A stretch of 63,848 nucleotides of DNA, the filler included, from Reclinomonas americana ATCC 50394 (Eukaryota): NCBI GenBank assembly GCA_048213135.1. It is 5 parts of 3 records of this genome, joined end to end, with 100 filler letters (N's around TTAATTAATTAA, not from the genome) between each part and the next. Parts side by side here need not be neighbours in the genome. Positions count along the whole stretch, not along the records: positions 1 to 29,486 come from PS015121.1; positions 29,587 to 43,282 come from PS015121.1; positions 43,383 to 52,139 come from PS015121.1; positions 52,240 to 59,908 come from PS015122.1; positions 60,009 to 63,848 come from PS015123.1. One strand, written 5' to 3'. Of the stretch, positions 1 to 63,848 are shown in pieces. Each line of letters opens with the position of its first letter. Position 1 is the first letter of the stretch. A model generated the notes under the pieces. That model did no database searches, was not told where the DNA came from, and worked only from the letters and a program-made list of their open reading frames with translations. Position numbers and translations under genes: made by a program.

Positions 1-692
1 CTTCACCGACATTACGGGCGGCGATGTGGTGGTGGCGGCGCAGCTGGCGGCGGCCTACAATGGCGACATTGAGATGGTGGATCTGTGGGTGGGCGGGCTG
101 GCGGAGCCGCATGTGGNNNNNNNNNNNNNNNNNNNNNNNNNNNNNNNNNNNNNNNNNNNNNNNNNNNNNNNNNNNNNNNNNNNNNNNNNNNNNNNNNNNN
201 NNNNNNNNNNNNNNNNNNNNNNNNNNNNNNNNNNNNNNNNNNNNNNNNNNNNNNNNNNNNNNNNNNNNNNNNNNNNNNNNNNNNNNNNNNNNNNNNNNNN
301 NNNNNNNNNNNNNNNNNNNNNNNNNNNNNNNNNNNNNNNNNNNNNNNNNNNNNNNNNNNNNNNNNNNNNNNNNNNNNNNNNNNNNNNNNNNNNNNNNNNN
401 NNNNNNNNNNNNNNNNNNNNNNNNNNNNNNNNNNNNNNNNNNNNNNNNNNNNNNNNNNNNNNNNNNNNNNNNNNTCGGTGGCATGGTCGGCGAGACGTTC
501 CGGGCGATCCTCGTGCAGCAGTTTGCGATGCTGAAGGCCGGCGATCGCTTCTTCTACGAGTGGCCGGGATCGCTGACGCAGTTTGAGCGCGACCTGGCAT
601 CGCGCCCTCTGGGCCGCATCATCGAGGACAACACGGGTGTGAGGTTCACGACGCACCAGGGCACCAGCATCATGTACCGCCCTCCACAGTAA
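1..692 (+). CDS. Animal-type heme peroxidase (peroxidase-cyclooxygenase superfamily), C-terminal part, interrupted by N gap
   Basis: YNGDIEMVDLWVGGLAEPH...GGMVGETFRAILVQQFAMLKAGDRFFYE matches the family motif DLxxGxLAE...GxTFxCI..QF..L+.GDRF+YE; TAA at 690-692. Confidence 0.85.
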   Translation, partial: SPTLRAAMWWWRRSWRRPTMATLRWWICGWAGWRSRMWXXXXXXXXXXXXXXXXXXXXXXXXXXXXXXXXXXXXXXXXXXXXXXXXXXXXXXXXXXXXXXXXXXXXXXXXXXXXXXXXXXXXXXXXXXXXXXXXXXXXXXXXXXXXXXXXXXXXXXXXGGMVGETFRAILVQQFAMLKAGDRFFYEWPGSLTQFERDLASRPLGRIIEDNTGVRFTTHQGTSIMYRPPQ

Positions 693-800
693 TCTCTCTC
701 TTGTGTCTGTCTCTCTGTTTATCGTGGTCGTAGTATCGCCAAATGAATTACAATTGTTACAGCAGTTACTGTATTCTCCATTCCTTGTTTACTTTTTCGA

Positions 801-3800
801 TTAGAGTCTTCGTGGGCGTGAGCGTGCGGCGTGCTCCTCCAGCATGGACAATGTGGTCAGCAGCTGTGAAGCCGACGGTCGTTTCGCCGCATTCTCGCTC
901 AAACAGACGGCCACCACTCGCCACATTTCGACACCGAGGGACGAGGGCCATTCGGTGACCGCTTCCTCATAGTCGGGTGGGTTGTCTGGGTCCTCGGCGA
1001 TCAGCTGCTTGACTCGTTCTGGCGCGGCCCCGGCCAACATCATGCGCCCCAGCACGAGACCGAATGCACTGGACCACAGAATAGATCGTCGGTGCTGCGT
1101 CAGCGATTCGAAAAGTGACAGACTGCACTGCACGGCAGACGCAACAACATGTCCACTGCAAACGACAATTTTCCAGAAGAGGCATACTCTGGATCAATGT
1201 ATGCTGCCGAGGAGACCATGTGCGCAGCTGCTACTGGCTGCAAGGACTGCAATGGAGCTGTCAGTTGAGTTACTTTTGCACAGGCGTGATGACGACTCAC
1301 GTGAGCAAGTGAGACACTGTCGGCGGCAACATCCAGTCGCGAGTGCGGCGGCAGTTGTACGGCCACTGTGCATGCGAGTTGTTGCTGTGAGAGTCACGGA
1401 GGCGATGCACTTCAAAGACCCATTGCGCAACATCCCAGGTTGGCCAGCACTGCCGATCCCGACGGCGAGATGAAGATGTTGACCGGCTGCAAGCATTCGT
1501 GACGTGAGTGCGTTGAAGATCAAAAAGTGCGCACACCTACTTGCCTTGATGTCACGATGTACGACACCGTTGCTGTCGACGGCAGAACACAATTGTCATC
1601 AGTCACAAAACTGTATTGCACTTCTCGTGATGCTGGAGGCACATCCGTACCTGTGCAGAAAAGCAAGACCCTTGCAGCATTGCACCATAATGTGCAACTT
1701 GTCGCGCACGTTCAGCATGTTCTCGTCGGCCAGCATGTGCTCGAGGTTGCGATCGCTGATGCTCTCAAGTTTAGTGGCACTCAGCAGTTAACTGCTACAT
1801 TGCGTCGACACTTACCGCACAGCCTTGAACACGAGGTACCGACGCTTGTTGTCCGTGGCCCACCCGAGCAGTCGAATAATGTAGGGGTGTCGCAGCTGAC
1901 CCAGCAGTTCGACCTGCACGTGCATCAGACAACCATGAGCTGGCGACATCACGCACACGCATGTTTGATGGCCGTCAAACCAACCTCACGATCAAATTCA
2001 GTTGCAGCCTTGTCAAGCGTTCGAATCGCCACAACACGTCCGCCGCGATTGTGCAGCTCACCACTATACCAATTGGATCCCTACAGTGCGACATGAACAA
2101 TCGCTGTCGTCCATCGTGCCCACACACTTTCTGTACGCACCACTCCAAGACGATTGCGGGACGAAAAGTCCGAGGTGGCCTCACGCAGCTCGCTCCACGC
2201 GTACTGCGCCAGCGCCATACCGCACATAGAAGAGCCGATGGATGAGTCACCGTCGCCAAACATGGCCGGCGACAGACTCTTCATCGTGTCACTGGTTGGT
2301 GGCTCGTCGGCATCACCATCTTCGTCATCATCGCCGCATGTGGACGGACTTCTGCTCGGCGCACTCCACGCAGGACTGGCGATGAGGCGACCGCGCGGCA
2401 CAGGACTTGCACCGCCGAGCACAGGGCTCACGCCACGCATGTCGACGCCGTTGGGAATGTTGGCCGCCATGCGCTCGCCACGTTCCCAGCGGCCCTCCCA
2501 CTTTTCGCCGCTCTGCGCAAAGTTGACAAGATTGAACAACGGGAATGACGTTCGCCACGCTGACCACAACTCTCCACGCCGCTCACCTTGTACGTGTACG
2601 TACCAGGTCCGTGGAACATACCGTCGCGGAATTCCTGCCACCAACAAGTCTTTGGTGAGATACGGTGAATTCAAAATCTTGATTGTCGCGCCACGCAACT
2701 CCGACATACACATCGCCGTTAGCAAAGCGCATGCAACCTGGTCCCCACGGGATGCCTTGCTTCCAGTCGCCCTTGTAGGTGCGTCCGTCCTTCCACACTT
2801 GCTCCCCGAAACCTGTCGGCCAACGTGATCAGTGATGAATGCTCCTCCAAGCACAGAGCATGCGCAGTACCTTCACGGACACCATGCTGCCAGTCACCAT
2901 TGTACTCCTCATCGTCTGCATTTCGGTACGTGCCGTGACCTGAACGCAACTGTGTCAGTATTTTAGCGAAACGTGTACGGTAATTGACTCGACATCATCA
3001 CACCGTGTCGAAGGCCGTCGTAGAACTCGCTGCGCAGCACGATAGAGTTCAGTGGATAGGCGTCGAGGAGAGATCGAGCATTGTAGGTGAGACGAACCCA
3101 GCGTAGCGACCACCGTCGGCCAGCGAGTGCGACCCGGTCCCATGAAACTTGTCGTCACGCCATTGCCCCTGATACAGTCTTCCGTCTGCACGCACAAGAA
3201 CAACATGAGAATGCAGACACATGCAGTGCTCTGGAAGGCAACACGTCAACACCAACCCGGCCACGTATGAGTTCCCTACACACACGCACAAATCAGTGCA
3301 CGGTTGCTTGCATGCACATCCTCGTTCACTCTCACGCAACGACGCCATCCATCTTGCCAAAGCGAAACTCGCCTACATACAGGCGACCATCGCGCCAGGT
3401 ATAGCTGCCCTCACCGTGGAACTCGTCTCCTCGGAAGCTGCCGTCGTACACATCACCGTTGGAGTGGCGCAGTATGCCTTTTCCGTGTCGCAAACCCTGT
3501 GTTGCAAAGACGCACGTGCGCAATCAGCACAGTTCCGATACGCTCTCTCTATCTATCTATCTATCTCTCTCTCTCTGTGTGTGTGTGTGTGCGTGACTGT
3601 CGGAGGCGTGCCAGCGGAACCAGACAAATATGCCACTCCAGAAAACAAAAACGCAACGTCGAGCATGGCGCCCGCGTATCGACTACCATCGCGGTACACC
3701 AGCTCCAAGTGCCGCCCGGTGAGTGCCCTGACTTGAACATCAGTCAGTGCCTCGCTGCGATCGGTGCCGCAGCCGCCGACGGTGACCACCGAGGTGTCGT

Positions 3801-3900
3801 CACTGAGAGCGTCTGAGGATCCGTCGCTGCCGGCCAGCGACGAAGGCGAGGCACTGCGTGTGTCATGACCTGCTGCTGACGCGGCGGTGGCGGTGGACAT
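801..3900 (-). CDS. MORN-repeat protein fused to an IRAK/RLK-Pelle-like (pseudo)kinase domain; multi-exon
   Basis: MORN repeats (GLRHGKGILRHSNGDVYDGSF, WRDGRLYVGEF, WKDGRTYKGDW), then YAWSELREATSDFSSRNRLG, VVAIR, LLGQLRHPYII, CKGLAFLH-SNGVVHRDIKPVNI, AYIDPEYASSGKLSFAVDMFAFGLVL, RPSA; ATG at 3900. Confidence 0.8.
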
Positions 3901-4131
3901 GGGTCTTGTCTTTTTTTCTCCTCTCGCCAGAAGCAAGAAATCGGAATTTTTGATCACAACGGTCGGTTTGTACATTTGTACACCCAAAAGACCGCCAGCG
4001 CCGCTGGTCTGCGTCCACAGCTCGTGCTCCGCCCGAGCGAACCCCGAGTAAGACTAATCCCGGTCTATCGTGGGCCCCGCGACACGCAGCGCTGCGGTTT
4101 GATAATTCTATGTTGCTCGTATCGCCGTAGG

Positions 4132-5580
4132 TCATGAATGCCCGTCGCCATGCAACAATCCGTCTCCTTTCCTTGACCGGGAGGACTCGTGAATCCCATC
4201 GGCAGCTGCGCGGCAGATTAAGTATCCAAGGAGAGAGAAGCTGCATTCACAAAAGCTGTTGCACAAACCGAGGAGTCCGGTAATGTGCGCTTGCAGGCGT
4301 GCTCCCAGGTGCTCCATACTGCGACGCAAATTTGCAAGCTCTTGCATGGTTTCTGGCAAGTAGCGACGGCGGTTCTGCGACGGTGGTAGCGATGAGAGAC
4401 GAGTACGGGAGGTGCGGGAGAAGGGGCGGTACGCAACTCCCTCGCGCAGCAGCATGGTGTACTCGGCGAGCATCGACTCGAGCATCAGCGCCGTCGAGTG
4501 CCCAAACTTGTCGAGGCGCCACGACTCGTCGCACAGCTTTGCATGCAACGCGACTGCCTGGCGCAAGTCGTCAGCGTGAGGGTGGAGTGTGCGGCGCAGA
4601 AGCGGACGAGCCTGCGCACATCGAGAGGTGAGCTGCAATGTATCATCTTGCTCCCGCCTGTGTGCGTTTGCTTCTCCTCACCTCCTCCTGCGCCGCGTCA
4701 AGCACAGCCTGGCCATTGTACGCCAGATCTCTGGAGACCTCGTACAGAATCACTCCAGGCAGGAATGGCGCATTGTGACCGAGTCGAGAAGCGGGAATGG
4801 CCGTGCGCAGCTCACCAACGCTGACGAGGTCGGGAAGCTGCAGACGCACCGCAAAGCGCCACTTGCAGATGAATTGATTGGTCCGTACGTGAGCATGCCT
4901 ACAACAGCAATGCTCAGTTACATCGTGACTGCCTCTACGTGCAAGAGGGAGACGCAACTGGTCACCCGTGTCCACATGCAGTTGAGCCTTGACGTCTCCT
5001 CCAGGCACCGAGTTGGACAGCGGCGGCCACGAAACGCCGTCCGGGAGTCGTATCTGCTGCTGATCGTCTGCACAAAAGAAGTACAACGTCGGAATACTGT
5101 GCTCGATTGCCATGGAGGAAAAAACTTCATGCACGCACCATTCTTCGACACTGGCCACTCGATGTGCATCGCGAGAACCCGTGGATGCTCGAGATCGGCT
5201 CGCGCCGACTCGGGGGCTGTCTCCTGAATGCTGACACACACGGCACGGGCGGCGTCAAGATTCGCACGCAGGGTCTCCTCGGGCGTCTTGCGCTCGGCAT
5301 GAAACAGTACTCCTCGCAGCACGAAATTCGGTGCCTCCTTGTTTGCTGGAGCCGACGGCACAGCTATCATCAAGAAAACTTGGCCGGGAGAGAAACGGAA
5401 TGAGGTGCGGCCATCGCGCGTCGCCCACTCGTCCAACTCCGCCCCCACGTGCACCTCGTGTGGACCAAGTGAATGGGTCACACGGGGACGGAAAGCCGAC
5501 GGCGGAGAGGAAGCAGCAGTGGGGTCGGCACTGGCGCCGGCACGCGTGTCGTCGACGAGTGTCTTCACGAAATAGTCCAT
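4132..5580 (-). CDS. Hypothetical protein, multi-exon (3' end uncertain)
   Basis: Coding-like ORF segments from MDYFVKTL... joined by GT-AG introns (e.g. GGA|GTTGCGT at 4437); no family recognised. Confidence 0.55.
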
Positions 5581-6952
5581 CGCTGTGCACGTGGAAACCA
5601 GCTCGGTTTGTTTCGCAATCATACCAAACCAACAGATCCGTCATGCCGGCATGATAACAACATACTGAATTCTTCCCCACCAAAGGCGAAGGCGAAGAGG
5701 AAAATTTGGGAAGTCCCCGACGCATGTCACGGGGGCAGTGGGAGCGAAGCCAGAGATGGAGAGAGCGAGAGAGGATCTAGTTGCTGTCTCTGACAACAAA
5801 ATGCAGCTGCAGTCGAAACATTGCCGGGAGTTGCCGGGTTTTTAACACTCGGGGGGCACAATAGGAGAGGGAGAGGAAGGGAGGGCAAGTAAGAGGTGAA
5901 AGAGAGAGGACAGGCAAGAAGACGGACAGACAGACAGACAGAGAGAGAGACAGAGCCAGATAGAGACATGAGCCAAAGTGATGACAAAATGGCATCGGAA
6001 AAATATAAGTCATGATGAGTCTCATCAACCGCGCTAACGACGAAAGCGCTTTCAGTGTGGAGGAGGCAATGAATGAGAGTGTGTGAGGAAGTGAGAGGGA
6101 GGCACAGGGAGGGGCGTTGATGGTTGACAACAGGGGAAATCTGGCCGACAACAAACATAATCCAGGCACTCTCCACCACACACGCGGACACGCACACACT
6201 TGCGTGTTGCACACACAGCAACCCCTCACTCTGCACCCTCTCTCACCCTCTCACCCTCTGCCCATGCCTCCTCAAACACGAGCACAAAGTCGAGGAAAAA
6301 AGATTACTCACCCGTGAGTGGCTTGTCAGGATGCAGACGCAGGGCAAGTACTAATTTGTGTAGCATCGCTGAGACGTGGGGGCAGAGGTTGTTGAGTGGT
6401 GAGAGGGCGGAAGCGAAAGCGCAGAGTCTCTGCGTGCGGGAAGGCGGCAAAGACAATTAGTTTGATGGATCTGCACTCGACGAAGCTGGCTTATACTGTA
6501 GCTTAACGCACCAGACAAGGAGCTCTGTTTAGTCGGGGTGGATGCAGCAGTGCTCGCTCGGAGGGATGCTCGCAGCGTATGTATCTCGCCGGAGCCATTC
6601 CTGACTGCAGTCACGATCAATTATAATTAATAATTATTGCGCTCGACGTCGCTACCATCAGCTGCAGTGAGCAAAGCTGAGTCGGGAAGGTCTAACAGTA
6701 GTGACAGCCTGCAGCTGTCTTGCATGCCTGTTGTCAAGTCTATTCCAGAACGCACGGCGACACGAATTAATTCGCGATCGAACGTCGACGTCGATCGCGA
6801 TCGGCCGCGGCAGATCTCCATTGTACGTTTCCATCCCTCCTCCTCTTATAGCACTCGAACCAGGCCCTGGCCTCTCGTAAGCTGTCCCGAGCGAGTCGTC
6901 CTCCTCCGTCAATATCAATCGTCTTAGTCGAGAATTCCGCCACAGTCTCTCC

Positions 6953-9900
6953 ATGAGCTCCCCACCTCGTCTGAGCGACTTGCCACTGCGCAAGGCACGT
7001 GCACACTTAACATGCACACTCTTCCACCTCTCTCTCTCTCTCTCTCTCTCTATCTCACACTATTGCATGNNNNNNNNNNNNNNNNNNNNNNNNNNNNNNN
7101 NNNNNNNNNNNNNNNNNNNNNNNNNNNNNNNNNNNNNNNNNNNNNNNNNNNNNNNNNNNNNNNNNNNNNNNNNNNNNNNNNNNNNNNNNNNNNNNNNNNN
7201 NNNNNNNNNNNNNNNNNNNNNNNNNNNNNNNNNNNNNNNNNNNNNNNNNNNNNNNNNNNNNNNNNNNNNNNNNNNNNNNNNNNNNNNNNNNNNNNNNNNN
7301 NNNNNNNNNNNNNNNNNNNNNNNNNNNNNNNNNNNNNNNNNNNNNNNNNNNNNNNNNNNNNNNNNNNNNNNNNNNNNNNNNNNNNNNNNNNNNNNNNNNN
7401 NNNNNNNNNNNNNNNNNNNNNNNNNNNNNNNNNNNNNNNNNNNNNNNNNNNNNNNNNNNNNNNNNNNNNNNNNNNNNNNNNNNNNNNNNNNNNNNNNNNN
7501 NNNNNNNNNNNNNNNNNNNNNNNNNNNNNNNNNNNNNNNNNNNNNNNNNNNNNNNNNNNNNNNNNNNNNNNNNNNNNNNNNNNNNNNNNNNNNNNNNNNN
7601 NNNNNNNNNNNNNNNNNNNNNNNNNNNNNNNNNNNNNNNNNNNNNNNNNNNNNNNNNNNNNNNNNNNNNNNNNNNNNNNNNNNNNNNNNNNNNNNNNNNN
7701 NNNNNNNNNNNNNNNNNNNNNNNNNNNNNNNNNNNNNNNNNNNNNNNNNNNNNNNNNNNNNNNNNNNNNNNNNNNNNNNNNNNNNNNNNNNNNNNNNNNN
7801 NNNNNNNNNNNNNNNNNNNNNNNNNNNNNNNNNNNNNNNNNNNNNNNNNNNNNNNNNNNNNNNNNNNNNNNNNNNNNNNNNNNNNNNNNNNNNNNNNNNN
7901 NNNNNNNNNNNNNNNNNNNNNNNNNNNNNNNNNNNNNNNNNNNNNNNNNNNNNNNNNNNNNNNNNNCGAGGCTCTCCTCGCAGCGCCCGACACTGTCGAC
8001 TTGTGCCGCTTGGATGCACGCAGTGTGCCACTTGTGCGCACATTGCATTTTGTGCATGCATGACGCACAAAATCCCCTCATCTTCTCGCTCTCTCTCTTC
8101 TCGCAGACCGATCGCGACATTTACTGCCTCGCCGAGGCGCTGCGTGTCAACGACAACATCCTTGGTCTCACACTGGAACAGAACGATGTGGCCACGTCAG
8201 GGTCGCGTCACTTGGCGCGCGCGCTGGAAGACAACCGCACTCTCCGTCGTCTCTCGCTGGCGCGCAATCCGCGACTGGAGAACGACGGTGTGGTGCTACT
8301 CATGCGTGCACTGCGTGCCAATCGATCGTTGCGCGTCTTGTCGCTGGAGGCCACTGGCATCACCCATGCATGTCTCGACGACGTGGCCGCTGCATTGACG
8401 GTCAATCGCGTGCTGCAAGAGCTCTCGCTGGCGCACAATCGGCTCGGGGCGAGTGCGTCGCGCTTTTCGCGACTGTGCGAGGCCGTGGCCATGAACGACT
8501 GCCTGTCGACCCTGTCGCTGGCCTATTGTGCGCTGGGTGACGAAGGTGCCACGGCGCTGGCGTCGGCCGCCTCTCGGTCCCTCTCGTTGCGCGAACTCGA
8601 CTTGAGTGGCAACGGCATCACTGACGCCGGTATGAATCGCTTGAGCGACTCGGTGGTGCGCTCCGACACACTGGTCAAGCTGTGGGTGCGCGACAACCTC
8701 ATCACCGACATTGGTGTGCGGTCCATCGCCAAGGCCATTAATCTGTTGCGTCGTCGTCGTGGTGGTGCTTCTGATATGAAGCTGTGGCACTGACATGCGC
8801 GACACGACAGCAATCGTTCGTTGCGTGAGGTGAACCTGAGCAACAACCGCTTCAGCGAGGATGGTGTGATGGTGCTGGCCGACGCGCTGGAGACCAACAA
8901 CACGCTGACAGTCATCGAGTTGGAGGGCATTGTACTCGGCCGTGTTGGTGGCAAGCGACTGGCCGAGATGCTGCAAGTGAACCGCACGTTGCGGCAGGTG
9001 GTCATTGATGTCAGCTCACTGACGCGCTCCGAGGTGAGGAGCGGGAAGGGAAACAATTCTTTGTTACTTCAACAATCAACTTAAGAGTCTTGTCGTCCTT
9101 CCCCTTCCCAGCTCGGCATCCTTCGCCAGTCGCTGGAGATGAACGCCACACTGGAGGACCTGGTGGTAACCGGCGAGTCCATGGCCTCGCCCGACTCCTC
9201 CACCTTCTCCGCCTTCCACAAGGTGCGCTACCGCGCGTCCGGCTCGGGCGACATGCTGGGACCGATTCCCATCACCATGACCTCGCCAACACCCACTGTC
9301 GCTGCTCTCCCGCCTCTCACCGCCGGCGCAATGAGTGGCCGCCGATCGCCGTCTCCGGTACGCGTGCCACCTCTCGACCAGGTGCCGATTCCGCCGCTGA
9401 GGCGCTCCACGGAACTCGGATCCTCCCGCCCATCGTCACCGGCGTCGACGTACATTTCGGGCGCTGGTGCACCACTCGGCTCACACCGTGTGCTTTCGTC
9501 GCCGCCGCCGGTGGTGCAGACGCCGTACTTTTCACTCAGCTCGGCCTCGTCGCTGACCACGGCGGCGGAGATTGAAATCCGTGATGTGCTGGCGCGCATG
9601 CAGAGCGAGCAGCGCGAGAACGGCAAGCGAATGGAGGTGCTACAGCGCGAACTCGACGTGGAGCGCGCTCAAAGTCGTGTGGCTTTCACGCAGTTGCAGC
9701 AGTCGCTTGATTTGTTGCGTGGCTCGTTTTGTCTCGAATGCAGGCAGAAGAAGCGCTCACCCTGTTTCAATAGGGAACGTGATCGAGTGGAACGACTGAG
9801 CAAGTCGAAGAATGAGCTGGAGGGGCGCGTGGTGGAGTTGGAAATGCGCTTGTCTCAAGAGCATTCGCGTCTGCTGGAGTTGCAAGAAAGCACGCGCTCC

Positions 9901-11217
9901 ACGGTGCACGACGTCGGCGCCTCGCGCAAGCAGCTGGAGGAGGAGCAGCGGCTGACCAAGCTTACGAACGAGATGGTGGTGCAGGTTCGTTTTGATGTTC
10001 TGCGTGTGCAAGAGGGCCACGGTATCGATCTCTCACTCTCTCTTCCCTCTATCTTTGGCCACCTTCCGCTGGCAGGAGCGTCTTCGCAGCCAGCAGCTGC
10101 AAGACGAGCTGGTCGCCTCACGTGAGACCGTGCGCCGCTACCAAGAGCGCATGGAGGCCTTTGTGTCGACGGCCGATAATCGCATTCACCGCCTGGAGGA
10201 CCAGCTGGTGTCGCACATGCAGGATCGGCAGAGTTTGTCGTCGGTACGGGCGGTCAGCAGCCGGGTATCTCGCTCAGGTTTCTGCCACCCACTCACCCTG
10301 TCCCTCACCAGGTGCAAGAAGATCGCTTGTTGTCCATGCTGCAGCAGCGCGTAAGTGATCTGAGTCGCGATATGAACTCCCGTGTGGATCGCGAACAGAG
10401 CGTCTCGCTGAGTCGCCTGCAGACGGTGGAGTCACGTGTCGATCGACTGGAGAGCGAGTATCATGTCACGGTGGACGACCTGTCGAGCCACCTGTCCAAT
10501 CTGCGCGAACACGTGCAGTCATTCATGGCTGAACAGCGAGCGTTGCGCGCTCTGCAAGCATCACGCGATGACGTGACGCGACTGGAGGACGAAGTGGTTC
10601 TCATCAAGAGCGAGTCGCTCGGTACACGCGAGGCTGTGCGAGCCGCACGTCAGGAGGACACGCGGCGCTTTGGCGAGTTGGAACGGCGTGTGGAGTCGGA
10701 GGTGCAGCGCATTGGCGAGGAGTCAAAGTGGTTGGAGGAGGAGGGCATTCGGGAACGAGTGGAGCATGAGCGACGCGTGCGTGAACTGCTGACAGATGTG
10801 GAGCGCAACGTGGAGCAGCGACTGCGTCTGCAGGCGGAGCTCGAGCGCAAGCACCTCGTGTCACAGCTCGAGTCGCAATTGTCGTCGATTGACTCGCGAG
10901 TGGCTATTGCGGAGCGGGTCTTCCAGCGACTGCAGCGATTCCTGGAAGGCGCTCGCGAGTACCCTGCGTCGACGGCCGCCGCCTCGGCCTCGTACACGCC
11001 AGCGGCGTCGTACGACTCGGGCGCCGTGTCGGAACGTCTCTCCAAGGTCTGTCGACTGCGTGCATTAATGCCTGCAACAACTTGTCGCACTGCGATGTCC
11101 TCACGTGCTGTTCGACAGGTGTCCAACGCGATGAAGCAGGAGCAGGCGGTCAACTTTTTCCTCCTGGAGGCCATTCGCAATTTTGGAGTGGATCGATCAC
11201 ACGATGACACTCGCTGA
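6953..11217 (+). CDS. RNI/NLRC3-like leucine-rich-repeat protein with long C-terminal coiled coil; 5' part spans N gap
   Basis: Repeats LAEALRVNDNILGLTLEQNDV, NRTLRRLSLARN, LRELDLSGNGITDAG, NNTLTVIELEG; E/R/Q-rich coiled coil 9570-11217; start at 6953 is tentative. Confidence 0.85.
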
Positions 11218-11340
11218 GGGTGTCTCGCCTTTTCCCTTGCATTGTAGCAACAGTCTCTCGCCATCATCAACAACAGCAACAACAAGAGCATCATCTTTTA
11301 TTAAACAAGGGGTGAGATCGAGATTATACACGGTGATTTT

Positions 11341-12825
11341 TTAGAACATGGATCGATTATCGGGCGAGGGACTGGGTGCGGGCGGTAGCAAGTCGTGCTG
11401 CTCACTCCGGTAGGGCACGGAAATGGTGGCCGACACTTTGGTGTACGGCAGGGTGGTGGTGGCGTCGGGCGCAGACGAGAGGGAGTCGTAGGCCGCATCT
11501 GCGGGCACCGAGCGGCGGTTCATGTCCATTTGCTGCAGGTGGGTCGGGCGGTATCGAATCCGCGGTGTATGCAGTAGCACCACCACGCCGAGACCAATCA
11601 GAGAGTACTGCCAGATGCAGCACACGGTTGAGCGTATCAGTGATACGAAGACGCAAAACAACTTGCGCACCACACAGTACAGCACGAAAATGTTGACAGA
11701 GTTGAACGCCCAGTCACTCTCGAGTGCTGTTGTACAGACATGAGCTACCACCACACGTCAGCGCACGGGCAAGAGCAGAAATGACGTACCGGAACCGAGG
11801 TAATTGATAATCAACAGAAACCCGGCAAGGGCAATCACCGACGAGAAGAATACCGTCTGGCAGCAGCAGCACACGAATGAGCACATCGCATGGCGCCCCT
11901 CTTCTTCTCACCACTCCGCCCACCCACCTTCCACAGCGCCTTCCGAATGAGCGGGTTGGGCGACCGATTCTTCAGCAGGTAATGCAACATGGTGATCACC
12001 GGCAACAGCAGGATGCACACGGCAGGCACGCCCACCACTGCCACCCACACATCCCACCGGGTGCACGACTCGGGCCGCGGCGTCGTCGCATCCGACGCCG
12101 CACAGTAGTACCCATTGAGGAACAGAAACAGGGCGAGCGCCACCAGCAGCACGCCACCCAGCAGCGCCGACCACAGCACCGACCGTCGCACCCGTCGCTC
12201 GTTGCGATCGGTGGCAGTCAGCGCCCAGAACACAAAGAACCAGTAGCAGAGGATGAGCAGGGCGTTGAAGCTGGTCGACGTCTGGTCCACCATCAGCACA
12301 GCTGCGCGCGGCCGGGGAGCATGAGGACGAGGCGGTGAAACGACAACTCAACACACTCCTGTACGAACGTGGCATGTCATAGATGTGCAGTGGGCACGGA
12401 AACTGACCGGCGCACGAGCGAGTGACCACAGCTGTTGTCAACAGGAGAGTGTGGTGAGAGAAGCGAGAAGACATTTTGTGGCAGGGAAATCAATGCAAAG
12501 CGGAGACCTGCACTCTGCACAGAAGCCGTGAATCGCAAAACCTGCAACGTGATGAACTGCTGATAGTTGTGTCTTTGCCAGCTCCTGTGAAGACGTACAG
12601 AGAGAGATGAGTGAGTTGTCACAACATCATGTCTGTCTGCTTCTCTTCGTTGGTGATTGAGAGGAGAGGAGTGGGTGGAGAGCGCGTGTGTGTGTGTGTG
12701 GTATGCAACTTTCTCGACTCGGAGGACCAAAACGCAATGACATGATACACAAAGGAGATGAGCAGTGACACACACGTGCAGCAAAAGATGGCACACGTGA
12801 TGCGAGAGATCTCGCATTGTGCCAT
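11341..12825 (-). CDS. Orphan multi-pass (about 7 TM) membrane protein, GPCR-like topology
   Basis: Spliced model MAQCEISRITCAIFCC...; about seven hydrophobic segments with Cys-containing loops and a polar C-terminal tail; TAA at 11341. Confidence 0.65.
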
Positions 12826-12923
12826 CCTCTCTCTCTCTCTCTCACGCACACACAGACCCTCTCTCCTTGCGTCTCTTACTGCACTGTAGAGAGGACACAA
12901 CAGGACCATTTTGATTGCATGTT

Positions 12924-13210
12924 ATGTCGGAACGCGTGGAAAGGGACCTGTACGCCGTGCGTGCAACAGTGGAGCAACTGTTTCGTCGACTGTGTGTGAG
13001 AGGGAGAGACAGCAGTGCAACACTGACGCTCACGAGTCGCTTGCTTGTGTGCACATGTGTGTGTATTTCGCCTCTCGCAGGAACGAATCACTGGAGCGAC
13101 TCAATCGCTTCTGTGGCGCAGAGGGCGAACTGCAGCAGGCGCAGGCGCAAGTGCTGCAATCGATGAGTGCGTGGACGACTGCCATGACATCCAACAAGCC
13201 ACCATCATGA
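12924..13210 (+). CDS. Small ~60 aa coiled-coil protein resembling DASH/Dam1 complex subunit Dad4
   Basis: Intron 12980-13080 (CT|GTTTCGT...GCAG) gives MSERVERDLYAVRATVEQLNESLERLNRF...SMSAWTTAMTSNKPPS; the VExLNES...LN pattern, W and terminal KPP recall Dad4. Confidence 0.55.
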
Positions 13211-13324
13211 TGAGATTGAGATAATACGATGCATACATTGTTAACGACGATGAGATTATGACTTGAGGATAGACACACACACAAACAACAACACACTTAT
13301 TTCCACACCCCCTCTCCATCTCTC

Positions 13325-16300
13325 TCAAGCCACTGGTGCAGCCATCAATCGGCGCAGGCGCTTCTGGTGCTTGGCGGAGAGGTGTGCGGCGTATTGTTCC
13401 AGATTGACGCCCGAGGCTTGCAGGTGCTGGAGGTACTGCGCAGCCTTGCGGCCGGTCTCCTCAGTGATGAACTGCGAGCCCCACACGCTCGAGAAGACTT
13501 CCACCACTCGCGGCAGCGATTCCACGGCGGTGACCACCGGGTGTTGACTGAAGAGAAACAAACATGAGCAAACCAGCAACAACAACAACGACGACAAGAT
13601 GCATGCAACGAAACGATTCAATGAGGCCCATCAGCACGTCGTACACCTTCTTCGCCTCGCCCGGATCGCCCATCACTGGCAGATGGTTGAACCAGTACGA
13701 GAAGGTCTGCATGCGCTCATGTGAGTATCGCGGCACGGTGCACAACAAGAAAACAAAGTAAACGAGTTGGCTCACCTCGTCGGGATTGCTGAACGACTCC
13801 GGGTGGCATGTGAGCGCCCTCCACAGTCCGTTGACGGCGTTGCAGCGTGCGCCCTCAAACCTCCTAATTGAGTTGTGTGCCTCCTTGTCCGACATGCGAA
13901 CAAACAGCGGAATCAATGCTGCACATTCGCACTGTCAGCCCCAGCCACACTCCCCTCCCTGCTCTCGCCACCACTCGTCGTCACGCAACTGTCAGCACAC
14001 TGGCTCCACACCTCTGGCGGCGCGCGCTCCGCAAACAAACTGCAGCCGTACATCGAGGTCTGTCGAATCTCCTCCGAGTCGTCGGTGGTGTACGAGATCA
14101 GAGTCTGCAGAATGAACGGCGCATTCTCCGACACGACCGCGTTGGCGAACTCGATCAGGTCGCAGAACACGCACACGGCGGCCAGGCGGTACGCGTGCAC
14201 CGAGTCGGTCGACTAAAACCAGAGAGAGATATTAGATGCTGTGCAACGCACGCGGCTGATCATCCATTTTCTTCAACGCACCGCCATGGAGCACACGGCC
14301 TGCCAGAAGGTCTCGTAGAAGAACGGCAGGAATGTCTCGTGTGTCTTGATCAGGCCGCCGGTGAATTCCGACCACTGTCCAATGATCATGTTCTCGAACT
14401 CGAACCTGTCCTCAAAGGCATTCTCCTCCGCACCCTCCGCCAACTCCTCCGCCATGTCAGCTGTCGAGAGTGCGACATGAGTCAAACACACAGACACGCA
14501 CGCGCATGCGGCGACACATGCACGAACCCTGCAACTTCTCGCGACGCTCAGAGCTCGCAGTCAGGAGGAAGTTGAGCATCTCCGTCAATNNNNNNNNNNN
14601 NNNNNNNNNNNNNNNNNNNNNNNNNNNNNNNNNNNNNNNNNNNNNNNNNNNNNNNNNNNNNNGTCGTCATCTGCGCCTCCGACAAGAAGTTTCTGCCAGA
14701 CACATCCACCGCCTGATCGAAACCAGTTCAGCACACGATGATCACAAAAAACGAAACAACAGATCCAAACGACAAACCTCACGCATCGAGTCAATGGCAG
14801 TGACTTGTGCCTCGATCTCGTGCTCCTTGGTGATCTCTTGCACAATGTCGTTGAAGAAACGGTTGAAGACGCCAATCACTTGCTGCTGATCGCCGGTGGC
14901 CTCGCGCACAGCCTTCAGCAGCGCCGGCATGAGGGTGCATGCGGTTTGGCGCACCTCTGCAAATCCATAACAATGAGTTTCCATCATGCAGCACACTCTA
15001 CCGAGGACGACGTACCAGGCAAGAAACGGAAGTTCATCAGCGGAATGCACGCCTGCAGCGTCTCCTCAANNNNNNNNNNNNNNNNNNNNTGAACTCGGCG
15101 TAGCCACCCTCCAGCGTTGTCACGTAGTCCAACAGCTTGTCCAGCGCCGCCGCCTTTTCCTGCAGCTCCGTGGTTCGGATCGACACACGACGCACACCTA
15201 CGCGTAACCAAGTGACATTATCAGCCAAAATGCCGTGAGACAATCAATCGCAGAGAGACGGGGGGGCACTCACCGACACCCTTGAACTCGAATGTCATGG
15301 TGCCCCAGCCGTCCTCTGGGTCCGGCTCTGGCTCATCGCCACACGTCACGAGCATCTCGGTCTCGCGGCGAACGCACACCAGCAGGCCCGGGATTACAAA
15401 GCGCAGGTACGGCACAAAGTCCTCCTTGAGCACCGAGCAGAGGCGAGTGTAGGCCTGCTGGATGAGCTCCGTCTCCGGGTCCTCGTACTTCAAGTGAGCG
15501 GCTGGAACATTGACAAATCAGTGACACACTCGTATCGCAAGAAGAAATGTGACTCCCCGCCCACTCACCAACGTCGCCCATCACTTGCATCAAGCCGAGC
15601 GCATCATTGATGCACATCTCCTTGCCGACGGCGCAGCACACCAGCGACATGGCCTCAAAGATGCGGCCGCGCAGCTCCTGATCTCGCACCGTCGTGCACG
15701 ACGCCAACATCGTCTTCAGCACGTGCATCAGCGACTCGTAGTACTGCGTGCAGATAGAGAGGGTGAGGAACCGACTGACTGGGAATGAAACAGATGCATT
15801 CCCAACACACACATACCGGTCCAAAGTGGCCCTCTGAGCACTGCGCCAGCGACGAGATGGACTTGACACCCTCCTCGCGCACCATGTGCACCGGCGACTC
15901 CAGCACCGTCACCAGCTTGGTGAGCAGCGGGTCGACAAACTCATCCAGTGTCGACGTCACAAACTCAGTGTCGGCCAGGTCGAAGAAGTTTTGCACAATC
16001 GACGCAGCCTGCGCCTGCACGCGAACGACCGGATCCTCCATGGTCTGGATCATGCTGTTCAGCAGCGGCTCGTAAAAGTCATGCTGCATCCTCGGTGAAA
16101 TGTCGATGCAGAACTGGCCAATCGTGCCCAGTGCCGCCCACCGCACGTGCATTTGCGGGTCCGACACGCGATCCACAATCAGACTGTGCACGCACGAATG
16201 AGAGACGAGCGCGGAATCATCTCACGCGTGTGACCAAGACGCAACGGAATGAGGTTCTGCAGCTCGCTCTCAAACTCGGCAGTGCACCCCTCGGCAATGA

Positions 16301-17949
16301 CAGTCAAGATCTGCAGCGCCGCAAACCGACCCTTCCAGTCCTCGCTGTAGGCCAGCGTGTTGACGGTGTCGACCACCAGCGGCGCGACAAAGTCGCCGCC
16401 AATCGCAGTGGCCACACGATCCAGAGTCTCCAAGCCAATGTCATACGGCACATCCTCCAGCTCGTCGGTCTCCACCTTGGAGCCCCAGTCCTCCTCTGGC
16501 TCGTAGCTCAACAGCCATTGCACGCCGAGCTCCAAGATGGTCGGCACAAAGTTGGCCATGCCGCGCATGGTCTCGGGGATTTGCTCGCACAGCGTGGTGA
16601 GGAACTCCAGCGACTGCGACTGCAGGTCGAACGGCACACTTGGTGTGCTGGCAAACTGGTAAAACAGGGCGGCGGCGTCGTTGAGGTAGGGCTTGAGGAA
16701 GGCGGGGCGGCTCTCGGCCACCTCGATCACAACCTCGAAGCACTTTTGGGAGGCGTCGTGATCGCCGGCGGTGATGCAAAAGAGGCACGTTTCGAGGCTG
16801 GCAGGCACGAGATCTGGAACATGCGTGTGCGCAGTCAGTGGGCGCTGGCGTCAACTCATGATCACTCACTCCCGACTCTCACTCACCCTGCAGCTTCTTG
16901 CGATCGCTGGCCTTTTTCAGCGTCAACACAAATCCCAGGACGGTGCGAATGGCCTCCACGCGCACATTGATGGCTGAATCGTTCAGACCGGCCACAAAGA
17001 TGGGCTTGATGGCGTCGATGGCCTCCTCAATACCGGCCACGTAGCCGCACACCTCGTTGAAGATCAGCAGCGCAGCCTCGCGCATAATCGGGCGATCGGC
17101 GTGCGCCAACTGGAACAGTGCCGGAAGCAGCTCGGGCCAGCCTGCGTGTGTGTGTGGGTGGTGCAATTAGGTCAACAACCGCGGAGAGCGGGAGGGTGGC
17201 GGGTGGGGGAGAGCACACACCTTCCTCGGCCGAGCAGGCGCACACGGTGCCGATCACGTCGCACACGTTGCGTGCAATGTTCTCCTGCTGCTCCTCATTG
17301 ATGGCCGCCAACAGCTCCGCCTTGAGCGCCAGCTGTGTGTCCTTCTCCAGCGCCGCCCACACATCGGTCTCATCCATCGTAAACACCTTGCGCATCAGCA
17401 CAGCAGCGCCCTGGCGGACCTGTGTACGTACACCCAAGCGAGCCGCTTCAGTGTCAAACTGATCGTCGAGCAAGCGAGCGATGCCCCTCTCGTTCTCGCT
17501 CTCACACACACATGCACACAGAGAGACACGACTTGCGACGGAGAGCGATCGGGGAGCGATTCTGGGGCGCCTCACAGGTCGCTCGTGCACATGCACATGC
17601 ACGAGCACACAGAGCCCAAATCGGAAATACTCTCTCTTCTTCTGCCGCCTCTCACGGAGCGGTGCTCACCTTGGGATCGTTGTGCTGTCTGATGATCTGG
17701 ATGTAGGAAAGCGAGAGGGAGTCGGGGTGCGCGAGTCCACTGGCAAAGTATGCCTCGGCGCGACGGATTTCGGGATTGTCGCCCGAGAGCATGGCGTACA
17801 ACGCATTCTCCACGTCCTCGGGAGTGCACTGGAGGAGGACAGCAGCAGCAGAAGAAGAAGAGGAGGAGAGCAGGGGGTGGGAGTAGGAGTGAGAGGTTTG
17901 ACAATGTTCAGGCTCACACACACGCACAGGCCACGCGAGCGCAAACCAT
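13325..17949 (-). CDS. IPO5: Importin-5 / karyopherin beta-3 (Kap121/Pse1 family)
   Basis: HEAT repeats with family motifs WPELLPALF, ETLDRVATAIGG, WKGRFAAL, VRWAALGTIGQF, LRGRIFEAMSL..AVGKE.F/C..DA, RLCSVLKEDFVPYL, IRTTELQEKA, WFNHLPVMGD..EA; about 14 introns. Confidence 0.93.
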
Positions 17950-18540
17950 TTATGGGGTCTATAACGGATAACAAGGTGGTGGATAACGGCAGAGGGGGAG
18001 TGCGGCGAGCTGGCTGTCGCTCGAACTGTTCTCTCGCAAAACGAGAAGATTTTTCAGGTGCCTTTCCCGCAAAAATGAGGCAAACGCAAACCCCCCACTG
18101 ATGATGCCGGTGATGGCGATGACAGTGGATGTGGGAGGTGTCGATGGAGCGTTCGTACACAAGCAGACAGTCGCCGACCATGAACGAGGCCCAGCGCTGC
18201 AGTCAGCGAAGAGTCGCGATATCGATCGAATTCAAACGTCGAACGCCGAGAACACATGATCACACGTCGATCGGCAAGGGCCGAGTTCGGTGGATTGCCG
18301 TGTCGCGGTAGCACATGCACACACGAGAGACCCGCACTTCGACGTTTATCGACAACTTCACGCACCAAAAAATCAGTCCTCAAACAGAAAAAAACACTGG
18401 TCACCCACGCACCTACTGCGCATATCGCCACAGCATGCCACGACCATTAGCAGCAGCGCTGCAGGCACGACACAACGAGACGTTCATGCTCGCACATGTC
18501 CTGCTCCGAGTATTGGCCGGCGGGCATCCCTGTCGTCGCG

Positions 18541-20688
<2,148 letters not shown>

Positions 20689-20785
20689 CCCCACGTGGCC
20701 CCTGCTTCTTTCCCGTTGTTGTTGTTGTTGTTCGTATGCGTACAATCGTAAAATGTGTACCATTTTTTTGTTGTCCCATTCATTT

Positions 20786-23403
20786 CTATCGCACATTGCC
20801 GTCGGTATCTGGCAATCGGTAATCCGCCAACTGGAACTGATCGTTCTCCTGGTACAGCAGCTCCCGAATCGTCTGCAGCAGCACGGTCTCATTCTCCACC
20901 GTCTCCTCGTCCTCATTGCCCTCTGCGCCCACCGCCAGTCAAATCATGCACAACGACAAGGAAAAAGAAACGGAGAACACCGTCACTCACCCAGCACCAG
21001 CTGCTCACCCCATCCTTGCGCCGCGCCGAGCGCCTCAATGGTCTGCAGCTTGGTCAGGAACACGTACTGCTCGTACAGCAGGCCGTACTCGATGCGACTC
21101 AGTTCACGCTCCTCGTCGAACAGTGCGTCGTGTGTGCGCAGCAGCATTTTCAGTTGCCGTCGTTGCGGGCGTAACCTGTGCGAGCCCTCCATGCCTTGCA
21201 GCTCGCGCAGAATCTCGCGCACAATCTGCCAGATCTTCATGCTCTGGCTGTGGTCGGCCAGCGTGCCGTACTCCTCTTCGTCATCCTCCTGCTCGTCGTG
21301 CTCCTCGCCATCAACCGTCTCGTCGACTTGTCTCCGCGCAGCTGCCAACGCTTGTTGCTGCTGCTGCTGTTGTTGTTGTTGTGCGGCAGGATGCGAAGCG
21401 TATCGCGACGGATCGTACATCTTGGGCGGTGGTGGTGGCGAGGGCATGCCGAACGACGAGTCGGCCACCGAATTCGACGTCGGCATCACAGGCGACAATT
21501 CCTGGTTGCCCATCCACACCGACGTCTTTGGTCGCACCGGTGACAGCGCCTCGTGGCCGGTACGCGGCTTGCGAATGGGTAGGCGCGACTGCGGCAAGGT
21601 GCGTCGAGGCGAGTGATCTGTGCCGGCATTGGCCTTGGGCGATGTCTCATGTGACGCCACCAATTCCTCGTCGCTGGAGGTGGCGTCCACGGCTTGTGGG
21701 GGTGGCGGTGGCCGCCGTGGCGGCTCCCGCCCGAGAGGCTTTTGCGGGAGTGGCGGAGCCATGGTTGTGGATGCTGCAGGCTGCGGCGGGGCCGGAGGTG
21801 GGCGATGCGGTTGTGCCGATGGTCGAATCGCGGCCGTCGGTGGCGGCGCCAACGCAGCGGCGGCGGCATTCGCGGTGGTGGTCAGTGGCAGAGAATCCGC
21901 AGCCCCAGCCGGGCGAGTGGACAACTCGCGAAACAGCGCCTCGTAGTCGGTGTGCGAGCGGTCCTGTCGTCCATTAAAGTTGTTGGTCGTTGCGGTGGTG
22001 GTCGTAGTGGTGGTGGCAGCGGTGCTGACGCCAGCGGTAGCTGGCTGAACAGTGCGTTGCTGTTGCAAGGCTGAGAGTGACACGGTAAAGGTGGGCGGGT
22101 TCGGTTGCGGCACCGGCTTGGGCATCGGTTGTGCTTGCGCCTGGGCCGGTGGCAGATCGGCATCGTCGGGCTCGCGCAGTTCTGTGGCGCGGTACAAGGC
22201 CAGCACTCTGTCGCGCACGAGCCCCATGTGAGTGAAAACATGCATATGCATCTACATACGCGCAAGCGCTGATGAAACTTCTCAATGTCCAGCTGCTGAG
22301 CTGTACCCTGCGTCCACGCCGGCTCGTCGGCCCTGGGAACCCGCCATTCGCCCGCCTCCGCCGCGGCAGCATTCGCCTGTGCCGACCCGCCACCGCGTCG
22401 CGCCGCTCCCGTGGTCAGAATACGCGTGGTGGTGTTGCGCTGCGTCGGAGGCGGCGCGACTTGCGGCGCCGGTCGCGAGTAAAAGCTCATGGGATCCGGC
22501 TGTGGCTGCTGCGGCTGTTGGTGCTGCTGGTGGTGCTGCATGGCGGCAACCGATGCCGACGGCATTCCACGACGCGCATTCTGCAACTGCATGCGCGCCA
22601 CCAGATCGCTGGCAGTGACCACATTATCGCCCGTCTCCACGCGCATGTTGTAGTACGGTTGTTGCTGCTGCTGTTGCGACGACGACGGTCTGGGCGCCGC
22701 TGCGGCCGCCGCCGCCCCAGCAGCACTGGCCGCTCCCACGGCCACCGACGGCCGGCCCAACTGCGACAGCGTCTCCTGTCGTGCCGACATCTCCTGTCGC
22801 ACTTGCTCCACTGTAGGCGCCGCCGGAGCCTCATGCCGCAGCGTGCGCAGCGGTCGCAAATCACGCTCGAGCTCCGCAAATCGCGAATGCATGTCCATGA
22901 GATGTGCACTGTGAGCCGCGTAATGAGCCTCCGGCAGCAGCAGCACAAACACGACTCCCTGCTCTCTCTCTCTCTCTCTCTCTCACGCACTCGGCATTGG
23001 TCGATCGCGTCACTGCTGCAGCACTCGCAGACGATGTGTACGTGCTTCCTCCTCCGCCTCCCCCGACAGCTCCCATGGCCGCCATCGACCCTGCGACTGC
23101 AGCAGTGGCGCGCACAGAGCCCTGGTCGCGCACATCACGCACAAGACGAGTGGCCAGCTGCGGAACACCCCACGTCTCATTCGCCTGCGAGCTTGTGAGT
23201 GAAGAGGGCCCACTCTCTCTTTCTCTTTCTCTCTCACACAACACACACACACACACCGAGTCTGTCGTTGTCACATGCGCAGCCAGTCGCTCACGAAACG
23301 CCTGCAGTCGCTTCTGTGTAACATGAACGCGCGCGCGTGTGTGTGAGTGCGAGTGTGCCAGTGGTGTGTGAGCGCGCGTAAAGTGGACCTGAAAATCAGT
23401 CAT
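20786..23403 (-). CDS. Large low-complexity protein with EB1-like C-terminal (EBH) domain
   Basis: C-terminus LLYEQYVFLTKLQTIEAL...VLLQTIRELLYQENDQFQL resembles EB1 LEKERDFYFxKLRxIE...xxxI.xILYATxxGF; Pro/Gln/Thr-rich middle; start MTDFQ|KRLQAF at 23403. Confidence 0.6.
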
Positions 23404-23563
23404 TTGCTGTTATGCCGACTGCACCCGCCGCCGCCGCCGCCCACTTGAAGCAACACAGCCAGACAGCCGATCAACGAGCCGACGACGACCTGACCGCAGC
23501 GACGACTTTGATCGCCATTTCGCGCACCTGGCGCCGCCATTTCAGTTGTCTCCTCCTTTGTCG

Positions 23564-26500
23564 ATGTCAGTGAGTGCGGTTCACGAGCAGGTTCTGCGCG
23601 GGCTGGAGAGTGCAGTGAGCGGGGCAGAAGGCGACATCGACTTGCATGTGTTGCATGAGTGTGTGCGACGATGCAAGAACTTGGTGGTCGGCAATCGGAA
23701 GCAGAAGGAGGCGTTGAGTGCGCGCGCGCTGCCACTGTTGTTGAGTGTGGTGGGGAGGTTGAGCGCCGACGTGCATGTGAGGTCAGTGGTGGGGGTGGGG
23801 GCGCACAAGTGAATCTGTGAATGAGTGTGATTGAGAGATATAGAGTGTGGGTGCGTGCGTGAGAGAGAGCATGTGTGTGAGTGTGTGAGAGAGTGGGTAC
23901 TGTGTGCGCGCGTGTGCGTGTGCGCGAGTGGGTGTGACGACATGTCGTTCCAATTCCTCATTGTCGTCGACACAGTCTCGTGGAAGACATTGTGGTGCAG
24001 GCATCGACCTGCCTCGGCAGCTTTGCTTGCAGTTTCGCACGCTCTCCCTCACCCTCTTCCGCCCTCCCTCCCGCTTGTCGCTCACACGTGTGATCGATTG
24101 CAGCGCCGCAGCCGGTCGACGCTTGCATTCCTGAGGATGCGGTGGATGTGCTGCTGCAGCTGCTGGTGATGCCGGAGGCGTCGAGCAAGGTGATTGAGTC
24201 GGACACGCGCACGCTGAAGTTGTGGTACCAGCATGTGTCGGCGCTGACGATTGCGCCGTTTGTGCGAGTTGCGTGAGGGCGAGGATTGTGCTCAGTGGAG
24301 ACGATGGGCTGGCTGATTGTGTGTGTGTGTGTGGCGCAGCATCCCGATGCAGTGCTGCGATTGACTGAGTTGTTGGAGTCGACGCGCGCGCACAGTGGGA
24401 GCGATCAGACGCAGCAGAATGTGGCGGCGTTGGTGAGCCGAGTGGTGTCGTTGCCGGAGTCGAGTGTCGTGTTTGACTCGCAGCGTCTGTTTGATGCCGT
24501 GCTGCGTCTGGTGTACTCAGAGTCGCCCAACGTTGCGTGTTGTTTTCCCCCTTTACATTTCTCTTTCTCTGTGTGTCGCCCGCATTCTCATCTCGCTCCG
24601 TTGCCACAGCTGCAAGAGGCTGGACTCGGCACGCTCGCCAGTCTGATCGCACGTGGTGATGCCAGCAGCACGCAGCAGCTGCTGCAGTCGTCGGCGGTGC
24701 TACGTGAGCACGTGACGGTGGCGCGAGTGAGCGATCGCGACGCTGGACCGTCGTCATCGTCATCGTCTTCGTCGGTGCCGTCGGCGGCGAGTGCCGTCGC
24801 CAGTCTGCAGGACGCTCTCGGTTCACTCGTGAAGAGCAAGCAACCGCGTACACGCAGTCTGGCGTGCGCATGGTGCGTGTGCTATGAGAGCAGAGGTGCA
24901 CTGGTGCGCGGTGATGCACTCACACCACACTCGCCCGATCGATCAGTTTGGCCAGCATGCGACCGCGACCGTCACCCGCGGCGCTGATGTTTGGCGTGCT
25001 GCCGGCACTGATGAAGCTCCTCTCCGATCAGGTGCCGTTCATCGAAGAAATACCCTTTATTCTGAGTTGCGTACGTGGCACCCGAGTCGTCACGCTCCGG
25101 CATCGTCGCCACTCACTGTCGCCCACAACCAGGCACGCTGGTGCGATCGGACGTGGAGTTGCAGAGGGCGGCGTTGAATGGTGATGTGATTGCCAAGGTG
25201 GCACCGTTGCTGGAGAATCCGTTGCCGCGCGCGCGTGAAGGCGTGCTGCGCCTGCTGGCCGCACTCTCGGCCGAACGTGAGGAGGGTCGCAAGGCCGTGA
25301 TCGACGCGCAGTTGGTTCCGCGCGTGGTGGCGGCGTTGAGTGACACCTCGTCGGCACGAGTGCGCGCCGCTGCCTGCGACTGCTCTCGGTGTCTGTCGCG
25401 GTCCACCAAGTACCTACGCACCACGCTTGTACAGGAGGGCATTGTGGCGCCACTGATGACGGTGAGTGCTGCGATGGGGAGAGGGGTGAAGAGGGGAGAG
25501 AGCGCTGAGTGTGTGTGCATATCTGCCAGCTTCTGGATGACGCCGACACCGAGGTTCGCAACTTGTGCCTGGCGGCGCTGTGCAATCTGGTGGTCGACTT
25601 TTCGCCGTTGAAGACCACGTTTGTGGATAATGGTGGCGTGGCGCGTGTGGCGGTGCTCCTGGAGGTTTGTGTACGACTTTGATGACACACGAGGTGATGG
25701 ATCTCGCTCACTTCGTGACATGCAGCGATCACAGCCGAGTGCTGTGCGTGAGCACGCTGTGTGGCTGTTGAAGAATCTGCTGTTCCACGCCGGCGACGCC
25801 GTCAAGGAGAACGTGTTGTCGCACGTGGGCTTTGATCACATTTTCAGGTTCATCTCTCATGTTTGGGTCACCATCCCACCGCACATGCCCTCAATCTCGT
25901 GCTCGCTTGTAGATTGTTGGAGGATAGCGACAAGCGAGTGGCGATTCAAGCCATCAAGCTGGTGCGCAACTTGATGTCGCCCGATGCGGCCAACATTGCC
26001 GCCGTGCTGGAGGCCGAGAATGGTGAACTGTTTGGCTTGCTGAAGCGGATCGCGCGGTCGGCGGTGGGCAGAGCAAATCGCAGTGTGACCTCTGATGTAG
26101 AGATGCAAGACGCGTCGGCGGCGTCGAGCATGGAGGTGGAGCAGCGTGGCGGCGAGGCGGAGGAGGACGATGAGGAGGAGGAAGATGACGGAGAGGGAGG
26201 AAGAGGAATGGCTGTGTCGCCACAGGGCGGCAGCAGCAGCAGTGCTGCGGTGGGCACGGCAACGTCGCCTGTGGTCGCCAGTGACGGCAGTCTGCGTGAA
26301 GAGCTGCTGTCGCAGGTGCTCTTCTGCTTCACCAATATTGCGTCGGGCAGTCAGCGACAAAAGGACGTGCTCTGCAACGATGCCGAGTGTGTGCGCATTC
26401 TATTATCTGCACTGGTGAGTAGGCGAGAGCGAATAGAGATGGGTGTGTGTGTGTGCGTGAAGAGCCGAACTGACCGCAGTTTGCTGTGCGCAGAAGCACA

Positions 26501-26847
26501 CAAACGCCACCGTCGCCGAGCCGGCTCTGTGGACCATTATCAACCTCGTTCTGGAACGGACCGCCGGACACCGCGAGCGAGCCGTGCGCCTCTTGGACGC
26601 CGGTATCCACGAGGCACTCGTCGATCTCACCTCCGGAACCAGCAGCGCCGCAGCTCCGATCGCTTCGCCCGGGGCTCCGGCCTCGTCACCCGGGGCTCCG
26701 ACTGTTGCAGCAGCAGCCTCCGCCGCCGCCGGTGGAAGCACTCGAGATCCGCAAGTGGCCAGCCGCGCCAAGTTTGCACTCGACGAGCTCAACAGGGCGC
26801 TGAGCGAGCGACAGTCGCGATCGTCGTCTGAAAATGTAGTCATTTGA
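23564..26847 (+). CDS. ARMC8: Armadillo repeat-containing protein 8 (GID/CTLH E3 ligase subunit, Gid5/Vid28-like)
   Basis: CKNLVVGNRKQKE, VRAAACDCSRCLSRSTKYLRT, AALCNLVVDFSPLK, AVWLLKNL, QAIKLVRNL, QVLFCFTNIASG, LWTIINL; 10 introns. Confidence 0.88.
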
Positions 26848-27041
26848 AAATTGCTTGTCCTCGCAATCAATCGTTGCAAACCTTGTGGTGAGCGCAGTGA
26901 CTTGATCGAATGATGTTCCTTGCTGATCTCTCTGTCACGCGCACAGACTCGACTCAGTCGCTTGTGACTGGAGAAGGGGGAAGACAAGCAACGCGCACAC
27001 ACCACTCTGTGTGTGCGCGCGCGTGTGTGACTGACAAGAGA

Positions 27042-28510
27042 ATGTCACACCAAAACAAAGTCATTGGTGACTACATAGTCACACCACAAAAAATGTGAGT
27101 TTGTGTGCCGCATAGAGAGAGGGGGGCGATGACAACAGTGCGAGAGAGTAACGCGATGTGTTTGTGTGTGTGTGACAGTGGATCTGGATCGTTTGCGATT
27201 GTGTGGCGAGGTCGACATCGGGAAACCCTTCGCGATGTCGCTGTCAAGGTTATCTCCAATGATAAGCTCTCACCAAAGAGCAGGGAAAACCTGGCACAGG
27301 TGAGAGAGAGAGAGAAGAGAGAGACGAAGTGAGAGAGAGAGAGTGCGCGCGTTGACTTTTATGTAACGCTTTTGTTTGTGCTGTGTGTTTGTGTGCGTAG
27401 GAGATCAAGATCTGCCAGGAGCTGAGGCACCCGAACATCGTGGGTTTGGAGTACTCGCAGGTGAGAGCGAAGAGAGCGTGGAGCGCGCGCGTGTGCGTGT
27501 GTGTGAGTAGTGATCACCCACCGACTGACACTTGCCCGACTCTCTCTCTCTCTTTCGCACGCGCGTGCTCACTCGCTCATGTCTCACACGCGCACACACG
27601 TAGAGAGAAAGGGGAGGCGGAAGAAAGAGAGAAAGAGAGAGAGTGTGTGTGAGCAGGAGCGGTTACTCTTGATTACGCGGGAAATTCTCTTTCCCCCGGC
27701 CGGGCACGCCCGTACTCCGTACATCTATGTGGTTGCTGTCAGAGACATTGCGGGGTGTGGTGCAGACAGATGCGCACGCCATCGCCCCGTGTGTGTGAGG
27801 TATTCGTTGTGCGTCGTTCTCAGTTCTCAAATTAGACCTCGCATCCGCGCTCACGCACACTCACACTCCGGGCCCGCTCGCTTCTCTCGCATTCGCGATC
27901 GTTCGTGTGCATCGCAATGAGAGCATCACTTGTGTGTCTCTGTGTGTCTCTCTGTGTCTCTCTCTGCGTGTTCTATTCCCTTCAGTCTCTGCACCAGATG
28001 CCACGCGTCGCTGTCATATTTTACACAAGGATTTTCTGCACCATACTGACCTATGCGATCGCGTGTGTGTGTGTCGTGTTGCTTGCACAGACGGGCCGAG
28101 CGCATGTGTATTTGTTTATGGAGTTCTGTGCCGGCGGAGACATGTCGCATTTCTTGCGACAGCATGGACCCCTCCCGGAACATATCGCGCAGAACTTTTT
28201 GCGACAGATTGGTGCGTGCGAATCTTATTGCGTGTGTTGCCACGTAGTGTGAGGCACCTCCACACTGTAACACACGCGCACACCCTATTTGCCTCTCATT
28301 CCCTGCGGCGTTCACTGACGTGTGTGCGCAGCACGCGGACTGGCATTCCTGTACACGCGGAACATTGTGCACCGCGACCTGAAGCCGCAGAATCTGCTGC
28401 TCAGCGAGGCCTCGTACCAAGCCGTGATCAAGATCGCCGACTTTGGATTCGCCAAATCGTTTGACGATGACTCGATGATGACCACCATCTGCGGCACCCC
28501 GCTCTACATG
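27042..28510 (+). CDS. ATG1: ATG1/ULK serine/threonine kinase, N-terminal half
   Basis: [71 protein letters not shown]. Confidence 0.85.
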
Positions 28511-28601
28511 GTACGTTGTGAAACGAGGGTTGCATGAACCAAGTGACATTTGACGGACGCGCGCATGCTGTTTGCGCTTCCNNNNNNNNNNNNNNNNNNN
28601 N

Positions 28602-29479
28602 CCACCGCCACCTGAACCGACAGCCAGCGTGGTCATGGATGTCGTCGTAGTTCGTGTTGCTGCTGCCGTGGTCGTTGTGGTTGTTGCATTTCTCGAAGCA
28701 TCCGCCTGCGGAGTGGCCGCCGTGATGGTGGGCCCGTCGACGCCTCGTGCCTGTCCGAGTCGGTCGTCGACCTCCACCGTCTGGTACATGGAGCCAGTGG
28801 CGGACGCAGAGAGCTCTGTTGGCGGCGCAACAGAGAGAGGGAGAGGGAGAGGGACAGAAGAAGGAAGAGGGGCAACAACAGCTACTTGAATGGGCGTGAC
28901 TGAGGGCGGGGGTAGGGGGGCGCGAGAAGCAGCAGCACCACCGCTGCTGCTCCCACCACTCGACGAACCCTCGTTTGTGGTCGTCGATGAGCCAGTGGTG
29001 GTGGTGTTCGAGGCCACCTCCGTGTCGGTGCCCATCTCGCCCTCCGAGCCGTGCATCGAGTCGCGAGACATGCGCTCCACCGACGACGACACGCCAACCT
29101 CCGACGACGCCGCATCAGCATCAACGTCGGTCGCCTCGCGTACGAATGGATGCGACAGGAACTCCTCGTGGTTCATGCGGCGTGCAGGATCGCGCTGCAA
29201 GAGGCCCTCCAGCAGACTCCAACATTCATCGGAGATGGTCTGCGGCGATGTCGGTCTCCTCAGCTCGGTGCGATTGATGTTATCCAGCAGGTTCATCGGC
29301 GTGTTGCCACGGTATGGTTGACTGGTGGGAGAGCGTGTGAGCGAGCAAGAATCAAAAAGAAATGATAAAAATCTGACACGGATTCGCAACGTCTTGGTCA
29401 GCATCTCGTAGAGAATGACGCCGACGCTCCACAAATCCGCCTTGGCGTCATAATTCTTCATCGACAAGATCTCCGGGGC
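28602..29479 (-). CDS. ATG1: ATG1/ULK kinase, continuation on the opposite strand (inverted contig)
   Basis: Starts after a TGCAG acceptor with APEILSMKNYDAKADLWSVGVILYEML...LLQRDPARRM..EEFLSHPF, then an S/T/P-rich linker. Confidence 0.85.
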
Positions 29480-29530
29480 CTGCACANNNNNNNNNNNNNN
29501 NNNNNNNNNNNNNNNNNNNNNNNNNNNNNN

Positions 29531-29542
29531 TTAATTAATTAA
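29531..29542. other. Artificial scaffold linker TTAATTAATTAA
   Basis: All-frame stop linker flanked by Ns. Confidence 0.95.
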
Positions 29543-29840
29543 NNNNNNNNNNNNNNNNNNNNNNNNNNNNNNNNNNNNNNNNNNNNCGCGCAGAGAGAGT
29601 GAGAGAGGAGTGGACGACACACAATAGTGCTTTTGTTTGTAAGAACAACAGGCGAAGAAGAGAGCGTGAGAGCAGTCGTTGTAGCGTACCTCTGCTGTGG
29701 ACGACTGTCATACTCTCTCTCTCTCTCTCTCTCTCTCGCTCTCTCCCTTCTCCCTGCGTGTGTCTATGTGCGACATGTCGTCCCGTCGTTGTCGTTTGCT
29801 CATCTTGTTGTCATCATCGCCCGTCAACGACGACGGAGTA

Positions 29841-32546
29841 GGCCTCACAACGGGACATTGATCGCAAGTTTCGCCGTCTGCTCCAGCAGCTGCATCCCGA
29901 TCGATTTCCGCATGAGACAGCTGAGGAGCGCGAGAAACGCACCAAGGAGTACCAGGAGGTGTTGTCGGCTGCAGAGGTGAGGGTGTGCTGGAGGAGTCTG
30001 CGTCACAGTTCATTTCCTCACGTGTCATCCGTCTCGCTCAGATTCTGCGCGACCCACAAAAACGCCTGCGGTACGACTACTTTGGACTGGTGGGCGTCAA
30101 CTGGCAGGTGGCCACTCGTGTAAAGACGAAAGAAGAGGTGCTTTGTGTCGATTCCCCATTGTCGGTGGCGATGCTGGTACTCACACCACATCTCGGTCCG
30201 CCGCAGATGCGTGAAGAATTTGTAAAGGAGACGATGAAGAAGCGGCGACAGGAGAGCAAGCGAGCGCTGAATGCGCGTGGCACTGTGCGAGTTGCGTTCC
30301 TCTTTGCCACTATGTGCATCGTTTGTGATCCTCACTCTTCTGTTGTTGAGCAGGCGATCATTGATATTGAGTGCCTGTACGATCCATACGACCTCGACAA
30401 TCCCAAATGGTACCCAGACGTGGATGGCGTTGACGTGAACCAGAGCTTTGAGGTGAGCGCTGTCGTTTCGTGGCTGGCTGGCTGGATGCCGATCATCTTT
30501 TGACTCAACAAACAACAACGCAGCACCGCATTGGTGAGCACGGTCGGCTGAAGGTGCACGGCGCGGCAGCCATGATTGAGACCCGTGGATGGGGCCGCGG
30601 CGGTGTCGAGTACTCGCACTACTTTCCGTCGGGCATAGAGGCAGGAGTTGCGTTGTTGTTATTTTTTACATGGTGAAGCTAGTGGCGTGTCTCTCTCCCT
30701 CTCTCATCATCCATTGGCAATCGTCGCAGGTGTCACTGCGTGTGGGCACTGCGCGCGTCTTCAATCGTGTTGGCACGTGGGTACGAGTCCCACTCAGCAC
30801 CAAGGCGTTGCGTCCCCGATCAGCTCCTCTTTCCCCTCTTCCTGACACTCAACTGTTTGTGTGTGTGTGTGTGCTGTCCAACGAGTAGCACCGGCACGGT
30901 CGAGCTGTCATACAATCAGTTGTTTGGCTTTGGTGTCGGCCTCGGGGCGCGACACTCTGTCGGTTCTCACACGCAGGTTGGTCTCGTTTTCGCACGCACA
31001 CACACACACACACATCGTACCACCACCTTCTCACGCGCACCGCTCCGTGCAGACGCACATCGACGTGCTGTTGGGGAAACTGCACAGCTTCCACGTCGGC
31101 GCCGTCCATCGATTCGGCGACAAGCACGTCGTGTCGTTGTCGGGCAAGGTGGCGTGTTGTATGATTGCTCGTCACCATTGTCATCTTGCCGCCCTGCATT
31201 CTGACAATCCGACACAGACGGGCAGCATGGGCAGTGAGATCCGCACCAAGTACGTGTACCAGGCCTCGGAGCACGAAATGGTCGACGGACAGGTGTGTCT
31301 CTCACTCGCACACACTCTCTGCCGCCTCTCTCGCATGGCGCACACTCACACTGGCATCACCAGGTGGCCTGGCTCTTTGGCAAAGGCCCCGAGGCGAGAG
31401 TCGGCGGATCCCGTGCTCTCGGCTTGCGGTCTTCAATCGGCGCCGATGTGCACATTGGTGCTGGGCGTGACACGGTATTGCGCACATAGTTGCGTTTCAC
31501 CCGCTGTCTCCCTGTTTTTGTTGCGTCCAACAGCCCTTGTAACACTTGTTTGGTAGCTTGGAGCGCGGTTCGCAGACGCTCGAGGTCGATTCCAAGGTGG
31601 CGTCGGCAAACAAATTCTCTTGGTACAGAACTGGTCTGGCGGTGGGTCTTCCGCTCCTGCTCTACACCTGCGCGAACCAGCTCTTCTTCAGACCTGTAGA
31701 AAAGATCCGAGCGGATGAGTTGCGTCCAGTGGTCGGCCAGTGCGACGCCTGAGCTCACCCTCTCACGCTGTTTTCGATGAGCTGCAGGAGTGATGCCGCG
31801 CACGATGACTCGTTTGTGGAGCGTGTGGCTGCTGCTCGGGAACGCGCCGCCGGCGCGGTCGATGACATGCGTGTAGAATATGAGCGAATAGTGCTGGAGC
31901 AGGATCGAAGAGAGCAATGTTGCGTGCATGGACGACGCACGCACCAACGTGCACTGTCACAACCTGTCTCATTCGAGGCTTTGTTGTCTGTCGATGCGCA
32001 GACGACCAGAATGGTGGCTTGGTGATCCTGGTGGCCAACTACGGCGAAGCACGCGCTGTCCGAGACGAAGAGGATGAAGAAGGTGCAGTGAGCGCATTGT
32101 TGTTGTTGTTGTTTTCACGACCAGAAGGAGGTGAGCTGATGATGATGTGCCCGGGCCGACTGCAGAGCCGTCCTCCTCGGACACTGTGCCTCCTATCTGG
32201 TGTGTCACCATCCCGCTGCAAATCATGGTCGACGACGGCATGATCATTATCCGTGCGTCTGTCTTTGTCTGTCTCCGAGTGCTCCCCACCTGCGTGGTGC
32301 ACTAATCTGTGATCTGCTGCAGCCGGCGGTCGCACCAAGAGCGAACTCCCTGGTTTCTTTGACCCGGCGCCCGGAAAGCGCAAGCTTCTCCGCGTACTCT
32401 ACCGCCACCACGGTCAAAGACACGAGGTCATTGTTGGTGACTTGGACCAACTGAGATTGCCCGATCGGAGTTGCGTACGTCGTTGTGTGGACGATGGAAC
32501 AAAGCGACTGACAGCTTGTTGTGCCACAGTGCACCTGGTGACGTGA
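29841..32546 (+). CDS. DNAJC11: DnaJ homolog subfamily C member 11 (5' end missing or unresolved)
   Basis: J domain ASQRDIDRKFRRLLQQLHPD...ILRDPQKRLRYDYFG; later GGLVILVANYG, VTIPLQIMVDDG, KSELPGFFDPAPGKRKLLRVLYRH (DUF3395-type C-terminus). Confidence 0.9.
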
Positions 32547-32649
32547 GAGTGTGACGAATTCATTTGCTTGCAGCCCGAGTCGCCAAGCACTTCTACAGTA
32601 GGCAGAATATAGTGGGATGCAATCTCGTCGTAGCATTTTAAAGTTTTAT

Positions 32650-35600
32650 TCAGTAGTTGCCTGGTGGTGCACTGCTGCCGAATTTGTTGACAAGCAGCTG
32701 TTGCAAGGGGTTCACCGGTACCACTGCTGCTGGTGCTGCTGTAGCGGTTGTGCCGGCAGCTCCGTCGTCGTCCGGACCAGCCAGCCACTGGCGCCATCGT
32801 GGTGACGCCGATTCCGGCGACAGTGAGCGACCTGGCTCCTCCTCAGCCTCTGCTGGTGGTGACGCCGCGCGAGGTGGTGGTGGTGGTGATGACGACTCTA
32901 CTCGAGCGGACTGCCCGAGGAGTGACGAAAGGCGCAAGGGCACTACAGGCACCGACGACGCACCGTCGTCTTGGCGACCGCCATTTGCACGCTGCTGCTG
33001 CGGGCTGGAGCTCACGCGTCGAGGTGATGAAGACGTCGCCGCAGATGCTGGTCGCGAAACCTTGCCTCGCCCTCCGCCGCCGCCGCCGCCACCGCCAGTT
33101 CCCCGTCGACTGATATCACCGCGAGGTGGCGGGTTCGTGTCACGCACTTGTGAACCGCGCCCCGACGCCGGTCGTCCTCGCTTTCCTCCACCACCGCCAA
33201 CCCCTCTTCCACGAGCGGTGCCACGTGCCGAGCTTGTACCACCACCACCACCACCAGTAGCAGTGCCACGGCGCGGTGGTGAAGAAGGCGCGGCTTGAGG
33301 TGGTGTGGGCGTGCGTTGATGTTCGGGCGCAGGTTGTGGACCACCACCACCAATGCCACTGGCGGGTGGCAAGTTGGTCATCACAGGGAAGCCAAACAGA
33401 CTTCCCGGAGGCAACTGTCGCACGGCAAGCGCTGTGGCGAACGGGGACGCCAGGCGACGCACATCAACTGGCGACTCAATGGACTTGAGTGACGGATTAC
33501 TGCGCAGTGCTCGCATGTCGAGTGTTGGTGGTGTTGCGACACGCGAGGCGAGTCGCGTCGGTGATGTGGGCGACGACTGCCGCGGAAGCTCGGGCTGGAC
33601 CTCGCGTTCACGCACTGGAGACGTTGCCGGCGACGTTCCAGTGGACACGAACACAGGTCGCACGACGGTCGGCGCTGGCGGTGCCGTTGTCGCACCTAGC
33701 GGTCCCAGCTGCAATGACATGCTGGCAAACGGTGACGCCGACGTTGGCAGCGATGTTGGCGTGACCGCGGTTGCGACAGATGACGAAGAGGTGGGACTGT
33801 TGCTCCCAAGTCCAGCAACGCCAACGGGCCCCGCAAAAGGCCGCTCAAATCGCACGGCACCATACGGCCACCCTGCCGGTTGTGCTGCTGGTGCTGCTGC
33901 TGCTTGTGGTGCCGATGTTGGCGATGATCTGGGCGACGACGCCGTTGCCACACGATCACGGGCACCACCGTCGTCGCTGACGGGGGGTGCCTCGGAGAAA
34001 CGAACACGAGGAACACTGTTTGCACGCGGCGGTTCTGGCACCTGTCGACTGGAACCCGATCGCGGCACTGCATTGTGATATCCCAACGAAAAATGAGCAC
34101 AACCAAGAAGCTGTGAGTTACGTGCATGTGCCCGCTTGCGCGCACCTTGCACGGGCGACACAACAGGAGCTCGATCACTCGCCAGCGGCGAAACCCCCGC
34201 ATGCACCACTGGCGACGGCATCACTCTGCGTGGCAACGAGGCAATGCGCGTGATGACTTGCATTTGCAAAAGCATCTGGAGCTGCATTCGTCGGCGAGCG
34301 AGCTCCTCGTGCGCCGCAGGCATCCGATCCAGCACAGACTAGCACATTAACACGTGCGTGTACATAAGTCGCACGCACTACGAAAACGCGTCTGCCATGC
34401 CGACGCACCTTCATCCAAGAGACGTACTGCAGGATGGCCACGACCGCCGGACGGTGCGTGCTCATCAACTGGATCAGATTGTTCATGTCGACCAGCGTAA
34501 CCGGTGAGGCACTCTCCAACTCCTGCACCGGCTGCACACGGCCATACACACGCGAAACGCGCTCCAACACTGCGCGAGTACCCTCGATGAGCGAGGGTGG
34601 CGGCACACCCGGCTCGAGAAGAGTGCCAACTGCGTTGTTGGCGCGGCCGAGCTGCAACTGTGCGACTGTGTGTGGAGGGGAGATATCAGTTGAATGGCCT
34701 GGCGTCCCTCTTGCACAACAACACTCTCTCGTCCCCCTTCCGCGCGCGCAACTGCCAAGCGGCCTGAACGGAAGCAGTTGCATAATGACTGGTGCGGTAA
34801 GGAGCTGCGCCTCGTGGGCCGGCGGTAGTTCGGCACCGGCGAGATTGTCGCGCACGACCGACGTGACCCAGCGAGCAGGATTGTTGGTCCCCGACGACGC
34901 AGTGTCGGGCAACATGGTCGACGGGTTCTCTCGCAGCAGACGGTGCAGGAGGTACACACTGGAGGTGCGAATGACCAGCAGATCGGAGACTTCTGGCGGC
35001 CGCGGCAACTCGGCCTGCTTCAGACGCTCGTTCTTCTCAATCTGTACGCACGGGGTGGGTTAGGCACGAAATGGCTTGGCGTCCGCGCGCGGCACACGAA
35101 CCCGGTGCGCGAAATCAATGAGCTGCGACAGGCGGGAGTGCAACAGGCGTTCGACCACCGGCGTCAACGACACGGACTTGTCGGAGCCAGGCGGTTGCAC
35201 GGACAATTCGGTGGAACCCGAAGTCACTGTGGCCACGATCGAGGCCAGCACCGACAAATTCCACTGCCGCAAGAAGATCTCGCGCACCGACACCTGGGCG
35301 TTGGCTTGCATTGTGTTGGTAAGGAAGAGAGGATTGACCACCTGCAGATGGAACACTCGTCAGTCAGCCGTTCACACCGCCACACGCACGCAAAACACAG
35401 GCGACGTGCCTCGCCCTCAGCGTCGTCAAAAATGTGCAGCGGGTCGACAAGGAAAGGATTCGTGAGACTGGTGAACGAGTGCGTTGGCCGCCTCACAGCC
35501 TCGGCGAATTCACCTGGCGCATTGTGGAGATGAGGGAACACGAATGTGACCTTCACAAACAGTGTGCACGCAACGATCGGATAGCAGACGACGCCCGACA

Positions 35601-38600
35601 AACAACGAAGGATCCTCCGACAGAAGCATGGACGACAGCGACGACTTCAACAGCACTCCAAACAGCAGCCGCAGCAGGCACTGCGTGCCGACGGTCGGTC
35701 CCACATCTCCGCTTGTCGATTCGCTGCCGGCCTGTGCTGCAGTCGATCCGCCAGCAGCGGCGCTGACAGCCTGGCAGGCGGCAATCACCACCGACGGGAA
35801 CGCACGAATGGAGGAATCCTTTTTCACAAGAAGAGAAGCGTTGGATAGCGGTGACAATAAAAGAAGGGGTCAAAGACTGGCAGAACCAACCATGAGCAGC
35901 TGATCAATGAGCCGGCGACTGAGCGACTCCAAGTTGTCCATCCAGCCCTCGGACACCAAGTCGAACGGGGTGGTCGGTAGTTCACGAACAACCGAGTCCC
36001 ACACAGTGTGACGTAGGAACCAGTTGAGATCTTCCCTCTGCCGCACTTGGTTGAGAACAAGAAGAAGAAGAAGAAGTGGGAGAGGAGAAAACAACAGGTG
36101 TGCACTATCTACCTTGGAAATCTCGCGCAGACAGTGCATGAGCACCTCCGACTGCGGTTGTCGCAGAGCTGGATCCGGAGACGCGCGAAGACTGGCCAAT
36201 AACGCCGGAACGCGCACGTCCAATAGGAGGCGATGAATAAAGGCGCACAGCAACCGTTCGTTTGTCGAGTAGTACGCAAAGAGATCAGTGACCTGTGATG
36301 CGGGTGAGTTCTTGCGCCACACACACTGTTCCACGCCGCCACGCACCACAGCCTCGGCAAACTCTGCCGCATGGTCCTCGTTCACCCGCAATGCCAGTGC
36401 CGAGAGTACTGTCGGTGCACGCTGCAAGTGGTACAGCAACTGGCCGTAGGCCTCTCGTGACTGCAGTACTCGCGCGATGTTAGGAAACAGCGAATTCGTG
36501 AGCATGTACACAAGGGAGGCCGAGGACGCAACTGCACCAAACAGGTCGGGAAGTGGGGACGGTGGATCCAGCTGCGCGCACAGCAAATGTTAGGAGCCAA
36601 GTGACATGATGGGAACTGCACAATAAAGTCATCTGTGCACCATGTGGCGAAGCTGGTCCTCGTCGTGCATCATATCCACACTGGACACGCGATCGCGCAG
36701 TCCGCGGCACTCAAGCAAGTGCTGATGTGTGATGCTGCGAGGGCGACGCGCATGAGCATCGAATGACCAGGAAAAACGCAACACACACACGCAAGCTCAC
36801 CGATTGGCCTCCAGCAGTGACTCCTGGAGGCGCGTCAACTCGGCGGCGGAGGGGAAGCCGAGCACCGTATTCATCTCCACCGACAGGCCGCAGCTGTCGA
36901 CCACACCAAGAAAGCGCGACTTGACGTGCTGGAATTTGTCGACCAGGGACGATTCAGGAGGCGGTTCAGCACGAACACTGTGACATCACCGCAGTGAGTG
37001 ACAGGTGTGTTTTCCAAAACACCAATCGTTTCTCACCCCTCGACTGGCGTCGGCGGCTCAAAGTACACTGTGGGAGCCGACATCCATGGCGCCTCGGCGC
37101 GGCTATCAGTCGCGAAAGCATCGACAGCGGCCATGTCACCAGCGACGGAGGCGCCGAAGGTGTCACTCGCGGCGACACTGTGCAATCGTTTCTTGTGCTC
37201 TTTGCTGGATCCCTGGGCGCCGAGCTTGCGAATTCGCCGTACAGGCGGGTCATCGCCGGCAGCCTCCTCCTTTGTACCCTGTTCGACGCGATGTCAAATG
37301 ACACCCGCAGTGTGCAAGCACCAACCGAGGCCACTGACCTCGCCAGGTGGCGCCGATCCGAGAGACACGGAAATGTGAGGTGCGGCGGCGCCCGAACCGC
37401 CAGCAGACAGCGTATCATCTGTGGTAGGATGAGCGAAAATAACAAGGACCACTCACTGACAAGACTGACTGACCCGACGAGCCCGAATCAAAGTCATCGT
37501 CTTCCGGCACGCGTACCAAATCGGCTACAGCTGCGAATGTCACGGGCGGAGCATCGGTTGGGATCGACTCCCGTGGGGTCGATGGTGCGCTAGAGCCGCG
37601 TGAGCGGGATCTGGGCGGCAGACGGTGCGTGCGCCGAGGTGTGAACTCGCCATCCCCCGGGTCCGGAGATGTAGAATCGTTGCCGTCATCCGCTTGCTGC
37701 AGGGGCACACCGACGCATCAGGTGTTGGCAGTGTACACGCGTGGCGGGAGAGTGCGTGGCGGGAGAGTGCGTGGCACGCTACGCAACTGCATCGGCACTG
37801 CTGCGTCGGAATCGCCACGTCGAGGAGGACGGGGTGCGTGGTGAGAGACCTGCACGAGGACGCTTGTGCCGCGGCTCATCCACGTCGGACAAATCGACCG
37901 CGCCCTCTCCATGCGTCTCTCCACGCGCATGCGTATCGCTGCTGCCGAGAAACAAAGCACGAAAACAAACAGTTTGTCGTCGGTATTCGCCACCACAGAA
38001 AGGAGTGAGTGAGTGCGCAACGTTGGTGCCACGGTCGCCGACTGCCCACTGGGCGGCGCCGTCGACTGGACGGTGTGTGTGACTGCGGTCGTCGATGTGA
38101 CCAGCGTCGGAGGAGGTGGTGGTGGCGGCGGCGAAGGCTCCACAGCGGCAAGCTGTGCAAATCGCTTCTCGAATTTCTTCATCTGCTCAACCATGGCCCG
38201 CAGACCGGGAATGGTGTCGGCCGCTTGCGCTGCGCGCAACAATGGAGGAAAACACGTCAACAGTTTGCATAAAAGAGGCACCGAGCACGACGATGCTATT
38301 CTACCTTCTGGAGCAGTCGACCTGTGCAACAAAACCTGCAAGTAAGTCTCGGATTGGGGAAAAACAGACGCGGCTGGCTGGAGAACGTAATAACTCGGGT
38401 GAGTTCTGCAACGAGCCGGCCGTGCGGAATACGCGTGCGTCGGGCGACAGATTCAGGGACATGGACGGTGGGTCGTCGGCCGACGGCTCCTTGTTACGTG
38501 TTTTCCACTGCGCGCACACACGCACGCAATGCATTGGTCGGCCGGGATCGGTTTGGCTCGGCTTGCCGAGGTGTTCCTGCGCAGGCACGCAGTCAGCCAC

Positions 38601-40341
38601 GAGGAGTGCCGAGCGAATGCTATCTGCATTGATCTACGCAACAAAACGCGTGACGGCGAATCGAATACTGCAGTGCTCGTCGGACTCGCGCATGTCAAAC
38701 AGATCGGCAGCACCGTCGAGGACAGTCACCAGCGCCTCTTCGGCACTTTCTTCCTCGAACAGAAACGACAGCGCACGGGAACCTGTCGTCGGCACGAGTG
38801 AGTGAGTGAGTGACATTGTGCAAACACTTGCACACTGCGCACCCGTATAGTTGGGCAGCAGCGGCACTTGAAGGACGGCGTCGTCGTCCTTCATCGAGCA
38901 CAGATTGACCTCGAGGGCCGACGGCCACACGGACTCGCAGCCGGCGGCCAAGCGCTTAAACAGCACCTCCGCCATCAGCTCTTTGGGGAAGTTTGACCAC
39001 GTGATGTGGTGGTCGATAAAGTGCAGCTCGCCAGCCTCGCGCCGTCGCCGCCGCTGGCGTCGAAAGGTGGCCACCAACTGCTGCAACGGTGTACGCCAAC
39101 CGTAGGCCAGTAGGCACACGCCCTCCACTTCGTCGCCGATTCGTCGCAATCGCCCTGCGGTGGGGTGCAAAATGGATGAGGTCGTTGCGTTCGGTGCGTC
39201 GACAATGGCGAGGCACGCAACAGGCGACACCAAAATGCGGGTCCACATGCACCGGTTCGTGAGGAATCAGCATGAAATCGTTCTTGGAGACGGCCTGCAC
39301 CATGGCCGCCGGATCCCAGTTGCGGAACGACAGCCGCTTGGTGCTCACCGACGAGAAGAGCTCGGGAATCTGGATGTGGTAGTAGCAGTAGCCAATTAGG
39401 TTGGAAGCAGACGGGGTGGAAGGAAATGGGGTGGAGGTGAGCAGACCTCGGGCTCCACCACGTCGTCCTCGTACTGCAAGAACTCACGCAGCGACATGTG
39501 CAGCTCGTTGCTAAACGGCACCTCAGCGACGTGAGCAAACCAGCGCTCCCTGGCGCAAACGCACAGTCAGTACAGGTGTAGAGGGTTGGGGGGAATCACT
39601 GCAGTGGATTGATGATACCTGGCCGTCAACAGCTGCGTCTTGTCGCACATCCACAGTGCCAGCTGACCCAGGTCGGTGTGTGGTGGGATGATGGGGTTGG
39701 AGGCGGAGGGTGCGGGGCGCTGGCGAGAGGGGGAGGGGGAGGGATGAGAGGCGAGGAAGGAAGAAGGAAGGAACTAGAGAGCGAAGAACGAATAAGTAGA
39801 GGAGAATGGAGGGGAGCAGGTGGGGGGCTGAGAAGCAATGAGTGGAGAGAAGGCAGAAAATAAAGGAAAGACTGATGGAAGGAGAGAAAGAGAGACAAGG
39901 CAGAAGAAAGAAAAGAGTGGAGAAGTCGATCGCGGGGAGATGAGAAGAAGGCAACGACAGAGCGCGAAGACCGAGAGGAGAGAGTAAAGAGTGGAGACGA
40001 CAAATCAATGGAGAGCGACGATCACTGAATAGAGGTCCTCTTTGAGGAAAAGAAACAGACCAAAGAACAAGAGCACCGCTGGAAGATGAACGTTGCAGCA
40101 CAGACACACGCGACAACAACAACGCCAACACGTGAGAAAAGCGATGAAAAACCAGCAACAAAGACGATGAAACGATCACAGAATAGATGAAACGATCGCT
40201 CTCACACACGCATGCACTATCACAAAATGATCTCTCTCTCTCTCTGTGCTCGTTTCTCATTCTCAAAGAGGCCCTCTTTTCAGTGATCGTTGCGGCTCCA
40301 CACAATCGACTTCTCTGATCATCTCTCCCTGTATGTGTGTG

Positions 40342-40400
<59 letters not shown>

Positions 40401-40703
40401 GTGTGTTACCTTCCACTTCACGACCACGCGATCAGGATCGACCCAAGTGGCGACCGGTCGCGGCAATGCCTCCGGCGACCTTCCCGTCACACTTTGCAGC
40501 TGTTCCACCTCCGATCGGTGCGCCTCCGACACCCAGAACGGAACACCATCAGAGACGGTCTCGAAACGCAAAAAGTGCCGCCCATCGGCTCCCTTCACGC
40601 GAACCTATATGGAGAGAGTGAGAGAGAGGGAGAGTGTGTAGGAGTGAGAGTGTGCTGGTGACGTAACGGGCTTGGGGCGTCGCCATGCCACGCCCGTCGT
40701 CAT
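32650..40703 (-). CDS. Large multi-exon protein with a RasGAP-like (GAPVD1-type) segment and long Pro/Ser-rich tail; may be more than one gene
   Basis: Continuous GT/GC-AG-joined coding segments from ATG 40703 (MTTGVAWRRPKP|VRVKG); YGQLLYHLQRAPTVLSALAL...DLFAYYSTNERLL...LESLSRRLIDQL resembles a RasGAP N-terminal region. Confidence 0.5.
40333..40405. repeat. (TG)n microsatellite in intron
   Basis: Directly visible. Confidence 0.95.
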
Positions 40704-41309
40704 TTTGTATTGTCAATCAGTTTGTCCTGTGGAGTGACAGCATGCTTGTATGCGACACAGCGCGGCTTATGTTGTAGCATGTTGCCCGTTCTCTACGACG
40801 CACCGTGGTGCACTCAGCGAGGACCAGTGCACAACGCGTTCTGCGTGAATTCGATTTTCTTTTGCGACGTTTTCCGATGAAAAAATCCGCTGATTGCGCA
40901 GGGTCAACAGCGCGCGCGCTCTCGTTGCAATGCGTGCCTCGTCGCTGCGCCCGCGCACATCAGTTGCACAGACGTCGCGTGCGCACAGGACGATCCGGAT
41001 TGTCCCTCATCGCATTCACACCAAGATGCTGCAGCGCGCAGTGCAGGTCCGCTCTCTCTCGCACTCACACGCACTCTATCTCCTACGCACTGTTCTCTCT
41101 CCGCGCGCACACACACACGCGATACGAAAAAGGGAGCTAGTGTTTTTTTCGCACATGGCCGAAAAAATGCCCAACGACCGCTCTCAAAACTTTTCACCTC
41201 TCTCTTCCTCCCTTCCACACACACTCTCTCTTCTCTCATATGCTCACTCACTGACTCACTTTTGCAAACTTGTGTTGCGCAGACATCGTGGCGCAATGGC
41301 GCGCGCCTG

Positions 41310-43251
41310 ATGAGCAGTTCGGGGTATCACAAGTTGCACATGGAGCCGCGTCCAATGGCGCAGAACTTGGTGAGTGAGAGAAAGAGAGACACACAGACAG
41401 AGATAGAGACATAGAACAACCTCCTTTACTCACACACACACACAGAGCGCGCACACACACACAACACACACAAGAAAAAACATGACAGAATAACTGCATC
41501 TTTTTTGTGTCAGTCGTATCTTTTCACTGGTCACTGCTCTCTCACTCTGTCACACGCACGCACACACACTGTTCTCTCTCTTCTCTCTCACACACACTGC
41601 CTCCCTCACTCTCTCTCTCTGTCATCTTTCTCTGATCTCTCTATCGCTCACTCTCTCTCTCTCTATCATACACAGTCACTCACAACCTCACTCACTCGCA
41701 TTTTCTCACTCAAGTCTCTCTCCCAGTCTCTCTCCTTTCTCTGATCTCTCACTCACCCACTCGCTCCCTCTATTGCACACTCACCCGCCTTTCTTCTTTA
41801 TATCTTCTCTCTCTCTCTCCCCTCTCCTCCCTATCTCACACTCCCCTTCTCCCTCACCTCTCTCTTTTCCATCTCTCTCTCTCTCCACAGGATCACTTCT
41901 ACGACCTTGCTGCGCGTCACGTGCCGGCGACTGGCGGCTTCCTGAAGGTGATTCGCATGCCGGAGCTGATCTACAAGACGTCGTTCCCGCTGATCAAGGA
42001 CGACGGCGGCATGGAAGTGATTGAGGCGTTCCGCGTCATCCACTCGGACATTTCGCGACCGACCAAGGGCGGACTTGTGATTGACGAGTCGGTGACGCAG
42101 GATGAGATGGAGACTCTGGCCGCCGTCAATAGCTTCCGAGTTGAGTGGTGAAGGGGGGAAGGGAGGGGGAGAGAGGGGGGGTGAGAGATGTGTTTGTGTG
42201 CGTGTGTGTGTATGCGTGCGTGTTTCACTCTCTTGCTGCCTTAGATCCTTGCGCTGTCGTGCGTGGGAGGTATCACGCATCTCGTTTGTGTGGATCTCTC
42301 TCGTTTGCACGCACAGAGAAAATAGAGTCACGTGCGCAGAGAGAGAGAGAAAAAGTGAGTCAGTCGGAAATAGAGACGAGAGTTCAGCAAGGCAGGCGCA
42401 AGACCGCCAGCAGAGATGCACGTGCAGATCGAGTTGATTCATCTCTTGTGCCTTGTCAGACACACGCACTAAGAGAACGAGAGAGTCAGCAAGAGTTCAG
42501 CAAGCAGATGCGAAGTCGCACGCGAAGATGCACATACGAAGGAGTCTGTCCAGCTCGCGTGTCGTCACACACGTTCACGCAAAGAGATGCGCATCGTGTT
42601 TTGAGTGAGCTGCGCGCAGACATCCACCTTTCAATGTGCATCGTAATCTCTTTCCTCTCTCAAGTTTGTGTGTTTGCTTTCGGAGTCCGAACTCTCTTGC
42701 ATACAGTCTCTGTCTTTGTTCTTGTATCCTCGATCCCTCTTCCCCCCTCCTCTCTCTCTCTCGCTTCTCTTCCAGTTCTTTCGTTCTTTGATTTCTCAGT
42801 CACCCCTCTTCTCCTTCTTCCTCCCCCCTCCCTCTCTCTCTTGCTTCTCTTTCATTTCTTTCATTCTTTTTTGTTCTCAGTCACCCCCCTTCCCCTACTT
42901 CCCCCTCTGATGCTCACTGTTTTCCTTCGCACAGTTTGCTCTGGCCGACATCCCGTGGGGTGGTGCCAAGGGCGGCATCAAGATCAACAAGGCGAAGTTT
43001 TCGAGTGCGTTGCTTTTCGTGCCTGCATGAGCTGTGTTTCCCATCTTGTCACTCACTCACTCACCCGGCGTGCGCACAGGCCGTCAGATTCACCGCGTTT
43101 GCCGCTTGTACGCCCAAGATTTGATTAATCACTCATACCTGGGCCCGTCTGTTGGTTTGGTGAGTGTGTGTTTGCCGCCAACAGTGTTGCGCAGTTCGTG
43201 TGGAGCTGACTGATGGTGTGCAGATTTCCCCTGATTACGGCTGCGATCAAC
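41310..43251 (+). CDS. Divergent Glu/Leu/Phe/Val dehydrogenase (glutamate dehydrogenase-like), 3' end lost at gap
   Basis: FPLIKDDGGMEVIEAFRVIHS..RPTKGG...VTQDEMETLA...ADIPWGGAKGGIKIN...YLGPSVGLISPDYG. Confidence 0.85.
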
Positions 43252-43326
43252 GTGAGTCTGTCGTCCTACATGTGTTTTTCTCNNNNNNNNNNNNNNNNNN
43301 NNNNNNNNNNNNNNNNNNNNNNNNNN

Positions 43327-43338
43327 TTAATTAATTAA
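43327..43338. other. Artificial scaffold linker TTAATTAATTAA
   Basis: All-frame stop linker flanked by Ns. Confidence 0.95.
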
Positions 43339-43642
43339 NNNNNNNNNNNNNNNNNNNNNNNNNNNNNNNNNNNNNNNNNNNNCGTGCGCGCTGGCAGTCT
43401 GTCGACGACGGGCCACTCGACCAACTACGTGCTGCCGCTGGCGTTGCCGTCAAAGAGGCCGTCGGATTACTGGATTTTGCGTGGCGCCGCGCTGCTGTGC
43501 CAGCTGAATGACTAGTGTGTGTGTTGTCAAAATATTTTTGTGTGTGGCTTTATCCGTGTGTTGTTGTTGTTGTTGTTTAACGTGAGAAAAATTGTAGTGT
43601 GCTTACATTAGAGATGATGATGGCGTTGATGTACAATGTGTT

Positions 43643-44921
43643 TTACTCGAGGTCGGCATCGCTCCAGCGCGCACTGCTGAGGTTGATGCCTTGTCGCGGT
43701 GGTAGGAAGGAGCAAACGTGCTGGCACACATCCGCAGGCACCGCCTCCTGCAGCGCGACGGCCAGCACGCTACCTTGACTGGCGATCCACAGCTGCGGAC
43801 AGAATGTCGGCAGGCGCAACACGTCGAGAGCGTACGCCAACACCGTCTGCACCGCCAGTGCCAACCATTCGGTACTGACTGCGTAGCCTTCGTCGTCGTC
43901 GTCATCGTCGTCGTCTCCCACTTCCTCCTCCGCCTCGCAGCCTCCACCAGAGGCTGCCACTGCGACGTCGATTTGGTCGGCCAACTGATTCCACACCTCT
44001 TGCGGCGACGCGCCCAGTGAGCACAACAAGGCGCGCAACTCGCCGCTTGTGCACCGCTGATCGACAAATGGCAACGCCAGCTCCAGCAGCTCCTTCACCA
44101 GTCGCACGGGCACGGTGGCGGCAAGCGACTGCCGCAGCGACCGACACTGTGCGCGGTGGTACACGCTCGCCACCTCGTGCAACACCGGCAGCGCCGCTTG
44201 GATTTCTGCGTTGAGGGGAGGGTTTAGCTGCAGGCGATCACACTGCGTCGAGCGGTGATTAATACAACTCACCAAGGGGCGTGTGACGCAGGAGGCGGTG
44301 ACCGCGATGCAGGAGTTTGGCGAGTCGAGTGGCGTCGAGCACGTCGAGCAGCGAAAACAGGTGCTCCATGGCCAGCCCGACCTCCATCAGCACCTCCGAG
44401 TCGGCGTGCGCCAGCGGTTCTGTGTCGAGTACCGACACGCCGCTGAGGATGAACGGCTCGACCAGCGAAAAGTCGCTCTCGCGACTCATGTACCGATGCA
44501 GGTCCTCGTTGGAGGCGACAGCGCCGTATCGCAACAGCAGTCGCGCGGTGCTGTCGTTTTTCACGTCCGCTGCACACGACAGCGGCGTCCACGCACGCCA
44601 CGGCCATCCACGAGAGTGTGGCGACGCGCCAGCCTCCAGCAGCACTCGCACACACTCGTCGTGTCCGCCCATGGCCGCCAGTGCCAGCGCCGATTGCCGA
44701 TTGTTGCCGAGCTCGTCCACGCTCGTCGGATCGAGGCGCACGTACAAGCGAATCACGTTGGCGTGGCCACTGAGGCACGCCAAGTGGAGTGGAAGCAGTC
44801 CGGCAGCTGTGTGCACGCGACGACAATGCGGACAAGTGAGTGATGGAGGAGTGTCGCTGCATGCACACAAGGACAACACACACCATCGCGCACAGTGGTG
44901 TCTGCGCCCTTGCTGAGCAGC
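43643..44921 (-). CDS. Ankyrin-repeat protein (5' end in gap)
   Basis: LLSKGADTTVRD, GLLPLHLACLSGHANVIRL, QSALALAAMGGHDECVRVLLEAGA, TPLSCAA. Confidence 0.85.
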
Positions 44922-45241
44922 NNNNNNNNNNNNNNNNNNNNNNNNNNNNNNNNNNNNNNNNNNNNNNNNNNNNNNNNNNNNNNNNNNNNNNNNNNNNNNN
45001 NNNNNNNNNNNNNNNNNNNNNNNNNNNNNNNNNNNNNNNNNNNNNNNNNNNNNNNNNNNNNNNNNNNNNNNNNNNNNNNNNNNNNNNNNNNNNNNNNNNN
45101 NNNNNNNNNNNNNNNNNNNNNNNNNNNNNNNNNNNNNNNNNNNNNNNNNNNNNNNNNNNNNNNNNNNNNNNNNNNNNNNNNNNNNNNNNNNNNNNNNNNN
45201 NNNNNNNNNNNNNNNNNNNNNNNNNNNNNNNNNNNNNNNNN

Positions 45242-48200
45242 CACGCGATGTGAAGTAGTTGCGCAGAATGGCCATGATGCAGCGGCGATCCCACGTGTCC
45301 GTCACACGACCACCATAGTTGATTTCGCCGAGCACGTACAGCAGCGAGTCCCACGGAATCTTGGTCTGCTCGTCGAGCAACATGCGCAGCCATTGCTGCG
45401 ACACGTCGAGATCCGAGTCGTTGAACTCGTACTTGACGTTCCAGCCGAGCGGTCCAAACTTCTTGCGGTCCTGAATAATGGCGTGGAAGAACGACAGACC
45501 AAAGAGCAGCTTGAGGAACGCGTGGCGCTTGGACGAGCCGTCCGCAAACGTCTCGCCCTCCGAGAAGCTGCCAAAGAACTCGGCCGACAAGCCATTGTAC
45601 GAGCGCGCCAAGTTGGCTGGTGGTTGGCACAAGATATGAGCAACGGAGAACACAGATAATGAAGCTCTCCCCCTCCCCTCTCCAAAACGTACCCTTCAGG
45701 CCCTTTGGTGGCTCCACAGTCAGCTTCACACCATTCTGCAGAATCGGAATGGGGAACTCATTCGAGGGCATGGAGGTCAGCCAGAGACGGAAGTCCACGT
45801 TGACGCGCACGGAGCCGGAGGCCTTGGCGGCTGCCAACTCGGCAATCTTCTTCTCCACTTCAGGCAAGAAGGAGACGGCCTGCGCGTATGCGTTACACAC
45901 ACATGTGAGCAACTCACATTTCATAACATGACACGCAGGAGAGAGAAACACAAGACGCACCACATGGCAGTTCTGCAACAACACCCACTCGCCATCCTGC
46001 TTCGCTTCCTCAATGTTGCGCTTCGCAATCTCCTCCTGACCCTGTCCGAGGGACACGATACGCAGCGTCTTGTTGCGCTCCGCGGCGAAGCGCATGACAA
46101 TGCTGGTCGGATCGGCGCCGGTCGACAGAATAAAGATGCACGGCGTCGAAATGTCCATGCTCTCGTGCGTCTGTGCAAGGTCGAACGGCGGCGACTTGAT
46201 AAAGTGCTCGCCAAACGACGTCTCCACAAAGTTCAACACCGAGAAGTACAGCTGCGTCGACACACAGTCGTGAGATTCGCGGGCGACAACAAGCAACACA
46301 CAAGGCAGTCGAGAAGCACGCACCTTCTCCTCGCGCCATGCGCGCACCAGCAACAATCGCTGGAAACCCGACAGCTGCGTATTCCAGTTCACGCCACCCA
46401 CAGCCGGCGTCGGCTTGGTGTGGATGCGATCGTCGGCAGAGTACTCCAACCACGCGTCGATATTGGCAGCGACGTTTGCCGTGATGCCTTGGAATTGCTG
46501 CAAGGACGTGTGAGATCACCGCCCACACATATACACACGATATCTCTTTCTGCTCGCGCCACCACACACCGGAATGTTCTGCTCCGCTGCGAGCAGCAGC
46601 TCCCACGTGCGCTCTCGAATGGCTTGCGGTGCCGGATTCGGCACCATCTTGGTGCGATCCACCATGGCCTGACCGCGCAGGAAGAGCGCCCAGTCGGCTG
46701 GCGAAATGGCCAGCGATTGACGCAGCACCGATGTGCACATCAAGAACGAGAAGATGGGCTTGTGGCGCTCAAAGAGACCACGGCACACCGACGTGTACAC
46801 CGTCTCCGTGATGTTCGTAATGTACATGCGACTCTTGATGTGAATGTCGTCGGGGGCGTCGGTGCGGCGCATGGTGTTGAGGAAGAGGGCCTTGAAGAAC
46901 TCCAGCGAGTACTGGTACATCGGATCGATGCTGGCCAAGTCGGCCACCACAAAGTACAGAATCGAGCCACGAATGGCGATTGGTCTGAACTCTTCACGAG
47001 CCTCGTCTGCAAGCAACACCAGAAATACAAGAATGAGTATCACCCACGCTGTTGCACCACGAGCACGTCGTCACGCAACTGATCTTCGCCTCGGTCTTCT
47101 CGGCCTCGGCGACACGCTCAGTGATGAGCTCCGAAGTGACCTTGGACTCCTCCAGCGTCTTGATGAGCTTCTCATTGTCGAGAATCTCACCCTCCTCGTT
47201 GGAGAGCATGTGCAGAATGTCGTTTTCGATCTCCACCAACTGCTTCTTGTCGGCAGCCACCTTCAACACCAACTTGTTCTTCATGTCCTCCAGCTCCGGA
47301 CGCTCCTCTTGCACCACATCGGCCAAAAGCTGGTCCTCCAAACCTGCGCATCCCGGATGTGAGTTGTTCACGCCATTTCACGCACCGCGCGCCCGCCTCA
47401 CACAAACCATTGGTGGTGACTGTAAAGTTGATCACCGTGACCTTGATGCACACCTCGGGCAGGTAGTGCGGGTTGGCCATCTTGGTCGTCATGTAGAAGC
47501 GGAAGTTCTTGTCATAGTCCACATCCTTGCCGTCGAAGAAGAGCACCTTGCGGCCGCCCTTCAGCTTGATCACCTGCTTCAACAGCAGGGTCTCCAGCGC
47601 CGGGTCGAGGAACTCGCCCATGTCTTCGCACAGCACGGGCTGACCAATGAGAATGGCGTTCTTGATCACCTGCAGGTAGTTGTCACCACCCATCTTGATG
47701 ATCTTCAGGCCGTTCTTGGCTTCCATGGCACGAATCCACTTGTTGGCCTGCAAAAAACAAACTCAGTGGACGTCACCCAACAAATAAAGCAGACCGGCGT
47801 CACACACACACACACACCTGGCCTTGCGGGTCAATCATGAGTGGCCAGCGACGCGAGCGAGTGGTGAGCACGGCGTTGTTGATGGACAGCGGGTCATTCG
47901 GGAGACCCCAGATCTGCCAGTCGCGTACTTCGACCTGATCCGAGAGAACCTTGGCCAGATCGAACTTGGGCGACACAGTGATGCCCTGCTCGCGGCACTT
48001 GTTGCGCCACATCTCCGCCAGCTCCTGTCGGTAGGAGCCAGTAAAGGCACCGTAGTAGGCCACACAGGCGGCAGCCACAAAGATATCGCCCGGCAGATCC
48101 TTGATCTGGTTCTCGTACTCGACCACCGTCTCCTGCCAGCGCACCTTGGCGCCGGCCAGCGAGTTCGTCAGCTTGCCGGCACGCTCCAAGCGCGCCTCGC

Positions 48201-51200
48201 TGAGGATGATTTGCGCCTCCAGATCCTGCTGCTCCTTGGTGGTGCGCTCCAGCAGCGACTCCAGCGCATTCAGCTTGTTCTGAATCTCGCGCAGTTCGGA
48301 CTGCTTCACGGCCAGCACCGCTTGCATCTCCGACACCTGCTGCTGGGCGGCCATCAGGCGTTGACGCTTCGGCTCCACCTCCTTGCTGACGTGCGCATAC
48401 GTGTTGAGCGCGCGCACCCAGATGCACAGCGTCTTGGCGGCCTCCGACACGCCGCCGACAATCTCCGGCTTGAAGTTCTCGTCGTTGATGTAGACCTGGA
48501 GGCGGCGCAGCGTGCTGTCGGTGATGTCGTCCTTCGGGAAGTTCTTGCAGTTGGTGAGGAACTGCGCGTTCGTCAGGTACTTCTTGCACGCCATTTCCCA
48601 GTCGGGCTTGTTCTCGCCAAAGAGAATCAGCACAGCATCCATGACCAGCTTCACGAGCGGCGGCGGTGAGGCGTAGCCCTTCACCTCGGCCACGGCGCCC
48701 TTGTTGAGCGCGTTCAGCGCCTTGTTGGCGGCCTCCAGAGCCGGCAGCGCCTCGGCCAAATCGGCCTCGGCCGACGTCTTGATGGCTTCGGCCTCACGCG
48801 TCTTCTCATTGACCACGGCCTCATCGGCGGCGACGGCCTGCTGCGTCTTGGCAGCGTCGGCACGCTCCACATCGACGCGCGCCAGCAGCTCCTTGGTTTC
48901 CACCGACTTGACCTTCAGCACCGGCTGCAGCTTCTTCAGGTTCTCCTCCATGACCGTGATCTTGGACTCGGCGTCGGCCAAAATGTCGAGACCCTTGCGC
49001 AGGCGGTCGCGCGCTTTGCGCAGTTCGCCCGTCTTGGCCTTCAACAGCTTGCCGTAGGTGTTGATGAACTCCAGGTAGCTCGTCGGCGTCACGTAAAAGT
49101 GGCGGCGCAACTCGGCATAGAAACGATCGGCCATGCGTGCCACCGACTCGTGCACCACCACGCACAGCGCCGAGTACTTGGGCACCAGCTCCACATCCAC
49201 CACCTCCTTGGTGGTGAGATGCTGTTGCGCCACGGCCAGCAGCGCATCGGCCGGCCACTCGTCGAACCAATCAATGGTGCAGCAGTTGACCAACGACGGG
49301 AACATGCGCACACTGAGACGAGAAGAGGATGAGAAGATCGCAAAAAAAGCAGCAAGACACACACACACACAATGCGGACGAACCGTGTGCGGAACGAGTC
49401 GCCGACAGGACTCATGCAGAGCACCATGTGCAAGTTCTCACGCACACGGTGAATGAAGAACGAGTACACAGCGTCACGTGTCTCCGGCAGTCCGGCCTTG
49501 CGGCACGCCTCACGAGTGTCCGCAATGCACTTTTCCTTCTCGTCGGGGTCGAACAGATTCGGCACCTCACCCTGAGCACGCACAACGATGAGTACCACGA
49601 TGAAGAGACGGGCCGCAATGAGACAAAAAACGCACCGAGTTGAGAATGTTGTTGAGATCCTCGACAAACGCCTCGTTGGTGATCTGCGAGTCGCTAAAGA
49701 TGAAGACCAGCGGGTTGCCCTCGACGCCGACCTTGATGTACATCTGCTTGAGGTCTTCGCGGAAGTCCTTCAGCTGGTAATCGCGCTTCATGCTGATCTG
49801 GTACGTGTTGTAGCCGCACATGAAAGCGGCCAGCTTGGTCAGACTGCGCTTGCCACTACCACCGACGCCGACCAGCAGGGCATTGCCACGCGGCTGGCGC
49901 ACAATGCGCGCAATGCGACACACGTGCTGTACGGCTGCAACACACAACAATATACATGGCGTCAAAAACACAATGTGCGGCCCGCGCCAGACACCTGTAC
50001 ATGATGAGCACGCACCTTGTGAGAAGAAGACCAGCTTCATCTTCTGGTTCTTGGCGATGCAAAAGTCCTCGAGGTAGTCGTCCAGCAGACGCGGCAACAC
50101 CGCCGGATCCGTCACCTCCTCGTAGTAGCGATCGGCAATGTCGGCCTCTGGGTGCAAAAAGTCGACAAACAGCACCGGGCGGTCGCCGAAAATGTCCTCC
50201 TCCTGCCAGCTCAGGTTGAGTTGGCGACGAGCCAACTCCAACACCATGTCGCAGAAGGTGCGTCGGTCGCTGTCGGAGATGAGGCGGTCGTAGAAGCTGC
50301 GCATGCTCTCGTGCACCCACAGCCGGCCGAATGTTTCGAGGTTGCTGACGAAACGCGGGTTGACTTGCATCATGCCCTGGAAGATCTTGGCCAGATCACG
50401 CAGGTTGAAGGTGTAGTGGCTCTTGCTCGGCGTCGGCAGCAACTCGCGGCGGATGGTGAGGAAGAGTTCCACACTGGCGCGCACCACGTTGCTCGCCTTC
50501 TCGCGAATGTCAATGACGAACGGCTTGAGGAAACCGGCGAGGATCGAGGTGAAGATGCGCTGCATCGACTCGGCCGACAGCTCCGGCACGCACAGCGCAT
50601 GGAAGAAGCGCAGCAGGCGAGGAGTGGTCTCATTGCGGCCACCACCCGGCGGACCGCAGGCCGCCGTCACCGTCACGTCCTCCACACCCTTCCACGACAG
50701 ATCGGTGCGATCGTAGAAGCCGCCCATGCCAAGCAGCTGGCGAACGAGTTCCACAGGCGGCTGCGCACCGAATGTCTCCTTTTGCGGCATGTTCAGATCG
50801 TCGATAAAGACCACCATGCGCTTGCCAGGCGGCGGACCAATCATGCCCTGTGGAGGCGAATGAATGGTCAGTAAAGAGGTGCAAGGTAAAGAAAGGCTCG
50901 ATTAGATTATTTCTCACCTTTGGTCTCTTGTCGAGCTTGGACTCGATCATTTCCTGCGTGCGACCGGAGCTGGTCTGTGCCGAGAACTGCACCGTGGTGT
51001 ACACAATGCCGAGGTCCTCGGCGCGGCGCTGGAACATGTCGACAATCATCACCGACTTGCCGACGCCAGTGTTGCCGTTGACCAGCACCGGCTTGTTGAG
51101 GCGCAGCAGCGACTCGACAATAAATGTGGTGCGGACCGTGTCGACCGTGGGCACCAGAATCTGGAAGAACGACTGCTCCGGTCGGAAGGTGAACGCCGGC

Positions 51201-52064
51201 ACCAGCTTCTCCCACTTGACGAATGTGCGCTCGGCAAAGTCAATCGTAAAGTCGTACACGGTGCCGCCAACCGGCAGGCCAATCGACTCGAACTGCTTTT
51301 GCGCGAATCCGTCGAAAAGCTCTTGCGAGTTGGTGTTGACGTTGCCGCCGAGAGACCACACGTAGCAGAAGACGAACATCATGTTGATCATCTTGACCGC
51401 CTGGCGATTGACTTCGGTGTTCTCGGCCGAGTACTCGATGCGCAGCTTGGAGTCGCTGAGGAAGAGCGCAACCATCAGGTCGCACAGGCTCTGCACCAGG
51501 TTCTGGTACGGCATCACCACGTCTTGCTTGCACTGCACGGAGAGAGCGAAGAGAATGTGAGTTACGGGGCAGGAAAACAGAGGTGCATGGGAAAAAAACG
51601 CAACCTCCTTCTCCACAAAGCGAATGCCCGCCTCGACGTGATCCTCAAACAGCTGATTCAGATGCTGAATATGCTCCGCCGCAATGTGCTGGCGCGCGGC
51701 CGTGGCCAGCCACGTCTGCACCACTGGTCGCCAGCCGAGATCGTTGGGGTCAATGTACACCATACCGCATCGACTGACGGTGGCCGGCGAGGCGACGGCC
51801 AAGTCTTGCACCTCGAACAGCAGACGAATGGTGTTGTTGAGCTTGATGCGCTCGGCATTGTCGAGGCACAGCAGCTTGGAGTCATCCAGCACGCTGTTCA
51901 TACTCTCGATCCACAACGTATCGACGGGGCCGTCAAACACAATCCACTTGATGTCGTTGGTGATGTCCTTGACGCACGTACGCGCAATCTTCGGCACAAT
52001 GCCGTCGAACCACTCTTGCGTCAGCAGATTGTAGGCACCGTACAGCTCGCCATATGTGATACTC
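45242..52064 (-). CDS. Axonemal inner-arm dynein heavy chain, DNAH6-like (AAA2-AAA6 fragment)
   Basis: [92 protein letters not shown], stalk/[45 protein letters not shown]. Confidence 0.95.
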
Positions 52065-52183
52065 TGGAGGGAGGAGAGCACACACACATGAGATTCACAC
52101 CAGAAGAAGCAGGTGCGGCAGTCGGCGCGCGAGCGGTATNNNNNNNNNNNNNNNNNNNNNNNNNNNNNNNNNNNNNNNNNNNN

Positions 52184-52195
52184 TTAATTAATTAA
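52184..52195. other. Artificial scaffold linker TTAATTAATTAA
   Basis: All-frame stop linker flanked by Ns. Confidence 0.95.
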
Positions 52196-52239
52196 NNNNN
52201 NNNNNNNNNNNNNNNNNNNNNNNNNNNNNNNNNNNNNNN

Positions 52240-52300
<61 letters not shown>

Positions 52301-52683
52301 GTTCTTGACTCGAGGCTCGTTTTCTTAGTTCAGTACGCCGCGTTCTCTTGCCTGCTTCCTCCCTTCTTTGTGCCTCCCTCTCACATCCCCCATCCTCTGG
52401 TCTGCCTGTCCCCTTGAGCCTCTTCTCTCACTCGCTCTTGTTCTTGACTCGAGGCTCGTTCTCTTCGTTCGCTGCACAATCGTTCCTCCCGCTGTCGGTG
52501 TGCTCGTCTGCCTTCTTCCGGGTCTTGCTGCCCGTTCCCTTGTGCCTCCTCTCTCTCACCTCCCTTGTCTGTGCGCTCTCTTGTTCTTACCTGCCCTCGT
52601 TTCGAGGCTCGTTCCCTTCTTCGCCTTGCTCTCACTCGCCCTCCCCTGTTCTTCGCCTCTCTCTCTTTGTCCCCTGCTCCCAG

Positions 52684-55600
52684 AATCCAGCAGCTGCCGC
52701 GAAGTGCGCTTCCGTGGCGACATTCCACCTCCTCGCAACTCGTCGGCCGCCGTGATGCTGGGCGACTCCTCACGGCGCATCTTCTTCTTTGGTGGCGAGC
52801 TGCACTCGCACGTGTGCGGACAAGACTGCTACACACTCGATACGTGTTGCGTGCTCCCCCTTGTCCTTCTTCCGCCTCTCCTCGGACTCACTCCGCACTG
52901 CCCTGCAGCCATGGACCCCATGATGTGGACGCGGCTGGAGTTCTCGGGCGAGTTGCCGTCGCCGCGGTATGGTCACACGGCGGTGCTGGTGGATCCGCTG
53001 CGGGTGTTGGTGTGGGGTGGATGGGATACGCAGCGGAGATTTGCCGACGGCTACCTCTTTGATGTGGCGCGCCTGCGATGTCGCAAGGTGATGTTTGTCG
53101 GCGAGCTGCCACCGGAGCGGGCGTACCATGTGGCGGTGATGTATGAGCCGCACCGAGTGCTGGTGTGGGGCGGATCGGAGGCCAATGAGTGGAGCAGCGT
53201 CGGGTACACGCTCGACACTGGTGTGTGTCGGCGTCCCTTTCCCCCTTTCCCTCCTTCCTGCACTCACCTCGGCAACAGAGCGCTGGAAGTGGAGCACCAT
53301 GGACTTTTACGGTGACGTGCCTCCGCCACTGGCCATGTCGGCCGCCGTGCTCATCGGACCCGGCACGGTGCTGCTGTGGGGCGGTGCTGATTTCGATCAG
53401 GGCCGCCACAATGAGGGCTGGGAGTTGGATCTCGGTACGCGCCTTTGATCGTCATTCGCGTGCTCGTATTGTCTCACGCGTTGGTGGCCGATGCAGAGTC
53501 GCTCACTTGGCGACGACAATCCGACGAGACGCGCGCACGTCCAACTGCGCGCGACGGTCATTCGCTCACGGTGCTGCGGCCGGGGCGTGCGGTGCTCTTT
53601 GGTGGTCACGACGGCGACTATTGCAACGATTTTCACGAGATTCATTGCGGTGTGCTGCTCTTCAGCGTCACCCTCGTTGCGCACACTCACTTGTTCCTCA
53701 CTGTGCCTGCACAGAGGTCGACTCGTCCAACATTTTGCCGACGGACATTCCACGACTGGAAAAGATACCGAGCACGGAACACAGCGGCGCGTGCATTGCG
53801 CTGCGGTGGAATCGCGACGCGTTGGATGCGCTGTCGGCTGCCGTGCGCATCGCTCATCGTGCTCCCGATGGTCGTGTGGAAGGTCTTGTGGCGTCACTTT
53901 TTTTCGCAAACCCTCGGTAAGCAAAGCGCTCATGTGTGCTGTGTGTGTTAGTCCTGCGCTCGTGTCGCATGTTCCGAGCCGGGTACGGCTCGTACCGCGG
54001 TTGTGTCATTTCCGACCTGGGTCCTGGCGAGCACTCGTTCCGCTTGGAGGCTCGCATTCTTGTGTCACTCATGGGCACACCAGGCTCGCTCTCATCGCAG
54101 CCTGGCGTCTCGGTGGCGCCCATGTTGCCGGCCGTTCCGCGCGAAGGCCTCCAGGTGGAGGACTGTGATTGGGTGGTGGGACCGTGGGCACAGTTTGTTG
54201 TCGAATTAGGTGCTGCGCAGTCGTCGTGTATCCGCCAACAATCCCTCCCCGTTTCCTCATTCTGCCTTCTTCTCTGCCTCCCTCGGCTCATCCTGCAGAC
54301 CCCATCCGTCCGCATGTCGAGAGCGTGGAGACGCACGCCGCGCTGCTGGTGTGGGACTCCGAGTCGCCGTTTCCGCCAGATAGTGCGCCACCCTACTTGC
54401 CGCAGGATCCCGAGCTTTCAAAAGTGGCACACGACGCCCTGGTGGAGGCGCGTTGATACTTCCACTTCTGCCACCCTGAATTGGTCGCTCACACTGGACG
54501 TCGGCGCAGTTTGTCACATTTATCATGGTCCCGCACCCCAAACACAGTGGCACCACGGTTCCCGTTCCGCTTCAGCGTGCACAATGTGTTGCCGGTGTCG
54601 GAGGTTTGCATGGGTGCGCTCTTGCCGGCTTGCGCTCTTGTCTCTGACCGAAGAGGAGAGTTTGCAGAGTTCCGCCTGGAGAATTTGGTGCCGGCGCAGA
54701 ACTATGTTACGCGAGTCACCGTGCAGGGCTCAACACACGCCGAGTATGTGCCGTTCACCACCAATGCGCTGGGTGCGTCGGTCACTTGTGTGTGCGTGTG
54801 TGTATCGCAATACCTCGTCTCACTCACAGTCTCGGACAGAGGACGGTCAGCTGCAGGAACTCAGCAACTCACTGCTCGCCGAGTTCACCTCGCGCTACGT
54901 AGACGTCAACCTCACCTCTGCGTTTCCTGGCTACGTTGGTGGGTGTCGACAAGTGTTGATCGAGCGCCACGTCTTTGTGCTCACTGGCACTCGGCAGTCT
55001 CGCCACTGGAGCGTGTGTCCACCGCTCGCGCCTCGCTTGCCACGACCACTGCCGCGCGGCAAGCCAACTTGTCGCCCGACCTGTCAGTGGTCCTCACCAA
55101 CACTCTCCAGTTCCTGGACTCAACCGGCGATGTTGTGGGCGCGGATCTCTTCGCCTCGACACAATCGTACGTCCATTGTTCCACTCGTGAATGCACTTGT
55201 GCCCGGTCGACCCCTGATTTTGTTGCGCGCAGCCTGACTCCTCTTACCGTGTCGGTATTGGAACATGCGGCTGAGCAAGCCCAGGAACTGGCGCGCACGG
55301 CGGAGGAGACGGCGATGAATGTGGCCGATGGCAATCTTCGATTGACACAGTTTCAGGGCGAGCTTGCCAAGTTGCGTCCATTTTTTGTTATTTTGCGTTC
55401 CGTAACTGCACGCTCGATCGCTCATCTGAGTGCGACTTTGCCGCCTACAGCGCCTCCAGCGAAGTGTCACCCGTTGCGTCCCTCATTTGAATGAGAACAA
55501 CGAGTGAGGGAAATTCGCTCACCTCGAAGAGTGCTGCAGGAATCCGACATTGTCGCTGCCGTCGCTGCATCCAATGCCCAGGTCGATCGCGCATCGACAG

Positions 55601-56718
55601 GTGAGAGAGACAACAACAGCACGATACCGTCGTTGCGAGGGCGCGCACTGATAACCATGGTACCACTGCCGTCTCTCGCACAGTGTGGAAAGAGTGGACG
55701 AGACCGGATGGCCGACAGCAGCAAGAATGGAAGGCGGTGGAAAAGAGGTATGCAAGGGTTCTCCCCCCCATGGCTGGGCGGCCCTCGCCACCTCACATTG
55801 CTTGAATCGATGCAGATGTGCCGATGCCGTGCACGTGTTTGACAAACCAGTCAATGAGCTGTGCTCGGAGGTGGAAAGCGAGCGGCTGGATGTGGTCAGC
55901 AGGTTAGCCGAGGCCGCCACGGAACGTCTGGAATTGGAGCAGGAGTGTGCCGAGCTGCGTGCACGCCTCGCTCGCCAAGAGGCTCGGCTGCAAGCTGTGC
56001 AAGTGTCGGAAGAGGTCCGTTGCTGACTCTTTTCGTCATTCTGTCTTTCTCTCTCACACACACTCTCATGCGTGTGGTGCCAGACCTTGCGCTCGCTGGC
56101 CGGCTCTAGCGTTCTTCGTGCGGAAATGACTCCGTCCCTGTCCGCTGAAGACGTGGAGCAACGGCGGCTTCTCGTTGATCGACTGAGTCGCGTGCCAGCA
56201 TCCTTTCAAGGCGCCGTGCAGCGAGTTGCGTGGACTTGCCCCTGTTGCTTCTCACTGAAACAAGGAACTGACCCTGTAGGGGGAGTACAGATGGTTGTCG
56301 GACCGGCGAATGAGTGGCTCGACGAGTGGCGCGATACACCGCGGCCGGAGATGATGTCGCAGCTGTGGAATCACTTGGACGCGCTTGTGGGCGAAGCCGG
56401 CGCTCTTCACGTGCAGCTGACACGCCAGACGACGATTGCCGCAACTAGCGATCTCGACGACGCCGGAAAACTCGTCTTGCAGCAGCGATTACGGAGTGTT
56501 GAGTGCTCTCTCTCCAGCTCCTTTCATTCGATTACTCCTCCCTTCTCATCGATCCTCGGTCGCAGATTGCCAGTCGGCTAAATCGCCTGCACACACACGT
56601 GTATCAGGTGGGCCGACTGCTGGGCGAAGACGACGACTCCGTGGCCGAAATGCTCTCCATGCGACGCCGATCCGCAGTGGCCGACGCCAATGGCAGATTA
56701 CCCGGCGGCAATCCGTGA
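52684..56718 (+). CDS. Kelch-repeat protein with FN3-like segments and C-terminal coiled coil (5' end missing)
   Basis: GELPSPRYGHTAV..VLVWGG, GELPPERAYHVAV, PTARDGHSLT..AVLFGG; later FRLENLVPAQNY.TRV; coiled coil ERLELEQECAELRARL. Confidence 0.85.
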
Positions 56719-56745
56719 AAATCGCGCAGCAATGAAAAATCGTGG

Positions 56746-59700
56746 TCATTCGCCAATCTTGTCGAGGCGCAACACGACAGCCGGTGATACACCATGCGAG
56801 CCGTCCCATGTGCACCGGCGAAAGTTGGGCAGCGCCGATCCAATGATGCGTTCCAGAAGACCATCGGAGCTGCATGACGTTGGTGAGGCACAGCGCAATT
56901 GTCTCACATGCACGAAGATATTGTTTCGCAACCTTTCCACTGGGCACGCCTCGCCGCTGCGACCAAACACAATCGGATCCTTCACAACAGTCGGCTTGAA
57001 CATGACCGGCTGTTTGCGCAACGGGCGACTGGCACGGCCCTCCTCCGCTTCGGCCGGAGCCGCCGGCGCCATCTCTTGCTCGCGCGCGTGCTGCAACTGC
57101 ACCTCGGCCACCACGGCAGCCGCCTCCAGTGACCACATGCGCAGAGAGCTGTCGGTACCGCCACACAACACAGAGCGACCGTCTGGCGTGACAGCGAGCG
57201 CCGAGACGCGGCCAAATGTCGACACGTCAAAGTGGCACACCTCCATGTCGGTCTGCAGACTCCACACACTCAGCGACTGCGAATCACCGCCGACCACCAC
57301 GAATCGTCCGTCAGGCGGCGTGATGGCCAAGGCACGCACACGCATGGTCGGCGGCAGCATAAGGCACTTGACCTCCCGACCGGACTCCAGATGCCACACA
57401 CGGAGGGTCTTGTCCCCGCCGCCACTGACTGCGTGCACACCGTCGGGCGTGCAAACCACGGCCCCGACCCACTCGGTGTGACCTGTCAGCACCTTGCTGC
57501 TCGTCACAGATGGCTTGTCCACGCAAAAGTCCCACACACGCACGGTGCGGTCCCAACTGCAGCTCACAATGCACGAGTTCTTCGGGCCGACAGCTACGCC
57601 GCTCACGGAGAGCGAGTGGCTCGTCATGGTGGACACCAGGGCTCCCGCTTCATGCAAATCCCACAGTCGAACGGTGCAGTCGGCGGCGCCAGTCACCGCG
57701 TAGCGCCCGTCGGCACTCACCACGACCGTCGTCACGTCGTTCTCGTGTCCACTCAACTCGCACTCGGCTGCGCCCCGTGCCACATTCCACACGTCCACTT
57801 GCCGATGCTTGCTGACGCTCAGAAGGCGCTGGCCATCGGGCGTCACGGCTAGCGCTCGAACAGGGCGAGTTCCGGTCGAGAGGTGCGCGACTGCACGACG
57901 CGTGCTCAACGACCACGCAATCAGCAGGCCGTCATCGCCGCCACTGACTGCATGCAGTCCGTCAGGCATGGCCACCGTCGCTCGCACCGCCTTGCGATGC
58001 CCGACCAGCCTCTTGGTGGACAGTGTGGTTGTCTCGACAAACAGTGGAGGAAGATGCAAAGCAGAAGCCGCCGCATCAAACGCAGCAGTCGACGCACTAC
58101 CAGCTGCTGCTGACCCACTGTCGTGTCTTTCGCGAGTTGCGGGCGGAGAAGCGCAGTCGTCTGCTGGCGCAGGCAAGATCCACACGCGAAGTGTGCGGTC
58201 GTTGCCACCGCTGATGGCGCGGAGGCCATCGCTCGTCACCGCCACCGAATACACAGCTCCGGTGTGTCCCGACAGTCGCGAGACCACCTCGGCTTCGCAT
58301 TCTGCGACCGGCTCGCCACTGTCGGTGATCGCCGACGAAAACGAGAGGCGCCACAGCAACAGAGTGTCGTCGTCGCCAGCCGTGAGGAAGCGTCGCGAGT
58401 CGGGAGTGAGGCACACACAGTTGACGCCGTTGGTGTGGAGAGCACGCACGCAATGCACCTGTTGTCCGTGGGCGAGAGACCACACTCGCACGGTGCAGTC
58501 TTTGGCGCCGCTGAGGAGGTGCTGCCCGTCGGACGTCACCACCAGGCTCATCACGTTGCCGGTGTGGCCCTCCAGCACCCACAACGGTTGCACGGCAGCG
58601 TCACCAGAGTCCACGGCCGCGTCTTCAGATTCGTCGACATGTCGGAGAACATGCTCTTGAGCAGCCTGTGTGGGCCACGCCCGGATAAGCTTGTCGTCGC
58701 CGGCCGAAAGCAGCAGCTTGCCGTCGGGAGTGGCCACCAGGGTTTCGACGCGGCCTTCGTGACTGCGCATACAACAGTGCCGTACGGCCTCCGGCTGCGG
58801 GACGTCCTCCAGCTGCCCGAACGACAACGAGGAGCGCACGTGACCCAAGTGAGCCGACGGCATGGCCCACATGCGAACAGTGCCATCGGCTGCGGCACTG
58901 GCCACAAAGCGGTCACCGTCCAGCAAACACAGCGCCGTGACGGGTTGCCGATGGCCGGAGAACACACGAACGGGGCGCGACGACAAGTGTGACCACAGCA
59001 CCAGGTAGTTGTCCCAGCCGCCACTGACAAGCAGCCGATTGTCCGCCGTGGCCACAAGCGCCTTGATGCCGTCGACGGCGGTCGCATGCATGCGGAAGAC
59101 CTTGACTTCCTCGCCCGACGGCAGGTACCACACGCGCATAGTGGCGTCGTTGGAGCAGGTGGCGAGGAAACGGCCCGGTAACGTGATAATTCCGTTGACG
59201 TTGCGCTCGTGGCCCTCCAGGCGGCGGACCTCTTCGCCGGTGGCAAGCACCCACACTCGAGCCGTTCGGTCCTTGCTGCCACTGACAATGTGCAGACTAT
59301 CGGGCGTGATGGTGACGGCTTGCACCTCATCCGTGTGACCCTCGAAACGATGCACGACTTCGCCCGTGGCCAGTGACCAGACCCACACCGTGCGGTCGTT
59401 GCCGCCACACACCACATGCCGCCCATCCGGTGTCACCGACACGGAGCGCACGGCATGTCTCTCGCCCTTGAGCTCAATGTGCGACAAGCCATCGGCGATC
59501 GAGTACACGTACACCAAACGATTGCCGCCGCCAAACACCACGTTCCGGCAGTCGGGGGTAAAGGCCACCGACAGCACGAAGCGCTTGTCAGCAGTGGGAA
59601 TTCGGCGCACCACCTCTCCGGTCTCCACTGACCAGATGCACACATGACCGTCACTGCCGCCCGAGACCAAATGCTGCACGTCTGGCGAGAATGCTGCGCT

Positions 59701-59898
59701 CGTGACGATGCTATTATGCGCCACTGCCTGCCATCGAAGGGCTCCATCGAGAAGCTGCCACACGCGAAGCGTCGAATCTCCCGCACCACCACTTGCCACC
59801 AGCAGTCCGTCGGCACTCACGGCCACCGCACAAACGCTACACTGCGGGTGCGCCTGCAACACATGGAGCGTCTCGTACGGCGCCACCGTACACCACAC
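56746..59898 (-). CDS. WD40-repeat protein (multiple beta-propellers)
   Basis: About 18 repeats of GHTxxVxxVxxTPDGxxxxSGSxDxTVRVW in one 1050-aa ORF. Confidence 0.93.
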   Translation of the reverse strand: MWCTVAPYETLHVLQAHPQCSVCAVAVSADGLLVASGGAGDSTLRVWQLLDGALRWQAVAHNSIVTSAAFSPDVQHLVSGGSDGHVCIWSVETGEVVRRIPTADKRFVLSVAFTPDCRNVVFGGGNRLVYVYSIADGLSHIELKGERHAVRSVSVTPDGRHVVCGGNDRTVWVWSLATGEVVHRFEGHTDEVQAVTITPDSLHIVSGSKDRTARVWVLATGEEVRRLEGHERNVNGIITLPGRFLATCSNDATMRVWYLPSGEEVKVFRMHATAVDGIKALVATADNRLLVSGGWDNYLVLWSHLSSRPVRVFSGHRQPVTALCLLDGDRFVASAAADGTVRMWAMPSAHLGHVRSSLSFGQLEDVPQPEAVRHCCMRSHEGRVETLVATPDGKLLLSAGDDKLIRAWPTQAAQEHVLRHVDESEDAAVDSGDAAVQPLWVLEGHTGNVMSLVVTSDGQHLLSGAKDCTVRVWSLAHGQQVHCVRALHTNGVNCVCLTPDSRRFLTAGDDDTLLLWRLSFSSAITDSGEPVAECEAEVVSRLSGHTGAVYSVAVTSDGLRAISGGNDRTLRVWILPAPADDCASPPATRERHDSGSAAAGSASTAAFDAAASALHLPPLFVETTTLSTKRLVGHRKAVRATVAMPDGLHAVSGGDDGLLIAWSLSTRRAVAHLSTGTRPVRALAVTPDGQRLLSVSKHRQVDVWNVARGAAECELSGHENDVTTVVVSADGRYAVTGAADCTVRLWDLHEAGALVSTMTSHSLSVSGVAVGPKNSCIVSCSWDRTVRVWDFCVDKPSVTSSKVLTGHTEWVGAVVCTPDGVHAVSGGGDKTLRVWHLESGREVKCLMLPPTMRVRALAITPPDGRFVVVGGDSQSLSVWSLQTDMEVCHFDVSTFGRVSALAVTPDGRSVLCGGTDSSLRMWSLEAAAVVAEVQLQHAREQEMAPAAPAEAEEGRASRPLRKQPVMFKPTVVKDPIVFGRSGEACPVERLRNNIFVHVRQLRCASPTSCSSDGLLERIIGSALPNFRRCTWDGSHGVSPAVVLRLDKIGE

Positions 59899-59952
59899 AC
59901 GAACAGTGNNNNNNNNNNNNNNNNNNNNNNNNNNNNNNNNNNNNNNNNNNNN

Positions 59953-59964
59953 TTAATTAATTAA
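59953..59964. other. Artificial scaffold linker TTAATTAATTAA
   Basis: All-frame stop linker flanked by Ns. Confidence 0.95.
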
Positions 59965-60029
59965 NNNNNNNNNNNNNNNNNNNNNNNNNNNNNNNNNNNN
60001 NNNNNNNNCACTACTCTCACACACACACA

Positions 60030-60070
<41 letters not shown>

Positions 60071-60528
60071 CACTCTCTCTCTCTCTCTCTCTCTCCCACT
60101 CTGCGCCATCTCGTTGCTTAGCTAACACAGCAGTAGGACGTCGGCCTTCAAAACCACACACATAATCGAAGCCACGCCACTCACACCAACGCATACAGCG
60201 TGGGATGCTGGCTGCAGCCCGGCGAGGAAATCACGACATCTCAGAGCAAGGCGGGAGAAGAAAGGCGGGAAACAACTGAGCGAGCAACTCACACACGCGC
60301 ACAGGCACGAGAACAAACGGACTCTTCGTGACCGCCACAGCAGAGTACCGACCAGGCGGCTTGGTCTTCGAAGAAGAAGTCAACAGAAGCGGACCAACAA
60401 GAGAGAGGACACAAGAGTCATCTTATCCTTCCTCTTTTCAAATGGCAACCAAGGTGCACACACACACACACACGCGTGAGGAATTCGTGTGTGTGTGTGT
60501 GCTGCTCTCTCTTTGTGTCCTTCTCAGC

Positions 60529-60765
60529 ATGATTGGTCGACAACAGGTCTTGCAGGGTCATCAACGGACGGTAAAAAGTGTCGCCATCACTCCCGATGGT
60601 CAGTGGATTGTGAGTGGGGGCTATGACAGCACAGTGCGGGTGTGGTCACTGGCGAGTGGGGAACAGGTGCGACGGTTGGAGGGACATACAAGCGTGGTGT
60701 GGTCTCTCGGGCTTACTCCCGATGGTCAGCGCGTTGTCAGTGCGAGTGCAGACCACACCATGCGA
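60529..60765 (+). CDS. WD40-repeat protein, N-terminal fragment
   Basis: LQGHQRTVKSVAITPDGQWIVSGGYDSTVRVW, LEGHTSVVWSL..TPDG. Confidence 0.88.
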
Positions 60766-61346
60766 NNNNNNNNNNNNNNNNNNNNNNNNNNNNNNNNNNN
60801 NNNNNNNNNNNNNNNNNNNNNNNNNNNNNNNNNNNNNNNNNNNNNNNNNNNNNNNNNNNNNNNNNNNNNNNNNNNNNNNNNNNNNNNNNNNNNNNNNNNN
60901 NNNNNNNNNNNNNNNNNNNNNNNNNNNNNNNNNNNNNNNNNNNNNNNNNNNNNNNNNNNNNNNNNNNNNNNNNNNNNNNNNNNNNNNNNNNNNNNNNNNN
61001 NNNNNNNNNNNNNNNNNNNNNNNNNNNNNNNNNNNNNNNNNNNNNNNNNNNNNNNNNNNNNNNNNNNNNNNNNNNNNNNNNNNNNNNNNNNNNNNNNNNN
61101 NNNNNNNNNNNNNNNNNNNNNNNNNNNNNNNNNNNNNNNNNNNNNNNNNNNNNNNNNNNNNNNNNNNNNNNNNNNNNNNNNNNNNNNNNNNNNNNNNNNN
61201 NNNNNNNNNNNNNNNNNNNNNNNNNNNNNNNNNNNNNNNNNNNNNNNNNNNNNNNNNNNNNNNNNNNNNNNNNNNNNNNNNNNNNNNNNNNNNNNNNNNN
61301 NNNNNNNNNNNNNNNNNNNNNNNNNNNNNNNNNNNNNNNNNNNNNN

Positions 61347-61489
<143 letters not shown>

Positions 61490-62270
61490 GTGTTGTGTCT
61501 GTGAGAGAGTGTTGGCTGAATGACTAACACGACATTCATCTGTCTCCACTCTCTTCCTCGCGTCGCCTCTCCTCTCCGCCGCGTACCCTTCCTGCACTCT
61601 CCGGCTGCCTCTTCTCTTCATCTCATCATTCTCACTTGCTCTCTCTCTCTCTCTCTCACTCACTGGCAATCTCCTCTCTCTTCCTCCAGTCTCCTGAGTC
61701 TCCCCGCAGAGCCAGTCTTCTGCTGTGTGGTTGCCTCCTCCATGCCGCCTTGTTGGTGTCCAGTGTTCTGTACCTATTCATCTCCCACACCGGTTGTCTC
61801 ACGCACTCAACGGAGGCATTGGTTGACTTCCACGTGAGTGCATCGCATGCCTGACGAGTGAGCGAGAGAAAAGGAGAGGGCAATGGGAAGGGAGTATGTG
61901 ATGCACCCTCCTGAGCGCAATGAAGTGTGAGATGGCACTGTTCTTCATCCTCGTACCTCCTGTTCTCATTCCCGTGTTCATTTATGCATGGCAAGATGTG
62001 AAAGAATGCAAGGTGGGGGAGTGTCGCACATTGATCGCGAGTGGAGCAGATATCTAGATCTGGGAAGGGCGGGGAGGAGGGGAGTGCTTGTCAGTGCAGC
62101 GTTGACAATGTAACAGGATGGGAAGAAACCTGCACAGAGAGAGAGAGTGAACAGTCGTGATCCCACTCGCGATGCTCGATCACCTCAAGTTAGAAAACGC
62201 CATTGTGCGTGAGAGAGTGAGCAGCAGCGACGCGTTTGTGTGCAGATATCGATAACAGCGGTAACGGTGA

Positions 62271-62534
62271 GTGTACAGCGCCGCAGAACTGTGCAAGGAG
62301 GTGGCTTCGTTGGTGACTGGGATGCGTTGCGCAGCTCGTGCGGAGGCACACGATGGTGGCGTCAGTGCGAATGAGGAAATTAGGAAAGTATGTGATGGGG
62401 ACGTGCGTGTATTGATAGCAGGAGAGCCGCATCCAGAGGTGGAGTGCGAGCAGGAGGTGTTTGCCATGCTGGCCGAAAGGCCCGATCTTCGGCTGCAGAT
62501 GACCGACGGGGGCACTCCGAGTGTCGACGAGTGA
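62271..62534 (+). CDS. Possible terminal coding exon of an unknown gene
   Basis: Coding-like composition (AELCKEVASLV...EQEVFAMLAERPDLRLQM) after a TACAG acceptor; no family recognised. Confidence 0.3.
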   Translation: MYSAAELCKEVASLVTGMRCAARAEAHDGGVSANEEIRKVCDGDVRVLIAGEPHPEVECEQEVFAMLAERPDLRLQMTDGGTPSVDE

Positions 62535-63216
62535 CGTCAATACAGATGACGTCAGTCTGCGAACAGGCAATGGAAGACTCCGGGAACCGCATGACCGGTT
62601 AGTCACTGTATGGCTGCGGCGTCTGCGGTCAAGCTGAACATGAATTACATTCTCACGATTGGCGTGTCGGAAATACATTGACAGGATCAAATATCCGCGC
62701 CGGAGCGAGCCGGTGCACCTTGCATTCTTTCAGCTCGCCACGGAGCCGAACTCGCGTCCCCCACCGTCGACTGATTGACCTGCATCACTCCTACCTCCTC
62801 CTCTCCCGCTGCGGTGAGTGGCAGTGGTCACGTTTTCGCACACATGCGAGTCACTTGCATTGGAGACAGAATTGTCGTGAAATGTTACTCTGTCGCACTC
62901 TTTCAAACTCTCACTCTCGCACCTATCACCGTTCTCGTAGCGTGTTGCGAACTTCGCTGCGGTGAACACACGACTGCACACGTTGCGGTGGTTTCGTGGA
63001 GTGATTTGTAACATGTATCGGGTTCGAAGAAAGTGGGTTCGAAAACTCGCTTCTGTCGCCTTTCATTCTTCCGTCACTTTCTCTAAAATCGACACCTCAC
63101 ACAGTGCACGCTGCAGTGCGACCACCTGCACTCACTCATGTTGCTCCGCGTTGTCACACAGAGCCCGACGACCAATTTCGTCAACAACACACCGCGCACA
63201 TATATCGACGAGTTTT

Positions 63217-63848
63217 ATGAATCTCGCGTCAGGAAAGCACGCCAGTCAATCATCGCCGCGAGTGATCGTGACTGTGCTACTGCTTGTAATCACTTGCCTT
63301 GCGTGCACCGGTGAGGAGCATCGTGCGTGTTGCAAGTTTTGCGGTGTTTTCGCACTGGCTAAAGTCGTCCACACGATGACTCAGCGGCGGCGTCTCAGAC
63401 TGTGTCCTCGACGACTGTGTCGAGTGTCACGCACCAGGGTGTCAAGCTCAGCGCTACCATCGACCCCCAGGATGCCGCCGGCACATTGTCGGCGTACTTT
63501 GAGGTGTTGCCGACCTCCAATGCATCGGATCTCGACACTGTCAAGACGACAAGCACTATCGAGAATCGCGTTGTGTTGAATATTGATGTTGCGTTATGAA
63601 AGGTCGCTCCATTTCCTGCGACAAGGCTTGCTTTGCGGTTTCACAAGCACCGCACCTCGTCTATAGGGCTGGGATATGGACTGGAGCAGCAACATCTATC
63701 TCGGGTGCGCAATCGCAGCGATGCACGACGCCAATATAGTGGATCACTTCCGAGCACAGCAGCTTATTCTGCGTGTGATGTGTGTATGCATACAGATACG
63801 GTGGTGGCGAAGTTCTGGCGAGAGTGAACGTGACTGGCGACGTGGAGA
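63217..63848 (+). CDS. Secreted/surface protein (signal peptide, beta-rich), runs off window
   Basis: MNLASG...VIVTVLLLVITCLACT + spliced AAASQTVSSTTVSSVTHQGVKLSATI...NID|GWDMDWSSNIYLG|YGGGEVLARVNV. Confidence 0.6.

What the first reader, a model, noticed from the sequence alone, without database searches (positions are those of the whole stretch)
1145..63594. A second, +1-shifted class of 5' splice sites (GTTGCGT/GTTTCGT/GTTGAGT/GTTACGT) used across nearly every gene
Seen in sequence: donors fixed by protein homology fall into two registers. Normal: GT+GCGT/GAGT/TCGT/ACGT, with the conserved GT at +5/+6. Shifted: the same tetramers after an extra T, with the GT at +6/+7. Homology-anchored shifted examples: LCAT DLRGAP|YDWR (CCT|GTTTCGT, 19588) and 19849; IPO5 13614, 13989, 16245 (-); ARMC8 24032, 24268, 24532, 25066; ATG1 29390 (-); DNAJC11 30291, 30647, 30807, 31489, 31719, 31919, 32470; GDH 42140 (GTTGAGT); dynein 47079, 51604 (-); MORN kinase 1145, 1431, 3340, 3657 (-). 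Others: 4437, 8745, 9714, 12980, 19396, 34752, 38642, 40667 (GTTACGT), 52846, 55371, 56225, 56498, 63588. By manual count this is roughly a third of about 100 donors I could place. Established: in mammals, GTTAAGT-type donors are recognised by shifted or bulged pairing to U1, but they are a rare exception. Inference: here the shifted register is a major class, implying a modified spliceosome (variant U1 5' end, variant U6 ACAGA box, or altered U1C/LUC7/Prp8/SNRNP27K) or two co-existing snRNA isoforms.
Basis: partly seen in the sequence, partly recalled or inferred. Interest (0 to 1): 0.92.

Follow-up and report, generated by a model that had tools for sequence, protein, structure and literature searches.

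The report
One-base-shifted splice donors, common here
In this stretch of an unidentified flagellated protist genome, roughly a fifth to a third of introns start with GTTGCGT, which is the organism's usual start signal moved along by one base; such sites are known in humans only as rare exceptions.

Summary
GTTGCGT-type sites are enriched: GTTKMGT 65 vs 34.9 expected, GTTGCGT 40 vs 14.8. They lie almost only on the coding strand (31 sense, 2 antisense, 7 unmapped). GTTGCGT is the 7-mer most strongly followed by branch and acceptor signals (18 of 40 vs 12.4% background).

Six listed donors are fixed by protein homology at or near residue level: dynein 51604 and 47079, importin 16245, LCAT-like 19588 and 19849, GDH 42140. 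Three DNAJC11 donors have weaker support.

Of 37 listed sites, 33 carry the stated motif. Four end in a base other than T (GTTGCGC, GTTGCGA, GTTTCGC).

The shifted-register reading is supported. Normal donors have G before the cut in 31 of 37 cases, shifted donors in 2 of 25. So the first intron G sits where the last exon G normally sits.

Intron length, branch motif and acceptor match in both classes. There is therefore no second spliceosome and no introner family.

A modified U1/U6 or two snRNA isoforms could not be tested. No genome or RNA data were available, and the window holds no snRNA gene. The share of shifted donors is about 17-39%, depending on the method.

The parts
19588..19655 (+). 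Intron with shifted donor cct|GTTTCGT in an LCAT/LPLA2-like gene
   Evidence: The upstream exon ends at 4x90_A residue 128 (RGAP) and the next exon starts at 129 (YDWR). The junction cannot slide.
19849..19910 (+). Intron with shifted donor cac|GTTGCGT in the LCAT/LPLA2-like gene
   Evidence: Exon 3 reaches 4x90_A residue 190, the split codon is 191, and exon 4 starts at 192 (VxLGAPW). It was also predicted by the donor-agnostic DP.
42140..42934 (+). 795-nt intron with shifted donor cga|GTTGAGT in the glutamate dehydrogenase gene
   Evidence: The upstream exon ends at 8qf0_A residue 123 and the downstream exon (from 42935) starts at 124. The acceptor follows ...tgctcactgttttccttcgcacag.
51533..51604 (-). 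Intron with shifted donor gag|GTTGCGT in the axonemal dynein heavy chain gene
   Evidence: The spliced alignment (GT-AG only, no donor prior) picks this donor in 10 of 14 homologs, 8 with this acceptor.
47007..47079 (-). Intron with shifted donor tca|GTTGCGT in the dynein gene
   Evidence: 11 of 14 homologs support it. The alternative 47074/47002 (GTGACG) has 2 and one homolog skipped the region.
16184..16245 (-). Intron with shifted donor tcc|GTTGCGT in the importin-5-like gene
   Evidence: Spliced alignment to the single homolog P0121 gives it at both intron penalties. It was also predicted by the donor-agnostic DP.
30291..30353 (+). Intron with shifted donor cga|GTTGCGT in the DNAJC11-like gene
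   Evidence: The donor is chosen by 6 of 14 divergent homologs, 5 with this acceptor. It was also predicted by the donor-agnostic DP.
31489..31556 (+). Intron with shifted donor ata|GTTGCGT in DNAJC11; a second GTTGCGT at 31520 lies inside it
   Evidence: 5 of 14 homologs support it. The sequence was read.
31719..31787 (+). Intron with shifted donor tga|GTTGCGT in DNAJC11
   Evidence: The donor is chosen by 7 of 14 homologs. The acceptor varies: 31781, 31787 or 31790.
24532..24609 (+). Predicted intron with shifted donor aac|GTTGCGT in an armadillo-repeat (ARMC8-like) gene
   Evidence: Predicted by the donor-agnostic DP, with 3' score 13.6. There is no homology test.
25066..25132 (+). Predicted intron with shifted donor tga|GTTGCGT in the armadillo-repeat gene
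   Evidence: Predicted by the donor-agnostic DP, with 3' score 14.8. An Arm repeat lies in the next exon.
49935..50015 (-). Example of the normal class: aag|GTGCGT in dynein
   Evidence: 13 of 14 homologs support it.
49572..49635 (-). Example of the normal class: tcg|GTGCGT in dynein
   Evidence: 14 of 14 homologs support it.
32253..32322 (+). Normal-class donor tcc|GTGCGT in DNAJC11, one of the few without G at -1
   Evidence: 10 of 14 homologs support it. Pfam DnaJ-like_C11_C is continuous across the junction.

Best explanation
These are ordinary GT-AG introns of the major spliceosome. Their 5' signal is the lineage's usual U1-binding heptamer read one base out of step.

The common normal donor here is G|GUGCGU, with exon G at -1 and GU at +5/+6. 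The second class is |GUUGCGU. Aligned on UGCGU, the two heptamers differ at one position, G versus U.

In the second class the intron's first G occupies the slot of the normal -1 G. U+2 faces the U1 base that normally pairs with G+1. U+3 to U+7 equal the normal +2 to +6.

U1 would therefore dock one base further into the intron. The cut would be fixed later by the need for GU at the intron start, during hand-over to U5, U6 and Prp8.

What is shown:
- The sites are real donors.
- They are frequent.
- The extra base is always T.
- They lack the -1 G preference.
- Their 3' halves are like those of normal introns.

What is inferred: that U1 pairs in the displaced register, and that the cut site is chosen after U1 leaves.
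For: (1) Real donors.
- Six junctions are fixed by homology.
- GTTGCGT is 31 sense vs 2 antisense on a motif-free strand map.
- It is the top 7-mer for downstream 3' signals: 18 of 40 vs 12.4% background, p=3.4e-7.

(2) Register.
- In a set of 25 shifted and 37 normal introns (donor-agnostic DP plus homology), -1 is G in 2 of 25 vs 31 of 37.
- Aligning the shifted exon flank one base out of step fits the normal-class profile better by 45 bits.
- In the DP-only set the counts are 2 of 20 vs 28 of 34, Fisher p=2.8e-7.

(3) Not compensation. Normal donors with the full GTGCGT still have -1 G in 7 of 9, vs 2 of 25 for shifted donors, p=2e-4.

(4) A at -1, which under the shift model is the U10 partner, is 17 of 40 at GTTGCGT vs 27 of 140 at the control GTTGC[ACT], p=0.006.

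(5) Only T is inserted. GT[A/C/G]GCGT gives 2/0, 4/2 and 11/6 sense/antisense, vs 31/2 for T.

(6) Same 3' half in both classes:
- Median length 68 vs 70 nt (p=0.91).
- CTCAC/CTCAT/CTGAC-type branch motif about 19 vs 17 nt from the end.
- C at acceptor -3 in 23 of 25 vs 31 of 37.

(7) Precedent. The shifted register is an established U1 pairing mode in humans (Tan et al. 2016, PMC4856993, passages read).
Against: - No RNA evidence: no RNA run was listed.
- The U1 and U6 sequences of this organism are unknown. Which class is 'canonical' relative to U1 rests on the assumption of the usual CC at U1 positions 8-9.
- G before GTT is rare in this window anyway: 11.4% before GTTGC[ACT]. GTTGCGT at 2 of 40 is not significantly lower (p=0.37). 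The evidence is therefore the missing enrichment, not a depletion.
- The intron sets are small and partly come from a weak predictor. It recovered 9 of 15 held-out homology introns exactly. 102 of its 158 introns fit neither class and are probably mostly errors.
- The shifted class is much narrower than the normal class (almost only GCG at +4..+6). A pure shift does not by itself predict this.
- U6 would meet GCG instead of CGU at +4..+6, which is unexplained.
Confidence: 0.55

Rival explanations
1. Bulged-U register. U1 pairs in the canonical register with G+1 and U+2, one of the two U's at +2/+3 bulges out, and GCGU pairs as usual.
For: The motif equals the normal hexamer plus one extra U next to another U. 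A bulge at +2/+3 is a proven human register (Tan et al. 2016, PMC4856993, figure-1 legend passage).
Against: In a bulge register the exon -1 G would still pair. A weakened helix should need it more, not less. Yet -1 G is 2 of 25, vs 31 of 37 in normal donors and 7 of 9 in GTGCGT donors. No other bulged base is used.
Confidence: 0.15
2. A second, independent consensus read in the canonical register. It would be imposed by a lineage-specific component: a U1 isoform with A instead of C opposite +2, a changed U6 box, or a LUC7/U1C-type protein. This would be an extreme form of the known exon-side versus intron-side 5' splice site classes.
For: The shifted class lacks exon-side signal and has an almost invariant intron side. 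This resembles the 'two major classes' idea (PMC9803359, PMC11732430, PMC11842720; search listing and abstract starts only). A diplonemid carries two U1 genes with different 5' ends (PMC12621601, passages).
Against: The pentamer TGCGT is shared by both classes, one base apart. That would be a coincidence under independent consensuses. No snRNA or protein data exist for this organism.
Confidence: 0.22
3. The GTT... introns are copies of an introner-like mobile element, or belong to the minor (U12) spliceosome.
For: There are many near-identical intron starts, with eight GTTGCGT in one 2.3-kb gene.
Against: Intron bodies share no similarity. Only 7 short hits of 15-22 nt appeared among 62 introns, across both classes. 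Donors are not RTATCCTT, and branch motifs and lengths equal those of normal introns.
Confidence: 0.03
4. Most listed sites are not used donors. The motif would be enriched for another reason and the gene models would be wrong.
For: Only 6 of 37 sites are anchored at or near residue level. Several claimed anchors could not be reproduced. There is no RNA evidence.
Against: Strand bias is 31 to 2. The motif is associated with 3' signals. 21 of 37 sites were recovered by a donor-agnostic predictor. Every homology test that gave a clear answer agreed with the claim.
Confidence: 0.05

Closest known systems
Shifted (+1) U1 base-pairing register at atypical human 5' splice sites (Roca and Krainer 2009, cited in Tan et al. 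2016, PMC4856993)
   Same: The intron starts with GU, and the rest of the site matches the consensus only when moved one base downstream. The cut is not where the U1 helix alone would put it.
   Different: In humans all validated non-canonical registers together are about 1.5% of 201,541 sites (PMC4856993, discussion passage). Here one heptamer of this kind is about 17-39% of donors in the window. It also keeps U at +3, so only one position mismatches. The human mechanism was proven with suppressor U1s; here it is inferred from sequence.
Bulge +2/+3 register of human 5' splice sites (Roca et al. 2012; paper not held, known to me from the citation in PMC4856993 and PMC9311317)
   Same: One extra nucleotide relative to the consensus, near +2/+3.
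   Different: A bulge keeps exon-side pairing. The sites here lack the -1 G preference.
Strict GTGCG(T/C) donors with ACTGAC branch in Ostreococcus (Irimia and Roy 2008, PMC2483917; search listing only, and earlier scan note e1-560454)
   Same: A GC-rich protist genome with short introns, a GTGCGT-type donor and a branch motif close to the 3' end.
   Different: Ostreococcus is intron-poor and I know of no shifted class there. This window is intron-rich and encodes an axonemal dynein, and its donors are more varied: GTGAGT, GTTCGT, GTACGT, GTGTGT.
Two major 5' splice site classes, exon-side (U5 loop 1, 'left-handed') versus intron-side (U6 ACAGA, 'right-handed') (PMC9803359, PMC11732430, PMC11842720; listing and abstract starts)
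   Same: One class relies on G at -1. The other has no exon-side signal but a strong intron side.
   Different: Those classes share one register. Here the intron-side consensus is displaced by one base.

Membership tests
Shifted-register U2-type 5' splice sites | GT-AG intron whose junction is at the GU, not where the consensus match would place it | tested here: met
   Six junctions are fixed by protein continuity. The 19588 and 19849 junctions cannot slide.
Shifted-register U2-type 5' splice sites | The site matches the species' own consensus better when moved one base downstream | tested here: met
   GUUGCGU vs G|GUGCGU match at 6 of 7 positions. Shifted +3..+7 is T, G (23 of 25), C (24 of 25), G, T (22 of 25), against the normal modal TGCGT.
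Shifted-register U2-type 5' splice sites | Exon -1 no longer behaves as the partner of U1 C9; it behaves like canonical -2 | tested here: met
   -1 G is 2 of 25 vs 31 of 37. The log-likelihood ratio is 45 bits for the displaced alignment. A is enriched at -1, 17 of 40 vs 27 of 140.
Shifted-register U2-type 5' splice sites | Rescue by compensatory U1 mutations in the shifted register only; known U1 5' end | not testable with these tools
   No genome is held, the window has no snRNA, and no experiment was possible.
Bulge (+2/+3) register 5' splice sites | Canonical pairing on both sides of a single bulged nucleotide, including exon -1 | tested here: not met
   There is no -1 G preference. Only T occurs as the extra base.
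U12-type (minor spliceosome) introns | RTATCCTT donor and TCCTTRAY branch site (motifs recalled, not taken from a call) | tested here: not met
   Donors are GTTGCGT. Branch-like motifs are CTCAC, CTCAT and CTGAC, as in normal introns.
Introner / transposon-derived intron families | Sequence similarity along the whole intron | tested here: not met
   All-against-all blastn of 62 intron bodies gave only 7 hits of 15-22 nt, across both classes.
Exon-side versus intron-side ('left/right-handed') 5' splice site classes | Anticorrelated exon-side and intron-side consensus strength within a single register | tested here: inconclusive
   The anticorrelation is present. But the intron-side consensus is displaced by one base, and GTGCGT donors keep -1 G in 7 of 9.

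The most novel reading that the evidence does not exclude
This organism routinely uses two U1 docking registers one base apart. About a quarter of its introns are cut one base upstream of where the U1 helix points, either with a single standard U1 or with two U1 isoforms (C or A opposite +2). It would be a natural system in which 5' splice site recognition and cut-site choice are uncoupled genome-wide.
Probability: 0.45. Interest if true: 0.8.

Novelty: new variant of a known kind. Interest (0 to 1): 0.66.

Why it matters
The shifted U1 register is known from a handful of human sites, where it is treated as an oddity. A genome in which it is a main class would show that the spliceosome can tolerate, or has adapted to, a systematic one-base offset between U1 docking and the cut.

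It would offer thousands of natural test cases for how the site is handed from U1 to U5 and U6.

It also matters in practice. Gene finders trained on a single donor profile would misplace a large share of exon ends in this lineage.

Tried and rejected
- Whole genome: none is held. Rfam on the window gave no hit. U1/U6 could therefore not be examined.
- Earlier scan notes: nothing for this genome, its relatives or the dynein sequence.
- Homolog searches: the importin search gave one homolog of 31% identity. The ARMC8-like search gave none. The dynein hits are at most 48% identical. The organism could not be named.
- Junction-peptide BLAST scan: first run timed out. The second produced many false in-exon 'introns' and was replaced by a spliced-alignment DP.
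- Average-BLOSUM profile of 21 DNAJC11 homologs: it aligned only the C-terminus.
- Codon-usage-only gene DP: too weak.
- Self-trained DP: it drifted to 287 training introns, with 358 in genes scoring above 30.
- Self-trained donor 5-mer table: it overfitted rare words and raised recall only from 9 to 10 of 15. None of these three predictors was used for counts.
- Sense-minus-antisense census of all donor types: rejected. GT-, GA- and CT-rich repeats in introns are themselves strand-biased; for example GTGAGT is 19 sense vs 35 antisense.
- Text searches for GTTGCGT and GUUGCGU found only unrelated primers, aptamers and miRNAs. 'Shifted register' with protist found no organism-wide case. GTGCGT with splice site found Ostreococcus and Micromonas papers only.
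- Supplements of papers were not opened, so a donor table in some genome paper's supplement could have been missed.
- Two papers were not held.


Full report
**What the window is.** It is eukaryotic nuclear DNA of about 57% G+C. It is assembled with N runs, seven of which have the form N44-TTAATTAATTAA-N44.

It encodes:
- an axonemal dynein heavy chain (DNAH6-like);
- a 1053-residue WD40 protein;
- an LCAT/LPLA2-like lipase and a protein kinase;
- a MORN-repeat kinase, an armadillo-repeat protein and a DNAJC11-like protein;
- an importin-5-like protein;
- a glutamate dehydrogenase.

Introns placed by homology are 62-81 nt long. A CTCAC, CTGAC or CTCAT-like motif lies about 15-25 nt before a CAG acceptor.

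The best dynein homologs are only 48% identical, and the only importin homolog is 31% identical. No self or near-self protein appeared. The organism is therefore an unannotated, poorly sampled flagellate that I could not name. No whole genome is held, no RNA run was listed, and the window contains no Rfam family.

**Is the motif there, and beyond chance?** GTTKMGT occurs 65 times on both strands against 34.9 expected. The largest of 100 dinucleotide shuffles gave 51. GTTGCGT alone occurs 40 times against 14.8 under an order-3 Markov expectation.

Four are near variants ending in C or A: 24032, 29390, 1431 and 34752.

**Are they donors? Homology.** I wrote a protein-to-genome spliced aligner that knows only GT...AG and has no donor profile.

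- Dynein: with 14 homologs it placed 12 introns. The two claimed shifted donors were recovered. 51604 was chosen by 10 of 14. 47079 was chosen by 11 of 14, with a 5-nt-offset alternative in 2. The other ten donors are GTGCGT (4), GTGTGT (2), GTGAGA, GTTCGT, GTTTGT and GTACGT.
- Importin: the single homolog placed six clean introns in the N-terminal part, one of them 16245 GTTGCGT. In the C-terminal part, which is broken by N runs, it did not choose the claimed 13989 or 13614.
- LCAT-like gene: exon translations searched against solved structures give exact continuity on LPLA2 chain 4x90_A. The numbering is ...RGAP 128 | 129 YDWR... across 19588 (GTTTCGT). Across 19849 (GTTGCGT) it is residue 190, a split codon at 191, then 192.
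- GDH: the exon ending at 42139 aligns to residue 123 of 8qf0_A. The exon starting at 42935 aligns from residue 124. So 42140 (GTTGAGT) opens a 795-nt intron.
- DNAJC11: fourteen divergent homologs gave noisy alignments. Even so, 30291, 31489 and 31719 were chosen by 6, 5 and 7 of 14, and 31919 by 2. The normal donors 29977, 30138 and 32253 were chosen by 11, 8 and 10. Site 32470 lies just after the end of the C-terminal domain and is not anchored.
- The ARMC8-like gene found no homolog. The segments around 1145 and 1431 have no Pfam match.

**Are they donors? Statistics without gene models.** A branch+acceptor model was trained on 18 homology-placed introns. It scores 12 or more in 12 of 18 introns by leave-one-out.

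Among all 7,979 GT sites, 12.4% of 'other' sites have such a signal 45-130 nt downstream. For GTTGCGT it is 18 of 40 (p=3.4e-7), the most significant 7-mer in the window. The GTT class as a whole has 25 of 68 and GT[GAT][ACT]GT has 112 of 593. My arithmetic from these figures gives roughly 30 shifted and 70 normal donors, about 30% shifted. This is a rough estimate.

A donor-agnostic gene DP recovered 9 of 15 held-out homology introns exactly. It gave a strand map for 46.5 kb. On that map GTTGCGT is 31 sense, 2 antisense and 7 unmapped. All 30 mapped listed sites are sense.

The same DP predicted 21 of the 37 listed donors. Among its 158 introns, 34 are GTNNGT, 22 are of the GTT class, and 102 fit neither and are probably mostly errors.

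In the two genes where all introns were placed by homology irrespective of the claims, the share is 3 of 18. My range is about 17-39%.

**Shift or bulge?** I pooled the DP-predicted donors on the mapped strand with the homology-placed ones. This gave 25 shifted and 37 normal introns.

The base before the cut is G in 31 of 37 normal donors but in 2 of 25 shifted donors (A 12, C 7, T 4). Scoring the shifted exon flank against the normal-class profile favours the one-base-displaced alignment by 45 bits. In the DP-only set the counts are 28 of 34 and 2 of 20 (Fisher p=2.8e-7).

Two controls matter.

- First, G before GTT is rare here anyway: 11.4% before GTTGC[ACT]. GTTGCGT at 2 of 40 is not significantly lower (p=0.37). 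What is informative is the absence of the strong enrichment seen in normal donors, not a depletion.
- Second, the effect is not simple compensation by a strong intron side. Normal donors with the full GTGCGT still have -1 G in 7 of 9 (p=2e-4 against the shifted class).

A at -1 is enriched at GTTGCGT, 17 of 40 against 27 of 140 at the control (p=0.006). This is expected if that base now faces the U1 nucleotide that normally meets -2.

The extra base is specifically T. GTAGCGT, GTCGCGT and GTGGCGT show no comparable strand bias: 2/0, 4/2 and 11/6.

Together these results favour a shifted over a bulged register. A bulge would leave exon-side pairing in place.

**One machinery or two?** Shifted and normal introns do not differ in several respects:
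- length: median 68 vs 70 nt, p=0.91;
- branch-like motif and its distance from the intron end;
- acceptor: C at -3 in 23 of 25 vs 31 of 37;
- interior base composition.

Intron bodies share no similarity beyond a few 15-22-nt low-complexity matches. This excludes a U12-like class and an introner family.

**What remains open.**
- Which class is canonical relative to U1 depends on the U1 5' end, which I could not see.
- A single standard U1 used in two registers, two U1 isoforms differing opposite +2, and a changed U6 or protein factor all fit the data.
- The shifted class is far narrower than the normal one, almost only GCG at +4..+6. This suggests it needs the strongest downstream pairing.
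- How U6 reads GCG at +4..+6 is unexplained.

**Comparison with the literature.** Shifted and bulged U1 registers are established for human sites. All validated non-canonical registers together are estimated at 1.5% of 201,541 human 5' splice sites (Tan et al. 2016, PMC4856993, passages read).

I found no report of an organism in which such a register is a major class. The searches were GTTGCGT or GUUGCGU, 'shifted register' with U1 and protist, and GTGCGT with splice site. Supplements were not available.

The 'two major classes' literature (PMC9803359, PMC11732430, PMC11842720; listing and abstract starts) describes exon-side versus intron-side classes within one register. A diplonemid has two U1 genes with different 5' ends (PMC12621601, passages). 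That makes the isoform idea worth testing.

**Verdict.** The shifted-register reading is the best-supported explanation, at about 0.55. The claim of a modified spliceosome is untested. I class the finding as a new variant of a known kind.

Noticed in passing
window 29487-29586, 43283-43382, 52140-52239, 59909-60008 and similar: Scaffold gaps are written as N44 + TTAATTAATTAA + N44, a stop-in-all-frames linker. The assembly is therefore a concatenation of contigs, and genes crossing these points (ATG1-like kinase, dynein, WD40) are truncated.
   Followed up: partly
window 42140-42934: The GDH gene has a 795-nt intron, about ten times the usual length. It is filled with G/A-rich and GT-rich low-complexity sequence.
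   Followed up: partly
window 56749-59907 (-): A 1053-residue open frame with about 15 WD40 repeats and no intron over 3.1 kb, in an otherwise intron-dense region.
   Followed up: no
window 32313-32543 (+) and proteins P0122-P0130: The best matches to the DNAJC11 C-terminal domain are not DNAJC11 proteins. They are proteins carrying 3-10 tandem copies of that domain.
   Followed up: no
window 31489-31556 (+): A second GTTGCGT (31520) lies inside the intron that starts with GTTGCGT at 31489. It is a possible alternative donor. This intron ends in TAG rather than CAG.
   Followed up: no
whole window: Introns are rich in (CT)n, (CA)n and (TCAC)n repeats. Many donor-like words such as GTGAGT (19 sense, 35 antisense) are therefore strand-biased for reasons unrelated to splicing.
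   Followed up: partly
window 45243-52105 (-) and 12700-17600 (-): The best database homologs are only 48% (dynein) and 31% (importin) identical, and no self protein is on record. The source is an unannotated, deeply branching or poorly sampled eukaryote.
   Followed up: partly

What the first reader, a model, noticed from the sequence alone, without database searches (positions are those of the whole stretch)
13614..32476. Donor register is coupled to the last exon base: non-G exon ends take the shifted donor
Seen in sequence: in IPO5, all 3 donors after A/C are shifted and all ~10 after G are normal. In ARMC8, 4 of 4 non-G donors are shifted and 6 of 6 G donors are normal. In DNAJC11, 7 of 8 non-G donors are shifted. 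Window-wide, I count about 35 shifted versus 8 unshifted after A/C/T (unshifted exceptions: 1300, 12356, 22990, 27095, 32253, 43005, 43252, 55167). After G, only 2-4 of about 60 are shifted (19396, 51604; possibly GTGGCGT 31149). Inference: G|GTGCGT and |GTTGCGT present the same G-K-T-G-C-G-T heptamer. When the exon supplies no -1 G, the intron's own +1 G may take that place in U1 pairing, while cleavage stays before GT. This would be a compensatory rule separating recognition from cleavage, analogous to but distinct from the known U5-strong (AG|GU) versus U6-strong (|GURAG) donor classes.
Basis: partly seen in the sequence, partly recalled or inferred. Interest (0 to 1): 0.85.

Follow-up and report, generated by a model that had tools for sequence, protein, structure and literature searches.

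The report
One-base-shifted intron start signal
In this protist-like genome piece about a third of the introns carry their start signal one base further in than usual, and which version an intron has depends on whether the exon before it ends in G.

Summary
I built gene models with my own gene finder, which never scores the last exon base. Among 120 better-supported introns:
- After G: 60 donors are normal (G at +5: GTGCGT, GTGAGT, GTGTGT and the like), 4 are shifted (GTT[G/T]CG), 10 are other.
- After A/C/T: 5 are normal, 32 shifted, 9 other.
- Fisher p = 9e-17.

Motif copies that are not donors show no such link. Five shifted junctions match homologous proteins exactly, so cleavage is before GT. 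One apparent exception was my own model error.

The whole signal is displaced, not only the G. A is preferred at -1 of shifted donors just as at -2 of normal donors. Branch site, length and composition are the same in both classes, and the introns are not a repeat family.

U1 itself could not be examined. A standard U1 5' end would pair poorly with GUUGCGU. Verdict: a real, strong rule and a new variant of a known kind; the mechanism is inferred.

The parts
19588..19594 (+). Shifted donor t|GTTTCGT, intron 19588-19655, LCAT-like gene
   Evidence: Exon before ends at residue 128 and exon after starts at residue 129 of chain 4x90_A
19849..19855 (+). Shifted donor c|GTTGCGT, intron 19849-19910, phase 1
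   Evidence: 4x90_A numbering runs 188 (+2 residues), one split codon, then 192
19396..19402 (+). Shifted donor after G (exception): g|GTTGCGT, intron 19396-19465
   Evidence: Own gene model; first 16 intron bases identical to those of 51604
47073..47079 (-). Shifted donor a|GTTGCGT, intron 47007-47079, dynein heavy chain
   Evidence: Gap-free alignment across the junction with 4 of 4 homologues
51598..51604 (-). Shifted donor after G (exception): g|GTTGCGT, intron 51533-51604, dynein heavy chain
   Evidence: Gap-free across the junction with P0001 and P0002; one gap with P0010; no spanning match with P0014
42140..42146 (+). Shifted variant a|GTTGAGT, intron 42140-42934 (795 nt), glutamate dehydrogenase
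   Evidence: Exon residue 82 matches residue 108 and next-exon residue 2 matches residue 111 of 6dqg_A, so the numbering is contiguous. My model's 39-nt mini-exon here is spurious
13608..13614 (-). Shifted donor c|GTTTCGT, IPO5
   Evidence: Own gene model
13983..13989 (-). Shifted donor a|GTTGCGT, IPO5
   Evidence: Own gene model
16239..16245 (-). Shifted donor c|GTTGCGT, IPO5; it follows the exon with Pfam importin repeats
14281..17220 (-). Eight normal IPO5 donors, all after G: 17220, 16886, 15816, 15568, 15273, 15015, 14527, 14281
23740..25072 (+). Arm-repeat gene, five non-G donors, all shifted: 23740 t|GTTGAGT, 24032 a|GTTTCGC, 24268 a|GTTGCGT, 24532 c|GTTGCGT, 25066 a|GTTGCGT
24873..26420 (+). 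Arm-repeat gene donors after G: 24873, 25462, 25665, 26415 normal; 25848 g|GTTCAT other
30291..32476 (+). Gene at 28890-32546, nine shifted donors after non-G: 30291, 30465, 30647, 30807, 31489, 31719, 31919 and 32470 (32470 low confidence: a 17-nt last exon); all GTTGCGT except 30465 GTTTCGT
   Evidence: One search lists eight of them as class S; the count of nine includes none other, so read this as eight donors
32253..32258 (+). Exception: normal donor after C, c|GTGCGT, intron 32253-32322
43005..43010 (+). Exception: normal donor after A, a|GTGCGT, intron 43005-43079, glutamate dehydrogenase
   Evidence: The next exon gave no dehydrogenase match, so this junction has no homology check
55167..55172 (+). 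Exception: normal donor after C, c|GTACGT, intron 55167-55232
1139..4958 (-). Gene at 801-5580, seven shifted donors after non-G: 4958, 4437, 3657, 3340 (low), 2699, 1431 (GTTGCGC), 1145 (low)
8745..9720 (+). Shifted donors 8745 t|GTTGCGT and 9714 t|GTTGCGT
34746..40667 (-). Shifted donors after non-G on the minus strand: 40667 (GTTACGT), 39221, 38642, 37787 (low), 36532, 35574, 34752 (GTTGCGC)
   Evidence: The single 8-kb model here probably merges several genes
52846..56504 (+). Kelch-gene region, shifted donors after non-G: 52846, 55371 (low), 55473 (low), 56225; variant 56498 t|GTTGAGT
49378..49383 (-). Corrected donor g|GTTCGT. My model's non-G donor at 49368 adds 5 residues that all four homologues lack
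43160..43165 (+). Likely true donor g|GTGAGT, replacing my model's a|GTGTGT at 43164
   Evidence: The sequence is shown; the choice rests on my reading of the frame and is an inference
32998..33060 (-). Doubtful shifted donor after G, g|GTTTCGC, lying inside a long open frame
56870..56932 (-). Doubtful shifted donor after G, g|GTTGCGA: a 63-nt in-frame 'intron' inside the 1053-aa WD40 open frame

Best explanation
The introns here have one extended start signal, roughly A-G-[G or T]-T-[G/T]-[C]-G-T. The splicing machinery recognises it as a block, and the cut is then made at the GT inside it. If the third letter is G, the GT begins one base later and the conserved G is the last exon base; this is the normal donor, G|GTNNGT. 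If the third letter is T, the GT begins at the conserved G itself and the rest of the signal lies one base deeper in the intron; this is the shifted donor, N|GTTGCGT. So exons that end in G use the normal form and exons that end in A, C or T use the shifted form. The likeliest reader is the 5' end of U1 snRNA pairing one base downstream, as shown for rare human sites, with U6 then accommodating one extra base.

Shown here: the coupling, the position of the cut, and the displacement of the whole signal. Inferred: which RNA reads it.
For: - Coupling: 60/4 versus 5/32, p = 9e-17, in models that never score the -1 base.
- Control: among motif copies not used as donors, G precedes 84 of 717 normal-type copies and 3 of 26 shifted-type copies, about 12% each.
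- Specificity: 33 of the 40 GTTGCGT copies in the window are donors in my models.
- Position of the cut: homologue numbering is contiguous at 19588, 19849 and 42140. The dynein alignments are gap-free at 47079 and 51604.
- Displacement of the exon side: shifted -1 composition matches normal -2 (p = 0.68), and both are A-enriched (p = 7e-4 and 2e-3). Shifted -1 differs from normal -1 (p = 2e-14).
- Displacement downstream: G is preferred at +7 in normal donors (30 of 65) and at +8 in shifted donors (15 of 36).
- Same 3' machinery: branch motifs, branch-to-acceptor distance (18 versus 19), length, pyrimidine content and GC do not differ (all p > 0.4).
- Precedent: a human U1 register shifted one base downstream (passages of PMC4856993 and PMC11162779). 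The printed human shifted oligo folds in that register at -6.5 kcal/mol.
Against: - U1 and U6 of this organism were not seen.
- With a standard U1 5' end, A|GUUGCGU is predicted at only -1.8 kcal/mol and not in the full shifted register. That is weaker than A|GUGCGU at -2.9. Standard pairing therefore does not explain why GUUGCGU is the best-conserved donor.
- Normal donors tolerate many +3/+4 combinations (20 different hexamers among 65). Shifted donors are nearly invariant (27 of 36 are GTTGCGT). A simple stability threshold with one U1 does not predict this.
- By simple pairing logic, a non-G exon end followed by a perfect GTGCGT should work as well as the shifted form. Yet it is about ten times rarer.
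- All introns are predictions. No RNA data could be laid on the window. Two model errors were found where homology could be checked.
Confidence: 0.55

Rival explanations
1. Two readers. A second, variant U1-like snRNA (or a protein) is dedicated to GUUGCGU, while a standard U1 reads G|GUNNGU. The coupling arises because only the standard reader touches the last exon base.
For: Shifted donors are nearly invariant over seven bases while normal donors are loose. A standard U1 5' end pairs poorly with GUUGCGU. GTTGCGT is almost diagnostic of donors, 33 of 40 copies.
Against: The exon-side A preference and the downstream G preference both move by exactly one base. That is what a single reader in a second register predicts. 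Branch sites and all other intron features are the same. No snRNA was found in the window, which is weak evidence in 64 kb.
Confidence: 0.15
2. Bulged base. Shifted donors are normal donors with one extra U bulged out at +2/+3. U1 and U6 otherwise pair in the usual register, as in the human bulge registers.
For: The motif is a normal GTGCGT or GTTCGT with one T inserted. Human sites that look like a one-base insertion between +2 and +5 use bulge registers (passages of PMC11162779 and PMC4856993).
Against: In this register the last exon base would still face the same U1 base, so G should be favoured there as in normal donors (92%). It is 11%, and the A preference of -2 appears at -1 instead.
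Confidence: 0.12
3. A local version of the two known 5' splice site classes. Exon-strong donors (AG//GU) lean on U5 and intron-strong donors (NN//GURAG) lean on U6. Here the intron-strong class happens to have U6 pairing one base further in, and U1 plays no deciding part.
For: The exon-end G and a strict intron motif are anti-correlated, as in the two classes reviewed in PMC11732430 (passages). The GT at +5/+6 is the U6 pairing site, and one non-canonical U6 register has been proposed for human STAT3.
Against: In the known classes both forms keep the same register. Here the exon-side preference itself moves by one base, which U5 contact with the true exon end would not produce. The STAT3 register is shifted in the opposite direction.
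Confidence: 0.1
4. Artefact or history. The pattern comes from my gene models, from chance, or from a family of copied introns (transposon-derived) that carry GTTGCGT and insert after non-G.
For: All introns are predicted, and two model errors were found. The two shifted donors after G share their first 16 bases.
Against: The -1 base was never scored. p is about 1e-16 and the result replicates in two halves of the window. Non-donor copies show no link. The dynein junction that homology showed to be misplaced moved towards the rule. An all-against-all comparison of the 148 introns found only microsatellite matches and that one 16-base match.
Confidence: 0.04

Closest known systems
Shifted U1 base-pairing register at atypical human 5' splice sites (Roca and Krainer 2009; I saw it only as cited and described in passages of PMC4856993 and PMC11162779; the paper itself is not held)
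   Same: The cut is at GU. The rest of the signal lies one base downstream. The exon end is not G in the printed example ACA|GUCAAGUAU. The first intron G takes the place of the last exon G.
   Different: The human cases are rare: all validated non-canonical registers together are about 1.5% of 5' splice sites. Here shifted donors are 36 of 120 introns, or 39 with the GTTGAGT variants, and they follow a near-deterministic rule. The motif is GCGU rather than AAGU, and U1 was not tested.
[quoted passage not shown] 2022, search listing only; review PMC11732430, passages), and the older 'seesaw' compensation between -1G and +5G (passages of PMC8283771)
   Same: Exon-end G and intron-side strength compensate for each other, and the two classes share one spliceosome.
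   Different: The known classes keep the same register. Here the second class is displaced by one base, and its exon-side preference moves with it.
Bulge and asymmetric-loop U1 registers (Roca 2012 and Tan 2016; passages of PMC4856993)
   Same: The site looks like a consensus donor with one inserted base.
   Different: The exon-side G is not kept (11% against 92%), which argues for a shift rather than a bulge.
Non-canonical U6 register proposed for the human STAT3 tandem donor (PMC11162779, passages)
   Same: The GU that pairs with U6 positions 42/41 is off by one base from +5/+6.
   Different: That case is a single gene and is shifted upstream (+4/+5). Here the shift is downstream (+6/+7) and affects a third of the introns.

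Membership tests
Shifted-register 5' splice sites | Cleavage at the GU although the recognition motif is offset | tested here: met
   Homologue numbering is contiguous at 19588, 19849 and 42140. Dynein alignments are gap-free at 47079 and 51604.
Shifted-register 5' splice sites | The whole consensus, exon side included, is displaced by +1 | tested here: met
   Shifted -1 matches normal -2 (p = 0.68), both A-enriched. The G preference moves from +7 to +8.
Shifted-register 5' splice sites | U1 5' end pairs in the +1 register, shown by suppressor U1 | not testable with these tools
   No genome and no snRNA in the window. A standard U1 5' end gives only -1.8 kcal/mol.
Bulged-nucleotide U1 registers | One extra base between +2 and +5 | tested here: met
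   GTTGCGT against GTGCGT, and GTTTCGT against GTTCGT.
Bulged-nucleotide U1 registers | Exon-side pairing (-1G) kept in the usual place | tested here: not met
   -1 is G in 4 of 36 shifted donors against 60 of 65 normal donors.
Two 5' splice site classes (AG//GUNNN, NN//GURAG) | Anti-correlation of exon-end AG with a strong intron motif | tested here: met
   60/4 against 5/32. Shifted donors are near-invariant and normal donors are loose.
Two 5' splice site classes (AG//GUNNN, NN//GURAG) | Both classes are read in the same register | tested here: not met
   G at +5 in one class and at +6 in the other; the exon-side preference moves too.
Minor (U12-type) introns | Own, distinct branch-site motif close to the acceptor | tested here: not met
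   Both classes use CTCAC, CTCAT, CTGAC and CTGAT at median 18 versus 19 nt.
Transposon-derived intron families (introners) | Sequence similarity between introns beyond the splice signals | tested here: not met
   The all-against-all comparison of 148 introns found only microsatellite matches and one 16-base match.

The most novel reading that the evidence does not exclude
In this poorly sampled lineage the spliceosome routinely works in two registers. For about a third of all introns, both U1 and U6 pair one base further into the intron than the textbook allows, and the last exon base decides which register is used. The near-invariant GCGU core would then point to a changed 5' end of U1, a sequence that is otherwise almost universal. 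That would make this organism a natural system in which recognition and cleavage of the 5' splice site are separated at genome scale.
Probability: 0.3. Interest if true: 0.8.

Novelty: new variant of a known kind. Interest (0 to 1): 0.62.

Why it matters
How the spliceosome fixes the exact cut site, given flexible recognition by U1, U5 and U6, is still debated. Non-canonical registers are known only as rare human exceptions studied gene by gene. A genome in which roughly a third of introns use a one-base-displaced signal under a simple rule would offer hundreds to thousands of natural test cases. It would make the roles of U1 and U6 directly testable.

There is also a practical consequence. 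Gene finders trained on one donor model would misplace a third of the exon ends here. The heptamer GTTGCGT alone marks donors with high specificity (33 of 40 copies).

Tried and rejected
- Whole genome: none is held.
- RNA evidence: no RNA holder was listed for window 19312-28581, so read laying was never used.
- Earlier findings of the scan: nothing near, in relatives or by words.
- Rfam on the whole window: no match, so no snRNA.
- The search for homologous proteins on an IPO5 exon and a glutamate dehydrogenase exon, longer lengths: no hits.
- Protein atlas on a dynein exon: only generic dynein clusters, no help with taxonomy.
- Metagenome scan with the dynein exon: 9 loci at 39-49% identity. 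They are too distant for comparing orthologous introns, so I did not study them.
- Gene finding:
  - The first motif-free parse was too noisy at boundaries.
  - A signal-only intron scan gave 758 candidates and was unusable.
  - One self-training run diverged and predicted genes on both strands everywhere; I discarded it.
  - One search was an empty script.
- The third glutamate dehydrogenase exon gave no dehydrogenase match in the PDB search, so the 43005 junction lacks a homology check.
- The piece 43643-45238 gave no match to the dynein homologues.
- Literature:
  - Searches for GTTGCGT (2,708 papers, 20 listed), GUUGCGU (61 papers, 15 listed) and GTTGCGT with 'splice site' and 'intron' (40 papers, 25 listed) showed no paper that treats it as a donor motif. 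Only titles and abstract starts were seen.
  - A guess that the organism is Plasmodiophora brassicae does not fit the intron statistics in PMC2483917 (mean 55.7 nt, weak branch motif).
  - Roca and Krainer 2009 and Roca et al. 2013 are not held.
  - Supplements were not opened.
- Rejected readings: minor-spliceosome class, transposon-derived intron family, and chance (see rivals and membership test).

Full report
**What the window is**

The window is eukaryotic nuclear DNA of about 57% G+C. Genes are tightly packed and introns are short. Pfam on long open frames places these genes:
- an importin-5-like gene on the minus strand (about 13.3-17.4 kb);
- an LCAT-family gene (19.2-20.7 kb, plus strand);
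- an armadillo-repeat gene (23.5-26.8 kb, plus strand);
- a glutamate dehydrogenase (41.3-43.3 kb, plus strand);
- a dynein heavy chain (45.2-52.2 kb, minus strand);
- a Kelch gene (52.7 kb onward, plus strand);
- a long WD40 gene (56.7-59.9 kb, minus strand).

No whole genome is held. No RNA run was listed. Rfam finds no RNA gene. The best dynein homologue among 1.84 billion representative proteins is only 48% identical. A metagenome scan found nothing closer than 49%. The lineage is therefore poorly sampled and I could not name it.

**Raw motif counts**

GTTGCGT occurs 40 times on both strands against 14.6 expected from shuffles, and no shuffle reached 40. It is preceded by A 17, C 11, T 10 and G 2. 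G before any GTT is only 15% in this window, so 2 of 40 is only mildly low by itself (p = 0.08). A, by contrast, is clearly enriched.

**Independent intron set**

With no transcript data, I wrote a dynamic-programming gene finder. Exons are scored by a 3-periodic Markov model trained on the Pfam-supported frames. Introns are scored by length, acceptor, branch motif and intron positions +3 to +9, using two donor models of equal weight. The last exon base never enters the score.

Earlier versions were too noisy, and one self-training run diverged and was discarded. The final run gives 16 gene models with 148 introns.

I define a normal donor as G at +5, and a shifted donor as T at +3, C at +5 and G at +6. 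The counts are as follows:

| Set | n | After G (normal / shifted / other) | After non-G (normal / shifted / other) | Fisher p |
|---|---|---|---|---|
| All introns | 148 | 65 / 4 / 14 | 14 / 38 / 13 | 2e-15 |
| Length 45-250 nt, both exons at least 30 nt, YAG acceptor | 120 | 60 / 4 / 10 | 5 / 32 / 9 | 9e-17 |
| Strictest filter | 83 | 43 / 2 / 6 | 3 / 22 / 7 | 7e-13 |

The link holds in each intron phase.

**Controls**

Among motif copies that my models do not use as donors, G precedes 84 of 717 normal-type copies and 3 of 26 shifted-type copies. That is about 12% in both, so the link belongs to donors and not to the local sequence. Of the 40 GTTGCGT copies, 33 are donors in my models.

**Homology checks of the cut site**

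- Dynein. I aligned the spliced dynein prediction to four homologues. Of 13 junctions, 12 are spanned by an alignment and 11 of these are gap-free against the closest homologues. They include the shifted donors 47079 (a|GTTGCGT, 4 of 4 homologues) and 51604 (g|GTTGCGT, gap-free with two, one gap with one, not spanned by one).
- The twelfth dynein junction. My non-G normal donor at 49368 carries five residues that all four homologues lack. The true donor is 15 nt upstream, g|GTTCGT at 49383. One apparent exception was thus my own error, and the corrected table is 61/4 against 4/32.
- LCAT-family gene. The numbering of chain 4x90_A runs 128|129 across 19588 (t|GTTTCGT). It runs 190, one split codon, 192 across 19849 (c|GTTGCGT).
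- Glutamate dehydrogenase. The numbering of 6dqg_A is contiguous across an intron from 42140 (a|GTTGAGT) to 42934. This also shows that a 39-nt mini-exon in my model is spurious.

At all five checked shifted junctions the cut is therefore before the G of GT.

**Anatomy of the two classes**

- Normal donors are varied. There are 20 different hexamers among 65, with GTGCGT 13, GTGTGT 7 and GTGAGT 7. G at -1 occurs in 60 of 65.
- Shifted donors are nearly invariant. GTTGCGT accounts for 27 of 36 and GTTTCGT for 3. G at -1 occurs in 4 of 36.
- The -1 composition of shifted donors (A 15, C 9, G 4, T 8) is indistinguishable from the -2 composition of normal donors (A 22, C 15, G 13, T 15; p = 0.68). 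Both are enriched in A against coding background (p = 7e-4 and 2e-3). It is very different from the -1 of normal donors (p = 2e-14).
- The G preference just after the GT moves from +7 to +8.
- The whole signal from the exon-side A to the base after GT is therefore displaced by one base relative to the cut.
- Branch motifs (CTCAC, CTCAT, CTGAC, CTGAT), branch-to-acceptor distance (18 versus 19 nt), length, pyrimidine content and G+C do not differ (all p > 0.4).
- An all-against-all comparison of introns finds no family similarity.

This rules out a second spliceosome type and a transposon-derived intron family.

**Mechanism**

The best reading is one recognition block read in two registers, with the cut at whichever GT the block contains.

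This has a precedent. Human U1 can pair one base downstream at rare sites such as the printed example ACA|GUCAAGUAU (Tan et al. 2016, passages; PMC11162779, passages). All validated non-canonical registers together make up about 1.5% of human sites.

The displaced exon-side preference argues for a shift and against a bulged base, which would keep G at -1.

Several things do not fit a simple U1 story:
- With the standard U1 5' end, A|GUUGCGU is predicted at -1.8 kcal/mol. This compares with -7.1 for G|GUGCGU and -6.5 for the human shifted example.
- The strictness of the shifted class and the rarity of non-G exon ends followed by a perfect GTGCGT are not predicted by a stability threshold.
- The GT at +5/+6 is also where U6 pairs, so U6 would need a +1 register or a bulge. 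Only one non-canonical U6 register has been proposed, and it goes in the other direction.

A changed U1 5' end, a second U1-like RNA, or a dominant role of U6 all remain open.

**Comparison with what is known**

The rule resembles the known compensation between -1G and +5G (PMC8283771, passages). [quoted passage not shown] It differs in that the second class is displaced by one base and makes up 36 of 120 introns, or 39 with the GTTGAGT variants.

I found no paper that treats GTTGCGT as a donor motif. Only the listed titles and abstract starts were seen, and the organism is unknown to me, so a description in a genome paper cannot be excluded.

**Verdict**

I class this as a new variant of a known kind, of clear interest to splicing specialists if it holds genome-wide.

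Noticed in passing
29487-29586, 43283-43382, 52140-52239, 59909-60008: Each gap is 44 N, then TTAATTAATTAA, then 44 N. This is a six-frame stop linker, so the window is a chain of joined contigs. The glutamate dehydrogenase, dynein and WD40 genes are cut at these joins.
   Followed up: partly
19396-19411 (+) and 51589-51604 (-): The only two well-supported shifted donors after G begin with the same 16 bases (GTTGCGTTTTTTTCCC), although they lie in unrelated genes.
   Followed up: no
whole window: The branch motif CT[C/G]A[C/T] sits about 18 nt before the acceptor in most introns, and CTCAC alone accounts for 38 of 101. That is unusually uniform for an intron-rich genome; compare the table in PMC2483917.
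   Followed up: partly
for example 20429 (+), 25848 (+), 22278 (-), 39618 (-), 36640 (-): A minority of predicted donors have A at +5 (GTAAAT, GTTCAT, GTTTCA, GTATCA, GTGCAC) with good branch sites and acceptors. Twelve of the 19 'other' donors have A at +5.
   Followed up: no
31489 and 31520 (+); 36800 and 36782 (-): Two donor-like motifs lie in tandem. A second GTTGCGT lies 31 nt inside the 31489 intron. A GTTGCGT lies 18 nt (in frame) after the predicted g|GTGAGC donor at 36800. These may be alternative 5' splice sites.
   Followed up: no
3256, 1984, 35890 (-), 20225 (+): Four normal donors after G read GTTGGT. That is the shifted heptamer minus its C, so it may be a trace of conversion between the two forms.
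   Followed up: no
19013-19168: A long (CA)n then (GA)n microsatellite lies inside an intron of the LCAT-family gene and runs into an assembly gap.
   Followed up: no
45240-52181 (-): The dynein heavy chain is at most 48% identical to any of 1.84 billion representative proteins and at most 49% to any metagenome locus. The source lineage appears to be very poorly sampled.
   Followed up: partly
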